Shown: piece by piece, positions 1-64,000 of the stretch | Position numbering within the stretch: position 1 is the stretch's first letter | Layout: the number at the start of each line of letters is the position of its first letter | Program-made: the position numbers and the translations under genes | DNA from: Desulfosoma sp. | GTDB taxonomy: Bacteria > Desulfobacterota > Syntrophobacteria > Syntrophobacterales > DSM-9756 | Direction: 5' to 3' | Assembly (NCBI GenBank): GCA_037481835.1 | Contig: JBBFKW010000003.1 | Location: 67,462 to 131,461, forward strand | Length of the DNA stretch: 64,000 nt | Notes under the pieces: generated by a model | Database searches by the model: none | What the model saw: the letters and a program-made list of their open reading frames with translations, nothing else | Told to the model about the DNA's origin: nothing

Positions 1-1371
1 GCCGTCTATGCCCGCAGGAAGGCGGAGGAGTTCGGCAAGTGGTGCGAGGACAATCTGCGCATCGAATATGCCAAGGGAAAACCCGAGGCCCTTCAGGGCG
101 TGCGGGTCCTTTCCTGCGGCCTGTGGCGCATGGGCCATAAGTTCGCCGCGGGCCTTCTGGGGGAGCTGGGAGCGGAAGTGATTAACGTGGAGCCGCCCGA
201 AGGGGATCCGCTCCGGAAGCTCACGCCCTTCGGCCGCGAAGAATACATGCTGGAAGACAAAAACGGCGACAAGTGCGGCTTGGATTTCATCCATGAACTG
301 CGAAACGCCTATTCCGTGACCCTCAACCTGGAAACGGAAAAGGGCCGGGAACTCTACACCAAGCTCGCACAGCACGCCGACATCCTCATCGAGGAATACC
401 CGCCGGGCTACATGGACCAACTGGGCATCGGATACCGGCAGCTGTCCCAGATCAACCCCAGGCTCATTTACTGCTGGATCGGCGAACACGGCCAGTGGGG
501 GCCCATGAAAGACAAGGTTTCCAAGTACGGCCAGTGGATGCTCGATCCCTTCGGCCAAGCGGCCTGCTCCTTCATCCACAACACGGGCTTTCCCGAAGAC
601 CTGCTCCCTCGCGGCAAGGGCGGCGATCCCACCCGTTCCGGGGTGTGGTTTGCCGACTACGTGGCCGGGGAACAGACGGCGGTGAACGCCCTGGCGGCCC
701 TTTTCTGGCGAGACGAGTTCAGCGGGGAAGGCCAGTTCATCGAGACCACGGCCGCCGAAGCCCTTATGGACATTCTGGACTTCGACATCACGTGGTACGG
801 GTTCAACAAGAGCATCAAGGCCCGAACGGGCGGTTGGGACCCCAACTTAAACCAGTACGCCTGGAACCCGTGTAAAGACGGCTACATGATGATCGGCGGC
901 CAGACGGACCGCCTGTGGTACCGCATCGGCATGTGCATCGAGCGGGAGCTGCCCATCTTCGGGCGCCTTATCCACGAAGACCCGCTCTTGAAAGAAATGG
1001 CCGCCCGCAACGCCCTCCAGGCCCTCACCAAAACCTACACCATGACCACCATGTGGCTGAGGAACATCAACCGCGTGGAAGCCGAAGAAAAACTTATGCA
1101 GTACGAAATCGCGGCCGGTCCGCTGCTCTACATCGACGAAGTGGCCGAGTTCCCGCACTTCAAGTATCGGCCGTGGGTGAACGTGCTGGAAGATGAGGAA
1201 TACGGCACCCTCATGTATGCCGAGTCCACCAACGCCTACCAGATGCGGACTCCGGCCCGCGTGAAGTGGCTCGGGCGGCCTCTGGGCAAGGACAACGCCG
1301 AGATTTTCATGAAATACATCGGCTTGGGGCAAACCGAATTGAGGGAACTCAAGGAACAAGGAGTGGTCTAA
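1..1371 (+). CDS. Class III (CaiB/BaiF) CoA-transferase, subunit 1; 5'-truncated by the window edge
   Basis: Frame 1 is open from base 1. Motifs [47 protein letters not shown]; catalytic-Asp region FADYVAG; GEGQFIE. Confidence 0.9.
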
Positions 1372-1372
1372 G

Positions 1373-2785
1373 ATGAAAGATCAGCGAGTGACCCGAATCG
1401 AAGATCTGCCGGGGCCCAAGAGTCAGGGGGAACTGGAAGAGATGAAGATGCCCTATGAGGAGTATTGCCGGAAGGTCTTCGCCCCGGGGCAGGAGAAGAC
1501 CAAGCCGGAATCCCTCAAGGGCATCCGGTGGCTCAGCACCACCATGTACATCTTCACGCCCCACTCCGTGGCCAACCTGGCCGAACTGGGGGCGGAATGC
1601 ATCAAGGTGGAGATGCCGCGCATGGGCGACCCCATGAGGCACACGTCGCCCTTCAATGAGTGTTATCTCTATCCGCTCCATGACAGCCGTCCCATGACGG
1701 GAACCGGCCTGGGGTTCACCAACGCCAACCCCAACGAATACTACATCTCCATGGACTATCACGTGCCGGAGATGAAAGAAGCTTTTTACCGGCTCGTGAA
1801 ACTGTCCGACGGCCTGACCGAATGTTACCGCCCCGGAACTTTCGACCGCTGGAAACAGAGCTACCGGTATCTCCAGGAGCTCAATCCGCGGTTCATCTAC
1901 GTCTGGGGCGGCGGTTTCGGTTACGGCCCCAAGGTCTTCGGCGGCTCCTACGACATCCTCGGGCAGGCCCACGCCGGCTTGGCCAGCGTCACGGGCTTCC
2001 ATGAAGACTTCGGCGGCCACTGCACCAAGCACTCCAACTGGTGTATCGACTGGTATTCGGGAACCCAGATCACGGTGGCCATCTTGGCGGCCCTGTATTG
2101 GCGCCGCAAGACGGGTCTGGGCACCATGATCGAATTTTCTCAGGTCCAGGCGGCCACCCGTTGCCTCGGCTACACGGTGCCTCTCTACGGCCGGTTCGGC
2201 ATCGTCCGCCAACGGTGGGGCAACTGGGATACCCAGCTGTGCGTCCACGGGATCATCCTGTGCGGCAAGAGCGATTATCCCGATGAGCCCAACCCGCAGC
2301 TCAAGTACGAAGCCCGCTACGCCGTGGTGAGCGCCTTCAACGATCCGGACTTCAAGGAACTGTGCGCCATCATCGGCCGAAATGACCTCTGGGATCAGTA
2401 CAAGACCCTGCAGCAGCGTGTGCGGCCTCAGGCCCAGATCGCCATTTACAAGGCCCTGGAAGAGTGGGCGGCGGACAAGACCCGCTCCCAGGTGGTGAAA
2501 ACCTTGACCGACGCCGGGCTCCTCGCCATGCCCGTCATGAACGACAAGGAAGTGTACGAGTGCGAGCACTTCCGTCAGAGGGGCACCATCCGGTGGCTGG
2601 ATGATCCGGTCTTCGGCGATGTGCTCATCCAGAGCGGCTACAGCTGCGGCCTCATGAGCAAGACCCCTCGCCGGGTCAACTGGATCTGGCGGCCGGTGGG
2701 GGCCGACAATGTGAAGATCTACCACGAAATGCTCGGGTACCCCATGAGCAAGATCGAAGAGTGGTACGAAAAGAACCTCATCTAG
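1373..2785 (+). CDS. Class III CoA-transferase, subunit 2
   Basis: [37 protein letters not shown], catalytic-Asp region [16 protein letters not shown]. Starts 1 nt after the upstream stop. Confidence 0.9.
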
Positions 2786-2801
2786 AGGGGAGGAGCGGCC
2801 G

Positions 2802-3269
2802 ATGTGTGACATCATTTGGTGCAAAGAGTGTGATACGGTCAATTACCTGGATCCGTATTACTTCTGGAATTGGGAAGGCAAGATCAAGTGTGCCGGCTGT
2901 GAAAACGTCTATTACATTTACATGATCCAGGGGCACATGTACAAAGGGCCGGACAAAAAACCCGGGGAAAAGCCGGACATTCTGCCCGTCTACGCAGACA
3001 AACCCAACGACGGCTATGAACAGATCCTTCCCGGAACGCCGGGGAAGACCCGTCCTTACAACTGCTTGCCGCGCCACATCTACCTGGGCCGGGCCGACAT
3101 GGTGAAATTCAGCGCCCGAGGCCGCCCCGTGCGCGGGTGGCGTCCCCAGCCGCCGTCCACGGGTGTGGCGGGATCCTGCGGCTTTACGTGGGATATCCAA
3201 AAACTTTCGCCTGAAGTGTGGCAGGAATACCAGGAAAAGATCAAAAAGGGCGAAGTGGGTGAGTGGTAA
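2802..3269 (+). CDS. Hypothetical protein with N-terminal zinc-ribbon-like CxxC...CxxC
   Basis: CKEC and CAGC pairs about 20 aa apart; strong SD (GGAGGAG) upstream; operonic spacing. Confidence 0.8.
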   Translation: MCDIIWCKECDTVNYLDPYYFWNWEGKIKCAGCENVYYIYMIQGHMYKGPDKKPGEKPDILPVYADKPNDGYEQILPGTPGKTRPYNCLPRHIYLGRADMVKFSARGRPVRGWRPQPPSTGVAGSCGFTWDIQKLSPEVWQEYQEKIKKGEVGEW

Positions 3270-3289
3270 AAGAAAGGAGTGGTGCGACC

Positions 3290-3517
3290 ATGGCAGAGTT
3301 GACTCCCCGGCAATTTCTCGACACCGTCCTGGTGCCCGAGAAGCAGAGCGACCATATTTGCTGGCAGTGCCTCCATCTGAAACCGGCCCTCAAGGGGTCC
3401 AAGTTTCCTCCGGCCGACATCATCGGCTGGTGCAAGAAGATTCACTGGCCTCACTATTGGTGTGTGGCGGACTTCAACGTGGTGAAAAAATGCTTCGCCT
3501 TTGAAGCCAAACAGTAG
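3290..3517 (+). CDS. Small Cys-rich protein (75 aa), possible Fe-S or Zn binding
   Basis: SD AAGGAG before ATG 3290; CWQC-x18-GWC-x9-C-x9-CFAF. Confidence 0.75.
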   Translation: MAELTPRQFLDTVLVPEKQSDHICWQCLHLKPALKGSKFPPADIIGWCKKIHWPHYWCVADFNVVKKCFAFEAKQ

Positions 3518-3524
3518 GACGGCC

Positions 3525-3821
3525 ATGCACGAAGCAATGTTGGAACAGGCACGGATCTTTGCGGCCCAGGAACTGGAACGGCTCAAGTCCATGGTGCTCA
3601 CCTGGAAGGCCAGCTACCTGGACATGGCCGACGGCGACGGCCACGATGATTTCCTCGTGTTGGAATTCGCCCACGAGATCGAGGAATACATGGGCCCATT
3701 CGTCCGGCGGATGCACATGACCCAACAGTTGGACGACGATCAGGTGAGCGCCTTTTGGGACTTTTGTTACGGGCAGGTCAAGGACCTGCGGTCGTCTCTA
3801 TCGACGCAAGAGGAGGGTTAG
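3525..3821 (+). CDS. Hypothetical acidic helical protein (98 aa)
   Basis: Tightly spaced in the operon, AGGA upstream, plausible protein composition. Confidence 0.7.
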   Translation: MHEAMLEQARIFAAQELERLKSMVLTWKASYLDMADGDGHDDFLVLEFAHEIEEYMGPFVRRMHMTQQLDDDQVSAFWDFCYGQVKDLRSSLSTQEEG

Positions 3822-3822
3822 C

Positions 3823-4242
3823 ATGCCCGAAAAATGCCGAGTGAGCGTGTGCGGATTCGACCCCATGCTGGTCCGGGGTTATGTGAAGACGGGCTACAGG
3901 GCCCTGTGGTGGTACTTGCCGGATGACGTCTACAACGACTTCAAGGTCAAACCCGGCGACAAGGTCATCGGACGGCTCCTGGCGGTCTACAACCCCAAGG
4001 GGGAAAAGACGGCGGAGCCCAACGAAGATTTTCGTTGGGAAGCCAGCAAGGAAACGGGCTACGCCGTGCTGCTGCCGCCCGAGGTCATCACCAAGTACGA
4101 ACTCACCGAGTTTCATTTCATCGAGCTCGTGATCAACAAGATCAACGAAGCCGATGTCTATCCCGGTGAGGAAAAGAAAACCAAGTGGTGGCCGAAGGAA
4201 AAAATGAAACTGAGCTATTTCCTGCCCTACGCGGCGCCGTAA
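3823..4242 (+). CDS. Hypothetical protein (139 aa) with an internal duplicated motif
   Basis: SD AGGAGG upstream, 1-nt gap from the previous gene; two TGY...LP.[DE]V repeats. Confidence 0.75.
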   Translation: MPEKCRVSVCGFDPMLVRGYVKTGYRALWWYLPDDVYNDFKVKPGDKVIGRLLAVYNPKGEKTAEPNEDFRWEASKETGYAVLLPPEVITKYELTEFHFIELVINKINEADVYPGEEKKTKWWPKEKMKLSYFLPYAAP

Positions 4243-4250
4243 GACACGGT

Positions 4251-4354
4251 GGGGAAAGCCGTCGATGGTGCGGGCGCGCTCCGTGACAAGCGGCCTTCCC
4301 CATGCAAACGTCGCCCGGGTCGCCGACTCTGTGAACCCAGCGGGTCGGCGGCCC
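4251..4354. other. Two consecutive GC-rich hairpins after the operon end
   Basis: GGGGAAAGCCG 4251-4261 pairs with CGGCCTTCCCC 4291-4301; GGGTCGCCGACTC 4317-4329 pairs with GGGTCGGCGGCCC 4342-4354; no U-tract. Confidence 0.4.
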
Positions 4355-4462
4355 GCCGCGCGCTTCCCTCCCTGACGGGAATCCTGCCGCTGCTCCGAGA
4401 AACTGGATGATTATCGGTGACGACGTGAGTTCGAAATGCTGCCTGATGGAAAGGACCTTCGC

Positions 4463-5689
4463 ATGTTAGCGACCCCCCAGGAAAACGACTACGAAAACCT
4501 TCAGTGCACTCCCTACGAATTGGAAAAACCCACTCAAGGCTGGACGCGTTTGGCCCAGATGACCGAAGAATCGGAGCCGCTTTTCGAGAGCACCTGGTTT
4601 CTCGAGGGGTACAATTTTTCTTCCAACATCTACATCGTCCAGGATGACGGTCTCACCGTCATTGACCCGGGAAACGACTACACAGCCTATCTCCAGTTTT
4701 TCGACTTGGGACTGGACCCGGCTTCCGTCACACGGGTCGTCATTACCCACGGGCATTTCGATCATGCCATGGGCGTCCTGGAACTGTGCAATTACCGGGG
4801 GATCCGCGAAAAGAAGACGATGGAGATCGTCATGCACGAAGCCGGCCCGGAAGAGCTCAAGAAGAACCTGGAGCCTTTGGGTTTTCCCGTGCGTTTTGTC
4901 CAGGGTGGGGAAACCCTTCACACGGGCCGGTTTGCTCTGGAGGTGGTCCATACCCCGGGCCATACCTTCGACGGGATCTGCCTTTACCACAAGGATTCGA
5001 AAAGCCTCTTCAGCGGGGATGCCGTGCTCCCCCACGGCCTTTCGGCGCCGGACAAGCACGGCGGCGGACGCCTGGACCACATGCTCCAGGCCTTCAGAAC
5101 CCTGCGACGCATGGATATCGCCCATGTCCTTCCCGGGCATGGGTGGCCGGTTTTCGGTTTGGGCCCGAGGCTCTTGGAGGCCAGCTACGAGGAAATGATC
5201 AAGCACCTGCTGGGGGTGAGTCGGGAGGTTTCCTGCGAGGAGGCCGCCCGGCACCTGATCGGCAAAGGCTGTCTGGAAGAAGCCTTGTACTGCGCCGAAA
5301 AGTCCATCCGCTGCAATCCGGGGGACGCTTCGGCCTTGCGCGTGAAGGTCCTGTGCCTGAACGACATGGGCCGGTTCGACGAGGCCCTGCAAACCCTCGA
5401 GGGGCTGCAGGCAATCCTCCCGGGCTCGCACCAAGACGACGAGGGGCGCTTCCAAGCCCTCGCCCGCGGTTATGCTCTCATGGGCTTGGGACGCTACGAA
5501 GAGGCCGTCACCGCTTTCGATGAAGTGCTCCGTCGCCATGGGGACGTGAAGGAAGCCCAGATCTACAAGGGGATGGCCTTGTACCTTTCGGGGCGCCAAG
5601 ACGATGCCATGGACATTGAGCCTTTCCGAAGCGAATTCGTGGGGCGGTTCAAAGAGGAGCTGATGCAGAAGGTATCGCAAAAGGATTGA
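4463..5689 (+). CDS. MBL-fold metallo-hydrolase with C-terminal TPR repeats
   Basis: THGHFDH, HTPGHT, FSGD, PGHG motifs; helical TPR-like repeats in the C-terminal part. SD AAGGA favours ATG 4463; alternative start 4436. Confidence 0.85.
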   Translation: MLATPQENDYENLQCTPYELEKPTQGWTRLAQMTEESEPLFESTWFLEGYNFSSNIYIVQDDGLTVIDPGNDYTAYLQFFDLGLDPASVTRVVITHGHFDHAMGVLELCNYRGIREKKTMEIVMHEAGPEELKKNLEPLGFPVRFVQGGETLHTGRFALEVVHTPGHTFDGICLYHKDSKSLFSGDAVLPHGLSAPDKHGGGRLDHMLQAFRTLRRMDIAHVLPGHGWPVFGLGPRLLEASYEEMIKHLLGVSREVSCEEAARHLIGKGCLEEALYCAEKSIRCNPGDASALRVKVLCLNDMGRFDEALQTLEGLQAILPGSHQDDEGRFQALARGYALMGLGRYEEAVTAFDEVLRRHGDVKEAQIYKGMALYLSGRQDDAMDIEPFRSEFVGRFKEELMQKVSQKD

Positions 5690-5788
5690 GCCGACTCGAA
5701 AGAGAAGGCTCCGGCGCTCGCTTTTCTCAGCAAGCTTCCGCGGTGCTCGAGGCCCTGGGCGGCCTCGGGGCGGCGGTGTGAAGAAAAG

Positions 5789-6238
5789 ATGGCATCCAAA
5801 AAGGAACCCTCAAAGGTCTTCTTGTGGGTTTCCCGCGAAGAGGTCCGTCTCCACGCGCTCGAAGCCCTGGCTCAAGTGGGGGCGCAGACGGAGAGCGTTG
5901 AAAGCTTGTCGGCTCTTCTGGAACGCCTCGGGGGTGTCGGTCGCGCCATCGTGATCCTTGACAGCGGGTCGATCCACCATCACGGCCCCACGATCTACGG
6001 GCGCATTCGTGCGGCGTGCAAGAGTTGCCGCCTCATCGTCTTGTGCGCCCAGGACTCCCGCGGGCTGATCCGCGAGGCCATGGAAGCCGGGGTGTACGGC
6101 TGCGTCGTCGAACCCTACGCCCCTTGGGAAATCCAGACCATGGTCCGCCACATCCTCGCCGATTTCGACCATGAAGTCGTGAGCGCCACCAAGCCCCTCC
6201 CCAAGAGCAAAGCCGCGGACGAAATGCCCCACCGTTGA
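5789..6238 (+). CDS. Atypical stand-alone receiver-domain protein
   Basis: CheY-like pattern VILDSG ... LIVLC ... AMEAGVYGCVVEPY; the conserved Lys is replaced by Glu. Confidence 0.65.
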   Translation: MASKKEPSKVFLWVSREEVRLHALEALAQVGAQTESVESLSALLERLGGVGRAIVILDSGSIHHHGPTIYGRIRAACKSCRLIVLCAQDSRGLIREAMEAGVYGCVVEPYAPWEIQTMVRHILADFDHEVVSATKPLPKSKAADEMPHR

Positions 6239-6289
6239 GCCGGATCTTCCGCCCAACCACCCGTCATCAACCGTGTCTAGAAGAGTTTT

Positions 6290-6493
6290 GTTGGGGTTCG
6301 CTGCGCTCACCCCAACCTACGGGTTTGTTGTCGGGCGGCGGGATGAACATGTACGTTGGGACTGGCGGCGCTCACCCCAACCTGCAGCTCAAGCGCGATG
6401 CTGCGCAATTTTTGTTGGGGTTCGCTGCGCTCACCCCAACCTACGGGTTTGTTGTGGAAGATGTAGGTTGGGGTGAGCGGAGCGAACCCCAAC
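6290..6493. repeat. REP family A cluster, 4 copies of a 31-nt GTAG-type palindrome
   Basis: Consensus GTAGGTTGGGGTGAGCG(C/G/A)AGCGAACCCCAAC. Copies 6290-6320(-), 6355-6385(-, degenerate), 6414-6444(-), 6463-6493(+). Confidence 0.9.
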
Positions 6494-6538
6494 GCACAAC
6501 AGGCTCGAGCATGGTTTTTTTCGCAGGAGGGGAGCCTG

Positions 6539-6567
6539 AAAAAAAGGGGCGGGAAAGATCCCGCCCC
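6539..6567 (-). terminator. Intrinsic terminator of aor
   Basis: Minus strand reads GGGGCGGGA-TCTT-TCCCGCCCC followed by T7, just after the aor stop. Confidence 0.8.
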
Positions 6568-6590
6568 ATGTCCCAAGGCCGTGCAAAGGC

Positions 6591-8327
6591 CTACCAGTTG
6601 AAGACTTTGTCCAGTTCTTCATCCGGGACGTCAAAGACGACGTTGTGGGGCGGCAGGGCTTCTTTCTTGAAATAATCGGGCAGTCGGTCGTCCTTGGACG
6701 TGAAGCCCGCCCGCAGATTGAAGTCCCTTTCCATGGACAGGACCTTCTTGCCCAGGGCGGCCACATCGTCTGCGGTCATGTTGAGCCCGTAGAAGGCGTT
6801 GATCATGTCCACCAGGGCCTGGAACGTGTCAGGTTGATCGAGGAGGGCGAAGGCGATGAACAGGCACATGCCGGTGGAGTCGATGGCGGCCGTGGCGATT
6901 TGGAGATTGCGCGACAGCTCCACCTGACCCTGGGGCGACAGGGGATCCACATCCCCGCCCACTTTGAGGATGTTGGTGGCCACAGCGTATCCCGCCGTGT
7001 GATCCGCCCCCATGGTGCTGGTGGCGTAGGTGACCCCGATACCCTTGACGGCCCGCGGGTCGTAGGCGGGCATGGCTTGGCCCTTCACCACGGGGACGCG
7101 TTCCACACCGAAGACTTTGCCGGTTACGGCCGCGCCGCTTCCCAGGATGCGGCCGAGGGGCGTGCCTTTGCCCACTTCCTTGACGAGTTCGATGGCCGCC
7201 TGGGCATCGCCGAACTTGGCCAGGCCGGCTTCCATGGCCACACCGATGGTGGCTCCCATTTCGATGGTGTCGAGGCCGATGTCATCGTCAAGGAAATCGA
7301 TTTGAGCGATGGCGTCCAGATCGTCGATGCCGCAGTTTCCCCCGTGGGCCCACACGGTTTCGTATTCCGGCTGCTTGCTGATGTAGTTGCCGTCTTTGTC
7401 CACGTAGATGCCCGAACAGCGAATGACACAGCCCCGATGACAGCCGTGGGTGGGATTGCCGCCCCGGGCCTTTTCCGTTTCCGCCTGGGTTTCCCCGCTG
7501 ATCTTGGCGGCTCCGGCGAACCGGCCCTCCTTGAAATTGTACGTCGGGTACGCCCCCGCTTCGTTGATGACGTTAGTGAGCACATTGGTCCCGTAGGCAG
7601 GGAGCCCCTGGCCTGTCACGGGGTGGCGCCTCAGACCTTCCACGAAGCGTTTGTTGGCGTCCTTGAATTTTTCCGGATCCTTGGGCGAGCGCATCTTGAC
7701 GCCGGTGTCGTCGAGCACGATGAGCTTGACGCCTTTGGACCCCATGACGGCACCCACGCCGCCCCGGCCCGCATGGCGCGTAGGACGAAGCTCGGGATCC
7801 GTGCAGGCCACCGAGGCCCCTGCCAGTTTCATCTCGCCCGCCTGGCCGATGGAGATGCAGGCGATCTTGTCGCCGTATTCCTCCTTGGCTTTTTCCACGG
7901 TCTTGTAGTTGCCGAGCCCTTTGAGGTCGTTGGCCGGAAGAACCTTCACGCCTTCTTGATTGATGACGATCTTGTAGAGCGTGTCATCCTTGGGCTTGCC
8001 TTCCAGGACGATGGCGGCGTAGCCCAGTCGCCCGAGCACCTGGGCGGGTTGACCGCCGGCATTGGCTTCCTTGATGCCTCCCGTAAGGGGGCTCTTGCAG
8101 CCCACGGATATCCGCCCCGTCATGGCCCCCGTGGTGCCACTCAAGAGCCCCGGCGCGATGACCAGCTTGTTTTCGGCACTCAGGGGATGGCACGTGGGCG
8201 GCACCTCCTTGGACACGATGGCCGACGTCATGGCCCGGCCGCCCAAACCCGCGTACTCTCCCAGAGGTTCCACGCGCACCTTGGGCCCGCCGTCCGCTCC
8301 CATATCCACGCGCAAGATCTTATCCAT
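6591..8327 (-). CDS. aor: Aldehyde:ferredoxin oxidoreductase (tungsten AOR family)
   Basis: KSPLTGGIKEANAGG, GRGGVGAVMGSKGVK, CHRGCVIRC Fe-S motif, EYET, DTIEMG. Confidence 0.95.
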   Translation of the reverse strand: MDKILRVDMGADGGPKVRVEPLGEYAGLGGRAMTSAIVSKEVPPTCHPLSAENKLVIAPGLLSGTTGAMTGRISVGCKSPLTGGIKEANAGGQPAQVLGRLGYAAIVLEGKPKDDTLYKIVINQEGVKVLPANDLKGLGNYKTVEKAKEEYGDKIACISIGQAGEMKLAGASVACTDPELRPTRHAGRGGVGAVMGSKGVKLIVLDDTGVKMRSPKDPEKFKDANKRFVEGLRRHPVTGQGLPAYGTNVLTNVINEAGAYPTYNFKEGRFAGAAKISGETQAETEKARGGNPTHGCHRGCVIRCSGIYVDKDGNYISKQPEYETVWAHGGNCGIDDLDAIAQIDFLDDDIGLDTIEMGATIGVAMEAGLAKFGDAQAAIELVKEVGKGTPLGRILGSGAAVTGKVFGVERVPVVKGQAMPAYDPRAVKGIGVTYATSTMGADHTAGYAVATNILKVGGDVDPLSPQGQVELSRNLQIATAAIDSTGMCLFIAFALLDQPDTFQALVDMINAFYGLNMTADDVAALGKKVLSMERDFNLRAGFTSKDDRLPDYFKKEALPPHNVVFDVPDEELDKVFNW

Positions 8328-8619
8328 AGCTTTCTCTCCTCCTTGTCAGTTCACGAAGCCCTTCCTCGATTTCTTCGGGCCGATAGCCCACAACCACCCG
8401 ATCGCCCAAAACCAGCGTGGGAAACGTGCACGCCGGATTCTTCCGCTTCAGGGCATCCAGGGCCAGGGATCGTTCCTCCCCGGTCAAGAGGTCCACGTGA
8501 TGGATTTCAAAGGAAACGCCGCGATCGTGCAAATACTCCTTGAGGCGCCGGCAATGGGGACAGGTGAGCAGCGCATAGAGGACCACTTCCGGACGGCCGT
8601 TGCGCATTGCATCCAACAT
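8320..8619 (-). CDS. Glutaredoxin (NrdH/Grx-like)
   Basis: CPHC active site, TFPTLV, VVGY; SD GGAGGTG upstream of ATG 8619; overlaps the aor start by 8 nt. Confidence 0.85.
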   Translation of the reverse strand: MLDAMRNGRPEVVLYALLTCPHCRRLKEYLHDRGVSFEIHHVDLLTGEERSLALDALKRKNPACTFPTLVLGDRVVVGYRPEEIEEGLRELTRRRESYG

Positions 8620-8893
8620 GAGAACACCTCCTTCGGCAGCGCCCGTGCATCGCTCCACGAGGGTTCCCGCCGTCTTTTTCCCCTCATGCTTGTCTTTCAA
8701 ATCATATTTTCCTTCGCCTGTAAAGATTTGTGCGAAAGCTTCCGGTTCGGGACATCGGCCCGTGACAAGACGACATCCCCGGTCCTTGGGGGAAGGGGGA
8801 CCGGGGATGCGGTCAAGGCGCGCCGGCGGAGGCTTGATCGGGTGTGATGACAGCGTGAACGGGGAAAGCCGGCGCGCGGGGCGGCTCCACTTC

Positions 8894-10060
8894 TTAAAGA
8901 GCGTTCTTGTAGATTTGGATGACGTCCTCAAGCGTCGGGCATCGAGGATTGGTCAAGCCGCAGGCGTCCTTCTGGGCGTTTTGGGCCATAATGGGAATGT
9001 CTTGCTCCTTCACGCCCAGTTCGCTCAAACCGCGAGGGATTCCCACGTCCCGGGATAGGGTGACGATGGCTTCCAAAGCCCTTTCTGCAGCGCATCGCGT
9101 GGACAGCCCGGCGATGTTTTCCCCCAAGGCCACGGCGATATCGGCAAACCGCTCCATTTTGGCGATCATGTTGAAACGTTCCACGTGGGGGAGCAAGATG
9201 GCGTTGCAGACTCCGTGAGGCAGATCGTAAAAGCCGCCCAGCTGGTGCGCCATGGCGTGGACATGGCCCAGGCTCGCGTTGTTGAAAGCCATGCCGGCCA
9301 GATATTCCGCGTAAGCCATTTTGTCCCGCGCTTCCACATCGGCCCCGTTGGCCACCGCGGCCCGAAGATTTTCCGCGATGAGTTCGATGGCCTTCAGCGC
9401 ACAAGCGTCGGTGACAGGGGTGGCGATGGTGGACACGTAGGCCTCCACGGCGTGAGTGAGGGCATCCATGCCTGTGGCGGCGGTGAGGGCGGGGGGCATG
9501 CCCATCATGAGCAAGGGGTCGTTGATAGCCACGTTGGGAGTGACCCTCCAGTCCACAATGGCCATTTTCACCTTGGTGTCCGTGTTGGTGATGATACAAA
9601 AACGGGTCATTTCACTGGCCGTGCCGGCCGTCGTATTCACGGCGATGAAGGGCGGCATGGCCTTGGAGGACTTGTCGATGCCTTCGTAATCGCGGATGTG
9701 GCCCCCGTTGGTCGCCACGATGCCGATACCCTTGGCGCAGTCGTGGGCGCTGCCGCCGCCAAGGGAAATGATCAGATCGCAGCGGTTGTCCTGATAGACC
9801 TTCAGGCCGTCATGGACATTGACGTCCGTCGGGTTGGGGACGGTCTCATCGAAGACCACCACATCCAATCCCGTGTCCTTCTTGATAAGCTTGATGATTT
9901 CATCCGCGATGCCCGCAGACACGATCCCCTTGTCCGTGCACAAGAAGGGCTTTTTCCCGCCCAAGACCTGGATTTGACGGCCGATTTCCTTGTGCGCTCC
10001 AATGCCCATCAAGGTGACCGTGGGAATGAAAAACCCGTAGACCTGCTCTCTCACCGCCAT
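8894..10060 (-). CDS. adh: Iron-containing alcohol dehydrogenase
   Basis: LGGGSAHD, NTTAGTASE, GMDALTHAVE, GHVHAMAHQLGG, PHG metal ligands. Confidence 0.95.
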   Translation of the reverse strand: MAVREQVYGFFIPTVTLMGIGAHKEIGRQIQVLGGKKPFLCTDKGIVSAGIADEIIKLIKKDTGLDVVVFDETVPNPTDVNVHDGLKVYQDNRCDLIISLGGGSAHDCAKGIGIVATNGGHIRDYEGIDKSSKAMPPFIAVNTTAGTASEMTRFCIITNTDTKVKMAIVDWRVTPNVAINDPLLMMGMPPALTAATGMDALTHAVEAYVSTIATPVTDACALKAIELIAENLRAAVANGADVEARDKMAYAEYLAGMAFNNASLGHVHAMAHQLGGFYDLPHGVCNAILLPHVERFNMIAKMERFADIAVALGENIAGLSTRCAAERALEAIVTLSRDVGIPRGLSELGVKEQDIPIMAQNAQKDACGLTNPRCPTLEDVIQIYKNAL

Positions 10061-10137
10061 GACTGACCTCCTTACCCATATGTCGATCCTGAAAAGTCCC
10101 TGCGCCCTTCCCTATGAAGGCGCGCACAAACCCCAGG

Positions 10138-10153
10138 ATCAATTTCGGTGCCA
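10138..10153 (-). promoter_or_regulatory. Putative sigma54 promoter of adh
   Basis: Minus strand TGGCAC-CGAAA-TTGAT (correct -24/-12 spacing, -12 GA instead of GC), next to a sigma54 activator gene. Confidence 0.55.
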
Positions 10154-10313
10154 GTCCGAAAAACAAGGAGATAACAATAGATTCGATCGCCGAAGGGTCG
10201 AAGCGCCCCCCTGGATTGGGTCTTTTCGCCGCACGCCCGAACCTCCCCAAGGGGCACGGCGAGTCGGATAAACGCAGGGTAGTAAAGGCATAGAAAAGAG
10301 GAAAGCTCTCTAT

Positions 10314-10359
10314 GGGGCGTTTTGTCCCCTGGTCATGCCCTTGTGGGTCACAACGACAC
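10314..10359. promoter_or_regulatory. Two imperfect palindromes, candidate upstream activator sites
   Basis: GGGGCGTTTTGTCCCC and GGGTCACAACGACAC, about 160-210 nt upstream of the sigma54 site. Confidence 0.35.
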
Positions 10360-10388
10360 ATTGAGAGCCGTGGGCACGATGGGCGGGT

Positions 10389-11732
10389 TTATTCTTCCAG
10401 ACCGTAGGCTTTAATCTTGCGGTAGAGGGTCTTTCGACTGATCCCGAGCGCCCGTGCCGCGTCGCTTCGATTCCCGGAAAAGAGGGCCAAGGCCTTTTGA
10501 ATGTGCAGGCGTTCCACCTCGTGAAGAGGGAGGCATCTGCGTGGATCGGCCCCGTATGGCCGTAGGTCGCCCGTCAGTTCCCGAGGCAGGCTGTGGGGCA
10601 GGATCACGGTGCTTTCCGAAAGGATTATGCACCGTTCCAGCACGTTTCGCAGTTCTCGAACATTGCCGGGCCAGTCGTAGGCCATGAGATGCACCAAAGT
10701 TTCGTCGGCAAGACGGTAAGGATGAGCCGGGGGACTCAAAAGGCCGAGGAGGTGCTCCACAAGGACCGGGATGTCCTCCCGCCGTTCCCGAAGTGGCGGC
10801 AAATGAAGGTGAAAGACGTTGAGTCGATGGTACAGGGCTTCATGGAATCGGCCCGCCCGCATCTCCGCCGAAAGGTCCCGATGGGTCGCGAAAAGAAAGC
10901 GCACATCCACGCTGCGCTCCTGCTGTTCGCCCACGCGCCGAAACTTCTTGGTTTCCAGCAAGCGCAGCAGCGCGCCCTGGAGTTCCAGGGGCATGTCCCC
11001 GATTTCGTCAAGGAAGAGGGTCCCGCCTTCCGCCAAACTCACGAGACCCTCCCGGGTTTCCAGCGCCCCAGTAAAAGCCCCCTTCACGTATCCGAAAAGT
11101 TCGCTGCGCAAAAGATCCTTTTGCAGAGACGCACAGTTCTTGACGATGAAAGGCCCCTTGGCGCGCCCGCTCAGGGCATGGATGTTCCGGGCCGCCACGT
11201 CCTTCCCCGTGCCCGATTCCCCCGTAATGAGTACCGAGGTGTCATGGGGGGCCACTTTTTCGATGAGCTTGATAATGCGGCGTATCGCCTCGGAACGGCC
11301 GACGAGCCGTGGGGCCTCGGCGCCTTTTTGTCCCTCGAGCAGCCGTCGGTTATGTTTTTTGAGGCACACCCGTTCATAGGCTTTGTCCAAGACCACATCC
11401 AGCCGTTCCAGGTTGAAAGGCTTGGTAATGTAGTCGTAGGCGCCCATTTTCATGGCCTTAAGGGCGCTTTCCACGGTCCCGTAGCCGGTGATCATGATGA
11501 CTTCGGCGTCGGGGAGTTTTTCCTTCAGGGAATTCAAAAGATCCAGCCCGTCGCCGTCCGGGAGGCGAATGTCGGCGACGATCACGTCGAAGGTTTCGCG
11601 ATCTGCCATGGCCAAAGCGGCGACCGCGCTTTCCGCCGTGGCGATGTGACGGTGTGGAGCGGCCAATTCCCTTTCCGCAAGTTTGCGGATGGATGCTTCG
11701 TCGTCGATGACAAGAACGCGCATGGGAGTCAT
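10389..11732 (-). CDS. Sigma54-dependent response regulator (NtrC family)
   Basis: Receiver (VIDDE, DIRLP, KPF), AAA+ (GESGTGKD, SELFGYVKGAFTGA, LFLDEIG, WPGNVREL), Fis-type HTH. Confidence 0.95.
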   Translation of the reverse strand: MTPMRVLVIDDEASIRKLAERELAAPHRHIATAESAVAALAMADRETFDVIVADIRLPDGDGLDLLNSLKEKLPDAEVIMITGYGTVESALKAMKMGAYDYITKPFNLERLDVVLDKAYERVCLKKHNRRLLEGQKGAEAPRLVGRSEAIRRIIKLIEKVAPHDTSVLITGESGTGKDVAARNIHALSGRAKGPFIVKNCASLQKDLLRSELFGYVKGAFTGALETREGLVSLAEGGTLFLDEIGDMPLELQGALLRLLETKKFRRVGEQQERSVDVRFLFATHRDLSAEMRAGRFHEALYHRLNVFHLHLPPLRERREDIPVLVEHLLGLLSPPAHPYRLADETLVHLMAYDWPGNVRELRNVLERCIILSESTVILPHSLPRELTGDLRPYGADPRRCLPLHEVERLHIQKALALFSGNRSDAARALGISRKTLYRKIKAYGLEE

Positions 11733-12922
11733 GACATCTTCCCGAAAACGACTCGAAAGACGGATCCTTCCCCCTGTCGGCTTTCCACTTCGATGGAGGC
11801 GTCATGGGCTTGGGCGATGGTATAGCACATGGACAGGCCCATACCCGTGCCGCGACCGACGGGTTTGGTGGTGAAGAACGGATCGAAGATTTTGTCGAGA
11901 TCCTTGGGGGCGATGCCACAGCCCGTGTCCCGGACTTCAAGGAACACGTGGTCTTCCCCGCGGATTCCCGTGCGTACGGTGATCGTCCCCTTCGTGTCGG
12001 CCACGGCGTCAATGGCGTTGAGCAGCAGGTTGAGCAGGAGCTGCTTGATTTCGGAAGGCGTCCCGCGAATGGGGGGCAGATTGGGTGCGCATTCCTGGTG
12101 TAGGCCGATGTGGGGATATTCTTTGAGTTTGTGCCGAATCAAGCGCACCGTGTCCTGGACGCAGCCGTTCAAGTCCACTGCGATCATGGTCCCTGAATGG
12201 GGGCGACTAAAGCTGAGGAGGCCCTGGACGATCTCCTGGCACCGGGCGCATTCGTCCAGGATGATCCCCATGTATTCTTCCAAGTCGGATCCAAAGTCTT
12301 CAGGGAGCCGATCCCGGACTTCAGGCAGCCGCTTTTTGATGGCCTGAGCAAAGCCCAGGATGGCTGTCAGGGGATTGTTGATTTCGTGGGCCACGCCCGC
12401 AGCCAACAACCCGACCGTGGACATCTTTTCCGCGTGGTTCAACTTCGCCTGGTATTCGCGCTCGAGGGTGACGTCCCTTTTCAAGAGGAGGACATGGCAA
12501 GGGCGTCCTTGGGAATCCCTGAGGGGCGACGCCGTGATCTCAAAATGACGGGTCACGTCCCCCACCTTGTAGATGTGTTCCTGGCGGCACAGCCGGTTGG
12601 TGCGGAAGGCGATTTCCGCAGGACAGGGGCGGCACGGTTCTTCCTGCTTTCGAAATACCCTGTAACACGCCCGTCCCACGGGGGAGCTTTCTCCAAAGAC
12701 GTCGTAATACACCCGATTGACGGAAGTAATGCGTCCTTTCGGCGTGATGACCGCCATAATGTCGGTGATGCCGTCCAGAATGGCTTGGATTTGCTGCCGC
12801 CGGCGCTCCAGTTCCACCGTGGAAGCGTGCAGCTGGGCGATCTTTTCTTGGGCTTCTCGAAAAAAGCCCAGCTTGGAATATTCGATGCCGATGAGGTCTT
12901 CCAGCTTGGGAGGGGGTTTCAT
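11729..12922 (-). CDS. PAS-domain sensor histidine kinase
   Basis: Starts MKPPPKLEDL at 12922 (TGATG overlap with the upstream gene); PAS-like region; H-box AHEINNPL, N-box, DTGCGI, FFTTK, GTGMGL. Confidence 0.92.
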   Translation of the reverse strand: MKPPPKLEDLIGIEYSKLGFFREAQEKIAQLHASTVELERRRQQIQAILDGITDIMAVITPKGRITSVNRVYYDVFGESSPVGRACYRVFRKQEEPCRPCPAEIAFRTNRLCRQEHIYKVGDVTRHFEITASPLRDSQGRPCHVLLLKRDVTLEREYQAKLNHAEKMSTVGLLAAGVAHEINNPLTAILGFAQAIKKRLPEVRDRLPEDFGSDLEEYMGIILDECARCQEIVQGLLSFSRPHSGTMIAVDLNGCVQDTVRLIRHKLKEYPHIGLHQECAPNLPPIRGTPSEIKQLLLNLLLNAIDAVADTKGTITVRTGIRGEDHVFLEVRDTGCGIAPKDLDKIFDPFFTTKPVGRGTGMGLSMCYTIAQAHDASIEVESRQGEGSVFRVVFGKMS

Positions 12923-14064
12923 CACCAAGCCTCCTCGCAGATGGACAAGAGATCCTCCCACGTGGCGGGTCTCGGGTTGGTGAGAAGGCACGCATCCTGG
13001 GCGGCCATGCGACATACCGTGGGCAGTTGGTCTCTGTCGGGGACCAGGTCGCGCAGGCGATGTTTCATGCCCAGAGAATGGAACAGGCTTCCCAGGTTTT
13101 CGATGCCCGCAAGAGCCGCCGCCCGCTCGTTGCGCCACTTTTTCCCGGTAAGAATTTTTCCGATTTGAGCCAATTTGGGCAAGGCATGGTCCAAGTTGAA
13201 TCGCATCACGGCCGGCAGCAGCACCGAATGGACCTCGCCGTGGAGGATGTCGAACATGCCGCCCAGGGAATGGGCCAGAGCATGGTCCGCCCCCAAACTG
13301 GCGTTGCTGAAAGCCATGCCTGCCGCCGTGCTCGCGATGCTCAAGGGCTCCAAGACGTCCAGGGATGGTTCCTGGGCCGCTTGAGGCAGATGCGCGGCAA
13401 TGATTTCGATGGCCTTGAGGGATTGCAGTTCGGTGAAAGGGGAGGCGATGACGGACACGTAAGATTCCACGGCATGGGCCAAGGCGTCGACGGCGGCGGC
13501 CAAGACGAGATGCTGGGGCTTGGTGACCAATAGCACCGGATCGATGATGGAAATGTTGGGCACCAGGGTGCGGCTGACGATGGTCATTTTGAGACGCCGG
13601 CGCGTATCGGTGATGATGGCGAACTGCGATATGTCGGATCCGCTTCCCGCCGTGGAAGGCAAAAAGACCATGGGAGGCAAGGGCCGGTGAATCCGGTTGG
13701 CTCCTTCGTAGTCGTGAATGGATCCGCCGTTTCCGGCCACAATGGCGATCCCTTTGGCGGCGTCCATGGGACTGCCGCCCCCCAGGGCGATGATCACATC
13801 GGCCTTCTGTTCGGCATAGAACAAAGCGCCGTGGGCCACCTGGGTGTCTCGGGGGTTGGAGACCACATCTTCGAAGTAGCACCATTGCAAGCCTTCCGCC
13901 GCAAGGACGTCGAAAAGGCGTGAGACCCACCCGGCTTCGCGAAGTCCGGGATCGCTCACCACCAAGGGCTTTTCAGCCCCGAGCCTTTTGGCGCAGAGCC
14001 CGGCGTATTTCAACGCGCCGCGCCCGAAGATGATTTCGGGAATGGAAAACTTGACGATGTCCAT
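12922..14064 (-). CDS. ercA: Fe-ADH-like protein, probably the ErcA-type regulatory paralogue
   Basis: GGGSPMD, PSTAGSGSD, DALAH, HALAH, LHG; translationally coupled to the kinase, as in the ErcA/ErcS arrangement. Confidence 0.75.
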   Translation of the reverse strand: MDIVKFSIPEIIFGRGALKYAGLCAKRLGAEKPLVVSDPGLREAGWVSRLFDVLAAEGLQWCYFEDVVSNPRDTQVAHGALFYAEQKADVIIALGGGSPMDAAKGIAIVAGNGGSIHDYEGANRIHRPLPPMVFLPSTAGSGSDISQFAIITDTRRRLKMTIVSRTLVPNISIIDPVLLVTKPQHLVLAAAVDALAHAVESYVSVIASPFTELQSLKAIEIIAAHLPQAAQEPSLDVLEPLSIASTAAGMAFSNASLGADHALAHSLGGMFDILHGEVHSVLLPAVMRFNLDHALPKLAQIGKILTGKKWRNERAAALAGIENLGSLFHSLGMKHRLRDLVPDRDQLPTVCRMAAQDACLLTNPRPATWEDLLSICEEAW

Positions 14065-14073
14065 GACGTGTCC

Positions 14074-15408
14074 TCATGAGTCCTTGTGGTCGTGCCGGGG
14101 CCCTGCCGTTTCATAGTATCGCCGGTAGAGCACGGCATTGGAAACCCCCAGGAAGTGGGCAAACAGGGTGGCGTGATTGCGGAGCGACGTCTTGAGCAGG
14201 CCTCCGGCGAGGTAACGGCGTGGAGAGGTCGGCAACGCATCGGGAACGACGAGGAGCCGGCCCAGGGGTCGGCACGAGCGCACAAAGTCCACATCTTCCA
14301 TGAGATAGGGCCGGCGGAAGCCTCCGACCGCATCAAAGGTATCCCTGCGGCAGAACATGCCTTGGTCGCCGTAGGGCAAACGAAACAGACGCGTTCTCAA
14401 ATTGGCCCAGGCCGCGATGGCGTTCAGAGCGCGGTTGGTAGGGGAGAAAGCCAGGCGGAAACAACCCAAGGCGAAACGTTCGTCCCGGGCGATGGTTCGC
14501 ACCTGGTAGGCCGCCGCAAAATTGGGAAGACAATCGTCGTGGAGAAACCAGAGAATCCTCCCGGGGCTCACTCGGACTCCGGCATTCATCTGCAGCCCGC
14601 GTCCCAGAGCGCTTTCGACCCACACAAGGCCGTTTGCCCGTTTGTTTTCCGAAAGGGGCGGCGAGGATGAGCCGTGGACGACGCACAGGGTATCCTGGGG
14701 CCAGAGGATCCCCTGGAGGGTCTGCAGCCACGGGCGCAGCGCCGCCCTGGGTGCCGTCGTGGGAACAATGACGGAGACGGGGTTCGAAAACGCCCAGTGG
14801 CGGTCCAGACAAGAAAGATCGTCCGGGCGGTCGATATCGGTCCGGACGGGCAAAAGGGCGGGAGGGAGGCCGAGGCGTTCCAGGGACGTTCGGGTTCGTT
14901 CAAAGACATCGGCCGTTCCCCAGGAAGGGGAGGTGAAAATGGGCGGACACGGCCGACGAAGCCCGATGGCGTAAAAACCGCCGTCCCGGGCCGGGCCCAG
15001 CACGGCGTCCCGGTAATGCAAGCTTTGGAAGGCGTTTCGAAGATCCTTCGCGCTGAGATCGCAAAGATCGGATCCCACGAGAACGACCGTGCCGTAGCCT
15101 CGATGGAAAAGTTCTTGAAAGGCTTCGGCCATGCGTCGGCCCAGGTGTTCCCCCTTTTGGGCAACGACCGGCCACGGGACGCCGAAACGCCGGCGGAAGG
15201 CTTCGAGGTGTTCCTCCGCGCTTACGGCCACAAAGACGGCCGTGTCCGGGCAGAGCCGGCAAAAATCATGGACGACGCCCAAGGTGTAGCGAAGGAGCTT
15301 TTCGTAAAGGTCGCAGGCCGCTTGCGCGCCCAGGTCCGGCACCAGCCGTGTCTTGACCTTTCCCGGTTCGGGGTGGCGCGCGAAAACGATGAGGGCTTTT
15401 CGATCCAT
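14074..15408 (-). CDS. Fusion of a DUF2064/CofC-like (TIGR04282-type) transferase and a GT2 (TIGR04283-type) glycosyltransferase
   Basis: N-half FARHPEPGKVKTRL, QKGEHLGRRM, VGSD, GPARDGGFY, DIDRPDD; C-half VSVIVPT, GRGLQMNAG, PYGDQGMF, LMEDVDF, TSPRRY. Confidence 0.85.
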   Translation of the reverse strand: MDRKALIVFARHPEPGKVKTRLVPDLGAQAACDLYEKLLRYTLGVVHDFCRLCPDTAVFVAVSAEEHLEAFRRRFGVPWPVVAQKGEHLGRRMAEAFQELFHRGYGTVVLVGSDLCDLSAKDLRNAFQSLHYRDAVLGPARDGGFYAIGLRRPCPPIFTSPSWGTADVFERTRTSLERLGLPPALLPVRTDIDRPDDLSCLDRHWAFSNPVSVIVPTTAPRAALRPWLQTLQGILWPQDTLCVVHGSSSPPLSENKRANGLVWVESALGRGLQMNAGVRVSPGRILWFLHDDCLPNFAAAYQVRTIARDERFALGCFRLAFSPTNRALNAIAAWANLRTRLFRLPYGDQGMFCRRDTFDAVGGFRRPYLMEDVDFVRSCRPLGRLLVVPDALPTSPRRYLAGGLLKTSLRNHATLFAHFLGVSNAVLYRRYYETAGPRHDHKDS

Positions 15409-17372
15409 CAGTACGCGAGACTACCCAGGGAACGCATGATGAGCGTAAAACCCATGGCGAGCATGCCCATGAGGCCCATGCCGCATGAAAATCCGGCAAG
15501 GAGCACCGGGGCGTACTGGCGCCAGGCCAACCCGTACTTCTTGGAAAAGTAATAGCGGCCGAGGAAGGCCCCGATGATTTCCAGGAAGATGCCGTGAGGC
15601 GTGGACTGGCCCAGGCCTCGCACGATCCCGTAAATGAGCAGGATGGGCCAGTGGAAGAGGCTCAGGACGGCATAGACCACGGTGCCCAGCCCCAGGCCCC
15701 AGAGGACGTATTGGCCCTTCAGGGCTTCGAAGAAAGGGGAATAGCCTTCCAGAGTGGCGCTTTGCAGGAGCAGCGTGTTTAGCGCCTGCAGGTGCCAGAG
15801 TTCTTGGGCGTACGGGTACTGGCTCGACGGGATGGGGGCCAGTCTCCAGATGTATTGGGAGAACAGAAGGCTGGCGATCATGACCACCGGAAAGACCAAG
15901 ATTTCCGCCTTGATGATGCTTCGAAAGCTCGTGCCCGTCAATTCGATTTCCCGCCAGCGCACCGTGGCCTTTCCGTAATTGTGAAAGGGGATGGGCGCAT
16001 ACCAAATGCCGATCCCATGGTAGCCGAAAAACTTGGACGCGGCGATGAAACTGGCTTCCCGCACCATGGGAAGACTCACGAACTGGCCCGTGATGCCCTC
16101 CATGCGCGCTGAGACGTAACTGATGAACGGCGTATACACGAACCCGTAGGCCACGAGAAAGATCCACGGGAAGCCCGGCACGAGGATGGAACACAGGACC
16201 ACATAGGCAAGGGTTGAAGCCACATAGATGGCGATGGCGATCCACACGCTGAAATCGCCTCGACCCGGCGGCGGTTCGAAGAGCTTTTTCAGCCTCTCGC
16301 GAAGCGGTGCCATGGAATCAGAGCGCAGTCCTCGAAAAACCTGGACGATGCCGATCACCGCGATGGCCAACCCGATGCCGATGCCGAAGCTCATGTAAAA
16401 GTCGAAATTATTGGCGAAAACCGTGTCCACCGTGCCCATGCCCTTATGCCAGCGCTGCAGGATCCCGTGGTGGTACAAAACGGGATTGGCCGCCAAGGTG
16501 ATGAGGAACCCGATGGCGCCACCCATGACGGCCCAGAAGGGCAACACCATGCCGATGAAGAGCAGGCCCAGGTCCAACTGAATGCCGGTGGCCACCGCCG
16601 GCAGAATGTCTTCCGTCACCGGGGTGAGCTCGATCCAGGGAATGGGAAGGAGCCGCACGGGTTCCGAGAGGATCACCCCGGAGGCGGCCGGAAGGAGGAC
16701 GTAGATCGACCCGAAACACAACCCGATCATGCCGCCGATGGAAAACAGCCGCCATTTCCAGCCCGTCTCCTTCTTTTCCGTGGATTCGGCCAGGGCCATG
16801 TTGCCCAAGGCCCCAACGGGCGCCATGGGAAAGGGGAGCTTTTCCACATCGGAGGTCAGCCGGTACAGGGCATAGCCCAAACCGAAATGATCCACGGCCT
16901 GGATGAGCTCAAAGCCCACCATGAGCAGAATGGGCACCAGCCAATCCCTGTGGAAGAAGGTCCTTTCGATGAGGGATTCGGACCCCGGCTGGGGCGCCAC
17001 CCAGGAGGGGATGTACTGGGTGAGCCCGAGCATCCTGGCCGCTTCCGACTGCACCAGGTATTGGTTCCACAGAAGGCCGGAAAACGGCGAGGCCATGGCG
17101 GCTCCGGCCATGTAGTAAAGCACGAAAATTTCCTGCTGGTTCAGCCTCGTGTAGGCCCGTTTGGCCACTTCCGCAAAAAGGATAATCGTCACCCACCGCG
17201 CCGCCGGGCCGATCCCGGTGCCGATCACCAGCCCCAGGTACATGGACCCGGGCATCATGAGAAAGCCGATGAAGATGGCTCCGATGACGGATTTCCATCC
17301 GAAGCCGTCGCGGAATTCTTCCGGGGGCTTCAGAAGATCCCGATATTCTTTAAGTTCCTTGTCCTCGATCAT
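15408..17372 (-). CDS. Polytopic membrane protein, OPT/peptide-transporter-like
   Basis: Starts MIEDKELKEYRD; 654 aa with many hydrophobic segments; EKLPFPMAPVG motif resembles the OPT family; TGATG overlap with the downstream gene. Confidence 0.75.
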   Translation of the reverse strand: MIEDKELKEYRDLLKPPEEFRDGFGWKSVIGAIFIGFLMMPGSMYLGLVIGTGIGPAARWVTIILFAEVAKRAYTRLNQQEIFVLYYMAGAAMASPFSGLLWNQYLVQSEAARMLGLTQYIPSWVAPQPGSESLIERTFFHRDWLVPILLMVGFELIQAVDHFGLGYALYRLTSDVEKLPFPMAPVGALGNMALAESTEKKETGWKWRLFSIGGMIGLCFGSIYVLLPAASGVILSEPVRLLPIPWIELTPVTEDILPAVATGIQLDLGLLFIGMVLPFWAVMGGAIGFLITLAANPVLYHHGILQRWHKGMGTVDTVFANNFDFYMSFGIGIGLAIAVIGIVQVFRGLRSDSMAPLRERLKKLFEPPPGRGDFSVWIAIAIYVASTLAYVVLCSILVPGFPWIFLVAYGFVYTPFISYVSARMEGITGQFVSLPMVREASFIAASKFFGYHGIGIWYAPIPFHNYGKATVRWREIELTGTSFRSIIKAEILVFPVVMIASLLFSQYIWRLAPIPSSQYPYAQELWHLQALNTLLLQSATLEGYSPFFEALKGQYVLWGLGLGTVVYAVLSLFHWPILLIYGIVRGLGQSTPHGIFLEIIGAFLGRYYFSKKYGLAWRQYAPVLLAGFSCGMGLMGMLAMGFTLIMRSLGSLAY

Positions 17373-17413
17373 GGGACGTCTCCGCGTGCCGTTCCCTGCA
17401 CCGCCCGAAGGAC

Positions 17414-19396
17414 CTACAAAGGAAGCACATGATAGCTGATGGGCATGAACAGACCGACGATGAGCCACGCGACGGCCATGACCATGTCTCCCACGATGAG
17501 GCCGATGAAGAGCCGTCGCACTTCCTTGAAGCTCTGGACGCCGCCGTAGCGCAGCACCAGGGTGTTGCACACCCATCCCACGAGAAAGCTGAACCACAAG
17601 ATGCGCAATGCCGAACTGTACGTGGTGAGGTATCCGATGGGATGCAAGGGCCACCACAGAAAGCGCCGATACCCGAAGACCAAAAGCGCCATGACCGCAG
17701 CCCCCACCCCGGCGAAAACCATGCTCCACTTCTTGGGCTCTTCGGGATAGCGAAGCAGCTGCGCCACACCTTCATGAACCCGCCGGCTCGTTTCCACGGC
17801 CCAGTCGTCCGGAAGCATGCTGATGCCGTATTGAAAGCTCATAACGAGCATGGCCGCACCCGAAACGATGACGCCCAAAACAATGGCGGCAAGAATGCCG
17901 AACAAAAAGCGCCGCCGCGTGCGGAGCCCCTCCGCCGCCTTGGACGCATGAAAAAGGGACGGCATCAAGGATTCCCGCACGTCCACGAACGCCACCTTTT
18001 GAATGACGAGCGCCATGGCCAGGGTCAGGGGCGCAAGGGTCTTCGTTGCCGTCATGGACAAAAAACCGTCGGACGGGGCGGCCGTAAGGGTGAAGTAGGG
18101 CAGGCCGCCCTGGCAGATAAGACGGGCGGTCACCACGTGGAGCATGAAGCAGACGCCGAGGAAAAACGCCGCCGCGACGGGATCCATGCCGAAGGAGATC
18201 ATCCACACGACGGCTCCCAGTCCTCCGCCGAGAAAAAGGACCATGGATGTCCTGGGATGCAGGAGGCTCTTGGGAGGCTCCTCTCCTGACGCATTCCGCC
18301 CGGTGAAGCTCACGAGCACTTCCTTCAGGTGGTACCGGGCGAGCCACACAATGAAGAAGAAAAACACGGCGAAGGCGCCGATCATCTGCATTTCTTCCAC
18401 CCGGGCGAGCACCGGGCCGAAGGTGGTCCCCAGGGCCGCCGACGGAAGCTTCCATCCCACGAGCTGCAGAAGTCCCGGCAGGAGGCCCCCCAGCAGGAAG
18501 AAAAACCACAGGCTGAAGGAGACCTGTTTGGACGTGAGGTACGCAAACCCGATGAAGGCGGGATAAAGGTAGATTTTGACCTTGGCGAAGCCCGAAAGGA
18601 GCCCTTCCCGCGGGATGTAGGGCTGTGCCAGAAACAAGACGGGAATCTGGGGCACCTGGGGGTAATAGGTATGCAGCCCGTTCAACAGATGAAGCAGTAC
18701 GGGGATGGAAAATCCGATGAGGAAAGTCTTTCGCGCGAAATAACGGCCAAGGGCCCCCTTTTCGGATTCTTGGCCGATTTCCATGGGCACCCGAAGGAGC
18801 GGGAAATTCATCTTTTCGTTTTCGATCCACTGGTGGCTGAAAAGCCCGGTGAGGCCCAAAAAGGCCGCGTACACGCAGACGATGAAAACACCCCACAGGC
18901 TCAGGGGCGCGACCCAAATGGACCACGGAATCCGCGAGAGGACTTCGTACCAGGCGAGGTTCCGACCGCCTTCCAAACCACGGTACAGAAGCTGCACCGT
19001 TTCGGTGTCCTTGGGAAAGAGCCCGTCGGGCAGGAGCTCAAGGAGAGCCTTGCCTGCCGGGTGGCCCGTGGCCGTAAGCCAGGCCGGCGTGGAGATGTTG
19101 ATGAGAAACGTGCGGAAAAGGCCCGTATAAGCGATTCCCGTGGACACGGTGACCATGGCCCACAGGAGTAGAAGTTCATGGGCGGCCAAGGCGGCTCGAG
19201 GACTGATTTTTCGGGCCACGGGGTTGTACAGCACGGCGAAAAGCAGCAGCACGGCGAAAGAGGTCAGGGGGAAATGTCCGCCCGCAAGGGGGCTGTTTTG
19301 AAGCCGCACGTTGTTGTACGGAGTCAGCGCGCAGAAGAGAACCGACAGGAGAATGCCGACTCCCACAACGCCCCAGCGCAGTTTTCGTCCATGCAT
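17414..19396 (-). CDS. Polytopic membrane protein (DUF6785-like, OPT-related)
   Basis: 660 aa, many TM segments, WIENEKMNFPL and WWPLHPIGY motifs. Confidence 0.75.
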   Translation of the reverse strand: MHGRKLRWGVVGVGILLSVLFCALTPYNNVRLQNSPLAGGHFPLTSFAVLLLFAVLYNPVARKISPRAALAAHELLLLWAMVTVSTGIAYTGLFRTFLINISTPAWLTATGHPAGKALLELLPDGLFPKDTETVQLLYRGLEGGRNLAWYEVLSRIPWSIWVAPLSLWGVFIVCVYAAFLGLTGLFSHQWIENEKMNFPLLRVPMEIGQESEKGALGRYFARKTFLIGFSIPVLLHLLNGLHTYYPQVPQIPVLFLAQPYIPREGLLSGFAKVKIYLYPAFIGFAYLTSKQVSFSLWFFFLLGGLLPGLLQLVGWKLPSAALGTTFGPVLARVEEMQMIGAFAVFFFFIVWLARYHLKEVLVSFTGRNASGEEPPKSLLHPRTSMVLFLGGGLGAVVWMISFGMDPVAAAFFLGVCFMLHVVTARLICQGGLPYFTLTAAPSDGFLSMTATKTLAPLTLAMALVIQKVAFVDVRESLMPSLFHASKAAEGLRTRRRFLFGILAAIVLGVIVSGAAMLVMSFQYGISMLPDDWAVETSRRVHEGVAQLLRYPEEPKKWSMVFAGVGAAVMALLVFGYRRFLWWPLHPIGYLTTYSSALRILWFSFLVGWVCNTLVLRYGGVQSFKEVRRLFIGLIVGDMVMAVAWLIVGLFMPISYHVLPL

Positions 19397-19399
19397 GGC

Positions 19400-22300
19400 C
19401 TATCCTTGCCCTGTGAAGGAAGCCGGCACGGGAGCGGGTGCCGCTTCGGGGCCGAGGGGTGCGGCCCAGCGGGTGTAAAGGGCCTTGGTGTTCGCGTCCA
19501 GGAGCCGCCACAAAAGCATCTGCTTGCGCATGACCTTGATGAAATTGCGGTTGGCGCGCTGCCATGCCGTGCGTTCCCCGGAAAGGCGGATCATCTGCAG
19601 CGCCACTTCCATGTAGCCGGGATCGTCCGCCGACGGGCAGCAGTGCAGATGGAGCCTCTGCTTGATGCCGAAATCGAAGGGGGCCAGCCACACGTTGGCG
19701 TAGAGCCACATGCAGACCGGTTCGGGAAGGTGCGTGCCGTCGCTTTCCGGGGCGGCCGGGGCGAGGTGCACGTCGTCCACGATGAAGGGCCCTTGAGCCA
19801 CATCCTGGTGATCCCGGATGAAAGCGCTCAGAAAGGCCATGATCCCCGGTTCTTCTTCGGGCTTGAGAAGGAAGGGCAGATGGAGTTCCAGGAGATCCCC
19901 TTGGGCCTTGGGCACGGTCCAGGTGCGGGTCACATCGGGCATGGCCAAGGCGGCGGCCACGCGCGCCGGATACAAGGACGCCAAGAGCACCACGGAAAAG
20001 ACGAGGACCATGCACGCCACGCTGGCCAGGGAGGAGTAGTTGAAGGTAAGTTCGGAAAAGAGCTGGGTTTTTCCCAAGAAGTGGGCTGTGAGCTGGGCGA
20101 GGATGTAGCCGATGACCGTGGAAAGGACCGCTAGGGAGAGGGCTTCCACGATGAACAAGAATCCCACGTGGTTGGGGGCGAGGCCTACGGAGGTGTAGAC
20201 GCCGATTTCCGATTTGCGCTCATGAACATGGCCGATCATGGTGTTTAGGCAGATGAAAACCACGATGAGCATGGGCACGAGCAGATTGGCCACTCCTTGG
20301 TAGCGCAGGGTCTTGGCCGCCGAATGAAAATACGTGACGTCGGCTCCGACGTAGAGGGGGTAGGTGAGCCTGCGGGAAAGGTCGTCGGCGATGTCCAAGG
20401 CCGTTTCGGACGTGTCGGTAATGAGCGCGACCGCCCGCAACGTGCCTCCCAAGGAAAGGCACGTGTGGTGCGGAATCAGAACGACGGCATCGCCCGCCGC
20501 CGAGCGGAACCGTTCGACCATGGGCCCGACGGCCTCCCCGGCTTGCATGGCTTCCGCTTCGGCCTCGGAAAGGTCTTCGTCCGGGGAAATTTCTAAGTAA
20601 GCGGGTTTGACGGAGGTGCCGTCCAGGTCGGTAAAAGTTTCCAGGTGGTTCGGATCGAAAAAACCGATGACGGTCAAGGGGACTTCCCACAAATGGACGA
20701 CCGCCCCCACGTCCCGGGTGGGCTCCAGACCCAGCTTTCGTGCCAAACTCGTGGGAAGGAGCACCGCCCGGCCGTCTTCTTCGGTGAACCACCGGCCCGC
20801 TGTGACGATCTTTTTCAGGGCCTCTGGCGCATGGGGGCCGACCCCGAGGACCCCTTCCACGGGGACCACCTCGTTACGGGCGGCGACGGATGCGACGGCC
20901 CGAAGGGATGGATGAGAGGGGTCGATCCAGGAACGGGGCCACAGCACGGCCCGATTCCCGTAGCGTGCCGCAAGACTTTCCAAGGAGACGGACGTCAGAG
21001 GCCTCCACAGATGATGGTGCAGAAGCACCCCCACGTAGGCCGGGGTTTCCCCTACCCGGGTCATGGTCGTCTTCGTTAGGCTCCGGACGTTGGTAAACGA
21101 CATGATGGTGAAGGTGAGGATGATCAGGGTCACCGAAGTGAGTGCCGTGCGAAGGCGCCTTCGATTCAGGTTGGAGGCTCCGATGGCGAACCCGGCCCCG
21201 AAGGCCTGCCACTTGTTGACACTTTCCTTGGCCGCCGCCGGAGAGCCGCCGCCCGCCGACGTCCCTCCCATTTCTTGTTCGAATCGCATGAAGAGGATCC
21301 AGGATACCAAGACGCTCAGCGCCACGATAAAAAAGGCGATGATGACCACCATGGGGTTGTAGGTCAGGCGGAAAGCCGGGTGCAGGGCGCGGATGGTGAG
21401 GATGGTGGCGATGAGAAGCAGGAAAAAGGCCGTGATCTGCTTGTAGATGTTTCGAAAGCAGAAGAGATAGCGTTCCAGGCAGTAAGCGAAAGGCACAAAG
21501 AGGGCGATGAAGAACATGACCCCGCCCAAGACGTCCCTTTGGGTGTTTTCGATTTCGTTGTAGACGGAATTGAGTTTGGCCCAGGCGGACACGGTCCTGT
21601 CCCAGGCGAGGCTGTGGCGCAGGGCGGTTTCATCCTCGCGCGCCCGCTCCCGCTCTTCCAAGGCGTCCCGGTACAGGTTTTCCAAATAGCGGTTACTGAT
21701 GCCATGGGCGATGAGATTTTTCAGGCGCTCGCCCACCAAGTGGACCAGATCTTCCACGACCCGCTCAGGGGTTCGCGTGATCACGGAAGGCTCCCCGATA
21801 GCGTAGCCCAAGCCCATGGGGTTTTCGGCATCGCCTTTGATGAGCAGGAATTCCTTGCGCAGCAGCGTGTCGGAAAGGATGACCTTGAATCGGGCGCCCC
21901 TTTCCAAAAACAGGGACACGGCGAAAGTGTCCCGGCCGTCCACGCGGCTGTACCAATACCGCAATGGACGCGCTCCCGTAACCCCGTCCAACACGGTGAT
22001 CTTGGTCAGGTAATCCAGGCGCTGGGGGTCCAAGACGCCCACGATGTCCGTCTGCCGGCAGGGAAACATGACCAGCGTCGTGGAAGCGATGCGCCCCTTG
22101 ATGTTCAGGCGGTAACTATCCTTGGAGGTCTGCACCTTGTCGGCGACCCAGCGGATCTTTCCCGTTTCGGGATCGACCCCATAGGGTTCCAGGATGAGCT
22201 TTTGGAAGGCGACCCGCTTGTTGGCCACCGCCGGGATGAAAAAGGAGCCGTCGCGAAAGGTCATGGCCCGAACGAGGGAATTGCCTTGCAAAGCGCAGAC

Positions 22301-24184
22301 AATGGTTCCCGGAGCCGGCTTGTCCGGGAAGAGTTCCCCTTGCCGGATGAACATGGCGCGGCCTTCCACCGACGCCAGGCCTTCAAAGCCCATCCGGCAG
22401 CTTTCCTTGAGTTTGGGATGGCCGAGGACCTTGGCCAAAATGGCGGGGAAGGCGTCTTGGTAGGCTCTGACGCCGTCCCAATCCATCCGGGTCTTGACGT
22501 CTTCGGGCGTTTCCCAGAGGGTGCGCCGGTTGTTGGCCCCGGTGAGGGCGAAAGACGGACAGCCGGTCAAGGCGCCGATATCGCACGCCATGCAGTGGGG
22601 CCCTTGGCTTTCCACGGCGCGGGGTGCCGTGTCCGCACCATGGCGGGCCGTTTTTTCAAAAAGAGGGGCCCGTCCCGTGTGCCGGGCCACCTCTTCCGCC
22701 GCCTGGCGGAAAAAATCGGCCAGAGCCACATTGCGAACGAGCCGGTACACCTGCTCGCGCAAGGGAAAGGTGCCACCCCATTCGCTGAGGGTGACCCAGC
22801 GGGAGTGGGACGACAGGGACAGGCCGATGTGGAGCACCCTTTCGAAATCGTCCGCCAGGGAGCGCAAATCCCCCCACGATTTGACGGCCTTCAGCCGGGC
22901 TTGGGTTTCCGCGCGTTCCTTTTGCAGGTCTCCGAGCCCCGAGCGGATGAGATCCACGGCCAAAGCGCGTTCCTCCGGCCCCAGTTCCTCGGGCGATTCC
23001 TTCCAGCTTAGGCGCCGATACACCAGCGCCTGCGCCGCCAGGGCCTTTTCATGGGGGGCCTCGCGGCTCAAACGATCCGCTTCGTCCTTGGCCCGTTCCA
23101 CGACATGGGACCACACTCGGGACAGGGCGCGTGGATCCTCGGGGTCGGGCTGCATGGGGTCGGGTCGGGAAAGGAGCCCGAGGAGTTCCTGCAGGTCTTT
23201 TTGTCTGTCCGAAAGGGTGCGCTGTTCTTGCCGGAGGGTGCGCCGAGGTGCTTCCAAAGCCCACAGGAAATGGCGCGTGCCCGAAAGGCCCTGGCCGTGG
23301 CCGGATACCGCCGCAAGAAGAACGCTTCGCGCCGGCGGATCGGCCGCCAGGACCTCGGCCAGATGGACCAGCACGGCCGCCGAAAGAGCCTGGTCGGCGC
23401 CCGGAGCCAACCCGACCACGTGGGATGCCGCATCGTATGGCGCTTCGATAATGACGAGTTCTTTGGCGAGATCCGGCGAGGATCCCGGAATCAGCCCGTA
23501 GACGTTGTGCGCCGTTCGGTGTTCCCAGTGGCTGCGAACGTATGCGTGCGCCCGCGCGTTTCGGGATGCGGCCCGGCGCAGGGCCGCGCCCACTTCGGGC
23601 GGAACGTAAAACCTCGGAAAATCCAAAGGGGTCGGGATGTCCTTCACGGCGAAGTCGTCCCGGCTGTCTTCCGCCCCGCCGAGGAAGATGACGGCCTTGG
23701 CCCCCATCTGGGCGGCGAACCACCAGTTTTCCCCGGAAGAGACGTCCATGAGCACGAGAGCGTCTTGGATGGTGTGCCCGTCGAATCGGTGCAACGCCCC
23801 GTCCCCGACGTCCACCAAGGGACCTTCAAGGCCCGAAGGCGGCGTTTGAGACAGCATGGCCATGTTGGGAGCCCAGGGAAAGAGGGGGTAGGTTTCCGAT
23901 CCCACGGTGATCCTCCCCTCGTCCAAAACGGGAACGGGCACAAAGAAAGCCTGGCGGCCGACGGGTTTGAGGCCCGCACGTTCAAAGGCTTGGGCGATGT
24001 AGTCGGCGGCGGCCTCGCAGCCCGGAGATCCTGTGGAACGGTCGGTGGTTTGGGTGAGGGCTTCCAGGTGGCGAAAGAGGGGGTCTTCCGCCCGGGCGAC
24101 GGCGCATGCGGAAAAAACGCCCATGAGGACGGCGAGAAGGACGGCGGAAACCCGAAATGTGCGGCGTCGTGCCTTCATGTTCAC
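19400..24184 (-). CDS. 1594-aa protein: signal peptide, PA-inserted M28-peptidase-like domain, TM block, MacB-like periplasmic domain, FtsX-type permease
   Basis: N-terminal signal (ARA|ED), DRSTGSPG, HNVYGLIPG, APGAD; LNRRRLRTALT and ERKSEIGVYTSVGLAP FtsX motifs. Confidence 0.85.
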   Translation of the reverse strand: MNMKARRRTFRVSAVLLAVLMGVFSACAVARAEDPLFRHLEALTQTTDRSTGSPGCEAAADYIAQAFERAGLKPVGRQAFFVPVPVLDEGRITVGSETYPLFPWAPNMAMLSQTPPSGLEGPLVDVGDGALHRFDGHTIQDALVLMDVSSGENWWFAAQMGAKAVIFLGGAEDSRDDFAVKDIPTPLDFPRFYVPPEVGAALRRAASRNARAHAYVRSHWEHRTAHNVYGLIPGSSPDLAKELVIIEAPYDAASHVVGLAPGADQALSAAVLVHLAEVLAADPPARSVLLAAVSGHGQGLSGTRHFLWALEAPRRTLRQEQRTLSDRQKDLQELLGLLSRPDPMQPDPEDPRALSRVWSHVVERAKDEADRLSREAPHEKALAAQALVYRRLSWKESPEELGPEERALAVDLIRSGLGDLQKERAETQARLKAVKSWGDLRSLADDFERVLHIGLSLSSHSRWVTLSEWGGTFPLREQVYRLVRNVALADFFRQAAEEVARHTGRAPLFEKTARHGADTAPRAVESQGPHCMACDIGALTGCPSFALTGANNRRTLWETPEDVKTRMDWDGVRAYQDAFPAILAKVLGHPKLKESCRMGFEGLASVEGRAMFIRQGELFPDKPAPGTIVCALQGNSLVRAMTFRDGSFFIPAVANKRVAFQKLILEPYGVDPETGKIRWVADKVQTSKDSYRLNIKGRIASTTLVMFPCRQTDIVGVLDPQRLDYLTKITVLDGVTGARPLRYWYSRVDGRDTFAVSLFLERGARFKVILSDTLLRKEFLLIKGDAENPMGLGYAIGEPSVITRTPERVVEDLVHLVGERLKNLIAHGISNRYLENLYRDALEERERAREDETALRHSLAWDRTVSAWAKLNSVYNEIENTQRDVLGGVMFFIALFVPFAYCLERYLFCFRNIYKQITAFFLLLIATILTIRALHPAFRLTYNPMVVIIAFFIVALSVLVSWILFMRFEQEMGGTSAGGGSPAAAKESVNKWQAFGAGFAIGASNLNRRRLRTALTSVTLIILTFTIMSFTNVRSLTKTTMTRVGETPAYVGVLLHHHLWRPLTSVSLESLAARYGNRAVLWPRSWIDPSHPSLRAVASVAARNEVVPVEGVLGVGPHAPEALKKIVTAGRWFTEEDGRAVLLPTSLARKLGLEPTRDVGAVVHLWEVPLTVIGFFDPNHLETFTDLDGTSVKPAYLEISPDEDLSEAEAEAMQAGEAVGPMVERFRSAAGDAVVLIPHHTCLSLGGTLRAVALITDTSETALDIADDLSRRLTYPLYVGADVTYFHSAAKTLRYQGVANLLVPMLIVVFICLNTMIGHVHERKSEIGVYTSVGLAPNHVGFLFIVEALSLAVLSTVIGYILAQLTAHFLGKTQLFSELTFNYSSLASVACMVLVFSVVLLASLYPARVAAALAMPDVTRTWTVPKAQGDLLELHLPFLLKPEEEPGIMAFLSAFIRDHQDVAQGPFIVDDVHLAPAAPESDGTHLPEPVCMWLYANVWLAPFDFGIKQRLHLHCCPSADDPGYMEVALQMIRLSGERTAWQRANRNFIKVMRKQMLLWRLLDANTKALYTRWAAPLGPEAAPAPVPASFTGQG

Positions 24185-24265
24185 CCGGAGAATGTCTTTG
24201 TGCCCTCTTCACAAGGGCTTTGATTTACGGGCTGAGGGCCGAAACCCGCTCTGCGGCGATAAGCC

Positions 24266-25000
24266 CTAAAGGACCTGGCCTATGGAAACCTGGAGCTTTT
24301 CCCGATCCTCGATGCGGTCGATGCGGCCGTCCCGAATCCAGACGACGCGGTCCGACACGTTGATCATCTTGATGTCGTGTGTGGCCGAAATGATCGTAAC
24401 ACCCCGCTCTTGGGACAGTTCCTTGAGAAGCGAAATGATTTCTTCCCCGGTGCTCAAATCCAGGTTTCCCGTGGGTTCGTCGGCCAGGATGATGGCCGGA
24501 TCGTTGGCCAGGGCCCGGGCGACAGCCACCCGCTGCTGCTGGCCGCCGGAAAGTTCGGCCGGCTTGTGCTGAAAGCGCTCCGCCAGTCCCACGAGCCTGA
24601 GCAGTTCCATGCCCTTGTCCATGTACTCGTCGCGGCCCATGCCGGCGAAGATCATGGGCAGCGTCACGTTTTCGATGGCGGTCATGACCTGAATGAGGTT
24701 GAAGGTCTGGAAGATGTAGCCGATCTTTCGGCACCGAAGCCATGCCAATTCATAGGCGTCCAGTTGGGCCACGTCCACTTCGTCAATGAAGACGCGGCCG
24801 GAGGTGGGCTTGTCCAGAGCGCCGATCATGTTAAACAAAGTGGATTTTCCCGATCCGGACGGGCCCATGATGGACATGTATTCGCCAGCCTTGATTTCCA
24901 AGGTCACCCCGCGGAGGGCATGGACCTCTTCCTGCCCCATGCGGAAGACCTTGGTCACGTCCACCAGCCGAACCACATTGTGCGCGCCGTTTCCGCTCAT
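24266..25000 (-). CDS. ABC transporter ATP-binding protein (LolD/MacB type)
   Basis: GPSGSGKST, LSGGQQQRVAVARAL, LADEPTGNLD, ATHD. Confidence 0.95.
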   Translation of the reverse strand: MSGNGAHNVVRLVDVTKVFRMGQEEVHALRGVTLEIKAGEYMSIMGPSGSGKSTLFNMIGALDKPTSGRVFIDEVDVAQLDAYELAWLRCRKIGYIFQTFNLIQVMTAIENVTLPMIFAGMGRDEYMDKGMELLRLVGLAERFQHKPAELSGGQQQRVAVARALANDPAIILADEPTGNLDLSTGEEIISLLKELSQERGVTIISATHDIKMINVSDRVVWIRDGRIDRIEDREKLQVSIGQVL

Positions 25001-25005
25001 AGGGG

Positions 25006-25662
25006 CTAAGGCTCCGATCTCAAGGCGATGGCCGGTTGCATCCGAGCCGCAACCCAGGCCGGGTACATGACGCCGATGAGGCTTAGGGCGACCGCCAGGG
25101 CCGACGATTTAACCAGCAGGGCGCCGAGGCCGATCGCCGGAAGGTGGGTGATAATGGGGGCGCCGAAGCGCGCCCACAGGGTCACGACGGCCGTACCCAC
25201 TCCCAAGACGCTTCCTGCCGCACCGCCCAGGACGCCCTGATAGGCGGCCTCCAACACGAAGAGCTTGATGACGAAACTGTCCAAGGCGCCCAAGCATTTC
25301 AAAGTGCCGATTTCCCGGAAACGCTCCGTTACGGCCATGAGCTGGGCGTTGACGATGCCGACGGCGCAGACCAGCAGGGAAAGCACCACGAGCCATCGGT
25401 CCTTGGCTGTGCTGCCGAAGTGGCCGTCCTGGGGAGTAAAGCCGGCCGAAAGGATCTTGTCCTGCAAAGCGGGCTCGGCCGCCGGCCACACCCCTTCCAG
25501 GACGGCATAAACGGCGAAGGTGTAGGAAAGAAAGGCGACGGCGAGGACGAGCGTGCTCGTTGTGATCATGGAGCGAAAGAAGCGCGCCCGCAGGGCGTTG
25601 AAGGAAATGCGGATCACCTGGGACCATGGGAGGACGATCTGTCGGTCGATGCTCTTGGCCAT
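25006..25662 (-). CDS. Small FtsX-like ABC permease
   Basis: Four TM segments; VTERFREIGTLKCLGA; YPAWVAARMQP. Confidence 0.85.
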   Translation of the reverse strand: MAKSIDRQIVLPWSQVIRISFNALRARFFRSMITTSTLVLAVAFLSYTFAVYAVLEGVWPAAEPALQDKILSAGFTPQDGHFGSTAKDRWLVVLSLLVCAVGIVNAQLMAVTERFREIGTLKCLGALDSFVIKLFVLEAAYQGVLGGAAGSVLGVGTAVVTLWARFGAPIITHLPAIGLGALLVKSSALAVALSLIGVMYPAWVAARMQPAIALRSEP

Positions 25663-25718
25663 TTATCCGTCACTCGCGGGGCTGCGGACCAAGGACGAAG
25701 AAACCCGTGGCCTTTTCT

Positions 25719-26843
25719 TTAAGCTCTCGAGGCGAAGTTTTCAATGGCCCGAACCGTCTCAAGGGCTCCTTCGGTGCGAAGCGGCTGAACCGAAGGCCGC
25801 GGGGAAGACAAGGTCTCTTGGATTTGGGCGGCGAGCCTTTCGGGCTCCAAGGACCGAATGACGCGGAGCACCCCCCGGGATTCCAGCCGGTCGGCCCGAA
25901 GGGCCTGTTCCCGGTTTTGGGGAAAGGGGTACACGAGGGCGGTGACGCCCGAAGCCAGGATGTCCATGCAGGTGTTGTAGCCTGCCATGCTGAGAGACAG
26001 CTCGGCCTGGGCCAATTCCTTCAAGAACTCATGGGAAAAGGGGCGCCACACAATGCGGGGATCGGCTGCGGCACTCTCCTTCAGCGCCTCTCGGTCTTGA
26101 GGTTCCATGAACGGGCCTTCGTGGACCTGCAGGCGCATGTGGGGGTCCCCAAGCCTGGAGAAGGCGTGGAAGACGGCCTCGATAAAATCGATGCCGACCC
26201 TGCCGCCTCCCGTGCTGAGAACGATCCGCCCCCGGACTTTTGGGGGTGAGGGATTCGGCAGGGACCGGGTCACGTAGCCCGTGTAATGCACCGGAGGGCG
26301 GATGTCGGCGATGCGCCGGAAGGTTTCGTCGAGTCGCACGCAGGCCGGGTCGGCGTGGACCAGGATGAGGTCGAAATATCGGTTGACCAGCGAGAGCACC
26401 TTTTCTTCGTAGGCTTCCGGGTCGGCCTTTTCCACCAAGATGTCCCGAAGACTGCAGACCACGAGGGCTCGATGAGTGGAAGCTGCGTTTTTCTCGAGCA
26501 GGGGGATGAGCTCGAACTGGAAGCGTTTTCGGCCGAACGGGAAAAGTTCGATGAGGAGCACATCCGGCCTCACGGACTTCCAGAGGTCGACAAGGATCCC
26601 CGTGCGCCGTGCCTGGACCTGCCGGATGTCGCCTGCGGCCGTCTCCAGGTTTCGGAACTCGGGATCCATCCGCAAGGGGGGCAGGGCGATGCGCCGCACG
26701 TGGGCCGGGGCACGAAACCCGGGCAGAGGGTCGCCGCCTTCCACGAAAAAGACCGAGTGCCGGGAAAAAGCCGCGGCGATTTCCATGCTTCGAAGGAAAT
26801 GCCCGATACCGAGCACATACTGGCAGTAGTGAAGGATCTTCAT
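25719..26843 (-). CDS. GT-B fold glycosyltransferase (GT28 C-terminal / COG4671-like)
   Basis: MKILHYCQYVLGIGHFLRS, ELFPFGR, SLRDILV, TGGGRVG, SMAGYNT; ATGA overlap with the upstream gene. Confidence 0.85.
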   Translation of the reverse strand: MKILHYCQYVLGIGHFLRSMEIAAAFSRHSVFFVEGGDPLPGFRAPAHVRRIALPPLRMDPEFRNLETAAGDIRQVQARRTGILVDLWKSVRPDVLLIELFPFGRKRFQFELIPLLEKNAASTHRALVVCSLRDILVEKADPEAYEEKVLSLVNRYFDLILVHADPACVRLDETFRRIADIRPPVHYTGYVTRSLPNPSPPKVRGRIVLSTGGGRVGIDFIEAVFHAFSRLGDPHMRLQVHEGPFMEPQDREALKESAAADPRIVWRPFSHEFLKELAQAELSLSMAGYNTCMDILASGVTALVYPFPQNREQALRADRLESRGVLRVIRSLEPERLAAQIQETLSSPRPSVQPLRTEGALETVRAIENFASRA

Positions 26844-27481
26844 GGACCATCCGTTCCCGAACCCAGGGGGGACGGCACGCGAAGGGCTTCCCCAGAGAGC
26901 ACCCGGCGGAGCGTTTCCGTGAATTGGAGAAAAAGGGCCGTGGGATGGCGCCGCCCAAGGCGATCCAGGCTGGAGAACATTTGGTGCCGAAGCTTCAGGG
27001 ACAGTTCCACCTGCACGCCCATGCCCGCGCGACCCCGATTGCATAGGTTTTCCGGCTGAGTGCCATGGAAGAGGGGATGCGCTGCGACGGTAAAACCCGC
27101 AATCGTAAGGGCTTCGGCGCACAGGTCCCGCAGGCGGGTGTCGAGTCCCCCGAGGAAGACGTCAGCTTGGTCATGAGTGCAGCCGTGGATCGTTATGACT
27201 TTCCAGGAAGCGGTCGCAAGGGTCAGGGCCGCGGGCTCGTCGAAACGAGTGCTGGTGATGTGCAAGACGGCGTTATGCTTTCTTTTCCGTCCATCCAAGT
27301 GATAAAAGGAATGGAACCCTCGCGCGATGGCTCGGGCCGCCTCCGAGGTCCCCGGTTCGATGCCGCCGCCGTGGGGAGCCATAACCGCCAGGCCGGAACG
27401 GCCGGCCTGCCATTCGACGACGAAGTCGCGGCCGGGGTTTTCCTGGAGAAGGAGGGCTGAAAAGGAGCGGTATCCGTTCAT
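26840..27481 (-). CDS. Poly-gamma-glutamate hydrolase family protein (PghP/YjqB-like)
   Basis: APHGGGIEPGTSE, HITSTRFDEP, ITIHG, PENLCNR, GVQVELS match the family signature. Confidence 0.85.
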   Translation of the reverse strand: MNGYRSFSALLLQENPGRDFVVEWQAGRSGLAVMAPHGGGIEPGTSEAARAIARGFHSFYHLDGRKRKHNAVLHITSTRFDEPAALTLATASWKVITIHGCTHDQADVFLGGLDTRLRDLCAEALTIAGFTVAAHPLFHGTQPENLCNRGRAGMGVQVELSLKLRHQMFSSLDRLGRRHPTALFLQFTETLRRVLSGEALRVPSPLGSGTDGP

Positions 27482-27648
27482 GACGCCTCAAGCCTGTGGA
27501 TGTGTGTCGCATGTTCGGGCATCGCCCATGCCGCCTCGTGCCCGTGGAAGCAAAGTGGGGTGTTCCGGCATCGCATCGTCTCCATTGTGCCGGGGAAAAG
27601 GGCCCGTGTAAAGCGTCCCGCCCACGGCTTCGCCTAGCGCTGGAAGAC

Positions 27649-27679
27649 GGAGGTTGGGGTGAGCGAAGCGAACCCCAAC
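27649..27679 (+). repeat. REP family A, single copy (GGAG variant)
   Basis: GGAGGTTGGGGTGAGCGAAGCGAACCCCAAC. Confidence 0.85.
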
Positions 27680-27762
27680 ACAAAAACCCGGGAGCTTGCC
27701 GGAGAGTTCCAAACGTCTTTACTGCCGCGCAAGCGGGAGTCCCTTTAAAACGGAGGCCTCAC

Positions 27763-28605
27763 ATGGAAAGCAAGGTCGCACGCGCTTTGGGCATGTCCCA
27801 CGAACCCGTAGCCGTCCTGTGGGCGGACGAGAAGCCCGAAGGGGCCTCGGTCTTTCGCCCCGGCAAATGGGGCTGTGTCATGTGGATGCTTGCGGGAGCT
27901 TCCCGCGGAAAGCCCGCCGCCTTCGACCGCGAATCCTACGGATGCTGGGGCGGCGGCGTGGGCCTGGGTTTCGGCAACCAGTACAAGGCTTTTCCGGGCG
28001 GGGAGACGTGCTTTCACTATTTCCTTTCCGTCGGCAATCGGCACTGGGATCAAGGGCGCGCCGTAACGGAACACATGGAAGCCTCCGGCTGCGGGGCCTT
28101 TGTCGAAGACTTTCGCGACGGGGAAGGCTACCTCAAGGACCCGGGGCTTGTGGAGCGGTTCATCCAGGACTTGCCCATCCTGGATGTGCCGACCCGCTAC
28201 GTCATCTTTCAGCCCCTAAAGGCTGTCGATCCGTCATCGGCACCGCCGCAGGTCGTCGTTTTTTGGGCCGATCCCCATCAGCTGGCGGCTCTGGTCGTCT
28301 TGACCAATTACGGGAGGCCTGGAAACGAAAACGTGATCGTCCCCTTTGCGGCGGGATGCCAAAGCATCGGCATTTATGCGTATCAGGAAGCCGCGCGCGA
28401 AAAACCGCGAGGCGTCATCGGCCAGATGGATCTTTCGGCGCGTCTCAACGTGGCCAAGACCATGGGCGATCATGCCTTTACATTTGCCGCGCCGTGGCGG
28501 CTCTTTTTGGAACTGGAAGAAAACGTCGCGGGAAGTTTCGTGGACCGCCCCGTCTGGAAGGAGCTCAAGGAGCGATCCGCCGTTGCCAAAAAGGAGAGAT
28601 CATGA
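27763..28605 (+). CDS. DUF169 family protein
   Basis: SD GGAGG before ATG 27763; EPVAVLW, GC.GG, VFWADPHQLAAL, PFAAGCQS pattern. Confidence 0.7.
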   Translation: MESKVARALGMSHEPVAVLWADEKPEGASVFRPGKWGCVMWMLAGASRGKPAAFDRESYGCWGGGVGLGFGNQYKAFPGGETCFHYFLSVGNRHWDQGRAVTEHMEASGCGAFVEDFRDGEGYLKDPGLVERFIQDLPILDVPTRYVIFQPLKAVDPSSAPPQVVVFWADPHQLAALVVLTNYGRPGNENVIVPFAAGCQSIGIYAYQEAAREKPRGVIGQMDLSARLNVAKTMGDHAFTFAAPWRLFLELEENVAGSFVDRPVWKELKERSAVAKKERS

Positions 28606-28678
28606 TAGCCAAGGGCTTCCTCGCTCCCAGTTCCCGGTGTGTCGCGAGGTATTCTTACGGCGTGCAGAGGAAGCTCCC

Positions 28679-29005
28679 ATGGAATGTCCTGCGCTCAGTC
28701 GGGTTTACGTCATCTTCAAACGGACCAGGTGCTGCATCCGCATCTACACCGATCTGGACCGGGACGCCTTTCAAGCAGCTCTGGAAGAGTCCCTGGACAA
28801 AAAGAAAAGCCTTTTCCTTCACGTCTATCAGCCCAACGGCAACGGGTTTGTTCGAAGCCACACGACGGTGACACCTTACGAAGTCCTGGTGGACTGCGTT
28901 TTCCATGTCCAGGAGGTATCGAAAAACGGCGACGATCCCTGCACGGAAAAGGGGAAAGAAGCTCGTTTTCTGGAGCGGCTCTTTCGCGAGCACGGCCTCG
29001 CTTAG
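28679..29005 (+). CDS. Hypothetical protein (about 108 aa)
   Basis: Plausible composition and GAGG upstream; start uncertain. Confidence 0.5.
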   Translation: MECPALSRVYVIFKRTRCCIRIYTDLDRDAFQAALEESLDKKKSLFLHVYQPNGNGFVRSHTTVTPYEVLVDCVFHVQEVSKNGDDPCTEKGKEARFLERLFREHGLA

Positions 29006-29256
29006 GAACGGACCGAAGGACGGTTTGGCATAGCGGGCGCGCTCACGATCTTTTGCGAGCGTTTTGCAGGGGTTTCGGCCTGGATGTCGGGGAAAACCGC
29101 TCCCACGGGTAGCAGATCTCGGGCAAGCTTTTTGCGGCGGATGCATATCTCGGCCCGACTGCGCCGGCGGGGCGGCTTTTCACGTTCCGAAGGAAATATT
29201 GTTCCAGCCCCAGCGCCTTCGGAACCTTCCACGTTCCTTTCGGCACAGGATGGCTC

Positions 29257-29391
29257 ATGAGCGCTCAAGAAGACGAAGGCGGCTTGAGGGAACGGATTGC
29301 GGCCCTGGAAAGGGAACGCGACCTCCTGCAGGAGCGCGTCAAGGAATTGGAAGAGGCTCTCCAGGGGTGCTTGAGCCGGTCCCGGCACTGA
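29257..29391 (+). CDS. Possible 44-aa coiled-coil peptide
   Basis: MSAQEDEGGLRERIAALERERDLLQERVKELEEALQGCLSRSRH shows a heptad pattern; below the ORF-track length cut-off. Confidence 0.35.
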   Translation: MSAQEDEGGLRERIAALERERDLLQERVKELEEALQGCLSRSRH

Positions 29392-29540
29392 CTGGGGTGC
29401 GGCTTTGCCGACTGGTGGCTGGACGCCACACGGGTGCTCACCGAAAAGACCGGCGCGTTTCCCTTCAAGAAACCATCCTGCCCCGCGGTCGCTGAGATAG
29501 AAGAAGAAGGAAGTGAGCCCCGCCCGCCGGAGGAGCCTTC

Positions 29541-30728
29541 ATGAAGGATCCGGAGCCGGCGTTCGGCTTTTTCATCGACGGAAAGCCCGTTGACGACGGC
29601 GCCCTGTCCCGTGCGCTCCCCATTGGGCTATCGGACGATGCCCCGAAGATCGCCTACGCCCACTACTTCCAGGCATTGGCCGAAGCCCTGAGGGCAAGGA
29701 ATTTCGAGCCCATTCGCCGAAGTCTCCAGGTGCTGACCGGAGAATCTTTCTTGCCCGATCGGATTCGCGACGTAAGAATCGACAGCGTGAAACACGGCGC
29801 GCTCTACCACGTGGCCAAGGTGACGGTCGACGTCAGCGGGCGCTCCTTTTCCATGGCCATGAATTCGGCCGTGCATCCCAAGCGCCAAGCGGCTCTCGAG
29901 CGCGAATGGACGACGCTGGAAAGCCTTTCAAAAACGGCAACGGCGCCGTACGTGCCCAGAGGACTGTATCTGGGCGAAGGCTTGTGGCACGGCGCCTCCC
30001 GGGAAGCCAGTCCCTTTCGGTTTTTTCTCGCCCGGTGGTTCGACGGCTTTCATGAATGGCACCTGGAAAAAGGGCAGGGCGATCGTGTCGAAACCGTGAG
30101 GGTCTGGGACGGCTCAGCCGCGGGCCGCGAGCTCACCGACGCGGAATCGTCGCAGCTCATGGAACAGGCGGCCTACATCCTCACTCTGGCGCTGGACAGG
30201 CAGGATTTCCGCCACATTCACCCATGGCACCACGCGGCGGGAGATTTTGTCGTCACGGTAGAAGGGCCCGCGGTCGCCGTGCGACTCATCGCCGCCAGAA
30301 ACCTCAGGGTCCTGGTGCCTCCGGGGTCGGAACCCCATGAGCGCCTTTCCGCCGTGGCCGCCTTCTTTTTTGCCCTGACCTTTCGCCTCCGCCTGGATCG
30401 GGACCGCGGGACGGGCGATCTGGTCTGGGCCCCCGATCGCTGGCTTCCCGCCGTGGCAAGGGGCTTTCTCCGAGGCTGGACCGACGGGGCGCCGCCCCAT
30501 GAGGCTTTTTCGACCGAGGACGTTCGGGCGGCCCTTGGGGCCTTCGGTGCCTCGGATTGGGAAACCGTAGGGGACCTTCTCGCGGACGATCTCATCGTGG
30601 ACCCTGACGAAGAGCTCCTGGTGACCAGGCTTATCCCGGATCATGCCCGCGATCTGCACCGCAGCCTTCGCTGGGATGACCTTTCGAGGTCGGTTGCGAA
30701 ACAAAGCGTCGACGTCTTGAACTCTTAA
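29541..30728 (+). CDS. Hypothetical protein, possible remote kinase-like fold
   Basis: 395-aa ORF with SD GGAGGAG; KHGALYHVAKV, LERE, HHAAGDFVV segments. Confidence 0.7.
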   Translation: MKDPEPAFGFFIDGKPVDDGALSRALPIGLSDDAPKIAYAHYFQALAEALRARNFEPIRRSLQVLTGESFLPDRIRDVRIDSVKHGALYHVAKVTVDVSGRSFSMAMNSAVHPKRQAALEREWTTLESLSKTATAPYVPRGLYLGEGLWHGASREASPFRFFLARWFDGFHEWHLEKGQGDRVETVRVWDGSAAGRELTDAESSQLMEQAAYILTLALDRQDFRHIHPWHHAAGDFVVTVEGPAVAVRLIAARNLRVLVPPGSEPHERLSAVAAFFFALTFRLRLDRDRGTGDLVWAPDRWLPAVARGFLRGWTDGAPPHEAFSTEDVRAALGAFGASDWETVGDLLADDLIVDPDEELLVTRLIPDHARDLHRSLRWDDLSRSVAKQSVDVLNS

Positions 30729-30800
30729 TGTGAAAGTCGCAGTTGTAATCCGGCAGGGCAGGACTTTCATGGTTCGTTGTCTTGCCGGATATTGATCTGG

Positions 30801-30892
30801 GTTGGGGTTCGCTCCGCTCACCCCAACCTACGAGTTTATTGAACATTTTGGGCCGCCGACTGTAGGTTGGGGTGAGCGCAGCGAACCCCAAC
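30801..30892. repeat. REP family A inverted doublet
   Basis: Copies 30801-30831(-) and 30862-30892(+) with a 30-nt spacer. Confidence 0.9.
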
Positions 30893-30926
30893 AAAAACCG
30901 GGCATACGCTCGCACGTCTCGGTCTC

Positions 30927-31027
30927 ACAACGAAGGATGAAACTCGAACCCCTGGAGCTTGTCCGAGAATCCTTTACATGAAAGTCTCTGTAACATACCG
31001 TAACTACGGACTTTCATTCTTCGTTGT
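30927..31027. repeat. Inverted-repeat element containing a lone MITE left end
   Basis: ACAACGAAGGATGAAA 30927-30942 vs TTTCATTCTTCGTTGT 31012-31027 (15/16 complementary); GAGCTTGTCCGAGAA at 30955-30969. Confidence 0.6.
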
Positions 31028-31081
31028 CACAGGCGGCCCGCCATGGGGGTCAATGTGAAAGAATGGCGCTCTCGGCGTCTT

Positions 31082-31131
31082 GTAGGAGCGGCCTTGGCAG
31101 CGAACCGCATCGCCGGGGAGCCGGCTCCTAC
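31082..31131. repeat. Second GTAG-type REP doublet (family D)
   Basis: GTAGGAGCGGCCTTGGCAGCGA-ACCGCA-TCGCCGGGGAGCCGGCTCCTAC. Confidence 0.7.
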
Positions 31132-31216
31132 AGGGAAAACCCTCGCTTGTCGACATCTTTCATCAATGCGGCGTGGCGAGCCTCGCCATGACCGTTAGGG
31201 GGCTGATGGTGGGGCA

Positions 31217-31822
31217 ATGGCGGAACTGATCGATTTTACGGAAAGAAAGAAGGCCTCCACGTTGATTGCCGCCCGACCCGTGGAATTCCGCTGGGGGGAA
31301 TGGGCCTCTGGAACGGCGTGGTTGTGTGCGCGAAAGGAATCGGAAAAGTTCGAGGCGCACCGCATCGAAGCCCGCCGACTCCCCGGCCATTCCCACATCC
31401 AGTGGCTGCCCAACCATGTGAAACTGGACGGCGGCAGCCACTATACGGTCAGGGCCCTCTTTCGGTACAGGAACGACGAAGGCGCCATGCGCCGCATCTA
31501 CCGGCTGGCGGGCATGATGGAATGCGTAACGCGCGGCGTCTCCCCCGTGCTCCGCTCGGACCTGCTGCGCCGCATCTACGACGCCATCCTGGAAGAACGC
31601 AAAGCCCTCCACGTGGTCTGGCGGGGTTCCGTGGACCGGTTTCTTCTCCCCCTCTACCTCCACCACGGCGTCGTCGAACGCCTGCTCGCCCGCCTCGTGC
31701 CGGTGGAGAGCCTGAAGGAGCTTTTCGCCGTGATCGACCAGGAAACCGCCGTCCAATTCGATCTGCTCGCCTCGGACTACGTCATTTACGTCCCCATAGG
31801 GTTCGGCTTTCCGGAAGACTGA
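31217..31822 (+). CDS. Hypothetical protein (201 aa)
   Basis: Clean ORF with host-like GC3-rich codons. Confidence 0.7.
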   Translation: MAELIDFTERKKASTLIAARPVEFRWGEWASGTAWLCARKESEKFEAHRIEARRLPGHSHIQWLPNHVKLDGGSHYTVRALFRYRNDEGAMRRIYRLAGMMECVTRGVSPVLRSDLLRRIYDAILEERKALHVVWRGSVDRFLLPLYLHHGVVERLLARLVPVESLKELFAVIDQETAVQFDLLASDYVIYVPIGFGFPED

Positions 31823-31886
31823 AAATTCGGCCCGCCGCGCCCTCCTTTTTTCCGGAACCCGGCGGGGAAGGGCCCAGGGGGACTAG

Positions 31887-32004
31887 GAGGCTGTCCGAGA
31901 ATGGCATATTCCTGGGAGCGCGGGCGTCTCGCCCGCTTCTCGTGCGGGCCGGAGGCCCGCGCTCCCAGGAGAAGAGGCCTTCGGGTTCGTTCTCAGACAG
32001 CCTC
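31887..32004. mobile_element. 118-bp MITE, family B copy 1
   Basis: TIRs GAGGCTGTCCGAGAA / TTCTCAGACAGCCTC, flanked by CTAG and CCAG; 3 mismatches to the copy at 42458. Confidence 0.85.
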
Positions 32005-32173
32005 CCAGGATGGACTCCGGCGGCTTCAAAACCTCATGAAACCGCCGCAGGGGGGCTCCGGAGGGTTGAAGCATCGTTTATGCGGCCGAGGAGGGCTTCA
32101 CCCTGCCTTGCGAAAGAGCTCGGGGCGGCGGATGCCGGGGCGGGCGCGGAGCCGACGCACAAGGGAGAAGGGG

Positions 32174-33151
32174 ATGGGAGATCGTTACTGCATCGGGATC
32201 GATATCGGCGGAACTTACATCAAGATGGGGCTTTTCGACGCGGAAGGCGGACGGCATGCCTTTGACCGCACGCCCTCCAACGCCGCCGGGCCCCCCGAGG
32301 CCCTGCTCGAAGCCCTCATCCGGGCATGCCGGGGCCTCATGGGAAAGGCCCGACTTCAATCCGGCCGCGTTGTCGCCGTGGGCTTGGGTGTGGCGGGCAA
32401 GCTGGATACCAGTGCAGGCCGCGTGGTTTTTTCTCCGAACCTTCCCAACATGTCCGGGTTTCCCCTGACCCCAAGGCTCCAAGAGGCTCTCCAGATTCCC
32501 GTTTTCATGGAAAACGACGCCAACGTGTTCGGCCTTGGAGAAGCCTGGGTCGGCCAAGGCCGAAAGATGCCCAATTGGATCGGGGTCACTTTGGGCACGG
32601 GAGTCGGCGGCTGCCTCATCGCCGACGGGGCGCTCTGGGTGGGGGACCGTTTGGGTTTTGCCGGCGAAATCGGCCACATGATCGTGGATCCGTCGGGGCC
32701 GCCGTGCGCCTGCGGCCAAACCGGCTGCCTGGAAGCCCATGCCTCGGGATCGGCCCTCATCCGGGGCATGGCCCATGCCTTGAACGCCGGGGAGCCGATC
32801 CCGGAGCGGATTGCGGACGCTCTGCGCACGGGATCCCTCACACCCGAAGATGTCTACCGGGCCGCGGATTCCGGAGACCCCATCGCGCGACGCCTGTTCC
32901 GGCGCATGGGATGGGCTTTGGGGCTGGCCCTGGCGAACCTTTTCACGTTTCTCGGCATTGAGTCGGCCGTTATCGGAGGCGGGGTGAGCCAATCCTGGGA
33001 TCAATTCCATCCCCACATGATGGAAACCCTTCGGACCGTTCCCAAGATGCTCGACCCCGACGGCATCCACATCTTTCGGACCGGACTCGGGCCCCTGGCG
33101 CCCTTGTACGGCGCGGCGCGCTTGGCTTGGACGGCCCTGGATCAGTCCTAA
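32174..33151 (+). CDS. ROK family sugar kinase (glucokinase-like)
   Basis: IGIDIGGT, ENDAN, LGTGVGG, GEIGH, CACGQTGCLEAHASG, IGGGVS. Confidence 0.9.
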   Translation: MGDRYCIGIDIGGTYIKMGLFDAEGGRHAFDRTPSNAAGPPEALLEALIRACRGLMGKARLQSGRVVAVGLGVAGKLDTSAGRVVFSPNLPNMSGFPLTPRLQEALQIPVFMENDANVFGLGEAWVGQGRKMPNWIGVTLGTGVGGCLIADGALWVGDRLGFAGEIGHMIVDPSGPPCACGQTGCLEAHASGSALIRGMAHALNAGEPIPERIADALRTGSLTPEDVYRAADSGDPIARRLFRRMGWALGLALANLFTFLGIESAVIGGGVSQSWDQFHPHMMETLRTVPKMLDPDGIHIFRTGLGPLAPLYGAARLAWTALDQS

Positions 33152-34143
33152 CCGCCGATGGAGGTCATGGGGCGGGAGACGCACTTGCGGCGCGGAAGAG
33201 ATCCCTCGTTCAGGCGGTGTTTTTCCGGTTTCGATTGGATGGCTTGAAGGATGAGGCGGGCGATGTCCGCATCGGACGCCCCGTTTCGCAAAAGGCGCCG
33301 CAAATCCACATCGCGCTCGGCGAAAAGGCAGGTCCTCAAGGATCCCTCCGCCGTGATCCGCAGCCGATTGCACGTCGGGCAGAAATGATGGCTCATGGGA
33401 CTTATGAGGCCGATCTTTCCCGGCGCTCCAGGAAACTGATAATAGCGCGCGGGGCCGTTGCCGTTGTGCGAACTGCAGGGGATGATCGGTCCGACGGAGG
33501 CGATTTTCTCCATGACGAGATCCGAGGGCAGATAGCGTTCTTTGTAAGAATCCGGCCGGAAGGGCATGAGTTCGATAAAGCGCACATGAAAGGGATAGGC
33601 CAGGGTCAGTCGAGCCAGGGCTTCGATTTCGTCCTCGTTGACTCCCTTCATGGCGACGACGTTGATCTTTACGGGAGAAAATCCCCGATCCAGCGCCGCG
33701 CAGAGGCCCCGCCACACCGCATCGAAAGCGTCGACTCCGGTGATGGCGGCATATTTTCGGGGCTGCAGGGTATCCAGGCTCACATTGATGCGCCGAATCC
33801 CCGCATCCCAAAGGTCCTTGGCCATGCATTCCAAGAGCAGCCCGTTGGTGGTCACACTGACGTCGTCCACCCCTGAAACGGCGCACAGGCGCTTCAAAAA
33901 GGACACGATGCCCTTGCGCACGAAGGGCTCCCCGCCGGTCACCCGCACTTTACGGATGCCGAGCCCCGTCGTGATGCGCACGAGACGCAGGAGTTCCTCG
34001 TAACGCAGGATGGCTTCATGGGGCAGAAACTGGAAGCCCCCGGCCGGCATGCAGTAGGTGCAGCGCAGATTGCACCGGTCGGTGACGGAAAGCCTCAGGT
34101 AATCCACTTGCCGCTGATAGCCGTCTACGAGCCCTTGGGCCAT
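33148..34143 (-). CDS. moaA: GTP 3',8-cyclase (molybdopterin biosynthesis radical SAM)
   Basis: [32 protein letters not shown]-terminal IGG. Start at 34143 preferred. Confidence 0.95.
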
Positions 34144-34194
34144 GGCACGCCGTCCTTGCGCCTTGGGATTTTCCCGCACGGACACTTTGTGCCT

Positions 34195-34223
34195 TTTTAA
34201 GATCCGCCCCATCGTTATGTCAA
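34195..34223 (-). promoter_or_regulatory. Putative sigma70 promoter of moaA
   Basis: Minus strand TTGACA-17 nt-TTAAAA. Confidence 0.5.
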
Positions 34224-34246
34224 GATGAGAATAGCGCAAACATCCC

Positions 34247-34276
34247 TTGGTCGCTTTGGGCCTTCGGTGCTATGAT
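34247..34276 (+). promoter_or_regulatory. Putative sigma70 promoter of fbp-tsaD-rsmA
   Basis: TTGGTC-18 nt-TATGAT with an extended -10 TG. Confidence 0.45.
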
Positions 34277-34424
34277 GCGCCGGTCCTTCGGCCTGGAACT
34301 CCCATGGCAGTGCTGTTCATCAAAGACGTGGGGGTCCTCGGCGTGGGGACCGTCGGGTGGGCGCAAAAACCGGGAACAGGAACGGAATCTCTTGGGGGAA
34401 TGTCCGGAAAGGGAGGCAGCGGCC

Positions 34425-35447
34425 ATGCAAGGGAAAAAAGTGGGCGTGACGGTGACCGAGCATCTTCTTCGTCAGCAGCGGTTGACGCCGCAGGCGACAG
34501 GCGCTTTTACGCTTCTTTTCAATGAACTGGTGGTTGCCGCAAAACTCATCAACCGGGAACTGAACAAGGCGGGGCTGAACGACATTTACGGGTTTACGGG
34601 CGAAACCAACGTCTACGGAGAGCAGGTCCAGAAGCTGGACGATTTCGCCCACCGGGTTTTGGTGCGGCGTTTGAGCCAATCGGAGCAGCTGTGCGCCATC
34701 GCCTCGGAAGAAGATGCGGACATCATCGAGATTCCGTCCAACGTTCCCCGAGGCCCCTATATCTTGCTCATGGACCCCTTGGACGGCTCGTCCAACATTG
34801 ACGTCAATGTGAGCGTCGGGACCATTTTTTCCATCCGGCGCCGGATTCGGGAGACGGGCCCCGTGACGCTGGATGAGGTGTTGCGCAAAGGTTCCGAGCA
34901 GGTGGCCGCCGGCTATTTCATCTATGGGTCGAGCACCATGCTCGTCTACACCACCGGGCAGGGCGTCCATGGTTTCACCCTGCATCCGGCTTTGGGCGAG
35001 TTTTTCCTCAGCCACGAAAACATTCGTATCCCCAGCCGGGGGAAAATCCTGAGCGTCAATGAAGGCAACTACAATTATTGGGACGAGGGGGTTCGGCGTT
35101 ACGTGGATTACCTCAAGACGCCCGACGTGGAAAAAGGCAGACCCTACACCGCGCGCTACATCGGTTCATTGGTGAGCGACTTCCACCGCAACCTTCTCAA
35201 GGGCGGCATCTTCATGTACCCGGCCGATCGCAAAGATCCCAAAAAACCTTCCGGCAAACTCCGTCTCATGTTCGAAGCGGCTCCCATGGCCATGGTGGTG
35301 GAACAGGCCGGCGGCGCGGCAACGGACGGTCAGCGCCGCATTTTGGACATCGAACCCGAAAGCCTCCACGACCGGGTGCCTCTCTTCGTGGGCAGCCGGG
35401 AAGATGTGGACGAGGCGGGTCGATTCCTCCGGGGGGAAACGGCATAG
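34425..35447 (+). CDS. fbp: Fructose-1,6-bisphosphatase class 1
   Basis: [52 protein letters not shown]. Confidence 0.96.
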
Positions 35448-35471
35448 GCCGTACTGTCAGAGCGACGACGC

Positions 35472-36506
35472 ATGCTCATTCTCGGCATCGAAACCTCGTG
35501 TGACGAAACGGCGGCGGCCGTGGTCCGAAACGGCCGGGAAATCCTTTCCGACGTGGTCGCAAGCCAGATCGCCGTGCACAGCCCCTACGGGGGCGTGGTG
35601 CCGGAGCTCGCTTCGCGAAAGCATGTGGAAAACATCCTGGCGGTGATGGCCGAGGCCCTGCGCGCCGCGGGGATCGGGCTCCGGGACGTGGACGCCCTGG
35701 CCGTGACCCAGGGCCCGGGCCTCATCGGAGCCCTCCTCGTGGGGCTCAGTGCGGCCAAAGGGCTGGCCTACGCTCTGAAAAAACCCGTCTGCGCGGTCAA
35801 CCACCTGGAAGGGCACATGGAAGCCGCCTTTGTGGAGGCGGAGCGGCCGGACGAGCCCTTCGTCTGTCTGGTGGTGTCCGGAGGCCATACGGCGTTGTAT
35901 TACGTGGCTCCCGACGGAACGTCCCGATGCGTGGGATCGACTCGAGACGACGCGGCCGGCGAAGCCTACGACAAGGTGGCCAAGCTGCTGGGACTGGGAT
36001 ACCCCGGCGGGGTCGTCATCGATCGGCTTGCGCAAAACGGAAATCCCGAGGCTTTTTCCTTTCCGAAGGCTTACTTGGAAAAGGGGTCCTTGGATTTCAG
36101 TTTCAGCGGAATCAAGACGGCGGTGGCCTACTTTGTGAAAAGGTACGGATCGCCGTCAGACACTTCCACGGTTGCGACGTATCGGCTGGAAGATCTGGCG
36201 GCCAGCTTCCAGGAAGCCGTGGTGGACGTGCTGGTGGAAAAGACCATGCAGGCCGTGGAACGCTTCGGCGTGCGCCACGTGGCCGTGGCGGGAGGGGTTG
36301 CGGCCAACAGCCGTTTGCGCGCGCGGCTCAACGAGGAGGCGGCCTATCGCCGCCTCCGCCTCTACATTCCCGGCATCCGCTATTGTACGGACAATGCCGT
36401 CATGATCGCCATGGCCGGGTACCGGATCTGGAAGCGGTGCGGCTTTCATCCCGACCCCTTGCAGTTGGACGCCCGCTCCCGCTGGGTGAACGCGGCCGGT
36501 CCATGA
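35472..36506 (+). CDS. tsaD: tRNA t6A37 threonylcarbamoyltransferase
   Basis: LGIETSCDET, GGVVPELASRKH, GPGL, HLEGH, VSGGHT, GEAYDK, TDNAVMI. Confidence 0.97.
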   Translation: MLILGIETSCDETAAAVVRNGREILSDVVASQIAVHSPYGGVVPELASRKHVENILAVMAEALRAAGIGLRDVDALAVTQGPGLIGALLVGLSAAKGLAYALKKPVCAVNHLEGHMEAAFVEAERPDEPFVCLVVSGGHTALYYVAPDGTSRCVGSTRDDAAGEAYDKVAKLLGLGYPGGVVIDRLAQNGNPEAFSFPKAYLEKGSLDFSFSGIKTAVAYFVKRYGSPSDTSTVATYRLEDLAASFQEAVVDVLVEKTMQAVERFGVRHVAVAGGVAANSRLRARLNEEAAYRRLRLYIPGIRYCTDNAVMIAMAGYRIWKRCGFHPDPLQLDARSRWVNAAGP

Positions 36507-37375
36507 TAGGCTTTATCTCTCCGCAGGAATACTTTCGACTCCACGGCGGGCGCCCTCGAAAACACCTGGGGCAACACTTTCTCACACAACCCAAGACGGC
36601 GGAAAAGATCGTCCAAGCGGCGACCCTCGCCCCGGACGACGTCGTCGTGGAAGTGGGGCCGGGCCTGGGCATGCTCACGGCCTTTCTCCTGGAGGCGTGT
36701 GCTGCGGTGCACCTGGTGGAAATCGATCCCCAATTGGCCGATTTCCTTCAAGAGGCGGTGAGCGGCCGTGGCGGGACCGTGCGTGTGCACCGGCAGGACA
36801 TCCTTGAGTTCGACTGGGACGGCGCGGCCCGCGAAGCCGGTCGCCGACTCGTCGTCGTGGGAAACCTCCCGTACCAGATCAGTTCGCCGCTCCTGTTCCG
36901 AATCCTTGAAAACCGACACGCAATCCACCACGGCGTTTTCATGGTCCAAAGGGAAGTGGGCCGCCGGTTCGCCGCCGAACCGGGGTCGGGCGACTACGGG
37001 GTCCTCTCGGTGCTCCTTCGCCTCTATGGGACGGTGCGACCCGTTTTGTCCGTGGGCCCGGGCCAGTTCTATCCGCCGCCCAAGGTGGATTCCCTGGTTG
37101 TGCGAGTGGATTTCCCTGAAGAGCGCAGCGATGTGGAAGGCGTGGATTTCCAGTGGATCCGCCAAGTGGTGAATGCGGCGTTTCAAAAGAGGCGAAAGAC
37201 CGTGGCCAATTCCCTGACCGGGTTCCACGGCCTCGGTGCCGCCGGGGTGAAGGCCGTTCTTCACGCGGCGGGCATCGATCCCACCCTGAGGCCGGAAGCC
37301 TTAGGCCCCGAAGCTTTTGCGTCTTTGGCCCGGACCCTTAAGACAACAATTTCTTCGTCCCATAAAGCGGTGTGA
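36503..37375 (+). CDS. rsmA: 16S rRNA adenine dimethyltransferase
   Basis: KHLGQHFL, EVGPGLG, GNLPYQISSP, PPPKVDS, QKRRKT; ATGA overlap with tsaD. Confidence 0.95.
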   Translation: MIGFISPQEYFRLHGGRPRKHLGQHFLTQPKTAEKIVQAATLAPDDVVVEVGPGLGMLTAFLLEACAAVHLVEIDPQLADFLQEAVSGRGGTVRVHRQDILEFDWDGAAREAGRRLVVVGNLPYQISSPLLFRILENRHAIHHGVFMVQREVGRRFAAEPGSGDYGVLSVLLRLYGTVRPVLSVGPGQFYPPPKVDSLVVRVDFPEERSDVEGVDFQWIRQVVNAAFQKRRKTVANSLTGFHGLGAAGVKAVLHAAGIDPTLRPEALGPEAFASLARTLKTTISSSHKAV

Positions 37376-37385
37376 GGTTCGTCCA

Positions 37386-37769
37386 GTGGCCGAAAAGAAA
37401 AGTGTGGACAAAGTGGACGTGACTCTCCTCGATGACGATTGTCCGGCTCCGCCGGTCCCGGACGGTGTCCTCATCAACGAGATTCAATTGCTGCTGGCGG
37501 AAAAACGCACCTACTTGGCCTTTCTGCGGACGGGCATCGCCATTCTCGCCTTGCCCTTGAGCCTTATCAGTTTTCTTATTGCCACGTCGCAGCATTATCG
37601 GGTGATCCAGGTCTGGCCTTTGTTGGCGCCCTTGCTGGGTGCGTGCGTGGCCTTGGCGGTCTTTGGGATCCTGATGATTCGGTCGGCGGTGCAGAAAATT
37701 CGACATGCGGAAAACCTCATCCGGAAACTCAAGCAAAAAAGCTCCGTCATCGCCGAATTCATCCAATAG
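37386..37769 (+). CDS. DUF202 (YidH-like) membrane protein
   Basis: LAEKRTYLAFLRTG followed by TM segments; GTG start assumed. Confidence 0.7.
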   Translation: MAEKKSVDKVDVTLLDDDCPAPPVPDGVLINEIQLLLAEKRTYLAFLRTGIAILALPLSLISFLIATSQHYRVIQVWPLLAPLLGACVALAVFGILMIRSAVQKIRHAENLIRKLKQKSSVIAEFIQ

Positions 37770-37830
37770 GAACGGAAAACCTCCGCGCGCCACGCTCCCC
37801 ATTGACATTGACCTCCGAGCTTGATAGGGA

Positions 37831-37972
37831 AGCTGCGCATCCTTGGGGGATGCGGGCACACGCCGCTTGGATCCGAGAAGGACCGAGACGGACAGGGCTG
37901 CCGAAGGGCTGAGTTGTGCGGGAGATGGGTTGTTCGGGGGCCTTCTGGACAGCGGTCTTGGAGGCTTTTTTT
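37831..37972 (+). promoter_or_regulatory. Structured 5' leader of panC ending in an intrinsic terminator (pan-motif-like attenuator)
   Basis: Possible -35 TTGACA at 37802; hairpin CGCATCC/GGATGCG; GAG repeats; terminator GCCTTC..GGAGGC + T7 at 37940-37972, 34 nt before the panC ATG. Confidence 0.6.
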
Positions 37973-38006
37973 ATGAACACCCGGCAGGCGCAGGAAAGGA
38001 GAAGCC

Positions 38007-38852
38007 ATGCGCGTCATCGACACCGTCGCCGAGATGCAGCAGCAGGCCAATCAGTGGCGTCGGGAAGGGCTCGTCATTGGGTTCGTCCCGACCATGGGCT
38101 ACCTCCACGAAGGCCACCTGGAACTCATGCGGTGCGCCAAAGGCAAGAGCGATCGCGTGGTGGTGAGCATCTTCGTCAACCCCACCCAGTTCGCTCCGGG
38201 CGAAGATTTCGAACGATACCCCCGGGACCTGGACCGGGACATGGGGCTCATGGGCTCCGTGGGCGTGGATGCCGTCTTCGCCCCGGCGGTGGCGGACATG
38301 TACCCCGAAGGGTATCAGACTTACGTGGAGGTCTGTGAGGTCACGCGACCGCTGTGCGGCGCGAAGAGGCCCGGGCATTTTCGAGGGGTGACCACGGTGG
38401 TCGCCAAGCTCTTTCACATCGTCAAACCCCATGTGGCGGTTTTCGGGGAAAAGGACTATCAGCAGCTTTTGACCATTCGACGCATGGTCCGGGATTTGGC
38501 CATGGACGTGGACATCGTCGGGCATCCCATTGTGCGGGAACCCGACGGGTTGGCCATGAGCAGTCGCAATGTGTACCTCTCCGAGGAAGAACGTCGCGAG
38601 GCGCTTCTTTTGTCCCAGGCCCTGTCGGAGGCGTCCCGGCTCGTCGATGCCGGCGAGCGCACCGCCGCCGCCCTGGTCTCGGCGGCTCAAAGGGTCTTGG
38701 AACGGGGATCTCGAGTGCGCATCGAATATGCGGAACTGAGAGACGCCGAAACACTTCAGGAAATGGACACATTGGATCGGCCGGGCGTTTTGGCCCTCGC
38801 CGCCTATGTGGGCAAAGCGCGACTGATCGACAACGCCGTGCTTCGGCCTTAG
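38007..38852 (+). CDS. panC: Pantoate--beta-alanine ligase
   Basis: VPTMGYLHEGH, SIFVNPTQF, RPGHFRGV, FGEKDYQQ, GLAMSSRN, RLIDN. Confidence 0.97.
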   Translation: MRVIDTVAEMQQQANQWRREGLVIGFVPTMGYLHEGHLELMRCAKGKSDRVVVSIFVNPTQFAPGEDFERYPRDLDRDMGLMGSVGVDAVFAPAVADMYPEGYQTYVEVCEVTRPLCGAKRPGHFRGVTTVVAKLFHIVKPHVAVFGEKDYQQLLTIRRMVRDLAMDVDIVGHPIVREPDGLAMSSRNVYLSEEERREALLLSQALSEASRLVDAGERTAAALVSAAQRVLERGSRVRIEYAELRDAETLQEMDTLDRPGVLALAAYVGKARLIDNAVLRP

Positions 38853-38885
38853 GGCGCCGAAGCCGTGTTCCGGGGAGGACGAACC

Positions 38886-39263
38886 ATGCGACGGACCATG
38901 ATGAAATCCAAACTGCATCGAGCCCGCGTCACCGACGCTCATTTGGACTACGAAGGGAGCCTCACCATCGACGCCCAGCTCATGGAGCTGGCCGATATTT
39001 TGCCCTACGAACAGGTGAGGGTGTATAACGTGAGCACCGGCGCGCGCTTCGAAACCTACGCCATTGAAGGGCCTGCGGGCCGCGGCGATATCTGCCTCAA
39101 CGGGGCGGCGGCCCGCATGGGGGCGCCCGGAGATCTGATCATTATCGTCACGTATGCCGATTATGAAGAAGAAGAGGCGAGGCGGCACAGCCCTCGGGTG
39201 GTGCTCCTGGATGCAGCGAACAAGCCCAAGAAACCGGAGCTGGTGCAGAATTGTCAGTCCTGA
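38886..39263 (+). CDS. panD: Aspartate 1-decarboxylase
   Basis: [30 protein letters not shown]. Confidence 0.97.
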
Positions 39264-39958
39264 AAAATTTGAGACATCGAATTCGGGGCTATTTCATAAC
39301 GGGACTGCTCACCGTGGTCCCGCTTTCTTTTACGGTCTACGTGATCAGCATCATCCTGAAGAACTCCGACAGGATCTTCAATCTCCTGCCGGAACCGTAC
39401 AACCCCAAGCGATTGATTCCCTTTCCCATCCCGGGGTTGGGAATCGTGGTGGTCGTCCTTCTGGTTTTCGTCATCGGGGTGCTCGTCAAAAACTACGTGG
39501 GAAGCCGCATTGTCGAGTTTGGAGAGCGGATCGTTTACCAAATTCCTCTGGTGCGCCCCATCTATTCGGCGGTCAAGCAGCTCCTGGTGGCCATCTTCAG
39601 CCAGACGGGCGAAGGGTTCGAACGGGTGGTCTTGATAGAGTATCCTCGAAAGGGGATCTATGCGTTGGGATTCGTGACGGGGGTTTCTCGAGGTGAGGTC
39701 CAGGAGATGACGGAACAAAGGGTGCTGAACGTGTTCCTGCCCACCACGCCCAACCCCACGTCGGGCTTTTATCTCCTGGTCCCTGACACGGACATCATTC
39801 CCTTAAAAATTTCGGTGGAAGACGCTTTCAAACTCATCATCTCTGGAGGGCTCGTGAGTTCCCAGGAGGGGCTCGCGTGGAACGGAAACGCGCGGCGCTC
39901 GACCCCACCAGGCGAGACGCCCGCACTCATCACCGTCGACGAACGGAAGGGAGACTGA
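39251..39958 (+). CDS. DUF502 membrane protein
   Basis: Two TM segments, [31 protein letters not shown]. Confidence 0.9.
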
Positions 39959-39960
39959 CC

Positions 39961-42457
<2,497 letters not shown>

Positions 42458-42575
42458 GAGCCTGTCCGAGAATGGCATCTTCCTGGGAGCGCGGGCGTCT
42501 CGCCCGCTTCTCGTGCGGGCCGGAGGCCCGCGCTCCCAGGAGAAGAGGCCTTCGGGTTCGTTCTCAGATAGCCTC
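42458..42575. mobile_element. 118-bp MITE, family B copy 2, inserted at the ahcY stop codon
   Basis: CTAG at 42454-42457 and 42576-42579 flanks TIRs GAGCCTGTCCGAGAA / TTCTCAGATAGCCTC. Confidence 0.9.
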
Positions 42576-42601
42576 CTAGCCGGAAGAAGGTATTCAAAGC
42601 C

Positions 42602-43855
42602 TTGAGCGCGGCACCCGCACAAAACGCGACCCGTCGGTTGGAAAACGCCTTCGGCAAGGGCCTCATCGGGGTTTTGGCCGCCGTCCTCCTTTTTGGAGGA
42701 TGCGGCCTTCTAAAGCCTCGGCCCAAGCCGCCGGAGCGGTTCGTGAAGGTTTCCCCGGGCCAGATCCCTCGGGGGGCGGACGATTTGGGGGGCGAGGGGT
42801 TGGAAAAGGCTTTGGAGCAGTCCCTGGTGTACCTGGATCGCGTGCGCGATTTTCGTCCCGTGGAATTAAACGAGCGCTCGGTCGATAAGGAACTCGTCCG
42901 AGCGACCCTGCTCCATTTTCTCCATCGGCTGCGGGCGAACCGGCTGGATGCGCGCACCTTGGCCGAAGAATTCGACTGGTACACACCGAAGGTTCAGGCG
43001 GGGGAGGGGTCGCCCATGCTGGTGACGGGCTACTATGAGCCCATCCTTTCGGCGCGCCGCAACCCGGACGATCAGTACCGGTACCCCCTCTACGAGCCGC
43101 CCCCGGATCTGGTCCGGGTGGCCTTGGAACGCTTTCCCGCCGTCAAACTGGATCCCGGCGGGGTGCGCACGATCGTGGGGCGCGTGGAAGGCCGGCTGCT
43201 CGTTCCTTACTATTCCCGGCAAGAAATCGACGGCGGCGGTGCCCTTGCCGGAAAAGCTTCGGCGCTGGCCTGGCTGGACAATGCCTTCGATGCTTTCGTG
43301 CTGCACGTTCAAGGTTCCGGGATCTTGGAGTTTGAAGACGGGACCCGGCGGCGCGTCGGCTATGCAGCTTCCAACGGCCATCCTTATGTCAGTGTGGGGA
43401 AAATCCTCATCGAAGAGGGTGTGATTCCCAGGGAAGAGATGTCCTTGCAGAGCCTTCGGCGCTACTTTGCGGACCACCCGGAGAGGACACCCGACCTTTT
43501 GGGGCGAAACCCGAGCTACATCTTTTTCCGATGGGTGGAAGAAGGCCCGGTGGGGAGCTTGAATGTCCCTCTGACGCCGGGTCGTTCCGTGGCCTTGGAC
43601 GCCGAAGTCTACCCGAAAGGGATCGTGGGGTTTCTCGAAGCGGCACTTCCGGACCCGGGATCCGCGGCACCCGGGGCGACGAAGCCCATGTCCCGGTGGG
43701 TGGTCCATCAGGACAGTGGGGGGGCCATCCGCGGCCCGCACCGGTTGGATCTGTTCTGCGGCACGGGGCTGGAGGCCGAGCAGGTGGCGGGACGACTGAA
43801 GTCGCCCGGCCGTTTTTACATCGTGCTGAAAAAGGACACCCGGCCTTCAAACTAG
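42602..43855 (+). CDS. mltA: Membrane-bound lytic murein transglycosylase A (MltA/3D domain)
   Basis: Lipobox FGGC, TGYYEP, LHVQGSG, NPSYIFF, RSVALD, QDSGGAIRG, RLDLFCG. Exact start uncertain. Confidence 0.9.
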   Translation: MSAAPAQNATRRLENAFGKGLIGVLAAVLLFGGCGLLKPRPKPPERFVKVSPGQIPRGADDLGGEGLEKALEQSLVYLDRVRDFRPVELNERSVDKELVRATLLHFLHRLRANRLDARTLAEEFDWYTPKVQAGEGSPMLVTGYYEPILSARRNPDDQYRYPLYEPPPDLVRVALERFPAVKLDPGGVRTIVGRVEGRLLVPYYSRQEIDGGGALAGKASALAWLDNAFDAFVLHVQGSGILEFEDGTRRRVGYAASNGHPYVSVGKILIEEGVIPREEMSLQSLRRYFADHPERTPDLLGRNPSYIFFRWVEEGPVGSLNVPLTPGRSVALDAEVYPKGIVGFLEAALPDPGSAAPGATKPMSRWVVHQDSGGAIRGPHRLDLFCGTGLEAEQVAGRLKSPGRFYIVLKKDTRPSN

Positions 43856-43954
43856 GAGCTTGTCCGAGAATGCCGATTTTGGTGCTTTATGGCATCCTAA
43901 CTATCTGAATTTACGTTGCTCAGATCGGCAAGAATCGAGTTCTCGGACAGCCTC
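43856..43954. mobile_element. 99-bp MITE with family B TIRs but a different interior
   Basis: CTAG 43852-43855 and 43955-43958; TIRs GAGCTTGTCCGAGAA / TTCTCGGACAGCCTC. Confidence 0.88.
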
Positions 43955-44266
43955 CTAGGGCGACGGGGCGTTATGGTCCACGAGCTTATGAAACAGGAGC
44001 ACCATTTCATCGAAGCTCCGGCACATGGCCCTGGCCGCCTCCACGGCGTCGGTTTCGGGAGGAGCCTGCGCGAAAAGACTTTGGAACAAAACGTGCTGGG
44101 CGGCGCGGAATCGGTCCGTCGCCCTTTCGCACAGGGCCAGAAGATGGCGCAGCAGATCATCGGAGCTCACGTCCCGGGCCAGTGCGTCCAGTTCGCGGCG
44201 CTTGGCGTCGTAGTCTTTGGCCAGGGAGACGAGCTCTTCCAAGGCGGTCGTTTGATTCTCGCTCAT
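43955..44266 (-). CDS. Hypothetical helical protein (103 aa)
   Basis: MSENQTTALEELV...; the stop codon lies in the duplicated CTAG. Confidence 0.65.
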   Translation of the reverse strand: MSENQTTALEELVSLAKDYDAKRRELDALARDVSSDDLLRHLLALCERATDRFRAAQHVLFQSLFAQAPPETDAVEAARAMCRSFDEMVLLFHKLVDHNAPSP

Positions 44267-44400
44267 GGGATGAACTCCGCAGGGCCGATCGCCCGAAAAA
44301 GAATGGGCGGGTGACAAAAGCGTCGGCCGTGACTAAAGTGAAGGAAATCCGGGAGAGGGCTCGGGCCCTGCCCAGAGCCCCCCGCTCAGATGGATGCGCC

Positions 44401-44430
44401 TTGCAAATTCACAGTTTTTTGGTATGTAAT
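44401..44430 (+). promoter_or_regulatory. AT-rich putative sigma70 promoter
   Basis: TTGCAA ... TATGTAAT in an unusually AT-rich patch upstream of the helicase-like gene. Confidence 0.4.
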
Positions 44431-44552
44431 TTTTTCAAATTCGACGACATCAGGGAGCCTTGGACTGCACAATGAGAAAGAACGATCCTTTGCGCTTTTC
44501 CGACCATGGCTATCGTGGTCTCCCGTACCTCTTTGAAAGCGGTGAACCTCAA

Positions 44553-46022
44553 ATGGCGGCGAAACTCCTAAAGATCCATGTGGCCGAGCACATCCGCATC
44601 CCGGCAAGTGATGTGTCGCCTCAGGTCATGCGGAAGATACAGGATCGGCTGGTTTTTACCAATCCTGAATATGAACAGCGCCATTTGCGAGGGGAATGGA
44701 TCGGGGGCATTCCGGCTCAAATCAATTGTATCCGCAAGATGGGGTCCACCTACGTGCTGCCCCGGGGGTTCCTGGACCAGCTTTTGGATCTGTGCCGGAA
44801 GTTCCAGCAGCCTTACAAGATCATCGACAACCGGCGCGTGCTGGACCCGGTTCCCATGGAATTTCACGGGCAGCTCAAGGAATATCAGCTCCAGGCGGCG
44901 GAAGAAATCCTGGAACGGGATGCCGCGACCCTGCTGGGGGGCTACAAGAGCGGCAAGACGGTCATCGCCCTCTACGTCATCGCCCAGCGCAAACAGCCGA
45001 CGCTCGTCCTCATTCCCCGCATGGACCTCCTGGAAGGATGGCTCACCAAGATCGTCAATTTCCTCCAAATTCCTCTGGAGGAAATCGGCTTGTTCGTCCA
45101 GGGGCTCCACAAGCTGGGTGAAAGGATCACGGTGGCCCACACCGCCGAAATGATGAAGGTGTGGAAGAAGGTCAAGGAAAGGGTGGGCTTCGTCGTTCTT
45201 GACGAATGCCAGAGAAGCCCCGCCAAGGTTCTCAATCAGCTCATCCCCAATTTCGACAGCCGGTACCTGCTGGGGCTGTGCAACGCCACGCAGCGCTACG
45301 ATCAGCTTTCGCGGTTCATCTACCTCAACATGGGGGATGTGGTCTACAGCATCAACGAACAAGACGCCCGCGAAGGGCGGGGCATTATCCGAGCCCACGT
45401 GGTGGCGCGGCACACCGAGTTCGATTATCCCTATCGGGGCCGAGACGACTACGCCGCCATGCTCCAGGCCTTGATGACCGACGAAAAGCGCACGCGCATG
45501 ATCGCCGATGACATCGCCGCGGAGCTTCAGGACTCCGATCGGCCTTTGCTGGTGGTTTCCGGGGGCGAAATTCAAAACGCCGTGCTAGAGGCCGAATTGA
45601 GCCGAAGGGGTGTTCGGGTGCATATTCCGGATTGCCGGTGGGAGGAAGCCCCCGAGGACAATTCGGAAGATGCCGATGAGCCCATGGAAGGGGCGTGCCG
45701 GTGTCTGGACGACTTCCCGGAGGGGCCCGCGGCGGTGCTGATGAGCGCGGAGGATCTCCTGCGCTGCTACCGGCACGTGAGGACGGAGGTGCTTTTCCTG
45801 GCGGTGCCGCTTTTCTTCAAGAAAGCCGTCACCCATGCCATCCGCGGGGTTTTGATGTCGGTTCCATCCAACGGCGGAAACGGCTCGGCGGCCTCGCTCA
45901 ACGGTCGGCGTGTGAAGATCTACGACTACGTGGACCAAAAGATCGGCCTTTTCGAGAATTATTTCCGCATGCGCAGCTACAATTACGGAGTCCACCCGGA
46001 CGTCCTTCTCAACAACAACTGA
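44553..46022 (+). CDS. SF2 (DEAD/DEAH, ResIII-like) helicase-family protein with degenerate motifs
   Basis: LKEYQ Q-motif, GGYKSGKT, TLVLIP, VVLDECQ, IYDYVD. Confidence 0.85.
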   Translation: MAAKLLKIHVAEHIRIPASDVSPQVMRKIQDRLVFTNPEYEQRHLRGEWIGGIPAQINCIRKMGSTYVLPRGFLDQLLDLCRKFQQPYKIIDNRRVLDPVPMEFHGQLKEYQLQAAEEILERDAATLLGGYKSGKTVIALYVIAQRKQPTLVLIPRMDLLEGWLTKIVNFLQIPLEEIGLFVQGLHKLGERITVAHTAEMMKVWKKVKERVGFVVLDECQRSPAKVLNQLIPNFDSRYLLGLCNATQRYDQLSRFIYLNMGDVVYSINEQDAREGRGIIRAHVVARHTEFDYPYRGRDDYAAMLQALMTDEKRTRMIADDIAAELQDSDRPLLVVSGGEIQNAVLEAELSRRGVRVHIPDCRWEEAPEDNSEDADEPMEGACRCLDDFPEGPAAVLMSAEDLLRCYRHVRTEVLFLAVPLFFKKAVTHAIRGVLMSVPSNGGNGSAASLNGRRVKIYDYVDQKIGLFENYFRMRSYNYGVHPDVLLNNN

Positions 46023-46139
46023 GACACGCCGGAAAAGAACGCGATGTGCGTTTCCGCGCGGCGAAAGGGGTGTTCGGCCCTTCGGGCGGCGCCCCCAGCG
46101 CGGCGGGGGGCGGCGTGCGAGCGCAATCCGAAGGAACCG

Positions 46140-46970
46140 GTGGCGGAGCGTTTATTGAAAGAGCGCCCTTTTGTGGCCTTGGCCCCTTTTCTGAGGGAAG
46201 ACCCTCGGGTGGTGACTTTGGGGGTGCGGCCCACTGTGGGGGATTACACAGCGGAAGAGCGAAGGCTCCTGCGGGAGGCGCCTTGGGTTCTTTTTCCGAC
46301 GATGCGGTTCGTCGACGTCTTGGAAGGGGGCGGCTGCCGGTGTTTTCCTTCGGCGGCCACCTACCGCTATCAGCGATGGCGCCCGTTGCAGTGGTCCTTG
46401 GGGGCTTTCTTGGACCTTCCCATGGCTCGATCCCGAGTGTGCTACGGAGAAAAGGCCAAACGTGAAATCCCCCGGATGTTTCGGCCGCCTTTCCGAGTCC
46501 TGGGACCGCGGGTCGGCAGGGATCCGGTCGTTTGTGTAGATTCCTGGGCAGATTGGGACGACGCGGCGCGACGGGCAAACCCCGTGATCGTCACCGAGTG
46601 GGTGGATTTTCGGTGGCGCCACGAGGTGTGGGTGGCGTGCGGCACGGTCATGGCTTGGAGGAGTGTGCCGTGGGACGGCGTGTGCGACGGCGGGGAAATC
46701 CCGTGGGTTCGGGGTCTTCCCCATGCCGAGATCCGGCACGTGGCTGAGAGAAGCCTTTGGGTGTGCCGCCGCGCCGGCATCGACGACGGGGTGCTGTGTT
46801 GGGGAGCCCGGGACGGGTCGGCGGCGTTTTTCTTTGAGGGCATAAAACGCCCTCCGCCGATGCTGACAAATGGCGGGACTCGAAGCACGAGACCCGCTCT
46901 GATCTTTTCCGCCTTGGTGGAGAGGATGGATCTGATGCGCGATCATGAAGAGAGAGGAAAGCAGCCATGA
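46140..46970 (+). CDS. Degenerate RimK-like ATP-grasp protein
   Basis: VTLGVRP..GDY, FPSAATY, RSRVCYG resemble the N-terminus of RimK-like proteins I recall from Desulfobacterota; GTG start with AAGGA SD assumed. Confidence 0.55.
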   Translation: MAERLLKERPFVALAPFLREDPRVVTLGVRPTVGDYTAEERRLLREAPWVLFPTMRFVDVLEGGGCRCFPSAATYRYQRWRPLQWSLGAFLDLPMARSRVCYGEKAKREIPRMFRPPFRVLGPRVGRDPVVCVDSWADWDDAARRANPVIVTEWVDFRWRHEVWVACGTVMAWRSVPWDGVCDGGEIPWVRGLPHAEIRHVAERSLWVCRRAGIDDGVLCWGARDGSAAFFFEGIKRPPPMLTNGGTRSTRPALIFSALVERMDLMRDHEERGKQP

Positions 46971-47170
46971 TGGATGAATGGGAAAAGGAATACGAAAAAT
47001 CGGCGCAGATGGCCCAGCGCCATTTTCGAAAGGATGTTTCCGGGTTTCGAGAACGAAGGCGGTTGGAACTGGAAGACCTTCTCAAAACCGAACAGGAAAA
47101 GCCCGAGGACCTGAGGGACGAAGAAAAGATCCGATGGATCCTCGAAGAATTGAGCACCGCCGGTGATTAG
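46967..47170 (+). CDS. Small charged hypothetical protein (67 aa)
   Basis: ATGA overlap with the upstream gene, SD GAGG. Confidence 0.6.
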   Translation: MMDEWEKEYEKSAQMAQRHFRKDVSGFRERRRLELEDLLKTEQEKPEDLRDEEKIRWILEELSTAGD

Positions 47171-47295
47171 CTTCCAAAGCCGGGTCGACGTCCTCGAGCG
47201 GATGTCGACCCGGCCGCTCTTCACGCCCACGGCCTTTAAGACTTTCCGGCTCCAACAACATACCGTGCTCCACGTTTCGCCAGAGGTCGAACACT

Positions 47296-50043
47296 ATGCC
47301 TGACGTCCAAAGACATTTTCGGCGCGCTCTCATTCTTTTCGGGGTGCTCTTTTCCATCGGCCTTCCCCTCTGCGGCTCTTTCGCCGAGGCCGCTGATCTT
47401 TCCGCGTCGGCCTCGTTCGTCGAACGACACCTCCAATCCCAAGGAGCGGACACCTTCGTGATTTTACGCAACGGCTTGACCGTCCTCATTCGCCCTCGAG
47501 AAGACACCGACGTGGTGGCCGCCAAGGTCTTTGTCCGGGCTGGATCCATTTACGAACAAGAAAAGATGGGTGCGGGCCTGTCCCATTACCTGGAGCATGT
47601 GGTGTCCGGGGGGACCACCAAATCCTTCACGGAGCGAGAAGCCCGGGACCGACTGGAAAAGCTCGGAGGCGCGACCAACGCCTACACGAGCCACGACCGC
47701 ACGGTCTATTACATCACGACCAGTGCGCCCTACTGGCGCGATGCCCTGGATCTGCTCCTATCCTATGTGACGGAAAGCACCCTGGAGGACTCGGAGGTCG
47801 CCCGGGAAAAGGCGGTTATCCAGCAGGAATTCAAGCTCGGCGAAAACGATCCGCACAAAGAGCTTTGGAAACTGTTTATGAAAACGGCCTACCGCGTCCA
47901 CCCTGCCCAGCACCCGGTGATCGGCTATGAGGAAGTGTTCGTCCAAACCAGCCGGGAGGACCTCCTTCGCTACTACACGGCCCGCTATCAGCCCCACAAC
48001 ATGGTGCTGGCCGTCGCCGGGCGCGTGAATCCCGAAGAAGTGATCGCCTTCGTGGGACAGAAGACGGCTTCCACCGCCCGAACGGGACAGGAGGAGCTTT
48101 CCCTGCCCCAGGAGCCTCCCCAGACGGGCCGCCGATGGGCGGAAAAAACGCTTCCCATGGCCCGCATGGTGCAAGCCATGGTGGGCTTCCGATCGGTCCC
48201 GCTGAGCCACGACGACCTTTACGCTTTGGACGTCCTGGCCATCGTGCTGGGCGAAGGGCGCACCAGCCGCCTCTACCAGCGGCTCAAGGACCGGGACCAA
48301 AAGGTCCTTCAGGTCAGCGCCTTCAATTGGACGCCTGCCTATGTGGACGGCCAATTCGTGGTATCCATGACGCTGGCCCCGCAGCACTGGCCCCATGTGC
48401 TGGACGCCTTAAAGGACGAAATCCGCCAGATTCAGGAAAAGGGCGTTTCCGATTCGGAACTGGAAAAGGCCAAGAAAAAAGTCATCGCCGCCCATGTGTT
48501 CGGAAAAGAAACCACGGAAGAAATGGCCTCTTCAGTGGCCTCGTCCTACTTCGACACCGGAGATCCGTATTTCGAGGATCTCTACGCGGAAAAGGTGCGG
48601 CGGGTGCGCAAGGCCGACGTGCAAAAGGCGGCCAAGCGTTACCTGGTGGAAGACGCCATGACCGTTGCAGTGATTCGACCGCAGGAGGTCGCCCGGGACG
48701 AAAAAGAGGCTGCGACGAGGCGCGGCGCAACCGGGACGAAGAGCCCGCAAGGGGCCGTGAAACGGGCGACGCTGCCCAATGGCCTCCGCGTGCTCCTCAA
48801 GGAAGATCACCGATTTCCCTTCGTCACCGTGCAGCTCTACGGCATCGGTGGCGTGCTCCTCGAGGGTCCCGCCGAGGAAGGCTATGCGGCCATGACCGCC
48901 TCGCTGCTCACGGCCGGGACGAAAAAGCGGAGCAAGCTGGAAATCGCCCAGGCCTTGGAATCCGTCGGCGGGAGTCTTGCCAGCGGATCGCAGCATAACA
49001 CCTATTACGTTGCGGCGAAGGTCCTGAGCGAAGATCTGCCGCTGGCTATGGACGTCTTGGCGGATGTGGTGCTGCACCCCGTTTTCCCGCTGCCCGAGGT
49101 GGAAAAGAAAAGGCAGGAGACCCTTCTTGCCATTCAAAAGCAGGATGAAAACTGGCAGACGGAACTCGCGCGTCTGTTCAAGAAGAACTTTTTCCGCGCG
49201 CATCCTTACGGCCACGATATTCTCGGGAGCGAAGCCTCCATCCGAGCCGTCACCCGGGAAATGCTGCAGCGGTTTTATTCCAAGATGGTCGTGCCGCAGC
49301 GGGCTGTTTTGGCCGTCTACGGGGATTTCGATTCAGCCGCGCTCATGCCGCTCCTTAACAAGGCTTTCCAGACGTGGCGGCCTTCGGGACCTTCGGGCAT
49401 GCCCGCCGTGCCGCAGGACGACGGCCGAATCCAAGGCCTTCACGTCGTTGAGAAAAAAAACGACAAGACGTCCCTCGGCCTCTTTGTGGGCACCCGCGGC
49501 TTGGATCTTCATGACGAGCGCATGGCCGCGCTGGATGTGCTGGATGCAGTGCTTTCCGGCATCGGTTATCCCGGAGGACGGCTTCACGCCGCTCTGCGAG
49601 GCGGAGACAACAATCTGGTGTACGTGGTGCACGCTTTTCCCTTCAGCGGCTATCGGGCGGGATACTTTGGCGTGATCACCCAGACGACCCAGAAAAACGG
49701 GCAGCGCGTGGAATCGATCATCCATGAACATCTGGACCGGATCATGAAGGAACCCGTTGGCGACGAGGAAATGCAGCGGGCCAAGGACATGGTGATCACC
49801 ATGCACCTGCTGGAATTGGAAAGCCTGGAAGCCCAGGCGCGCAGCGCCGCCGTCAATGAGCTCCTCGGACTGGGCTACGATTACGCCGCCCGCTACCCGG
49901 ACCTGGTGCGTGCGGTGACGGCCGAGGACGTCCGCAAACTGGCGGAAGAACTCTTCGCCGGGCGCCTTGTGGTGCGCACCGTTCCCGAAAATCCGGTGGA
50001 AGCCCTTCCTGCGGACATGCCCGCCCCGGCCCATATCCGCTAG
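47296..50043 (+). CDS. Exported M16 (pitrilysin-like) zinc protease, two-module single chain
   Basis: Signal peptide, HYLEH (HxxEH), NAYTS, second module lacking HxxEH. Confidence 0.92.
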   Translation: MPDVQRHFRRALILFGVLFSIGLPLCGSFAEAADLSASASFVERHLQSQGADTFVILRNGLTVLIRPREDTDVVAAKVFVRAGSIYEQEKMGAGLSHYLEHVVSGGTTKSFTEREARDRLEKLGGATNAYTSHDRTVYYITTSAPYWRDALDLLLSYVTESTLEDSEVAREKAVIQQEFKLGENDPHKELWKLFMKTAYRVHPAQHPVIGYEEVFVQTSREDLLRYYTARYQPHNMVLAVAGRVNPEEVIAFVGQKTASTARTGQEELSLPQEPPQTGRRWAEKTLPMARMVQAMVGFRSVPLSHDDLYALDVLAIVLGEGRTSRLYQRLKDRDQKVLQVSAFNWTPAYVDGQFVVSMTLAPQHWPHVLDALKDEIRQIQEKGVSDSELEKAKKKVIAAHVFGKETTEEMASSVASSYFDTGDPYFEDLYAEKVRRVRKADVQKAAKRYLVEDAMTVAVIRPQEVARDEKEAATRRGATGTKSPQGAVKRATLPNGLRVLLKEDHRFPFVTVQLYGIGGVLLEGPAEEGYAAMTASLLTAGTKKRSKLEIAQALESVGGSLASGSQHNTYYVAAKVLSEDLPLAMDVLADVVLHPVFPLPEVEKKRQETLLAIQKQDENWQTELARLFKKNFFRAHPYGHDILGSEASIRAVTREMLQRFYSKMVVPQRAVLAVYGDFDSAALMPLLNKAFQTWRPSGPSGMPAVPQDDGRIQGLHVVEKKNDKTSLGLFVGTRGLDLHDERMAALDVLDAVLSGIGYPGGRLHAALRGGDNNLVYVVHAFPFSGYRAGYFGVITQTTQKNGQRVESIIHEHLDRIMKEPVGDEEMQRAKDMVITMHLLELESLEAQARSAAVNELLGLGYDYAARYPDLVRAVTAEDVRKLAEELFAGRLVVRTVPENPVEALPADMPAPAHIR

Positions 50044-50071
50044 GGTGCGATCCGCGCGGGCCTCCGCCTTC

Positions 50072-51820
50072 TCAGGGGCGCGACACACTCAGGCGCTCTC
50101 GGAGCCTCTCCGCGTTGTCCCGCGCAAAATCCAGCGTGGGATCCAATTCCAAAGCCATTTCGTAGAGGCGCAGCGCTTCGCGCTCATGGCCCAGTTCTCG
50201 CAAGTTGGAGCCGATGTTGGCGTAATCGATGGCCGATCCGGGATCGATTTCAATGGCTTTTTCGAAGGCTTCGATGGCCTTCATGTGCTTTTTGAGTTTG
50301 TAGAGGCAAAAGCCCTTCAGGTTGTAGATTTCCTTCAACCCCGGGTTGATTTTCTCCGCTTCTTCCAGGGCGTCCAGGGCGTCGTCGTAACGGCCCAAGT
50401 CTTTGCGGCATGAGGCGATATGGACGTAAATGCTTGCGAGTTCCTGGGGGTCTGGGTTTTGCCGAAGGGATTTTTCAAAGAGTGTGAGAGCCTCTTCGGA
50501 GCGTTCCATGCGTTCCAGGGCGTGGGCCGTAAAGAAGGTGAGATCGTAGCGCGGACCGAAGAGGCGTCCCAGACGCGTGAGCTGTTCCAGGGCTTCGGGA
50601 GGATCCAGGCTTCTAAGGACCGTGCGGGCCATGTGCTGAGCAAAGTCCGTGTGACGGGTGTGTTCGAGGAAGTGGGCTCCGGGAACGATGACGTAGACGC
50701 TGGGAATGGCGAGCTCCTCGTGGGTGACGTTGACGGCGAGGACATCCAAGTTGAGATGGGATAGGGCTTCGACGGCGCGCTGGATTTCCACGCGCAGATT
50801 GTCGTCACTCACATCGGGCAACGCCTCGATGGAAACGCTCCGTTCTCCGGCCATGAGATAAGCGGCTTCCTGAAGCGAGCCGTACTTGGGCAAGGTGGGC
50901 TTGTAGGTCGTTCGGTTCTCGAAATCCCCCGCCAGTTGGGCCACTTCGGTCAGGGCCCGACACAGGGATTTTGCCGGATGGGACGTGGTTCCCGCCGTGA
51001 AGACGATTTCGCTCTTCAGGGGGAACGTCTGCGGGTCGTAGGCCAAAACGCCCACGCTGGGAATGCCCGTGTCCAATGAAAAATCGCGGACGAACAGGCG
51101 GATTCCACACCGGTGGAACTTTCCGATGAGTTCCCTCGCCGCCTCGTCTCGGACACTTTCGAGATCGATGGCCGGCGTGAGGCGCCGTTCATAGGAAATG
51201 ACCGAGCCCACATGCCTTTCGACGACTTCGCATAGGGCCTGCAACACGGCCTCTTCCAGCGTGTTCCCCGCGGCGGGACCGTTGTATTCGTTGATGAGAT
51301 AAAACCAATCGATGGGGACCCATTGGTCCCAATCCTTGGTGAGGTTTCGGCCGGGAACCCAGTGCATGGGGCATTCCTTGAGGAAGTTCCGGACGCGGTC
51401 GACCGGCGTTTCGGTGTCGTGGACGGACTTCAAGAGCACGTCCGGAGCCGTTGCCGCCCCGTCCAACGCGTCCATGGGGGCTTTGAGGAACCGCTGGGCG
51501 TTGATGAAGGAAAAGAAGCTGAACCGTTCCATGAGTTCCATCAGAGCGCTGGCTTCCGCCTGGGAAGGAGTGGCGCCTTTGCCCATCTGCTTTTGCGTGC
51601 CCGTCAGGGCGGCGGCATCGGGGCCGCACAGGCTGATGTAGACGGGGATACCCAATCGGCCCGAATCGATGCGAAGCGTCTTGGCGAGAACGCGCATGCG
51701 AAGATTTTCAAGACGCCCGCGCACCCACTGTATGGTCTCTTCGGGGAATCGGGCCTTTTCCTGATCATATCGGAAGGTTTTAAAGCAATCACGCACTGTG
51801 ATGCGGGAATCCAGGCGCAT
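50072..51820 (-). CDS. YcaO-family protein with C-terminal TPR repeats
   Basis: GKGATPSQAEASALMELMER, NGPAAGNTLEEAVLQALCEVVERH, ALTEVAQ; TPR motifs IYNLKGFCLY and DYANIGS. Confidence 0.92.
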   Translation of the reverse strand: MRLDSRITVRDCFKTFRYDQEKARFPEETIQWVRGRLENLRMRVLAKTLRIDSGRLGIPVYISLCGPDAAALTGTQKQMGKGATPSQAEASALMELMERFSFFSFINAQRFLKAPMDALDGAATAPDVLLKSVHDTETPVDRVRNFLKECPMHWVPGRNLTKDWDQWVPIDWFYLINEYNGPAAGNTLEEAVLQALCEVVERHVGSVISYERRLTPAIDLESVRDEAARELIGKFHRCGIRLFVRDFSLDTGIPSVGVLAYDPQTFPLKSEIVFTAGTTSHPAKSLCRALTEVAQLAGDFENRTTYKPTLPKYGSLQEAAYLMAGERSVSIEALPDVSDDNLRVEIQRAVEALSHLNLDVLAVNVTHEELAIPSVYVIVPGAHFLEHTRHTDFAQHMARTVLRSLDPPEALEQLTRLGRLFGPRYDLTFFTAHALERMERSEEALTLFEKSLRQNPDPQELASIYVHIASCRKDLGRYDDALDALEEAEKINPGLKEIYNLKGFCLYKLKKHMKAIEAFEKAIEIDPGSAIDYANIGSNLRELGHEREALRLYEMALELDPTLDFARDNAERLRERLSVSRP

Positions 51821-51900
51821 GGGGGGCTCTCCTCTGTGACAGCCGGGGTCCAGGTTCAGGTTCGCAGGCATAGCGGCGGGGACCCTGCGATTCGGCGCGG

Positions 51901-52800
51901 TCATGATGAAAGGCTGTGGGCGGTTTTGGCGTTGTGGGCGTCCACGGAGGCACGGATGGTTTCCAAGAGCTGCCGGGCTTGAATCCCGGATTGAAAGGAT
52001 CGGGGCAGGCCCTTGACGGATCGGAGCTCTTCCAAGGTTTCGGGCATTTTTTGCGCAAGCCGGATCAAGGCCTCGTTGGGGAGGACGCGGAACGGCGCCC
52101 GGTCCAGCCTTCGGGCCGTTGCATCGCGAAAGGTGTAGAGGTCTTTCAGCACGGAGCGGGCCTTGCGGGACAAGCCCCGCACTCCCTGGAGCCGCCGATA
52201 GCCGTCGGCAGGAAAGCGTTCTCGGGGCGGGGCTTGATCACACACGCGGGCGAACGCCTCCCGCGCCTGGTCCCACAGGCCCCTGTGCACCAGTTCCCCG
52301 TAGAGCTGGTCGCGCAGGGAAATGAGGTAATGCGTGTCCAGGCGGGCGTAGTGGAGCTGGCAATCCTTCAAGGGGCGCACGCCCCAGTCACAGCGCTGCC
52401 ATTTCTTGTCGAGCTGGACCTGAAACCGAGCCGCCAGCACGTGGGACAAACCCAGGTGTTTTTCGCCCAAGATCTTGCAGGCAACGGCCGTATCGAACAC
52501 GTTTCGGAACGAAAAGCCGAAATCCCTCTTGAGGGACCCGATGTCGTTGGCCGCGGCATGAAAGATTTTTTCCACGGCGGGGTCTTGAAAAAGGTTTGAC
52601 AAACATTCCGGGTGGGCGATGCTTAGGGGGTCGATGATGTAATCATCCTGATCCGTGGAAATCTGGATCAGGCACACGCGTTCGAAGTAGGCATAATAGC
52701 CGTTGGATTCCGTGTCCACGGCGATGCGGGGGCAGGAAAGCAGCGTGTTCAGGCTCTTCTCCAAGGCATGATCCGACTCGATGAGGATATAGGGCCGCAT
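51901..52800 (-). CDS. rnd: Ribonuclease D (DEDD exonuclease + HRDC)
   Basis: AVDTES, LIQIST, KIFHAAANDI, FDT, YARLDTHYL, HRDC FRVLPNE. Confidence 0.9.
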   Translation of the reverse strand: MRPYILIESDHALEKSLNTLLSCPRIAVDTESNGYYAYFERVCLIQISTDQDDYIIDPLSIAHPECLSNLFQDPAVEKIFHAAANDIGSLKRDFGFSFRNVFDTAVACKILGEKHLGLSHVLAARFQVQLDKKWQRCDWGVRPLKDCQLHYARLDTHYLISLRDQLYGELVHRGLWDQAREAFARVCDQAPPRERFPADGYRRLQGVRGLSRKARSVLKDLYTFRDATARRLDRAPFRVLPNEALIRLAQKMPETLEELRSVKGLPRSFQSGIQARQLLETIRASVDAHNAKTAHSLSS

Positions 52801-52860
52801 GAGAAGGGGTCTCGATTCCTGTCCTCGTTTTGCCCGCTGGAAGCCTACCGGAGTGGGGCC

Positions 52861-53631
52861 ATGAGTCGCAAAAGGAAAAAATCCACCCCCCCGCCTCCGT
52901 CGATCCGTACCAAGGCGTCGCCCGCCGATGAGCAGGGCTTCTATACCCCTTTCTCCTGCTTGGATCAATACGGGAAACGCAAGACTCGCCGGTCTTCAGC
53001 GCGAAACCTTGTGCCCGAAACCGGAACGGCTCCTGGGGCGGCGGGGGATGAGTCTTTCGGGGAAGAGCGGCTTTTTCTTGAAGCCATGGCCGATGTGGTC
53101 CCACTGCCGCAGGATGCCAGGCAACGCGTCCCTCCGGGCGGGCCTACGGGAGGGTTTCCGCGCTTTGCCGTGCGCGAAGACTGGGAAGTCCTGGCCCATC
53201 TTGCGGATCTTGTGAGCGGCGAAAGCCGGTTTTCCGTCCACTATTCCGACGAATACATGGACGGGGCGGTGGTCGGTCTAGCGCCCACGGTGCTCAAGCG
53301 GCTCCGAAACGGCGACTTCAGCTACCAGGACCATGTGGACCTGCACGGGTTGACCCGACAGGAAGCCCAGGACCGGGTGACGGACTTCCTCCTGCGCAGC
53401 CATGCCCGAGGGGTCCGCTGCGTGTTGGTGATCTGCGGCCGAGGACTCAATTCCCAGGGCAAAGAGCCGGTCCTGAAGCGTGAGCTCGTCAACTGGATGA
53501 CCCGGGCTCCGCTCAAACGGCTCGTGCTGGCCTTCGCCAGTGCAAGGACGTGGGACGGAGGGGCGGGAGCCGTCTACGTGTTGCTGCGCCGCCGCAAAGG
53601 AAAAGCCCCCGTGCGCACGCCGGCTCTGTAG
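52861..53631 (+). CDS. Smr/MutS2 domain protein
   Basis: VDLHGLT, VICGRGLNS, VLK, GGAGAVYVLL. Confidence 0.92.
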   Translation: MSRKRKKSTPPPPSIRTKASPADEQGFYTPFSCLDQYGKRKTRRSSARNLVPETGTAPGAAGDESFGEERLFLEAMADVVPLPQDARQRVPPGGPTGGFPRFAVREDWEVLAHLADLVSGESRFSVHYSDEYMDGAVVGLAPTVLKRLRNGDFSYQDHVDLHGLTRQEAQDRVTDFLLRSHARGVRCVLVICGRGLNSQGKEPVLKRELVNWMTRAPLKRLVLAFASARTWDGGAGAVYVLLRRRKGKAPVRTPAL

Positions 53632-53728
53632 CCGCCAGGCCGCCGCGGCCCGCCCAGGGCCCCGGATTCGCGCCGACCCGGGAGCTCGTCTGAAAAGGGC
53701 TCGCTTGCCTCATGCCACGTTGAGTTCC

Positions 53729-53982
53729 CGTCCCCGCCAAAGCGGCAGTCCAGATTTCATGGATTCCCGGTAACGCGTTGGGGTTCGCTTTGCTCACCCC
53801 AACCTACGGCTTTGTTGGGATGCCGGCTGGGGAATGGAGGTTGGGGTTCGCTTCGCTCACCCCAACCTACGGGTTTGTTTAAGGATGTTGGCCGGGGAAT
53901 GTAGGTTGGGGTGAGCGAAGCGAACCCCAACACGAATTCCCACATTTCCAGCAACCGATGGACTCCCGCTTGGGCGGGAGCG
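53729..53982. repeat. REP family A triplet flanked by a further palindromic repeat (family E)
   Basis: A copies 53777-53807(-), 53840-53870(-), 53901-53931(+); E copies CGTCCCCGCCAAAGCGGCAGTCCAG 53729-53753 and TGGACTCCCGCTTGGGCGGGAGCG 53959-53982. Confidence 0.85.
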
Positions 53983-54136
53983 CGGTTTGCAGAGTTCTCG
54001 GAGAACTTAGTCCCATTCAACAAGATGCGACGCCCAAAGCCGGCATTGCCGCCTGCCGCAAGAAAACCGGCTGGGAGAGGATCTTCCCGCCCCACTTTTG
54101 GGGTTCCTGGAAGTTGCGTGCAATGGCCTTGAGGGT

Positions 54137-55072
54137 TCAGCGGACGAGGACCTGCACGCCCTTGAGCAGACGGCTCGGAAGCCGTATGTCCCCCATAAGG
54201 GTGCTCACCCGGACTCCCAAAAGGATGAACACGGCCCCGACCAATTGGGCCCAGGACAGGGTCTCGTCCAAGACAATGCGGGCCGTCAGGACGGTGACCA
54301 GGGGAATGAGATTGATCCACACGGCCACCTGAGATGCGGGGAGAATTTGCAGCGAGGTGTTATAGAGCCAAAAGGCTGCAAGGGTTGCGAAAAAGGCGAG
54401 AAACAACAGGCTGATGACCGCCTGAGCCGTGGGAATCGCCCTCACGGCGCTTTCTCCGTCGGCGAAGGCGAACAGCGCGAAAAAAACCGTGGCGAAGGCG
54501 GCTTGGATCGTCGTCAAGGTCATGGGCCGATAGCGGGCGCTCAGGGATCGGCTGACGATGGTATAGACCGAGGCGCACAGGGCTGCGCCCATGATGAGCA
54601 GATTTCCCAGGAAGGGGGAGGTGGCCTGGGAAGAACCGTCCATGTCTTTATGGACGAGAAAGGCGATGCCGACCAGGGTCAAGGCCACGCCGAGCCCCGT
54701 TTTGAGGCGGACGGGTTCTTTGAGGAAAGCGGCGCCGAGGATCATGACGAAGACAGGGATGGACCCGATGATCAAGGACGCCACGGAGGCGCTCGTATAC
54801 ATCAGGCCCCGGGTTTCGCACAGAAAATACAAGCCCGGTTCCATCACCCCCAAGAGGCAAAAAAGCCCGAGATCCCGGCCGTGCAGCTTTTCCCTTTTGA
54901 AGAAGAAAAAGGCCGGCAGGAGAAAGCCGGAAGCGACGGCGAATCGCAAAGCAAGAAGCCCATAGGGCGTAAAGATCTGCAGCGCCACCTTGGTGGCCAC
55001 AAAAGAAGCACCCCAGATGAGGCACGCCGCGGCGGCCGCCGCGTATCCTTTCACATTGCCGTTCAGCATCAC
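54137..55072 (-). CDS. EamA/DMT family transporter
   Basis: IWGASF, LRFAVA, two EamA repeats, about 10 TM segments. Confidence 0.92.
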   Translation of the reverse strand: MMLNGNVKGYAAAAAACLIWGASFVATKVALQIFTPYGLLALRFAVASGFLLPAFFFFKREKLHGRDLGLFCLLGVMEPGLYFLCETRGLMYTSASVASLIIGSIPVFVMILGAAFLKEPVRLKTGLGVALTLVGIAFLVHKDMDGSSQATSPFLGNLLIMGAALCASVYTIVSRSLSARYRPMTLTTIQAAFATVFFALFAFADGESAVRAIPTAQAVISLLFLAFFATLAAFWLYNTSLQILPASQVAVWINLIPLVTVLTARIVLDETLSWAQLVGAVFILLGVRVSTLMGDIRLPSRLLKGVQVLVR

Positions 55073-55089
55073 TCGGGCCCCGAGACGAC

Positions 55090-55136
55090 AAAAAAAGAGA
55101 GAACCCGCATGGAAGCACCCTGCGGGCTCTCTTTTT
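55090..55136. terminator. Bidirectional intrinsic terminator
   Basis: AAAAAAAGAGAG..CCCGCA / TGCGGG..CTCTCTTTTT hairpin just after the ferritin-like gene stop. Confidence 0.75.
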
Positions 55137-55157
55137 CGGCGACGGTCACAAAAAGGT

Positions 55158-55619
55158 TTAATCCCAGCTCAGGATCTGATCGTCGTAGAGTTCCTCGATT
55201 TTGCGCTTATGCTTAATTTCTTCCTGGGCGAGCATTTCGAAAACCTTGGCCGTTTTCTCGTGCATGCACTTTTCTTTCCATGCGCTGTAGAAGGCATGGG
55301 CCTTTTCTTCTTTCTTCATGGCCAAAGTCAGGGCTTCCTGATACGTCATGTCGTCTCGGAAGGGCACATCCATCAGATAGTCGCTGATCTTGAGATCTTC
55401 GACCTTATCCAGTTTGAAATCTTCCAGTCCCGCGGGGTCCAGACCTTTCAGGAGTTCGCGATGCTTCTTTTCTTCCTCGACCATTTCGAGGAAAAATTCC
55501 TTGATGCCGGGGTTCTTGGCCTTGTCGGCGCATTTTTGGTAGAAGTCCATGGCCAGTTCTTCTTTCTTGATGGCGAAGTTCACCACGTCATCAAAGGATC
55601 GACAGGTCAAGACGGACAT
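55158..55619 (-). CDS. Rubrerythrin/ferritin-like di-iron protein
   Basis: Duplicated AIKKEE..FY / EEKKH and AMKKEE..FY / EEIKH motifs; SD GGAGG before ATG 55619. Confidence 0.9.
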   Translation of the reverse strand: MSVLTCRSFDDVVNFAIKKEELAMDFYQKCADKAKNPGIKEFFLEMVEEEKKHRELLKGLDPAGLEDFKLDKVEDLKISDYLMDVPFRDDMTYQEALTLAMKKEEKAHAFYSAWKEKCMHEKTAKVFEMLAQEEIKHKRKIEELYDDQILSWD

Positions 55620-55751
55620 GACGGCCTCCTCTTTGGGTCCAATGGCGAAAAGTTGCCCTTGCGCGTTTTTCCGCGAACTTGGATTCTCATAGCAGAATCC
55701 TAAGGCTGGAAGCAACCGGTTTCAAGATTCCCGGAAGGTCCTCCCCTGCGC

Positions 55752-57497
55752 TCACGCAAAAAGGGGCACGGCTTCGAACCGCTCCACGTCCACCAGGCCG
55801 CGGGAGGTCATCTTGAGGGCGGGGATGACCGGCAAAGCCAAAAAGGAAAGCGCCATGAAGGGATGCTTCAAGGAAGAGCCGAGGGCGCGGGCGGCTTCGT
55901 TCACGTCTTCCAGGGCGCGACACACCTCTTTTAGCGGCTTCAGGCTCATGAGGCCGGCGACGGGCAGGGGCATGTGGGCCATCAGCCCCTGCGAGGAAGC
56001 GACGCTCATCCCGCCGCGGCTTTCTATGACCGCCCGGACGGCGGATGTTATGGCGTCATCGTCCGCCCCGACGGCGATCAGATGGTGGGAGTCGTGAGCC
56101 ACCGTGCTTGCCAAAGCCCCTTCCCGAAGGCCGAATCCCCGGACGAAGCCCACCGCCGGCCGACCGGCGTCCTTCCCTGAATCGTAGCGGTTGAAGACGA
56201 CGATTTTCAAAAGATCCCGATCGACGTCGCAGACGGCGGCGTCATCGCGGATCGTCGCCGGAAGGACCAGATGGTCGGTTATGACGCTGCCTTCGCGCAC
56301 CCCGATCACCCGCAGCAGACGTCCCCGGGCGGGAACCCGAAGGTCTTCGGGATCCACGCGGGAGACGGCCATGGGACTCGGCAGGCTTTCCATGATCGTG
56401 TCCCGCGGCCAGTCTTCGGGCCGGCACAGGGCCCCGTCCTGCACGACGCACCGGCCGTCTTTGAAAACGAGGCTCGGTTTCCACGGCGTCAAGGTAGGAC
56501 TTACGGAAAAATCCGCCGCATATCCCGGGGCGACGGCGCCTCGACCCCGAAGGCCGAAAGCCTGGGCGGCGGTCCACGACGCCAGGGCGACGGCGCGCAC
56601 GGGATCCATGCCCAGAGCGGTCGCCCGATTGACCACGCTGTCCATGTGGCCTTCGCGGAGCAGATCGGTGGGATGCCGATCATCGGAAACGAAAAGGCAG
56701 CGCGGCCAAGTGGCGTCCGTCACGGCGCCGAGGAGGGTGGCCATGTCCTTGGATTGGCTTCCTTCCCGGATCATGAGGGTCATGCCTTTGGCGAGTTTTT
56801 CCAGGGCTTCGTCCAGCGTGGTCGTTTCATGGTCGGAGGAGATCCCGCAGGCGAGGTAGGCGTTGAGATCTTCGCCCGTGACCTTCGGGCAGTGCCCGTC
56901 GCGAATCGTGTCCTGAAAGAGGACGATCTTTTCCAGCACGGCGGGGTCTGCGTCGAGCACGCCGGGAAAATTCATCATTTCCGCCAGCCCGAGCACCCTG
57001 GGATGGCTGCGGAGCGTATGGAGATCGGCGCCCCGCAGGACCGCTCCGGCGGGATCCATGGGGGAGGCCGGAACACAGCTGGGAAGCATGAAGAAAAAAT
57101 CCAAGGGCAAGCCTTCCGACGCCTGGATCAGCGCGAGAATCCCCGGAAGGCCCAAAACGTTGGCGATTTCATGAGGGTCCAGGACCACGGCCGTGGTGCC
57201 GTGCGGCAGGACCGCTTTGGCGAATTCCGTGGGGCTGAGCAGTGTGCTTTCCAGGTGAAGGTGCCCGTCGATGAAGCCCGGAGCCACAAAGGCGCCGTGA
57301 AGATCCATTTCGCATCGGCCCCTGTAGTCTCCCCAGCCCGCAATGCGACCCCCATGCACCGCAAGATGCCCCGGCTGGAGGGCCCCGGTACAGACATTGA
57401 CGATCCGGACGTTTCGAAGGCACAGTTGTGCAACCTTGCGCCCGCGGGCGACCTCGATGAGCTCGCCCAGGGCGGCCATGTCCATCAGCGGCGACAT
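55752..57497 (-). CDS. ade: Adenine deaminase
   Basis: PGFIDGHLHLES, DPHEIANV, GLAEMMN, DGH, SDHE, SDDRH, STVAHDSH. Confidence 0.95.
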   Translation of the reverse strand: MSPLMDMAALGELIEVARGRKVAQLCLRNVRIVNVCTGALQPGHLAVHGGRIAGWGDYRGRCEMDLHGAFVAPGFIDGHLHLESTLLSPTEFAKAVLPHGTTAVVLDPHEIANVLGLPGILALIQASEGLPLDFFFMLPSCVPASPMDPAGAVLRGADLHTLRSHPRVLGLAEMMNFPGVLDADPAVLEKIVLFQDTIRDGHCPKVTGEDLNAYLACGISSDHETTTLDEALEKLAKGMTLMIREGSQSKDMATLLGAVTDATWPRCLFVSDDRHPTDLLREGHMDSVVNRATALGMDPVRAVALASWTAAQAFGLRGRGAVAPGYAADFSVSPTLTPWKPSLVFKDGRCVVQDGALCRPEDWPRDTIMESLPSPMAVSRVDPEDLRVPARGRLLRVIGVREGSVITDHLVLPATIRDDAAVCDVDRDLLKIVVFNRYDSGKDAGRPAVGFVRGFGLREGALASTVAHDSHHLIAVGADDDAITSAVRAVIESRGGMSVASSQGLMAHMPLPVAGLMSLKPLKEVCRALEDVNEAARALGSSLKHPFMALSFLALPVIPALKMTSRGLVDVERFEAVPLFA

Positions 57498-57504
57498 AAG
57501 GCGC

Positions 57505-58005
57505 TCACATCTTGTACTTGCCGAAATCTTCGGGGTCGAGTTTTTCCAGCAGTTCTTCCAGGTTTTCCTTGTCTTCCTGGCGGAAGACGGGGTGTGTGTC
57601 CTTTTCGCCGACCTTTTGGGAGCGCTTGAGCACGTCTTCCTTCACGTAGATGGGCGCGTTGGTGCGAAGGGCAATGGCGATGGCGTCGCTCGGCCGGGAA
57701 TCGATGGGGGTTACGCCGAGCTCCGTCCTGAGGTAGATCAAGGCGTAGTAAGTGTTTTCCTTGAGGTCGCAGACTTCGATCTTTTCCACCTGCACATGGA
57801 GGTGATCCAGCAGATTTTTCACCAGGTCGTGGGTCATAGGGCGCGGGAACTTGATCTTTTCCAATTCCGTGGCGATGGAGGTGGCTTCCAGCAATCCGAT
57901 CCAAATGGGCAGGTGGTCGTCCCCATCGGGGTCGTTCAAAATGACGATGGGAGTGTTGGTCTGCGGGTCCATGACCAAACCGGCGACCTTCATCAATCGA
58001 TACAT
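57505..58005 (-). CDS. Bifunctional nuclease family (DUF151) protein
   Basis: LPIWIG..EA, RPMTHDL, DSRPSDAIAIAL. Confidence 0.9.
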   Translation of the reverse strand: MYRLMKVAGLVMDPQTNTPIVILNDPDGDDHLPIWIGLLEATSIATELEKIKFPRPMTHDLVKNLLDHLHVQVEKIEVCDLKENTYYALIYLRTELGVTPIDSRPSDAIAIALRTNAPIYVKEDVLKRSQKVGEKDTHPVFRQEDKENLEELLEKLDPEDFGKYKM

Positions 58006-58069
58006 GAGATCTCCTTGCGTGGGCGAAAGAGCGCGGGCCGGACCAGGGATCTTCGGCCCGTGCCGAGGT

Positions 58070-59503
58070 TCACGGCCCCTGAGCGTCTGGGTCGCCGTCC
58101 GTGGGACGCCGATTGGGCGACGGCCCAGCCTCTGCCTGCGAACATTCCCCGACCGCCAGCCGCCCTTTGAGCGAGTGCGCGTAGGCTTCCGTGATTTTCA
58201 CCGATACGATGCGCCCTTTCAATGCCGCGGAGCCGGAAAAATTGACGATGCGATTTTGGGGGGTGCGCCCGCTCATCTGGCCTTCTCCGGCCTTGCTTTC
58301 CGATTCCACCAAAACGGGGCGGATGCGGCCGACTTCTTCCCGGTTCTTTTCCAAAGTGATGGACGCCTGCAGCCCCTGCAGCTCGGTCAGGCGCCGCGCC
58401 TTCACATCATCGCTCACTTTATCGGGAAAGAGGCGTGCGGCGGCAAAGGGGCGGTCCGAGTAACGGAAGGAAAAGAGCGTATCGAAGCGCACGGCTCGCA
58501 TGAGGTCCAAGGTCGCCTGAAAATCCTCTCCGGTTTCTCCGGGAAAGCCCACCATGACGTCGGCGGAAAGGGCGATTTCCGGGCAGGCGGACCGCAGCAG
58601 GTCCACTTTGCGCCGATAGTCTTTCGCCGTGTATCGCCGATTCATCCTTTCCAGAACCCGATCGGAACCCGCTTGGAACGGCAGATGGATGTGGGGGCAG
58701 AGCTGAGGAATGTCCGCAAAGCATTGGACCAGATCTTCGGTGAGATCCTTGGGGTGGGACGTGGTGAACCGGATACGGGCCACGTCGGTTTCCCGCGCGA
58801 TGAGGCGCAGAAGATCCGAAAAGCGCGGTTCGCCTTCCAGCCCTCTGCCGTAGCTGTTGACGTTCTGTCCCAGAAGAAGGACTTCCTTCGCCCCCTTTTC
58901 CACAAGGAGCTGCACTTCCCGGAGAATATCCCATACAGGGCGGCTCCTTTCACGGCCCCGCACATAGGGCACGATGCAGTAGGTGCAAAAATTGTCACAG
59001 CCTTGCATAACCGTGACCGGTGCGACGACGTCCGTGTGCCACGCGTCGGTTTGGCCGAACAGTTCCCGCCATCCTTCTTCGTCGTGGTCCGGCAGGTGAG
59101 CGATCCTCGAGGTTCCATGGCGCGCGGAGTCCACAAGGCGGGGCAGGGATCCCAGGGCGCGCGTGCCCACCACGAGGTCCACGTAGGGGAACCGCTCCAG
59201 CAGGGCGGAACCCAGCTGCTGGGCCACGCAGCCGCCGACGACGATGATGAGGGACGGTTTCCTCTGTTTGAGGCGGCGAAGGCGCCCCAGGAGGGAAAAG
59301 ACCTTCTGTTCGGCCTTTTCCCGGACGGAACACGTGTTGATGAAGATGACGTCTGCTTCGGACGGATCCGGGCAGAGGGTGTAGCCGTCCTGGGCGAGCA
59401 GGCGCTGCACGCGCAGGGAGTCGTATTCGTTCATCTGGCAGCCGAAGGTATGCACGAAGAGCCCCAAGGGGCGGGCTGCCTGGGCTAGACCAAGTCCTTC
59501 CAT
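58070..59503 (-). CDS. miaB: tRNA-2-methylthio-N6-isopentenyladenosine synthase
   Basis: TFGCQMNEYDS, NTCSVREKAE, GCVAQ, GCDNFCTYCIVP, GRERSR, VGFPGET, TRAM domain. Start approximate. Confidence 0.96.
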   Translation of the reverse strand: MEGLGLAQAARPLGLFVHTFGCQMNEYDSLRVQRLLAQDGYTLCPDPSEADVIFINTCSVREKAEQKVFSLLGRLRRLKQRKPSLIIVVGGCVAQQLGSALLERFPYVDLVVGTRALGSLPRLVDSARHGTSRIAHLPDHDEEGWRELFGQTDAWHTDVVAPVTVMQGCDNFCTYCIVPYVRGRERSRPVWDILREVQLLVEKGAKEVLLLGQNVNSYGRGLEGEPRFSDLLRLIARETDVARIRFTTSHPKDLTEDLVQCFADIPQLCPHIHLPFQAGSDRVLERMNRRYTAKDYRRKVDLLRSACPEIALSADVMVGFPGETGEDFQATLDLMRAVRFDTLFSFRYSDRPFAAARLFPDKVSDDVKARRLTELQGLQASITLEKNREEVGRIRPVLVESESKAGEGQMSGRTPQNRIVNFSGSAALKGRIVSVKITEAYAHSLKGRLAVGECSQAEAGPSPNRRPTDGDPDAQGP

Positions 59504-60288
59504 TCTTTCGACCTGATGTCCTTTTCGCTCAGTCGGATGTTGGCCAAGGAAAGACGCCGGGCGAGAGTGCCGATGAGTTTCATGGCCAGTTGGGGGTTTT
59601 CGGAAACGATGTGTTCGAGGCGCTGAGGGCGAAAGACCTGGACCAGGCTTTCGCCCAGGCTGGTCACCGTGGCTTGACGGGGCGCCTTGAGGAGGCATGC
59701 CATTTCGCCGAAAAAATCCCCCGGCCGGTCGATGCGCCCGATTTCCACGCCTCTGAGGGTCACGCGAAGGCCGGCATCGCTGGAGACGAGCCGATAGAAT
59801 TCCTGGCTGTCTTCGCCTTCCCTGATGATGACTTCACCGTCCCGGTAATGGCGCACTTCCACGTCGCTGGACAGGACAAAGGCTTCTTCCCCGTTGGCGG
59901 CGAGGGCCGCATCGGTCAGTTGCCGGAGCAGGGACAGGACCAATTCCCGAAAGGCTCTAGGCCGCGTGTACAGGAAGTCGTCAAAGGCTTCGGCATCGTA
60001 GACCATGACGCGGCACGGCGTGGACGCTCTGGCGGAAAAGGGCGATCTTTTCTTGAAAACCATGGCTTCCAGCCCAAAGACATCCTTTTCGCCGAGCACC
60101 CGGATCTTGCGGTCTCCCCGAAGGAGGCGCACCCGTCCCGAGAGAATGACGTAGAAGGCATTCACCGGATCGTTTTCGGCAAGGATGAGCTCCCCTTCCT
60201 GATAGGTTCGGGCTTGTCCAGGGTAGGGCTGCGGCCGGCCGGGGTCGTCCGAGCCGGCGCCCGCGGGTGGAAAGGATTCGTCGGTCAT
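59485..60288 (-). CDS. Tandem cyclic-nucleotide-binding domain protein
   Basis: Two cNMP-like repeats (FGLEA..SARA; FFGEMA..RQATV); no HTH. Confidence 0.85.
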   Translation of the reverse strand: MTDESFPPAGAGSDDPGRPQPYPGQARTYQEGELILAENDPVNAFYVILSGRVRLLRGDRKIRVLGEKDVFGLEAMVFKKRSPFSARASTPCRVMVYDAEAFDDFLYTRPRAFRELVLSLLRQLTDAALAANGEEAFVLSSDVEVRHYRDGEVIIREGEDSQEFYRLVSSDAGLRVTLRGVEIGRIDRPGDFFGEMACLLKAPRQATVTSLGESLVQVFRPQRLEHIVSENPQLAMKLIGTLARRLSLANIRLSEKDIRSKEWKDLV

Positions 60289-60386
60289 GGGCTGTCGCCT
60301 CGCGTCGTTATGCCTTCTTTGAGCGTGGTTTGTCCGGGAATCTTGGGGACGCTTCGGCCCCTTTTCCTCTTAGACGAACGGCCGCC

Positions 60387-60626
60387 TTATTGCAAGGGGC
60401 TGCCCTCTTTAAAGAATCGGATCCCCAAGCGCTCCCGTTCGCCGTGAAGGATATCCATCAGGTCCACTTCGCATCCCGGGGCGACGGCGATGCGCACCTG
60501 AGCCAGCTCAGGGTCTTCGGTACTCACAACGCCCAGTCCCTCGTAGGCTTCGATGATGGACGTGAGCAGGTGAATGCTTCGGGGATGGACCCACACTTGA
60601 ACGACCGTGCACCGACTGGCATCCAT
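60387..60626 (-). CDS. DUF4911-like small protein
   Basis: IHLLTSIIEAYEGLGVVST pattern. Confidence 0.7.
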   Translation of the reverse strand: MDASRCTVVQVWVHPRSIHLLTSIIEAYEGLGVVSTEDPELAQVRIAVAPGCEVDLMDILHGERERLGIRFFKEGSPLQ

Positions 60627-60824
60627 GGGACGGATATCCTTTAACTTTCGGCTTTGTTTTGCAAACGCCCTTATGATAGCAATGAAATCAAAGCGACGAA
60701 AAGGAATTGTGCGACGCGTGGAGGCCTCTTCGGCCGCCGCAGCGGCGTGAAGTCTCTACCGAAAAAAGTTTCGCTACAGGCGGCGCAAACGCACCTGCGG
60801 GTGCGCCCTCGGGGTGAAGGATCC

Positions 60825-62207
60825 ATGAGAGGAAGGTTCGGCGCACGATGCGCCTTCATTGTGGTCTGGACCGTTTTCAGCCTCCTGGCAACGGCCAAGC
60901 CAGGCGCGGCCCAAGGGGCGTCCCAGACTTTCGTGGCCCAAGGCACCGCCCCCCTTCAGCCGGCCAACCGGCCCCAGAGCCGATCCCAAGCCCTGGAGGA
61001 TCTCCTTCGCCAGGCGGTTCTGCAGGCCTTGGGCACGTTTGTTCCCGGACAGGTGCTGGCTCAGAAAAACAAGGAAATCCGTAAAGACATTCTCGCCCAA
61101 TCCGAGCGGTACGCGAAAAGCTTCAAGATCCTGGGGGAATACGTGGACGGGGACTTGTACCGGATCCAGGGAGCGGTGGATGTGGCCATGGGGGCCCTGC
61201 GATCCGATGCGGAAAAGCTGGGCCTTACGCCGGCCGGCGCGGTGTCCCCGGGGGAAGCCCCTTCGGAGCCGAAGCCCCAGGAGTCGTCCTCCAAGGAAGA
61301 GCCCCAGCCGGAATCCTCCCCCAAGGCTCAGCCCCCCTCGGATCGCTCATCCCCTGAAGAAACTCCGGTAAAGCGGGTGCTGTGGGCTGTGGCCGAAAAC
61401 TGGGACGGGTCCTGGCGTTTTCCCGCCGAAGAAAACGCATGGGCTCAGGGGAGCTTAGGCGAATGGGCCGCGCAGGAAGCGGCGGACTACGGGTGGCGTT
61501 TGGACCTCCTTGCGGCGCCTGCGGCCCCGAAGGCGCCGCCGTGGGATGAGGAAAGTCAAAGACAGGTCATGGATCAGGCCCGCCGGCACGGGCAGTCCCA
61601 CGTCGTTTTGGGAACCGCCCGGCGTTCCGGAAACGTTTTGGAACTTCGTCTGAAGCTGGTGGAAGCGGCTTCGGGCCGAGTCCTAAACGTTACGGAAGAA
61701 CGCGTATCCACACCCGATGGGGATGTGAGCGACGGACTCATCACCCTGGCCGCCGTGGCGGTTTCCAAGGTGGATGCGGCCCTTTCGGGCGCCGTGGTTT
61801 CATCGCCGACCCAACCCCAGCAGCGGCCCCAACCCCTGGAGCAGCCCCAGCCGTCCCAAGCGTCCGTGCCTTCCGGACCGCCATCGCCGCTTCCCAGCGG
61901 AGCATGGGAAATCGCCGTTAAGGGCGATGCGTCCTACGCGGCCTGGTTGTCCATGGAAAAGAAGCTTTTGCAAACGTCCAAGGAATTCACCGTGGATTCG
62001 GTGGTTTTGGAAACCGATGCCGTAGTGGTTCGGGCGAAAAATGTGGATCCCGACAAGGTCAAGGGGGTGGACGGGATGCGCGTCGGCCTCAATCTCGTGC
62101 TGCGGCTGGAAGGGATCGACCCGGCGGCTCGAAAGATCACCATGACGGTCGCCCCGATGACGGCGGAGCCTGAAGTTCCCAAAGACCGTGAATCGAAAGC
62201 CCCATGA
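60825..62207 (+). CDS. Exported protein with an FlgT-N-like domain and Pro-rich linkers
   Basis: Signal peptide; AL..LLRQAV.QA..., Y.KSFKILGE pattern; P/Q/S-rich linkers. Confidence 0.6.
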   Translation: MRGRFGARCAFIVVWTVFSLLATAKPGAAQGASQTFVAQGTAPLQPANRPQSRSQALEDLLRQAVLQALGTFVPGQVLAQKNKEIRKDILAQSERYAKSFKILGEYVDGDLYRIQGAVDVAMGALRSDAEKLGLTPAGAVSPGEAPSEPKPQESSSKEEPQPESSPKAQPPSDRSSPEETPVKRVLWAVAENWDGSWRFPAEENAWAQGSLGEWAAQEAADYGWRLDLLAAPAAPKAPPWDEESQRQVMDQARRHGQSHVVLGTARRSGNVLELRLKLVEAASGRVLNVTEERVSTPDGDVSDGLITLAAVAVSKVDAALSGAVVSSPTQPQQRPQPLEQPQPSQASVPSGPPSPLPSGAWEIAVKGDASYAAWLSMEKKLLQTSKEFTVDSVVLETDAVVVRAKNVDPDKVKGVDGMRVGLNLVLRLEGIDPAARKITMTVAPMTAEPEVPKDRESKAP

Positions 62208-62761
62208 CCATCCCCAACATCCTCACACTCATCCGCATTCTGCTCACCCCGCTTCTGGTGTGGCTCCTGCTCAACGAAAAGCTCACGGCGGCCCTGGCGG
62301 TTTTTTTCCTTGCAGGGATCACCGACGGCTTGGACGGATTCATCGCCCGCGTCTTTCATCAGAAGAGCCGCCTGGGCGCCTACCTGGATCCGCTGGCGGA
62401 CAAGATCCTTCTCGTGAGCAGCTTCATCCTGTTGGGGCACATGAATCTTTTGCCCAATGCCCTGGTGGTGGCCGCGGTCAGCCGGGACGTGCTGATCCTG
62501 ACCGGGGTCATGACCCTGACCTTTTTCCAGGTGCCTCTGGAAATCCGCCCCAGCGTCCTGAGTAAGCTCACCACCTTGGCGCAGATCGTCACCGTCCTGG
62601 TGACCCTTTCGCACCCGCTGGCGTCGTGGGCGCCGTGGTTTCGCAAAAGCCTGTACGTCGTCACGGGGCTGCTTACCGTCGCCAGCGGTTTCCATTACAC
62701 GATCCTGGGGTTTCGCATCTGGGAGCGGAACCGCCCCGTCGGCACCGACGGATCCTCGTGA
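62204..62761 (+). CDS. CDP-alcohol phosphatidyltransferase (PgsA-like)
   Basis: IPNILTLIR, TDGLDGFIAR, GAYLDPLADK. Confidence 0.92.
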   Translation: MTIPNILTLIRILLTPLLVWLLLNEKLTAALAVFFLAGITDGLDGFIARVFHQKSRLGAYLDPLADKILLVSSFILLGHMNLLPNALVVAAVSRDVLILTGVMTLTFFQVPLEIRPSVLSKLTTLAQIVTVLVTLSHPLASWAPWFRKSLYVVTGLLTVASGFHYTILGFRIWERNRPVGTDGSS

Positions 62762-62788
62762 CGCCGAAGCGCCCGTGCAGCATTTCCC

Positions 62789-62818
62789 TTGACACGGCGG
62801 GGGCACATTGGCTATAGC
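62789..62818 (+). promoter_or_regulatory. Sigma70 promoter of tRNA-Val
   Basis: TTGACA-18 nt-TATAGC, 14 nt before the tRNA. Confidence 0.7.
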
Positions 62819-62832
62819 AGGTCCAACTTCGT

Positions 62833-62907
62833 AGGCACGTAGCTCAGTGGGAGAGCGCTACCTTGACGCGGTAGAAGTCGGCGGTTCAATCCCGCCCGTG
62901 CCTACCA
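62833..62907 (+). tRNA. tRNA-Val(GAC)
   Basis: Acceptor AGGCACG/CGTGCCT, D-arm TAGCTCAG..GAGC, anticodon arm CTACC-TTGACGC-GGTAG, T-loop GGTTCAAT, encoded CCA. Confidence 0.97.
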
Positions 62908-63039
62908 TCCGACCCTCTAAGCAGGGTCCGCGGCATTGTCACAGAGCACAGGCACCGAAGGATGGTTTAAGGCTCGCGGGTGAAACATCACGCGGTACGG
63001 ATTCTTCCTTCCAGCGCCCAGACAGGTTGAATCGAGTGC

Positions 63040-63078
63040 AAGCATCAGATCCGTCTCGAGGCGGCTGATGCTTTTTTT
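63040..63078 (+). terminator. Intrinsic terminator between tRNA-Val and thrS
   Basis: AAGCATCAG 63040-63048 pairs with CTGATGCTT 63065-63073, followed by a T-run to 63078. Confidence 0.8.
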
Positions 63079-63139
63079 ATGAAATGCGGCGGCTGTTGTG
63101 CCGTGACGGTGCCGCCGAGAAAAGGGGACGAAAGACATC

Positions 63140-64000
63140 ATGGCGGAACAATCGGAGCATGTTCGTGTGACGCTGTCGGACGGGTCGTCCGTGGAGGTGC
63201 CCAAGGGGGCGACCGTGGCGGACGCCTTGGAGGCGTGGAAAAAATCCAAGAACGGGTGGGTGGCCGCCCGCCTGAACGGCCGACTGCTGGATCTCACCTC
63301 GCCCATTGAGGACGGCGGCACGTTGGAGCCGCTTTCGCCGGAAAGCCCCGAGGGCCTGGAAATCCTTCGGCACAGCACGTCTCACATCATGGCCCAAGCC
63401 GTCCAAGAACTGTTTCCGGGAACCAAGATCGCCATCGGGCCCGCCATCGAGAACGGCTTTTACTACGACTTCGACATGGCCCAGCCCTTCAGCCCCGAGG
63501 ACCTGGAAAAGATAGAAGCCAAAATGGCTGAAATCATCGAGGCCAAGCTTCCATTCCGGCGCGAGGAATGGGAGCGGGAAAAGGCCGTCGCCCTGTTCCG
63601 GGAGCGGGGGGAAAAATACAAGGTGGAGCTTCTGGAAGAAATCCAGGAGCCCACGGTGTCCGTGTACCGGCAGGGGAACTTCGTGGACCTGTGCCGGGGC
63701 CCGCACATCCCCCACACGGGCTACGTCAAGGCCTACAAGTTGCTCTCCCTCGCCGGGGCCTATTGGCGAGGGGACGAACGCAACCCCATGCTCCAGCGCA
63801 TCTACGGCACCGTCTTTCCCGACAAGAAGGCCTTGAAGAAGTATCTGGACTTTCTGGCGGAAGCCCAGCGGCGCGATCACCGGAGGCTGGGGCGGGAATT
63901 GGATCTTTTCAGCTTTTCCGATGAAGTGGGCGCCGGCATGGTGATTTACCACCCGAAGGGGGCCTTGCTGCGCCACATCTTGGAAACCTTCGAAAAGAAA
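63140..64000 (+). CDS. thrS: Threonyl-tRNA synthetase, 3'-truncated by the window edge
   Basis: TGS domain, RHSTSHIMAQAV, GPAIENGFYYDF, DLCRGPH, AGAYWRGD, LQRIYG, RDHRRLG. Confidence 0.97.
   Translation, partial: MAEQSEHVRVTLSDGSSVEVPKGATVADALEAWKKSKNGWVAARLNGRLLDLTSPIEDGGTLEPLSPESPEGLEILRHSTSHIMAQAVQELFPGTKIAIGPAIENGFYYDFDMAQPFSPEDLEKIEAKMAEIIEAKLPFRREEWEREKAVALFRERGEKYKVELLEEIQEPTVSVYRQGNFVDLCRGPHIPHTGYVKAYKLLSLAGAYWRGDERNPMLQRIYGTVFPDKKALKKYLDFLAEAQRRDHRRLGRELDLFSFSDEVGAGMVIYHPKGALLRHILETFEKK

Follow-up and report, generated by a model that had tools for sequence, protein, structure and literature searches.

A conserved seven-gene set in Desulfosoma sp., probably a sigma-54-controlled operon for a multi-subunit enzyme with a heteromeric family III CoA-transferase at its centre

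The known family III CoA-transferases, a well-understood group, are homodimers or simple heterodimers in which a catalytic Asp forms an acyl-aspartyl anhydride intermediate. In the phenyllactate dehydratase FldABC, of which FldA belongs to family III, and in the caffeate system CarA/CarB, the CoA-transferase works inside a larger enzyme system; systems of this FldA/CarA type move CoA from the product to the substrate and use an ATP-dependent ligase (CarB) for priming only. The locus described here, at the start of a stretch of 64,000 nucleotides from Desulfosoma sp. (the window), differs from the usual homo- or simple heterodimers in that a family III pair is locked to four proteins without a known family and to a hydrolase. 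On balance, the comparative data favor the view that it represents a complete sigma-54-controlled operon for a multi-subunit enzyme around a heteromeric family III CoA-transferase. The literature that we searched does not describe the module and holds no biochemical, expression or structural data on any of its members.

The locus is a full and self-contained copy of a conserved set of seven genes, namely six genes for the transferases and small proteins, starting with CT1, and the gene of a metallo-beta-lactamase protein with a TPR domain (MBL-TPR; Table 1). An earlier, sequence-only reading of the same DNA had described six tightly packed genes on the same strand, preceded by Shine-Dalgarno sites, and had omitted the seventh member. 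The ORFs and their spacing agree with that description: with ATG starts the gaps between CT1 and S139 measure 1, 16, 20, 7 and 1 nt (the CT2 start lies 1 nt past the CT1 stop), and AAGGAG/GGAGG-type motifs are found 5' of CT2, S155, S84 and S139, the motif of S106 being weaker (AGGA). Alternative starts would extend S84 to 84 aa (possibly, from a GTG at 3263) and S106 to 106 aa (TTG at 3501).

Table 1. Genes of the locus in window coordinates
Gene product	Position	Strand	Remarks
CT1, family III CoA-transferase subunit	1..1371	+	5' end outside window; PF02515
CT2, family III CoA-transferase subunit, 470 aa	1373..2785	+	PF02515
S155, 155-aa Zn-ribbon protein without known family	2802..3269	+	114 homologues, invariant Cys
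S84, small His/Cys4 protein, 75 aa (ATG 3290)	3290..3517	+	invariant His/Cys pattern
S106, about 98 aa (ATG 3525)	3525..3821	+	homologues in conserved order
S139, 139 aa	3823..4242	+	AF2 model resembles swapped-hairpin barrel
MBL-TPR protein, 417 aa	4436..5689	+	PF00753 and TPR families
Receiver-like protein, 149 aa	5789..6238	+	sub-threshold PF00072

The genes had been taken for the distal half of a pathway, with the small proteins as subunits of an enzyme encoded upstream, a view made plausible by CT1 running past the 5' edge of the window, and reading the upstream sequence had been proposed as a check. CT1 is indeed truncated, but it starts only 117 nt 5' of window base 1 (39 codons; the full-length protein of 495 aa is encoded at L002:17884-19371), and no pathway lies upstream. 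The gene is preceded by a non-coding leader of 690 nt with a candidate promoter, then by the gene for a 751-aa sigma-54 enhancer-binding protein, and beyond that by unrelated genes (HDOD, Dus, ABC transporter). Likewise, no enzyme gene is constantly present upstream in about 75 loci. The sequence upstream of CT1 thus refutes the proposed distal half, which we regard as very improbable, and the boundaries of the operon are clear. A more trivial explanation, that the small reading frames arose by chance in GC-rich DNA, could appeal to the GC content (57-63% across the first 12 kb of the window) and to the abundance of long shadow ORFs; its probability is negligible, as homologues with invariant residues, numbering dozens to hundreds per small ORF, occur in a constant order, also in low-GC genomes and in archaea. 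The genes are real.

About 85 loci, spread over at least eight bacterial phyla and two archaeal lineages, share the gene order CT1-CT2-S155-S84-S106-S139-(MBL), the carriers including Desulfobacterota, Aquificota, Acidobacteriota, Bacillota, Methylomirabilota, Chloroflexota, Margulisiibacteriota, Archaeoglobus, Thermoplasmata and others. Of the genomes sampled from the phylum of the window, about 8% have the gene set; in total it is present in at least 195 species, among which are the cultured Desulfacinum infernum DSM 9756, D. hydrothermale DSM 13146 and Desulfovirgula thermocuniculi DSM 16036. The co-occurrence expected in the sequence-only reading holds, in that the small ORFs accompany CT1 and CT2 in essentially all loci examined. 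Across phyla CT1, CT2 and S155 are 65-80% identical (CT1 and CT2 also between Archaeoglobus and Acidobacteriota), whereas S106 in the same loci is 25-45% identical, and the former are therefore under strong constraint. That a set so conserved has no known function exposes a true gap in the picture of anaerobic metabolism, possibly above all that of sulfate reducers, syntrophs and thermophilic autotrophs. The set can be divided: the core CT1-CT2-S155-S84 is separable from the accessory unit S106-S139-MBL. A sister module consists of the core only, without the accessory unit; in archaea the two parts are located on opposite strands; the MBL-TPR gene follows S139 in about 65 loci, and a cut-down five-gene version lacks both S106 and the MBL gene. 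This separable core and the core-only sister module are new, as are the recurrence of a ligase, a thioesterase and a U32 protein and the presence of an invariant Asp in CT2 versus a losable one in CT1 (see below).

Both transferases match PF02515 from end to end (CT1, E about 4e-69 to 5e-69 and 234 bits; CT2, E 2e-65 and 222 bits; cut-off 23.3; profile positions 1-365 of 366) and hence belong to family III. The domain begins at residue 70 of full-length CT1 and at residue 48 of CT2, so that both proteins carry N-terminal extensions, of about 50-70 aa (about 70 aa in CT1). Asp258 of CT1 (full-length numbering; motif FADYVAG) aligns with the Asp of the solved transferase 4ed9 and Asp226 of CT2 (motif CIDWYSG) with that of 3ubm, which we take to be the catalytic position of family III; the PF02515 start and the PDB alignments in this way confirm the extensions and the Asp residues that the sequence alone had suggested. 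The two sites are not equally constrained, since D226 is kept in 69/69 CT2 orthologues, whereas D258 is kept in 59/64 CT1 orthologues and is replaced by Ser in the other five, all of one lineage. CT1 orthologues are 59-97% identical over about 75 loci, and 204 of the 470 positions of CT2 are at least 97% invariant. Between them CT1 and CT2 are about 29% identical, and each is, as read off the printed alignments, about 25-30% identical to every solved relative (best PDB matches 4ed9, E 1.4e-26, for CT1 and BbsF, 9fn0_B, E 9.5e-25, for CT2). Against the NCBIfam equivalogs they reach 73-134 bits (best per protein 129.6-134) where the cut-offs are 413-750, and those for Frc, YfdE, CaiB and the mesaconate and glutarate CoA-transferases are not attained. 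CT1 and CT2 each form a clade with 100/100 support, the two trees concur wherever a sister pair is well supported, and E. coli CaiB, Frc and YfdE are the outgroup to the CT1/CT2 superclade. The proposed tree thus places Frc and CaiB outside the CT1/CT2 clades, BbsEF not being part of it. Equivalog scores and PDB identities support the earlier description of the pair as divergent class III CoA-transferases and place both outside all clades that have been characterised, including any with a known operon.

The four small proteins are conserved genes for which Pfam, NCBIfam and the PDB sequence families gave no match, in line with their first description as four unknown proteins, two of them (S155 and S84) Cys-rich. 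S155 has four Cys (C7, C10, C30 and C33, the last three invariant) and a NYLDPxxFWNW motif; its homologues are mostly 60-97% identical, all of them unnamed or 'hypothetical', and it is found in both type A and type B modules. Two divergent homologues (P0109, P0110) for which a different context was expected were both found within the same module. The S155 profile has no match in the PDB, and a Foldseek search of the PDB with its AF2 model (pLDDT 84) returned nothing past a zinc finger. In S84 residues H22, C24, C27, C48 and C68 are invariant across 33 sequences, and a homologue of 62 aa comes after S155' in the sister module; searches against Pfam and PDB sequences gave no match. S84 was also considered as an Fe-S small subunit of the BssB/BssC type, which was dropped when the 33-sequence profile gave a single chance match (E 1.4) among PDB chains; the neighbouring genes that were examined did not include one for a glycyl-radical enzyme. 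The residue patterns suggest that S84 probably binds a metal or Fe-S, and we infer that S155 and S84 are most likely obligate metal-binding subunits of the transferase core.

Within the accessory unit S106 is the least conserved member of the set (24-66% identity across loci, with E24 and W35 invariant); it is without a match in the PDB and Pfam and, judged from its sequence, is probably helical. For S139 the AF2 model (pLDDT 94, pTM 0.88) resembles a swapped-hairpin (AbrB-like) beta-barrel, the single PDB match being 2glw (PhS018; probability 1.00, E 0.014, TM 0.43/0.60), with none at the sequence level. A phmmer search against 1.8 billion representatives gave only 21 matches, nearly all from its own family, and S139 is in this search confined to the module. 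Two presumed distant relatives (P0131, P0130) were discarded, since one looks like a repeat protein of low complexity and the other is probably an assembly chimera. The MBL-TPR protein has an N-terminal metallo-beta-lactamase fold of the glyoxalase II/thioesterase type (PF00753, E 2.5e-28, 99.8 bits) with the metal motif THGHFDH (HxHxDH), and TPR families match its C-terminus. Its best PDB match is the YcbL glyoxalase II (2xf4, E 1.6e-13), PqsE thioesterase follows at E 1.8e-5, and it scores 50.4 bits against the GloB equivalog (cut-off 200.8). Most likely the MBL domain hydrolyses a thioester (acyl-CoA).

The swapped-hairpin barrel occurs in AbrB/MazE-type DNA binders, and the resemblance of the S139 model to it counts against the reading of the module as a multi-subunit enzyme. 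Some or all of the small proteins might thus be regulators or chaperones, with for instance S139 as an AbrB-like DNA/RNA binder and S155 as a Zn-ribbon regulator; the separability of S106-S139-MBL from the core and the presence of a conserved leader hairpin in one sub-clade would fit such a role. We nevertheless consider it unlikely: the cross-phylum identity of S139 (54-100%) and S155 (about 70%) is far above that of usual regulators, the small genes are translationally coupled to the enzyme genes, and they persist in archaea and bacteria with differing transcription machineries, where the sigma-54 activator is absent.

Sigma-54 promoters follow the consensus TGGCAC-N5-TTGCW, with a -24 GG and a -12 GC element. 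A search of the leader for the canonical TGGC-N8-TGC pattern yielded no site, and it was phylogenetic footprinting alone that revealed a putative sigma-54-type promoter, TGGCTCGGATTTTGT (TGGC-N7-TTGT), about 460 nt upstream of CT1, with the activator gene adjacent; the TGGC-N7 motif is conserved across Desulfosoma and Desulfacinum. Its -24 element and spacing fit the consensus, but the -12 element is TTGT or TTGA rather than the canonical TTGC, a departure that counts against the proposed control. The motif TGGC-N7-TTG[TA] is present 5' of CT1 in 24/33 scanned activator-bearing loci as compared to 1/29 activator-less loci (three further loci among the latter have the TTGC variant). The conservation of the variant -12 element and its association with the activator would fit sigma-54 control, the adjacent activator probably turning on expression from this promoter. 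An Rfam scan of the leader for a riboswitch gave no match. Homologues of the receiver-like protein encoded 3' of the module accompany 33-35 loci, mostly activator-bearing ones. The protein scores 26.7 bits against PF00072 (cut-off 30.2), and on direct reading of the sequence neither the acidic pair normally found near the N-terminus nor the conserved Lys is evident. It is a lineage-specific regulatory add-on, probably an atypical or pseudo receiver.

All flanking ORFs were clustered and about 296 nearest neighbours were scanned against Pfam. No gene for a catabolic enzyme constantly adjoins the module in the about 75 loci; the flanks show only lineage synteny (YicC, DUF4416, guanylate kinase, QueC) and a mild excess of GNAT acetyltransferases. 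One acyl-CoA ligase family (39-74% identical to the ligase of L093) is found within the operon at three sister-module loci (L092, L093, L096) and adjoins type A modules in six others (L003, L006, L034, L064, L073, L087); it is of the ACSM/benzoate type and scores under every NCBIfam cut-off. A U32 protein is located near the module in nine loci and a 4HBT (YbgC-type) thioesterase in eight. These neighbours hint weakly at a carboxylate that is aromatic or of medium size, and an unusual acid is also possible; as the link covers only about 10% of the type A loci, the substrate class is weakly supported. TauE adjoins the Archaeoglobus copy, and a DeoC/LacD aldolase and a Zn-type alcohol dehydrogenase adjoin the sister-module loci L095 and L097. 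A CoA-dependent glyoxalase-like role and a desulfonation role were considered and are not advanced, because each rests on one to three loci.

Taken together, co-occurrence, coupling and conservation suggest that the module proteins form a physical complex. CT1 and CT2 would be the catalytic pair, in which a free carboxylic acid receives CoA from an acyl-CoA donor via Asp226 of CT2, Asp258 of CT1 being retained here yet dispensable in one lineage. The metal-binding subunits of this core would be S155 (Zn ribbon) and S84 (His/Cys4), and S106, S139 and MBL-TPR would form a second, separable unit, of which the hydrolase may free or proof-read the product after docking through its TPR domain. A ligase could prime such a 'CoA loop' and the transferase recycle the CoA, comparable to CarA/CarB in caffeate respiration and FldA in phenyllactate dehydratase. 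A difficulty of this scheme is that a transferase combined with a thioesterase looks futile unless chemistry occurs in between. CT1/CT2 could instead be a CoA-ester-converting enzyme (a DddD-like lyase, an AMACR-like racemase or an Mct-like intramolecular transferase), with the metal subunits adding chemistry and the MBL protein hydrolysing the final thioester. The family has non-transferase members, AMACR is among the PDB matches of CT1, and a pair with two Asp sites would parallel the tandem arrangement of DddD; a plain transferase seldom shows such high conservation or has four additional subunits, and the module is self-contained with a dedicated thioesterase-like partner. On the other hand, no sequence feature specific to DddD, AMACR or Mct was found, the known relatives are equally distant (about 25-30%) and no redox or radical cofactor domain can be recognized, so that we give this alternative a minor share of the probability. 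More tentatively, the module may encode a new CoA-dependent enzyme complex in which a heteromeric transferase core and two metal/Fe-S subunits would convert an acyl-CoA, aromatic or of medium size, by chemistry that goes further than CoA exchange, with a self-priming CoA loop and its own thioesterase unit to edit or release the product; anaerobic carbon metabolism would then contain a widespread step that has escaped recognition and that would have spread horizontally between bacteria and archaea. Given the compact, self-contained gene set and the cultured carriers, the question is directly testable.

Of the described systems, BbsEF (succinyl-CoA:(R)-benzylsuccinate CoA-transferase, PDB 9fn0) resembles CT1/CT2 in being a heteromeric family III enzyme encoded by two adjacent paralogous genes; BbsF tops the PDB matches of CT2 and the remaining 9fn0 chains are among those of CT1. 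Nevertheless, the identity is about 25-30% (9fn0 chains at E 1e-13 to 1e-25), BbsEF has no S155, S84, S106, S139 or MBL partners, CT1/CT2 have the extra 50-70-aa N-terminal extensions, and no bbs-like beta-oxidation neighbours at any locus and no benzylsuccinate synthase nearby were found. Frc/YfdW, YfdE and CaiB of E. coli share the Pfam family and the aligned active-site Asp, but they are homodimeric single-gene enzymes from known operons (oxc, cai). The predicted fold of S139 resembles the PhS018/AbrB-type barrels, from which it differs by the lack of detectable sequence similarity and by an additional C-terminal segment. MBL-TPR has the MBL fold and HxHxDH motif in common with glyoxalase II (YcbL/GloB) and PqsE, and differs from these by its C-terminal TPR domain. 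Compared to FldABC and CarA/CarB, genes for a dehydratase, activator ATPase, acyl-CoA reductase or Etf are absent here, and the likeness is one of functional analogy only, in that the recurrent ligase at the side of the module would fit the priming logic of those systems.

The six tightly packed plus-strand genes at window positions 1 to 4242, which encode two divergent family III CoA-transferase subunits (CT1 and CT2) followed by four small proteins (S155, S84, S106 and S139), form a real and complete operon. The ORF map (see table), the short intergenic gaps (1, 16, 20, 7 and 1 nt from CT1 to S139, using ATG starts) and the AAGGAG/GGAGG motifs ahead of CT2, S155, S84 and S139 all bear out the packing that had been noted in the sequence-only reading. 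The same reading had taken these genes for the distal half of a pathway, and that part fell once the upstream sequence was read: the 5' end of CT1 is preceded by a non-coding stretch of 690 nt and then by the gene for a 751-aa sigma-54 enhancer-binding protein. This protein combines an AAA+ sigma-54 interaction domain with a Fis-type HTH and, at its N-terminus, a divergent sensor showing only faint PAS matches; still further upstream of its gene lie HDOD, Dus and ABC-transporter genes. Because a leader with a promoter-like motif and an activator gene precede CT1, the operon starts at CT1.

Downstream, a gene for a metallo-beta-lactamase with TPR (MBL-TPR, or MBL) and a receiver-like gene follow on the same strand. 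The spacer between S139 and MBL-TPR is GC-rich and measures 194 nt, versus gaps of 1-20 nt within the operon; it lacks a recognisable T-rich terminator, and the MBL-TPR start has only a weak SD. One possibility for the spacer is an internal site of processing or attenuation, another a second promoter. Past the receiver-like gene, the peptide GFAALTPTYGFVV recurs in overlapping ORFs of different frames, which suggests a direct repeat in the DNA between that gene and a convergent aldehyde:ferredoxin oxidoreductase gene.

Coordinates of the operon and of related features, in the window unless a locus (L) or a contig (C) of a genome (G; G000 is the window's own) is named; the window itself spans G000:C3:67462-131461, and L002 is the 18 kb upstream of it
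Feature	Coordinates	Strand	Identity to window across phyla	Remark
CT1	1-1371	+	59-85%	ORF open at 5' end of window
CT1, full length	L002:17884-19371			495 aa; start 117 nt before window base 1
CT2	1373-2785	+	69-86%	ORF, 470 positions
S155	2802-3269	+	62-80%	ORF
S84	3290-3517	+	53-85%	75 aa from ATG; 84 aa from alternative GTG at 3263
S106	3525-3821	+	28-49%	98 aa from ATG; 106 aa from alternative TTG at 3501
S139	3823-4242	+	51-72%	ORF
S139/MBL-TPR spacer	4243-4435
MBL-TPR	4436-5689	+	37-51%	downstream of S139
Receiver-like gene	5789-6238	+		after MBL-TPR
Candidate direct repeat	6235-6600
Inverted repeat in leader	L002:17394-17407
Leader hairpin (one sub-clade)	L016:6781-6830; L017:6792-6841; L023:6793-6842; L024:6754-6803; L026:6775-6824; L030:6795-6844; L037:6205-6254; L041:3286-3335; L042:6743-6792
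Sister (type B) modules	L092, G197:C4; L093, G029:C11; L094, G373:C1; L095, G009:C9; L096, G310:C50; L097, G051:C23
Ligase beside type A module	L003; L006; L034; L064; L073; L087			L003, Archaeoglobus; L006, Thermoplasmata; L034, Desulfovirgula
Ligase orthologue, own genome	C16:107.5-109.1 kb			locus G000:C16:101849-109126
Further transferase pairs, own genome	C9:40898-43639; C8:76672-79470; C15:46930-49658

One genome per species was scanned, and 195 stretches encoding a relative were recovered. The 114 S155 homologues, Archaeoglobus and Thermoplasmata records included, are mostly 60-97% identical, and every one is unnamed or 'hypothetical'; the nearest relatives occur in a Desulfosoma MAG (99%) and in Desulfacinum (93-94%), which places the window in a Desulfosoma-like member of the Syntrophobacterales. 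When all operon proteins were compared by tblastn across 86 loci, the order CT1-CT2-S155-S84-S106-S139-(MBL), hereafter the module, proved to be kept practically everywhere, so that the small ORFs do co-occur with the transferases. Its carriers are found among the Desulfobacterota, Aquificota, Acidobacteriota (Terriglobia), Bacillota (Desulfovirgula, Ammonifex), Methylomirabilota, Chloroflexota, Margulisiibacteriota and Thermosulfidibacter, and among the archaea in Archaeoglobus and Thermoplasmata. Within the window's own phylum an S155 relative is present in 40 of 401 sampled genomes (by our count, 31 of the 40 are of the canonical type, type A). The spread of identities across phyla indicates that the slowly changing members are under strong constraint and were not recently transferred. 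Outside the seven genes, recurrence is confined to the sigma-54 activator (34-36 loci) and the receiver-like gene (33-35 loci); all other frequent neighbours represent housekeeping synteny. The module is self-contained. We found no description of it in the literature. New here are the start of the operon in this genome and its probable promoter, a core/accessory split, a sister module, the association with ligase, U32 and thioesterase genes, the difference between the Asp sites of CT1 and CT2 and the putative fold of S139. The product is a predicted multi-subunit, undescribed variant of a known enzyme family, with a partly inferred mechanism.

The module consists of an invariant core (CT1, CT2, S155 and S84) and an accessory unit (S106, S139 and MBL-TPR), a division drawn from the arrangements in different lineages, a five-gene version and a sister module. 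Archaeoglobus has CT1-CT2-S155-S84 in one unit and S106-S139-MBL on the opposite strand; in Thermoplasmata S155-S84-S106-S139-MBL is divergent from CT1-CT2; and on another archaeal contig S139-MBL stands ahead of CT1-CT2-S155-S84. The five-gene version lacks S106 and MBL (L056, L062, L072, L078, L082 and L083) and in three MAGs lies beside a full copy. In the sister module (type B) CT1' is 45-50% and CT2' 45-51% identical, S155' has 137 aa and S84' 62 aa, and S106, S139 and MBL are absent from all of L092-L097. At L093 a histone-deacetylase-family protein follows, and at L095 and L097 a DeoC/LacD aldolase and a Zn-type alcohol dehydrogenase come after the module.

The leader of the operon contains TGGCTCGGATTTTGT about 460 nt 5' of the CT1 ATG, a block kept in the Desulfosoma MAG and in three Desulfacinum genomes. 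More broadly, the motif TGGC-N7-TTG[TA], prevailingly TGGCAGGnnTyTTG[TA]A, was found 5' of CT1 at 24 of 33 scanned activator-bearing loci versus 1 of 29 activator-less ones (a TTGC variant occurs at three more of these 29). We read this motif as a putative sigma-54 promoter with an unusual yet conserved -12 element. Some 20 nt 5' of the TGGC element, and about 590 nt before window base 1, lies an inverted repeat, GTGAAATGAAnCAC / GTGAAATGAAGCAC, which is kept in the same four genomes; it is CRP/FNR-like (TGTGA-N6-nCACA in Desulfacinum) and may be a putative site for a second regulator or the binding site of the activator. One sub-clade has a long leader hairpin directly 3' of the sigma-54-type promoter, with a near-invariant apex, GGUGGGGCC, and stems that are wholly different in sequence, compensatory changes affecting 10 of 15 predicted pairs. 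This hairpin could be a cis-regulatory RNA element; the window's own leader shows no closer likeness than a loosely similar GGTGGGAG block, some 125 nt 5' of CT1.

Both transferases match PF02515 over its whole length. The domain starts at residue 70 in CT1 and at residue 48 in CT2, and both thus have the N-terminal extensions that had been read from the sequence. The Asp of FADYVAG (CT1 D258) and that of CIDWYSG (CT2 D226) align with the corresponding Asp in the solved transferases 4ed9 and 3ubm, which we take to be the family's catalytic residue. Their best relatives of solved structure are 4ed9, BbsF (9fn0_B), Frc, YfdW, YfdE, SUGCT, CaiB and AMACR, at E-values of about 1e-11 to 1e-26 and identities, read off the alignments, of about 25-30%; NCBIfam equivalog scores are far under cut-off. 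CT1 and CT2 are themselves ~29% identical. Of characterised enzymes, the maximum-likelihood tree covers E. coli CaiB, Frc and YfdE, which form the outgroup together with two single-gene paralogues from the own genome. In it CT1 and CT2 each form a clade (100/100 for both), and their trees concur on every well-supported sister pair. The own genome holds three further pairs of tandem family III CoA-transferases, likewise extended (on C8, C9 and C15; 28-34% identical to CT1/CT2). In the tree they fall into two groups of paralogues next to the CT1 and CT2 clades, and none has small Cys-rich ORFs after it.

Of the two subunits CT2 is the more conserved, with at least 97% invariance at 204 of its 470 positions and D226 kept in 69 of 69 orthologues. 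The claim that both transferases keep the Asp stands for the window; it does not extend to five CT1 orthologues (L017, L023, L024, L037 and L041), in which Ser replaces it (LPSYV in place of ADYV). This loss, against an invariant Asp in CT2, suggests that the CT1 active site is dispensable, and that the Asp site of CT2 would be the only universal requirement.

Among the small proteins, S155 carries a putative Zn ribbon at its N-terminus (C10, C30 and C33 invariant, C7 and C88 nearly so) and an NYLDPxxFWNW motif. As its AF2 model (pLDDT 84, pTM 0.56) has long, well-predicted non-regular segments, and a fold search of the PDB gave no match except a zinc finger at E 1.3, a subunit wrapping around its partners would fit. 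In S84 H22, C24, C27, C48 and C68 are invariant and plausibly form a metal or Fe-S site; a likeness to BssC gains no support from sequence, as a profile search against the PDB gave no match. S106 is poorly conserved and, judged by its sequence, probably helical. The S139 model (pLDDT 94) has as its best PDB match PhS018 (2glw; probability 1.00), a single-chain swapped-hairpin (AbrB-like) barrel, and when 1.8 billion representatives were searched exhaustively with phmmer, only 21 matches came back, nearly all from its own family. MBL-TPR has an HxHxDH motif, and its nearest solved relatives are the glyoxalase II YcbL (1.6e-13), LACTB2 and PqsE, a 2-aminobenzoylacetyl-CoA thioesterase; the most economical prediction is a thioester hydrolase.

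A lead towards the substrate comes from the type B loci L092, L093 and L096, where the operon runs on into a 125-aa protein and an AMP-forming acyl-CoA ligase, with a YbgC-type thioesterase and a U32 (UbiU/TrhP-like) gene nearby. Members of this ligase family, sharing 39-58% identity with the L093 enzyme, adjoin type A modules at six loci, in Desulfovirgula together with a Liv-type ABC importer; U32 genes lie near the module at 9 loci and 4HBT thioesterases at 8. The own genome has a ligase orthologue (48% identical) that is unlinked to the operon and is followed by ORFs resembling, by size and N-terminal sequence alone, a Liv-type ABC importer, a pairing that matches the one beside the module in Desulfovirgula. 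The best solved relatives of the ligase are anthranilate-CoA ligase, benzoate-CoA ligase and ACSM2A, and it scores slightly below the benzoate-CoA-ligase subfamily cut-off and below every equivalog cut-off. By analogy, this is a hint that the substrate may be a medium-size or aromatic carboxylate. The association with ligase, U32 and thioesterase genes is limited to about a tenth of type A loci; the clue is a lead, not a result. In the 'CoA loop' of CarA/CarB and FldA, a ligase primes the system and a transferase recycles the CoA. The module with its recurrent ligase recalls this logic, in that the ligase would prime such a loop and the transferase of the module would recycle CoA.

Follow-up and report, generated by a model that had tools for sequence, protein, structure and literature searches.

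Gene organization of the locus

The run at positions 10389-27481 of the window (the whole stretch of DNA that was analyzed, 64,000 nucleotides) consists of 11 co-directional minus-strand genes, A to K, as determined from the ORF listing and translations. A pgh-like gene (A) is followed by genes for a putative glycosyltransferase (B), a small FtsX-type permease (C), an ABC ATPase (D), a giant permease (E), two OPT-like proteins (F and G), a double glycosyltransferase-like protein (H), an ErcA-like Fe-ADH (I), a PAS histidine kinase (J), and a sigma-54 response regulator (K). Reading of the sequence gave an ATGA overlap at the A/B junction, gaps of 56, 5, 81, 3, and 41 nt at B-C, C-D, D-E, E-F, and F-G, respectively, a TGATG overlap in which H starts on the stop codon of G, and a 9-nt gap between H and I. 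Stop and start codons also overlap inside the I-J-K trio, by 1 nt (I/J) and 4 nt (J/K). A terminator scan placed all of its minus-strand matches in the run within coding sequence, leaving the intergenic gaps free of terminator-like sites. A preliminary description of this DNA had reported a 17-kb co-directional run with these domains, the junctions from A/B to H-I, and no clear terminator inside, all of which was borne out by the ORF listing, domain profiles, sequence reading, and terminator scan.

A sigma-70-like promoter candidate (TTTACA-17-CACAAT; 27584-27612, minus strand) that matches consensus at 9/12 positions is located ~100 nt upstream of A. At the other end, a sigma-54-type -24/-12 element (TGGCAC-N5-TTGA; 10138-10153, minus strand) lies between K and the adh gene (8894-10060). 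It is the sole match in the window at ≤1 mismatch and none precedes A; one such element carries no statistical weight by itself (1.78 would be expected in the window), and the position before adh is the informative part.

Distribution of the run genes in Desulfobacterota

We determined phyletic profiles of E, F, and G in 301 genomes drawn evenly from Desulfobacterota, and conservation of gene order was counted beside E in 53-72 assessable Desulfobacterota loci per gene. D adjoined E in 70/72 loci, C in 63/67, F in 54/62, and G in 48/53. E, F, G, and B shared the same 17/301 genomes, distributed over 10 families; the chance of one identical 17/301 profile is ~4e-28, ignoring phylogeny and shared ancestry. 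Seven genomes had no F-G beside E, and G was found elsewhere in the genome in all seven. A split module occurs in genome G213, where G stays with the sugar genes: G, a gene for a 205-aa exported protein, a deacetylase-like gene, B, and its paralog B' lie within 24 kb, and E-F is 3.7 Mb away. Desulfarculia, Desulfobacterales, and Maridesulfovibrio have extended single-strand operons of the order GT28'-GT4-GT4-His phosphatase-B-deacetylase-like-C-D-E-F-G. Since dozens of genomes repeat the order C-D-E-F-G and the profiles of E, F, G, and B are identical over 301 genomes, the arrangement is far beyond chance. C-D-E-F-G is a conserved five-gene membrane unit, and the conserved order beside E and identical E/F/G profile uphold the earlier view that the five membrane components belong together.

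H (14074-15408, minus strand) matches TIGR04282 with its N-terminal half (194.9 bits; cut-off 134) and, just below cut-off, TIGR04283 with its C-terminal half (172.2 bits; cut-off 182). Genes of this family, which form a pair that may or may not be fused, are widespread: 170/301 genomes have them, four of the 17 core-positive ones (G049, G087, G121, and G273) do not, and they are all but missing from G245, a genome of the same genus. H adjoins the module in 17/53 loci. On this distribution we rejected H as a component of the system and regard it as a lineage-specific neighbor. The proposal that sugar transferases are part of the machine thus fails for H and holds for B, which shows strict co-occurrence and frequent adjacency.

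I (12922-14064), J (11729-12922), and K (10389-11732), all on the minus strand, were likewise rejected. I scored 427.4 bits against ErcA (NF041833), below the equivalog cut-off of 550, and its context of kinase, sigma-54 regulator, adh, and aor is analogous to the ErcA setting; J carries HisKA, HATPase, and PAS domains, and K a Sigma54_activat domain (5.9e-65). I adjoins the module in 4/53 loci and K in 4/48, only in the window's own family, and a sigma-54-type promoter precedes adh-aor. I-J-K is a separate regulatory (alcohol) module for the downstream adh-aor genes, and its earlier inclusion in the machine is not sustained.

It is hardly credible, then, that the entire run, pgh through sigma-54 regulator, works as a single machine under common regulation. 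Tight packing, including the G/H overlap, the short H-I spacing, and intergenic gaps free of terminator-like sites, would agree with such a machine, as would the G-H-I-J-K order that is common to Desulfosoma and Desulfacinum. However, H is widespread and missing from core-positive genomes, I-J-K rarely adjoin the module, the sole sigma-54-type match lies downstream of K and not before A, and in Desulforhabdus amnigena C-D-E-F-G is found beside none of the other run genes. The eleven-gene reading is already largely refuted by distribution. We conclude that the 17-kb run is composite, containing the membrane module C-D-E-F-G, co-inherited sugar enzymes, and the unrelated neighbors H-I-J-K.

The ABC motor and its giant permease

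The FtsX four-helix permease domain (PF02687) scores above cut-off in both C (25006-25662, minus strand; 3.8e-15) and E (19400-24184, minus strand; 6.2e-12). Hydropathy analysis of C showed four TM segments with only ~30 residues separating TM1 from TM2, and therefore C has no periplasmic domain. C is a small FtsX-type permease and probably the heterodimer partner of E; its C-terminal part shares 50% identity with the FtsX of a planctomycete operon. D (24266-25000, minus strand; ABC_tran PF00005, 1.6e-33) gave its best NCBIfam matches to the MacB N-terminal part (234 bits), LolD (225 bits), and FtsE (210 bits), all below the equivalog cut-offs, and scored 207 bits against the DevA family. These matches assign D to the MacB/LolD/FtsE clade of ABC ATPases. 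It is 62-67% identical to copies in Planctomycetota, Verrucomicrobiota, and Kiritimatiellota (PVC).

E is a protein of 1594 aa. According to model and topology, it begins with a signal anchor and a periplasmic PA/M28-fold module (residues 31-884) that includes a four-helix insertion at 301-444 and a further beta-rich region at 600-800. This head is followed by three extra TM segments, a MacB/FtsX permease unit, and a ~190-residue cytoplasmic tail; within the permease unit, a periplasmic core domain of ~265 residues (~1032-1298) lies between TM segments 1013-1031 and 1299-1317. Profile matches outside FtsX were partial or weak: Peptidase_M28 matched at 1.8e-6 (28.2 bits) over model positions 1-77 of 193 only, and MacB_PCD (PF12704) at 3e-5 (24.8 bits), below the Pfam cut-off of 27. 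The E family comprises >585 genome loci, with full-length homologs in PVC phyla at 26% identity over residues 12-1570.

An AF2 model of E residues 1-887 (pLDDT 91.5, pTM 0.89) was searched with Foldseek and matched the PA-domain M28 aminopeptidases 2EK8 (3e-19), 6HC6 (7e-19), and 8ACR (3e-17), followed by transferrin receptor and GCPII. The modeled ectodomain has a PA/M28 fold, which at ~31-600 is that of transferrin receptor, GCPII, and the PA-domain M28 aminopeptidases (BSAP, PaAP, 2EK8; 3e-19 to 1e-15). In alignments the H-x-D motif is replaced by P249-Y250-D251, and the E-E motif is replaced around G295-H296. G-A-x-D reads G262-A263-D264-Q265, with Q265 at the zinc-ligand Asp position, where the family consensus has Glu; the later ligands are unalignable. 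E thus appears to be a pseudo-peptidase in which the readable metal and catalytic M28 motifs are replaced, as judged from a reading of motifs in alignments. These results confirm the fold, and support the term giant pseudo-peptidase permease used in the preliminary description. Since the catalytic site has apparently been lost, as in transferrin receptor, a binding role is suggested. E differs from the whole transferrin receptor/GCPII/M28 group in that its head is fused to an ABC permease, carries the 301-444 insertion and the beta-rich 600-800 region, and is bacterial and periplasmic.

We compared this motor with characterized type VII ABC systems. LolCDE of E. coli, a hetero-permease type VII ABC, likewise combines one LolD/MacB-type ATPase (here D) with two unlike FtsX-fold permeases (here C and E), and the permease topology is the same (N-in, TM1, periplasmic domain, TM2-4). 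By analogy, the module would act at the outer face of the inner membrane, as such systems do, and not in solute import. However, C lacks a periplasmic domain, E is ~4x the size of LolE with its added PA/M28-fold head, three extra TM segments, and cytoplasmic tail, and the module is obligatorily paired with two OPT-like proteins and has no known LolA/LolB-like partner. Substrates of MacB-type ABCs are periplasmic or located in the outer leaflet, and DevBCA is a glycolipid exporter. The module shares with MacAB-TolC and DevBCA-HgdD the ATPase clade of D and, in E, an FtsX permease with a putative MacB-like periplasmic core, and DevBCA exemplifies the export of a glycolipid whose synthesis falls to neighboring transferases. 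No membrane-fusion protein or TolC-like gene accompanies the module as a conserved neighbor, and it has OPT-like partners instead. FtsEX, a type VII ABC, works through the dead peptidase EnvC, and in FtsEX-EnvC (as in FtsEX with PcsB, RipC, or CwlO) ATP-driven movement is passed to a dead periplasmic peptidase fold, as may be the case in E. The dead peptidase of E differs in being M28/PA, not LytM/M23, and in being fused into the permease. The module also has no conserved amidase or hydrolase partner, its neighbors being sugar enzymes and OPT-like proteins.

The OPT-like pair

F (17414-19396, minus strand) matches DUF6785 (PF20581, 3.9e-146) and DUF6784 (PF20580, 3.8e-33) and is polytopic, with ~13 or more TM segments and, like G, ~655 residues. 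It has no direct match to the Pfam OPT family (PF03169). In hhalign, F aligned end to end with a broad G/OPT profile over 569 columns, with probabilities of 67% in local and 96% in global mode. This distant profile-profile match gives moderate support, and F is probably a very distant relative of the OPT superfamily. G (15408-17372, minus strand; 654 aa) has no direct Pfam match either, including PF03169. A profile of G retrieved the proteins P0212 and P0229 at full length (2e-69 and 6e-64), and these pass PF03169 at 1.3e-17 and 3.5e-8 (64.2 and 33 bits; cut-off 25.8). Because these intermediates link the G profile to PF03169, G can be considered OPT-related, and the earlier label of OPT-like is borne out transitively, in agreement with NCBI, where G orthologs are named "peptide transporter" or "OPT/YSL family transporter". 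An AF2 model of G (pLDDT 36.8) was unusable for judging the fold. By its profile relationships, G is probably a divergent, very tightly conserved member of the OPT/YSL superfamily (TC 2.A.67), with which it shares similar length and TM count. The pair departs from that family in missing PF03169 directly and in being two unlike proteins tied to an ABC motor. G identity is 70-97% across the phylum and 48-54% against PVC copies, far higher conservation than in typical nutrient permeases.

Characterized OPT members import peptides, glutathione, or metal chelates, and this favors uptake over export. F and G could accordingly import peptides or glycopeptides, such as gamma-glutamyl or cell-wall fragments, for processing and re-use by cytoplasmic enzymes, with the ABC using its dead head to capture a periplasmic substrate or to control a periplasmic hydrolase, as FtsEX does via EnvC. 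We consider such salvage possible, if on the whole unlikely. The resemblance of the PA/M28 head of E to peptide-binding enzymes and to the receptor-like, dead transferrin receptor is consistent with it, and FtsEX-EnvC already shows a type VII ABC acting through a pseudo-peptidase. However, a nutrient importer would not usually be as tightly conserved as G is across the phylum, and the module has no conserved periplasmic hydrolase gene.

Sugar enzymes and the pgh-like gene

From its sequence, B (25719-26843, minus strand; Glyco_tran_28_C PF04101, 8e-10) is predicted to be soluble and to belong to the GT-B glycosyltransferases, in the MurG/YjiC-like clade GT1/GT28; its closest solved relatives are YjiC and MurG, for the C-terminal domain only. 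Every one of the 17 core-positive genomes, and no other among the 301, has an ortholog of B above 300 bits; the best remaining score was 176 bits. All 17 also carry the paralog B', which in the window genome is encoded on another contig (C16), followed by two GT4 enzymes and a phosphoesterase. The B'-GT4-GT4 block of the extended Desulfobacterota operons is colinear on this contig, at 50-51% identity. A third contig (C7) encodes a polysaccharide-deacetylase-like protein with orthologs in 17/17 core-positive genomes; in a 131-genome subsample, its gene was found in 7/7 core-positive genomes and scored above 75 bits in 0/124 others. Within Desulfobacterota, the module is always co-inherited with B, the B' block, and the deacetylase-like gene. 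The four co-inherited glycosyltransferases fit salvage poorly.

A (26840-27481, minus strand; PF05908, 1.7e-56) scored 191.2 bits over model positions 1-190 of 191 and carries H-x4-E and TIHG motifs. Since it has no TM segment or signal peptide, A is probably cytoplasmic, and we predict that it is a PghP-family (poly-gamma-glutamate hydrolase-like) zinc amidase. A-type genes were present in 12/17 core-positive and 7/284 core-negative genomes. Both B and the pgh-like gene do occur beside the core: B lies upstream within 8.5 kb in 34/47 loci and A adjoins the module in 4/60, in one family only. A is a lineage-specific accessory of the module, enriched and dispensable. A cytoplasmic amidase so enriched would suit the import of gamma-glutamyl fragments, but the gene is missing in 5/17 carriers.

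The module in other phyla

Beyond Desulfobacterota, orthologs of the module were found in Planctomycetota (3 loci), Verrucomicrobiota, and Kiritimatiellota, such that at least four phyla carry it. Neighborhood analysis across phyla, as the preliminary description had suggested, set the core C-D-E-F-G apart from variable genes. The constant extra genes of PVC modules are not the B/GT4 set; they encode a PqqD-like peptide-binding protein and a ~325-aa cytoplasmic protein, and therefore a peptide could be the common substrate. Sugar genes near PVC modules are not orthologous to the Desulfobacterota set. Operons with both the PqqD-like gene and its ~325-aa partner were seen at all 3 Planctomycetota loci, among Verrucomicrobiota, and at 15-18 Desulfobacterales loci, a distribution that would also accord with import of peptides. 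Alternatively, the product itself might be a peptide (RiPP-like or a glycopeptide) that the PqqD-like chaperone binds and that, after modification (by glycosylation in Desulfobacterota), is exported via F/G and the ABC motor; MacB-type ABCs do export peptides in other systems. This is improbable for the present locus. An HMM search of all ORFs of the window genome found no ortholog of the PqqD-like protein or its partner (one 29-bit match elsewhere), Syntrophobacteraceae loci lack the pair, and the conserved neighbors include no radical-SAM, cyclase, or other maturase gene.

Proposed function

We found no publication on the C-D-E-F-G module and, as had been surmised, no characterized system of such composition. 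The best overall explanation, to which we assign a probability of roughly 55%, is that C-D-E-F-G forms a membrane machine served by the co-inherited cytoplasmic sugar enzymes, with H and I-J-K as unrelated neighbors. Several points weigh against it: characterized OPT transporters are importers, the PVC modules have the PqqD-like gene and its partner and not the B/GT4 set, and the conserved neighbors include neither a priming transferase nor Wzx/Wzy, a membrane-fusion protein, or an outer-membrane component. Under this explanation, the soluble GT-B enzymes, phosphatase, and deacetylase-like enzyme would build an amino-sugar-containing glycoconjugate at the inner membrane face, possibly carried on lipid or peptide. 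The OPT-like pair F/G would form the route through the inner membrane. By ATP-driven mechanotransmission via the periplasmic domains of E, the C-D2-E motor may then extract the product, hand it on, or position it in the envelope, with the dead peptidase head of E as a putative binding platform. Most likely, therefore, the module represents a LolCDE-like type VII ABC coupled to OPT-like proteins that would handle an envelope glycoconjugate or glycopeptide.

Organization of the eleven-gene run

Eleven genes, designated A to K, follow one another on the minus strand between positions 27481 and 10389, and the preliminary description had presented the run as one candidate envelope system. Gene A (26840-27481) encodes a full-length PghP-family protein (PF05908, 1.7e-56) and B (25719-26843) a GT-B transferase with a match to the GT28 C-terminal domain alone (8e-10). 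They are followed by C (25006-25662), an FtsX permease of 218 aa; D (24266-25000), an ABC ATPase whose top NCBIfam matches are MacB, LolD, and FtsE; E (19400-24184), a giant permease of 1594 aa with an FtsX domain, a sub-threshold MacB periplasmic core, and a partial M28 match near the N-terminus; F (17414-19396), which carries DUF6785 and DUF6784; G (15408-17372), a 654-aa protein without a Pfam or NCBIfam match; and H (14074-15408), a TIGR04282-TIGR04283 fusion. The remaining three genes, I (12922-14064, ErcA-like Fe-ADH), J (11729-12922, PAS histidine kinase), and K (10389-11732, sigma-54 response regulator), are translationally coupled to each other. Hydropathy analysis found no hydrophobic segments in A, B, or H, four TM segments and nearly no periplasmic loop in C, and, in E, a signal anchor, ~850 periplasmic residues, three TM segments, a MacB-like unit (TM, ~265 periplasmic residues, and three TM segments), and a ~190-residue tail.

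When the junctions were re-read from the DNA, the earlier list of overlaps and spacings proved exact, and a terminator scan found 0 terminator-like sites in the intergenic gaps of the run, in agreement with the earlier impression that it contains no clear terminator. Together with the ORFs, domains, and topology, these results uphold the observation of an eleven-gene run. A sigma-70-like site lies ~100 nt 5' of A. Across positions 9800-28200, hairpin-plus-T terminator-like sites were in excess (36 vs. 20.7 +/- 4.8 in shuffles); those on the minus strand all fall within membrane-protein coding sequence, and the excess probably reflects T-rich hydrophobic codons rather than terminators. Divergent from A is a DUF169 gene (27772-28605, plus strand), a neighbour that is also kept at the loci of Desulfosoma and Desulfacinum (L002, L003, L034), and a 395-aa ORF without a Pfam match at E<=1 occupies 29541-30728 (plus strand).

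Conservation of gene order around E

E has hundreds of full-length relatives, among which identities of 76-86% place the organism close to Desulfosoma. A scan with each species represented by a single genome returned more than 585 E loci. Neighbourhoods were counted in the best 80 of these, all from Desulfobacterota, by mapping the window's proteins onto 10-kb flanks, with only loci of sufficient flank in each denominator. E was adjoined by D at 70/72 loci, by C at 63/67, by F at 54/62, and by G at 48/53, while B lay within 3.2 kb of E at 34/60 loci and within 8.5 kb at 34/47. H stood beside E at 17/53 loci, and A, I, and K at 4/60, 4/53, and 4/48, respectively. Desulforhabdus amnigena has C-D-E-F-G alone, with the other run genes not beside the core. 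In Desulfococcus multivorans, genes for a SurA-like peptidyl-prolyl isomerase/chaperone and a MatE-family exporter are located between E and F (L082, 15017-17479).

The proposed inclusion of I-J-K is not borne out, as these genes adjoin the core only in Desulfosoma and Desulfacinum. Downstream, a 328-nt gap separates them from a second Fe-ADH gene, accompanied by one for an aldehyde:ferredoxin oxidoreductase. This gap holds the window's sole TGGCAC-N5-TTG(A) match, at a distance of 78 nt from the Fe-ADH gene, and no such promoter was found upstream of A within the window. I-J-K would thus fit an alcohol-responsive regulatory module.

Presence and absence across Desulfobacterota

Phyletic profiles were determined for each component in the same 301 genomes, drawn evenly across Desulfobacterota; the small FtsX and ATPase genes were left out because of their paralogues. 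G was found in 17/301 genomes, and full-length E and DUF6785 occurred in the identical 17 (the chance of one such identical profile is ~4e-28 if phylogeny is ignored). Since these carriers span 10 families, they do not form one clade. Orthologues of B scoring >300 bits were present in the same 17 genomes, the next genome reaching 176 bits, and a paralogue of this GT28-like enzyme, B', was also found in 17/17 carriers. Thus, the suggestion that a glycosyltransferase is joined to the ABC/OPT core is supported both by profile and by the adjacency of B to E. In seven genomes with E loci lacking F-G, G was located elsewhere in 7/7. In genome G213, E-F are at 5.16 Mb, and the interval 1.46-1.49 Mb groups G with a 205-aa exported protein, a deacetylase-like gene, B, and B', indicating that G remains with the sugar genes when the module is split.

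The pgh-like gene A had also been proposed as a partner of the core. PF05908 occurred in 12/17 core-positive vs. 7/284 core-negative genomes (Fisher's test 3e-13, uncorrected for ancestry), or, by family, in 6/10 core-positive vs. 3 of ~88; however, it was missing from 5/17 carriers and adjoined the core only in the window's own family. The association of A with the module is therefore real, though non-obligatory. Enrichment of this amidase also speaks for the main rival reading of the module, namely that it takes up and salvages peptides or glycopeptides. H fared differently: its family is present in 170/301 genomes, is missing from four core-positive ones, and is nearly missing from a same-genus genome, a distribution that marks H as a neighbour and not a component. 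Two H orthologues in Syntrophobacteraceae loci (L013, 18783-20219; L007, 18808-20187) have an in-frame stop in the extracted sequence, which may represent pseudogenisation or a frame/extension error. Of the eleven genes, then, a five-gene core plus one stands, while H and I-J-K drop out on distribution and adjacency.

Sugar enzymes inherited with the core

ORFs from the 80 E loci were clustered and the clusters annotated. This disclosed a longer same-strand operon in Desulfarculia, Desulfobacterales, and Maridesulfovibrio, with the order GT28-like' (B')-GT4-GT4-histidine phosphatase-B-polysaccharide-deacetylase-like-C-D-E-F-G, often followed by three further genes, whose products are a 205-aa protein with a signal peptide, a protein of ~324 aa, and a PqqD-like protein. 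In the window's genome, a colinear B'-GT4-GT4 block (50-51% identity), followed by a metallophosphoesterase gene, lies on contig C16, and the deacetylase-like orthologue on contig C7. Each of the 17 carriers has one high-scoring copy of the deacetylase-like gene; among 131 subsampled genomes, it was found in 7/7 carriers and exceeded 75 bits in 0/124 non-carriers. We considered whether it and the pgh-like gene substitute for one another across lineages, but this is ruled out by its presence in all carriers, including the 12 with pgh. A search confined to carriers found the 205-aa protein in 13/17. Equivalog-level names were reached for none of the co-inherited sugar enzymes, and the solved structures nearest to B are those of YjiC-type UDP-glycosyltransferases and MurG, with the similarity confined to the donor-binding half. 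The partner set points to a sugar-containing product.

Some neighbours of these dispersed genes may be recorded. On C16 (L086, 27500-47400 of the contig; locus positions 9252-16657), the B'-GT4-GT4-metallophosphoesterase block is followed on the same strand by two genes that may be a regulatory link to it, one for a Ser/Thr protein kinase ending in an Lcl_C domain and one for a BrkB-family membrane protein. On C7 (L087, 15000-34900 of the contig), the deacetylase-like gene directly precedes genes for a radical-SAM protein and a DAO-family oxidoreductase, and a 1635-aa ORF without a Pfam match lies a few kb away (14974-19881 of the locus, minus strand).

The module in other phyla

Searching 1.8 billion cluster representatives with the G profile returned 1041 clusters, with relatives of 48-54% identity in Planctomycetota, Kiritimatiellota, and Verrucomicrobiota. 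Loci from these phyla encode one or more ATPases, an FtsX protein of ~430 aa, an FtsX giant of 1641-1944 aa, G, DUF6785/6784, a ~325-aa protein, and a PqqD-like protein. Their giants aligned with E over residues 12-1570 (26% identity, 4e-127), and their copies of D and F were 62-67% and 24-28% identical, respectively. The PqqD-like proteins, as peptide binders, again favour uptake and salvage; an HMM search of all ORFs in the window's genome found neither these nor the ~325-aa partner, apart from one 29-bit PqqD-like match on another contig. Sugar genes near the loci (GT4, GT2, MurJ, a PMT-family mannosyltransferase, and phosphomannose isomerase) were considered as counterparts of the Desulfobacterota set and rejected, as they are not orthologues of its two GT4 enzymes or of B. 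Three Planctomycetota loci (L088, L091, L092) have two ATPase genes, one 5' of the small FtsX gene and one 5' of the giant, and 2/3 have a type I phosphomannose-isomerase-like gene just downstream on the opposite strand. Five G-family representatives of 860-1080 aa (P0122, P0126, P0129, P0130, and P0145) match in two stretches, which implies a large insertion or fusion after ~residue 545.

Predicted folds of E, F, and G

Residues 1-887 of E were modelled by AF2 from 68 sequences (pLDDT 91.5, pTM 0.89). The top Foldseek PDB matches of this head were PA-domain M28 aminopeptidases (2EK8, 3e-19; BSAP, 7e-19; PaAP, 3e-17), followed by transferrin receptor and glutamate carboxypeptidase II (~1e-15). 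As read from the alignments only, its readable M28 motifs are replaced: P-Y-D stands in place of H-x-D, Gln occupies the bridging-Asp position in this protein, and the Glu-Glu pair is lost to other residues, which would fit a binding rather than a catalytic role.

G, modelled from a 20-sequence alignment drawn from the loci, reached a pLDDT of 36.8, too low for a usable fold. Two full-length matches to its profile (P0212 and P0229) pass Pfam OPT, and NCBI names for Desulfobacterota orthologues are 'peptide transporter' or 'OPT/YSL family transporter'. Sequence searches of PDB chains gave no matches for F or G, and a Pfam scan of 20 F homologues (E<=10) gave none to OPT. Profile-profile comparison of F with G showed no similarity with narrow alignments (probability 0.2%) and gave 17% with a broader G profile; only when both profiles were broad did the two match end-to-end, over 569 columns (67% local, 96% global). 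These comparisons are moderate evidence that F is also an OPT-superfamily relative.

A possible mechanism and its significance

Keyword searches of the literature found nothing relevant to a characterised system of such composition, as the preliminary description had supposed, and no paper on DUF6785 or DUF6784 was found in a searchable library. We rate the parts as known superfamilies and the system as one of the type VII ABC kind with an unprecedented partner set. In the mechanism we propose, C, E, and two copies of D would form a LolCDE-like hetero-permease motor, F and G would provide the membrane path, and the dead PA/M28 head of E would act as a binding platform. The soluble GT-B enzymes, phosphatase, and deacetylase-like enzyme would make an amino-sugar-containing conjugate, which the membrane part would move or position. 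Uptake and salvage could instead be argued from the OPT relatives, which are importers, and from the precedent of FtsEX-EnvC. We weight export or assembly above salvage because the module is inherited together with four transferases, from which G does not part when the module is split, and because G is much more tightly conserved than usual nutrient permeases. The most far-reaching interpretation, to which we give roughly one chance in four, is that C-D-E-F-G represents a class of envelope machine that is spread over several phyla and has so far gone unrecognised. Its LolCDE-like motor, bearing a dead PA/M28 head, would be physically coupled to an OPT-fold heterodimer, and this pair would export, not import, a glycoconjugate or glycopeptide that the co-inherited transferases make.

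The candidate is now narrowed from eleven genes to a five-gene core plus one, with unrelated neighbours set aside, and its partners (two GT28-like and two GT4 transferases, a phosphatase, and a deacetylase-like protein) form a defined, testable set. Carriers available in culture include Desulfacinum hydrothermale DSM 13146, Desulfacinum infernum DSM 9756, Desulfosoma caldarium, Desulforhabdus amnigena, and Desulfococcus multivorans. If the reading holds, an undescribed membrane system is present in ~6% of sampled Desulfobacterota and in Planctomycetota, Verrucomicrobiota, and Kiritimatiellota, and it unites two transporter types not known to cooperate, a type VII ABC mechanotransmitter and OPT-fold permeases, along with a large pseudo-enzyme domain. 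On the most far-reaching interpretation, it would be the first ABC/secondary-transporter-fold hybrid and include the first outward-acting OPT relative.

Follow-up and report, generated by a model that had tools for sequence, protein, structure and literature searches.

The window analysed here is a 64,000-nucleotide stretch of contig JBBFKW010000003.1 of Desulfosoma sp. A cassette of five genes lies in it, encoding a minimal FtsX-type permease (P0003), an ABC ATPase (P0002), a giant M28-like/FtsX fusion protein (P0001) and two polytopic membrane proteins, P0005 and MP654 (Table 1). The reading frame of 1594 aa claimed for the giant gene in the first-pass annotation is uninterrupted. Comparison of homologue N-termini indicates that the true start is likely the ATG at 24178, for a protein of 1592 aa. 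The genome has a single copy of the giant gene, and the P0005 gene starts 3 nt downstream of it.

Table 1. Cassette genes, domains of the giant protein P0001 and the upstream glycosyltransferase gene, in window positions.
Feature	Position	Strand	Basis
Giant M28-like/FtsX fusion protein (P0001)	19400..24184	-	open frame; full-length homologues 1550-1650 aa; N-terminus comparison
Signal peptide or N-terminal anchor, residues 1-32 (...AVARA/ED)	24089..24184	-	hydropathy; homologue N-termini hydrophobic
M28/PA aminopeptidase-like ectodomain, residues 33-590; degenerate metal site P249, D251, D264, H296, G297, S456, E558	22415..24088	-	Pfam PF04389, model, Foldseek, ligand mapping
PA (apical)-like insert, residues ~97-210	23555..23896	-	alignment with YwaD/BSAP PA region; best structural matches
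Four-helix insert, residues 314-444	22853..23245	-	model secondary structure
Beta-rich periplasmic domain, residues ~600-785	21830..22387	-	model
Three long helices, residues 805-884, stalk into membrane	21533..21772	-	model
Three extra transmembrane helices, residues 885-966 (887-966)	21287..21532	-	hydropathy, model, invariants
MacB/LolC-type (type VII ABC) permease module: TM1 1013-1032, periplasmic core domain 1035-1295, TM2-4 1296-1416	19937..21157	-	Pfam FtsX and MacB_PCD, Foldseek
Conserved cytoplasmic C-terminal domain, residues 1417-1594, alpha+beta	19403..19936	-	alignment, model
DUF6785 + DUF6784 polytopic membrane protein (P0005), 660 aa	17414..19396	-	Pfam, E 3.9e-146 and 3.8e-33
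MP654, Pfam-less polytopic membrane protein, 654 aa	15408..17372	-	hhalign to DUF6785, synteny
ABC ATPase (P0002), MacB/LolD/FtsE-like, 244 aa	24266..25000	-	profile scores, motifs
Minimal FtsX-type permease (P0003), 218 aa, coupling helix ERFREIG	25006..25662	-	Pfam, profile scores
GT28-C (MurG/MGDG-synthase-like) glycosyltransferase, 374 aa	25719..26843	-	Pfam PF04101; NCBIfam weak matches to murG, MJ1255

The N-terminal domain of P0001 is M28-like, as had been proposed from the sequence. An AlphaFold model of residues 31-885 (pLDDT 92.7, pTM 0.92) matches PA-domain M28 aminopeptidases in Foldseek with probability 1.0 (2ek8, E 1.2e-19; BSAP 6hc6; PaAP 8ac7), and TfR1 and GCPII are matched with the same probability (E 1e-19 to 1e-15 over the structures listed). 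Pfam Peptidase_M28 (PF04389) is found at residues 227-307 with 28.2 bits against a cut-off of 21.3, covering profile positions 1-77 of 193 only. Both of the inserts read in the first pass are recovered. The PA-like insert aligns with the PA region of YwaD/BSAP and the top structural matches are all PA-bearing M28 proteins, with no match to Pfam's own PA model; the long helical insert forms four helices in the model, placed between the 'EE' helix and the 'D179' strand. In the predicted structure the M28 fold and its two inserts are real, far beyond chance. The model also places a beta-rich domain and a three-helix stalk between the M28 fold and the membrane, neither of which was in the earlier annotation.

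Conservation differs between these parts. The four-helix insert is the least conserved part of P0001 (mean identity 0.23) and is missing from some homologues (e.g. P0056/L003). The beta-rich domain is conserved (identity 0.42), with no sequence match in PDB, Pfam or NCBIfam. Identity is 0.44 in M28 core 1 and 0.29 in the periplasmic core domain of the permease module; thus the head, judged by sequence identity, is under purifying selection comparable to that on the periplasmic core domain.

The motifs quoted for the metal site all lie where they were first read: APYD (248-251), GADQA (262-266), GHGQ (295-298), GLSL (454-457) and WET (557-559). At the canonical His-Asp-Glu-Asp-His zinc-ligand positions, P0001 carries P249, D264, G297, S456 and E558, and the bridging Asp (D264) is the sole canonical ligand to survive (one of five identical). 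The HMMER alignment to YwaD and the hhalign alignment to a canonical M28 protein of the same genome agree on four equivalences (His to P249, bridging Asp to D264, Glu-Glu to H296-G297, and His to E558). The equivalence of Asp with S456 was taken from strand topology and the NxDM/GLSL motif, hhalign being unreliable there owing to the 130-residue insert. The earlier reading of GHGQ as the counterpart of the catalytic Glu-Glu was right in that the motif is there and both Glu are lost, but its register has to be shifted: in the EE-x-G-L-x-G-S register of both alignments H296-G297 is the pair, with H296 in place of the catalytic general-base Glu and G297 in place of the ligand Glu. With four of the five ligands and the catalytic Glu missing in this mapping, the claim that most zinc ligands are gone holds.

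The loss extends across the family. Glu is found at neither position of the pair in any of ~280 members (204 representatives and 79 GTDB loci). His296 is present in 165/204 representatives and 59/79 GTDB loci; its conservation in about 75-80% of family members may point to a chemical or structural role that has been kept. D/E264 is found in ~95% of the 204 and 79 sequences. The loop residues Y250, D251, G262, T559, P560 and D562 of the active site are invariant or nearly so. Most Desulfobacterota members carry D264/H296/H456, and most members outside Desulfobacterota retain E264/D456/D558 together with His296, which from the alignment would make up a more complete alternative site than that of P0001. 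Other residues are seen in some clades: N/K/Q/R/Y/G at 296, G/S/A at 558 and S/N/Y at 456. Because both residues of the Glu-Glu pair and three of the four other ligand positions are replaced, the head of P0001 is probably catalytically dead and no metallopeptidase.

In the membrane part, the approximately five TM helices counted earlier ahead of the MacB-like domain are, by hydropathy and the model, a signal peptide, three extra TM helices and TM1 of the FtsX module. The extra helices are among the most conserved parts of P0001 (identity 0.60) and carry the invariant E904-R905 and H935-P-A-F. The MacB-like domain and FtsX TMs that had been read after them are both borne out. Residues 880-1594 match MacB 5gko (E 4e-13), LolCDE, YtrEF, HrtBA, YbbAP, BceAB and FtsEX in Foldseek, and Pfam FtsX (PF02687) is found at 1305-1410 with 46 bits against a cut-off of 25.5; the four-TM FtsX module of type VII ABC permeases is therefore present on both lines of evidence. 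The periplasmic core (Sabre/Porter) domain between TM1 and TM2 matches isolated MacB periplasmic domains (5lj8/5c59, E 5e-5, TM-score (target) 0.42-0.55), and Pfam MacB_PCD at 1092-1188 scores 24.8 bits, just below its cut-off of 27, and lies above the cut-off in the homologues P0052, P0056 and P0064. A coupling-helix motif, ERKSEIG, is found at 1322-1328, of which ER..EIG is invariant in the family. The cytoplasmic tail noted in the first pass is a conserved folded domain in the alignment and the model, with the invariants WLAPxD...RLSGE...W.R.N..F...RK..L.WR. It has no sequence match in PDB, Pfam or NCBIfam, and weak Foldseek matches to SxtT/GxtA and PYL10 (E about 0.01-0.02) suggest that it is possibly helix-grip (START/SRPBCC)-like.

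The adjoining ATPase and small permease were correctly paired with P0001 by the first-pass annotation. All motifs of P0002 are intact (Walker A, signature, Walker B-Glu and H-loop), and it scores 234 bits on the NBD part of MacB and 225 on LolD. Thus both a MacB-type ATPase and the coupling helix with ER..EIG are present at the locus. P0003 consists of the FtsX TM2-4 module only, with a loop of ~35 residues in place of a periplasmic domain, and shares 30% identity with TM2-4 of P0001. Of 85 related loci, 77 have the ATPase and 71 the small FtsX (~218 aa). Neither is found near the giant gene at the non-Desulfobacterota loci inspected, and for this reason ATP coupling may not be universal in the family.

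Two polytopic membrane partners that the earlier annotation did not include complete the cassette. MP654 is a remote paralogue of DUF6785 (hhalign probability 98.1%, E 7.5e-14) and is the most conserved cassette gene, with 71-87% identity across orders of Desulfobacterota. The 773-aa ORF listed for it is over-extended at its 5' end. The DUF6785/6784 gene is present in 76 of the 85 loci and MP654 in 67. No Pfam match was found for MP654, and no PDB sequence match for either protein. Among 122 genomes of the class, the N-domain of P0001 occurs in 71 and DUF6785 in 74; these are the same genomes, except for three extras that are at most 75% complete. The giant protein and both polytopic membrane proteins co-occur strictly, and DUF6785/6784 and its paralogue are probably the functional core of the system. 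The GT28-C gene is more loosely placed, being at most 8 kb upstream of the cassette in 50/85 loci.

Clustered at 50% identity, the P0001 family falls into at least 1,277 clusters, and no fewer than 535 GTDB species carry it. The gene order is recurrent over the 85 loci, running from the small FtsX through the ABC ATPase, the giant protein and DUF6785/6784 to MP654, with each partner in 67-77 of them. Sulfate-reducing Desulfobacterota have widely kept the family as a single copy, among them the cultured Pseudodesulfovibrio, Maridesulfovibrio and Desulfogranum, and it is also found in Gemmatimonadota, Poribacteria and Planctomycetota. One Poribacteria homologue has a partial LysM motif, and another homologue has a PPIase domain. 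It is a large, unnamed family belonging to a five-gene envelope system that sulfate-reducing bacteria share with many uncultured ones. Literature searches found no published study of DUF6785 or of M28-FtsX/MacB fusions. None of the 14 model genomes used as controls has DUF6785, a possible reason why no such study was found.

Type VII ABC systems such as MacB, LolCDE, FtsEX and YbbAP are textbook cases of ATP-powered work outside the cytoplasmic membrane. The reading favoured here, and considered probable, is that P0001, with its non-catalytic M28-like head, forms the large subunit of an asymmetric ABC mechanotransmission complex of type VII (MacB/LolCE-like) and works with two membrane partners. 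The folds, the replaced residues, the conservation across the family, the synteny and the co-occurrence are shown above; the make-up of the complex, the transmission of force, the binding of ligands and the cargo are inferred, as follows. The complex would contain a single giant permease, a single 218-aa FtsX permease and two ATPase subunits encoded by the adjacent gene. The exported N-terminal 850 residues would keep the architecture of an M28/PA aminopeptidase without metallopeptidase function, most likely serving for binding or scaffolding, much as the transferrin receptor, nicastrin and the dead LytM domain of EnvC do; peptide binding by the head could be proposed by analogy only. The head would sit beside the MacB-type periplasmic core domain, and motion of the FtsX stalk helices, driven by ATP, could be passed on to it via the three-helix stalk and the three extra TM helices, a mechanical coupling suggested by the predicted fold and the conserved coupling-helix motif. 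The complex would work with the paralogous DUF6785/6784 and MP654, which are encoded alongside and co-occur with it. The leading guess for the cargo would be a cell-envelope lipid-linked or glyco-conjugate, because a GT28-like gene is often, if loosely, linked upstream and the tail is possibly START-like by its weak helix-grip match, these two hints being the whole basis of the guess. A bolder proposal, put forward tentatively, is that the five-gene cassette may be an undescribed envelope machine, in which a type VII motor with a dead-peptidase head would drive or gate a 14-TM paralogue heterodimer, moving an envelope component.

Some features of the head could also be read as those of an enzyme, with a remodelled mononuclear metal site acting on an envelope substrate that is fed or positioned by the ABC module, as in YbbAP-TesA. 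Candidate sites would be D264+H296+E558 in the clade of P0001, D264/H296/H456 in most Desulfobacterota and E264/H296/D456/D558 elsewhere, so that each major clade has three to four metal-capable side chains at ligand or base positions. The prevalence of His296 and D/E264 and the near-invariance of the active-site loops also fit such an enzyme, and type VII ABC systems can have hydrolase partners according to PMC12646458. However, the Glu general base is missing throughout the ~280 sequences, the candidate ligands vary by clade and are lost outright in several, a pattern typical of a site in decay and not of one under selection, and P0001 itself has P, G and S at three ligand positions. An enzymatic head is therefore regarded as unlikely. 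Much the same low standing is given to an uptake system, in which the giant protein would mainly be an accessory or gate for two 14-TM transporter partners and its head would capture a peptide-like or metal-chelate ligand. The strict co-occurrence and adjacency with DUF6785 and MP654, the exceptional conservation of MP654 and the missing nearby ATPase in members outside Desulfobacterota are consistent with this. However, kinship of DUF6785 and MP654 to OPT transporters was looked for at the sequence level and not found (PF03169 without any match in the genome at E <= 10; hhalign to two genuine OPT proteins, E ~0.2), the database searches with the two partners gave no sequence match in PDB or, for MP654, in Pfam, and characterised type VII ABC systems extract or export rather than import.

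The least probable of the alternatives, and an improbable one, is a regulator in the style of FtsEX-EnvC contained in one chain, whose dead head, with the helical insert, would recruit a cell-wall hydrolase, itself a separate protein, and switch it on as the ATPase cycles. In FtsEX-EnvC a type VII ABC motor is coupled to a catalytically dead metallopeptidase-family member with helical elements, as described in PMC7668044, and Foldseek matches FtsEX-EnvC complexes (8i6o, 8tzk). The LysM-bearing and PPIase-bearing homologues would suit this reading too, as would the Desulfosoma genus having no recognisable canonical FtsX. However, the cassette and a canonical FtsX occur together in many genomes, the helical insert varies most and is missing from some members, the loci inspected have no linked gene for an amidase or peptidoglycan hydrolase, and the invariant partners are polytopic membrane proteins rather than hydrolases. 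Two established identities were also rejected. LolCDE fails on TIGR02212 (17 bits for P0001 and 45 bits for P0003 against a cut-off of 362), and a genuine LolC/E with 421 bits is found elsewhere in the genome (G000:C17:5240-6481). FtsEX fails on TIGR00439 (19-21 bits against 255), and a replacement of FtsEX by the cassette was rejected since, although its own genus has no canonical FtsX, many cassette-bearing relatives have one.

If the favoured asymmetric complex with a non-catalytic head is right, P0001 would be a pseudo-peptidase fused in cis to a mechanotransmitter, and the family offers a natural series of step-wise active-site decay within the M28 fold. To our knowledge, just a handful of type VII ABC systems are understood. 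In the Desulfobacterota version the ATPase and the second permease are encoded beside the giant gene, which should make the complex directly reconstitutable.

Among known systems, MacB, LolCDE, YtrEF, HrtBA and YbbAP resemble P0001 in the four-TM FtsX fold, the periplasmic core domain between TM1 and TM2, the ER..EIG helix and the adjacent MacB/LolD-type ATPase, and LolC/LolE also resemble it in having two differing permease genes. In contrast to that group, P0001 has an exported ectodomain of ~850 residues and three extra TMs ahead of the FtsX module and a folded tail of ~180 residues after it, its partner permease is without any periplasmic domain, and no MacA-type adaptor or LolA is linked to the cassette. 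Equivalog models for LolCE and FtsX give 16-19 bits here, far below their cut-offs of 255-362. FtsEX-EnvC likewise pairs a type VII ABC motor with a dead metallopeptidase-family domain. However, its pseudo-enzyme is a separate M23/LytM protein bound through a coiled coil, whereas that of P0001 has an M28/PA fold and is N-terminal and fused in cis; the cassette also has no linked amidase and coexists with canonical FtsX in many genomes. The closest structural and sequence matches to the head are the aminopeptidases of Aneurinibacillus AM-1 (2ek8), B. subtilis (BSAP/YwaD, 6hc6) and P. aeruginosa (PaAP, 8ac7), in which the PA domain is inserted at the identical place in the M28 fold. These have the full H-D-E-D-H di-zinc site and catalytic Glu, whereas P0001 has the bridging Asp only and adds the 130-residue helical insert, the beta domain and the membrane module. 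TfR1 and nicastrin have no catalytic activity and act in binding or gatekeeping. They and GCPII display the M28 and PA architecture on the outer face of a membrane as P0001 would, but on a single TM anchor and without an ABC module, and their kinship to the P0001 head is not detectable beyond the fold (~12% identity).

The ORF for P0001 comprises 1594 open codons on the minus strand (19400..24184), and homologue N-termini suggest that translation actually starts two codons in, at the ATG at 24178, giving 1592 aa. The five motifs that the first-pass annotation had listed in P0001 were all placed correctly (APYD at 248, GADQA at 262, GHGQ at 295, GLSL at 454 and WET at 557). The four-helix insert is the least conserved part of the protein and is absent from some homologues, and sequence searches detected no relatives of the beta-rich domain.

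Features of P0001 (residue numbers)
Feature	Residues	Remark
Signal peptide	1-32	
M28 N-part	35-94	
PA insert	~97-210	
M28 core, first stretch	211-311	
Peptidase_M28 (Pfam)	227-307	28.2 bits, cut-off 21.3; first 77 of 193 profile positions
Four-helix insert	314-444	
M28 core, second stretch	448-587	
Beta-rich domain	~600-785	
Three long helices	805-884	
Three additional TM helices	887-966	N-terminal to FtsX module
MacB_PCD (Pfam)	1092-1188	slightly below threshold; above cut-off in homologues
FtsX (Pfam)	1305-1410	

The head (residues 31-885) was modelled with an alignment of 58 homologues (mean pLDDT 92.7, pTM 0.92). Its top Foldseek matches in the PDB are PA-domain M28 aminopeptidases, with 2ek8 (E 1.2e-19) ahead of 6hc6 (B. 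subtilis BSAP/YwaD) and 8ac7 (P. aeruginosa PaAP); transferrin receptor 1 and GCPII come next, all with probability 1.0. YwaD is also the closest solved structure by sequence.

In family M28 the ligands are His97, Asp117, Glu152, Asp179 and His256, and Glu151 is the general base (AAP numbering). Equivalent positions were mapped independently by HMMER alignment to YwaD and by hhalign of the family profile to the canonical M28 of the same genome, and the two agree. His97 corresponds to P249, Glu151-Glu152 to H296-G297 and His256 to E558, and the bridging Asp117 is D264, reached via a one-residue loop deletion. Asp179 was assigned to S456 by strand order and the NxDM/GLSL motif, since hhalign is unreliable across the 130-residue insert. 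Thus, P0001 keeps one of five ligands, with an acid replacing one His ligand and a His at the expected general-base position. No Glu is found at either EE position among 204 representatives and homologues plus 79 GTDB species loci. Elsewhere the site varies by clade: it mostly reads Y,E,[H]F,D,D outside Desulfobacterota and F,D,[H]A,H,G within it, with F,D,[N]G,H,S in Syntrophobacteraceae and P,D,[H]G,S,E/D in the window's genus. Five residues of the scaffold are invariant: D251 (the Asp of HxD), G262, T559, P560 and D562. On the aligned residues, this looks like mosaic decay of the site with the scaffold kept. The head core is at least as conserved as the MacB periplasmic domain; the head is not drifting but is under purifying selection.

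The membrane half (residues 880-1594, pLDDT 80.7) matches MacB (5gko, E 4e-13; 5nik), S. pneumoniae Spr0694-0695, LolCDE, YtrEF, HrtBA, YbbAP, BceAB and FtsEX, as well as the isolated MacB periplasmic domain. Conservation in P0001 peaks in the three additional TMs, where E904-R905 and H935-P-A-F are invariant, and in FtsX TM1-4; the coupling-helix motif ERKSEIG is also invariant. The C-terminal ~180 residues form a conserved alpha+beta domain with no match by sequence search and weak helix-grip-like structural matches (SxtT/GxtA, PYL10; E ~0.01-0.02). Other permeases of the type VII ABC class occur in the genome: one of 906 aa bearing two FtsX modules (YbbP-like; C17:107687-110320), and two of 453 and 413 aa encoded side by side (C13:16471-18387).

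Upstream of the P0001 gene and on the same strand lie genes for a small FtsX and an ABC ATPase, 5 nt apart and ~85 nt from P0001. The small FtsX (218 aa) lacks a periplasmic domain and is 30% identical to TM2-4 of P0001. In the ATPase the Walker A, signature, Walker B-Glu and H-loop motifs are all intact, and its best-scoring models are MacB-NBD, LolD and FtsE. A DUF6785+DUF6784 membrane protein gene follows 3 nt downstream of P0001. MP654, a polytopic protein also encoded downstream, matches no Pfam or NCBIfam family, and profile-profile comparison with DUF6785 (probability 98.1%, E 7.5e-14, ~490 columns) identifies the two as remote paralogues. MP654 is the most conserved protein of the cassette (71-87% identity across orders of Desulfobacterota). 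Its mechanical ORF (15408-17729, minus strand, 773 aa) is over-extended; the true start is most likely the ATG at 17372 (654 aa, MIEDKELKEYRDLL...), as this length fits the 651-690-aa Desulfobacterota orthologues.

Several neighbours on the minus strand were also noted. The gene at 14074-15408, whose start overlaps the preceding stop by 1 nt, encodes a 444-aa TIGR04282 + TIGR04283 fusion ("arsenosugar biosynthesis glycosyltransferase" families; Pfam DUF2064), found near the cassette in only 7/85 loci, labelled mostly Syntrophobacteraceae or Desulfacinum. A 733-aa PAS/histidine-kinase ORF (11729-13930) overlaps an Fe-ADH gene (12922-14064); as its ortholog in the related locus L002 has 399 aa, the kinase probably starts ~1 kb downstream of the mechanical start. 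First in the operon is a poly-gamma-glutamate hydrolase family gene (26840-27481; PF05908, E 1.7e-56), overlapping a GT28-like gene by 4 nt. It precedes the cassette in only one further inspected locus (L002), and is therefore probably outside the core system.

A word-indexed search returned 62 homologues of ~1550-1650 aa from Desulfosoma, Desulfacinum, Syntrophobacteraceae, Gemmatimonadota, Poribacteria and Planctomycetota. Exhaustive profile search with an E cut-off of 1e-30 gave 1,277 clusters at 50% identity, the best 150 nearly all 1450-1800 aa. At least 535 GTDB species genomes carry the family; Pseudodesulfovibrio, Desulfogranum marinum and Maridesulfovibrio sp. FT414 are among the cultured matches listed. 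Within the window's class, 71/122 genomes and 26/31 genera have the N-domain; P0001 is single-copy in its genome. The same gene order recurs across 85 loci, with ABC in 77, DUF6785 in 76, small FtsX in 71, MP654 in 67 and the GT28-like glycosyltransferase in 50. DUF6785 and the giant protein occur in the same genomes, except for three additional DUF6785 genomes, each <= 75% complete; DUF6785 is absent from all 14 model genomes. Outside the window, additional periplasmic modules have been gained by homologues P0051, P0052 and P0060. These comprise a PPIase (rotamase) domain preceding the M28 fold, a seven-bladed WD40 propeller inserted ahead of the membrane part, and a partial LysM motif. In the distant locus L003, a rotamase-like gene lies directly upstream of the giant gene.

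We consider it probable that P0001 belongs to an asymmetric type VII ABC complex and has a non-catalytic M28/PA head. The giant and minimal permeases would assemble with two ATPase copies, and ATP-driven motion would be passed to the periplasmic parts, where the head may act as a binding or scaffold module; the DUF6785/6784 protein and MP654 would act with the complex on an envelope substrate. That the head is instead a remodelled active enzyme is unlikely, given the lost ligands; a remodelled one-metal site of D264/H296/E558 keeps a small but real probability. About as unlikely, and ranked just below the enzyme, is that P0001 is accessory to an uptake system made of the partners. The distant loci L001 and L003 keep DUF6785 and MP654, with neither an ATPase nor a small FtsX within 10 kb of the giant gene; sequence comparison gave no support for OPT kinship of the two partners.

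Least probable is an EnvC-like hydrolase activator in cis. The window's genome (99.4% complete) and its genus (G032-G034) have no recognisable canonical cell-division FtsX (best TIGR00439 score 28 bits vs cut-off 255), and sister genera do have one. An FtsEX identity was rejected for the cassette (19-21 bits vs cut-off 255; canonical FtsX and cassette occur together in many relatives), as was LolCDE (equivalog scores 17-45 bits vs cut-off 362; true LolC/E elsewhere in the genome). No paper on DUF6785 or an M28-FtsX fusion turned up in full-text literature searches, and public annotation of family members goes no further than "FtsX-like permease family protein" or "Peptidase family M28". We class the system as type VII ABC, with a pseudo-peptidase domain joined to it in cis; the window contributes a lineage in which the motor and a minimal second permease are still encoded next to the giant gene.
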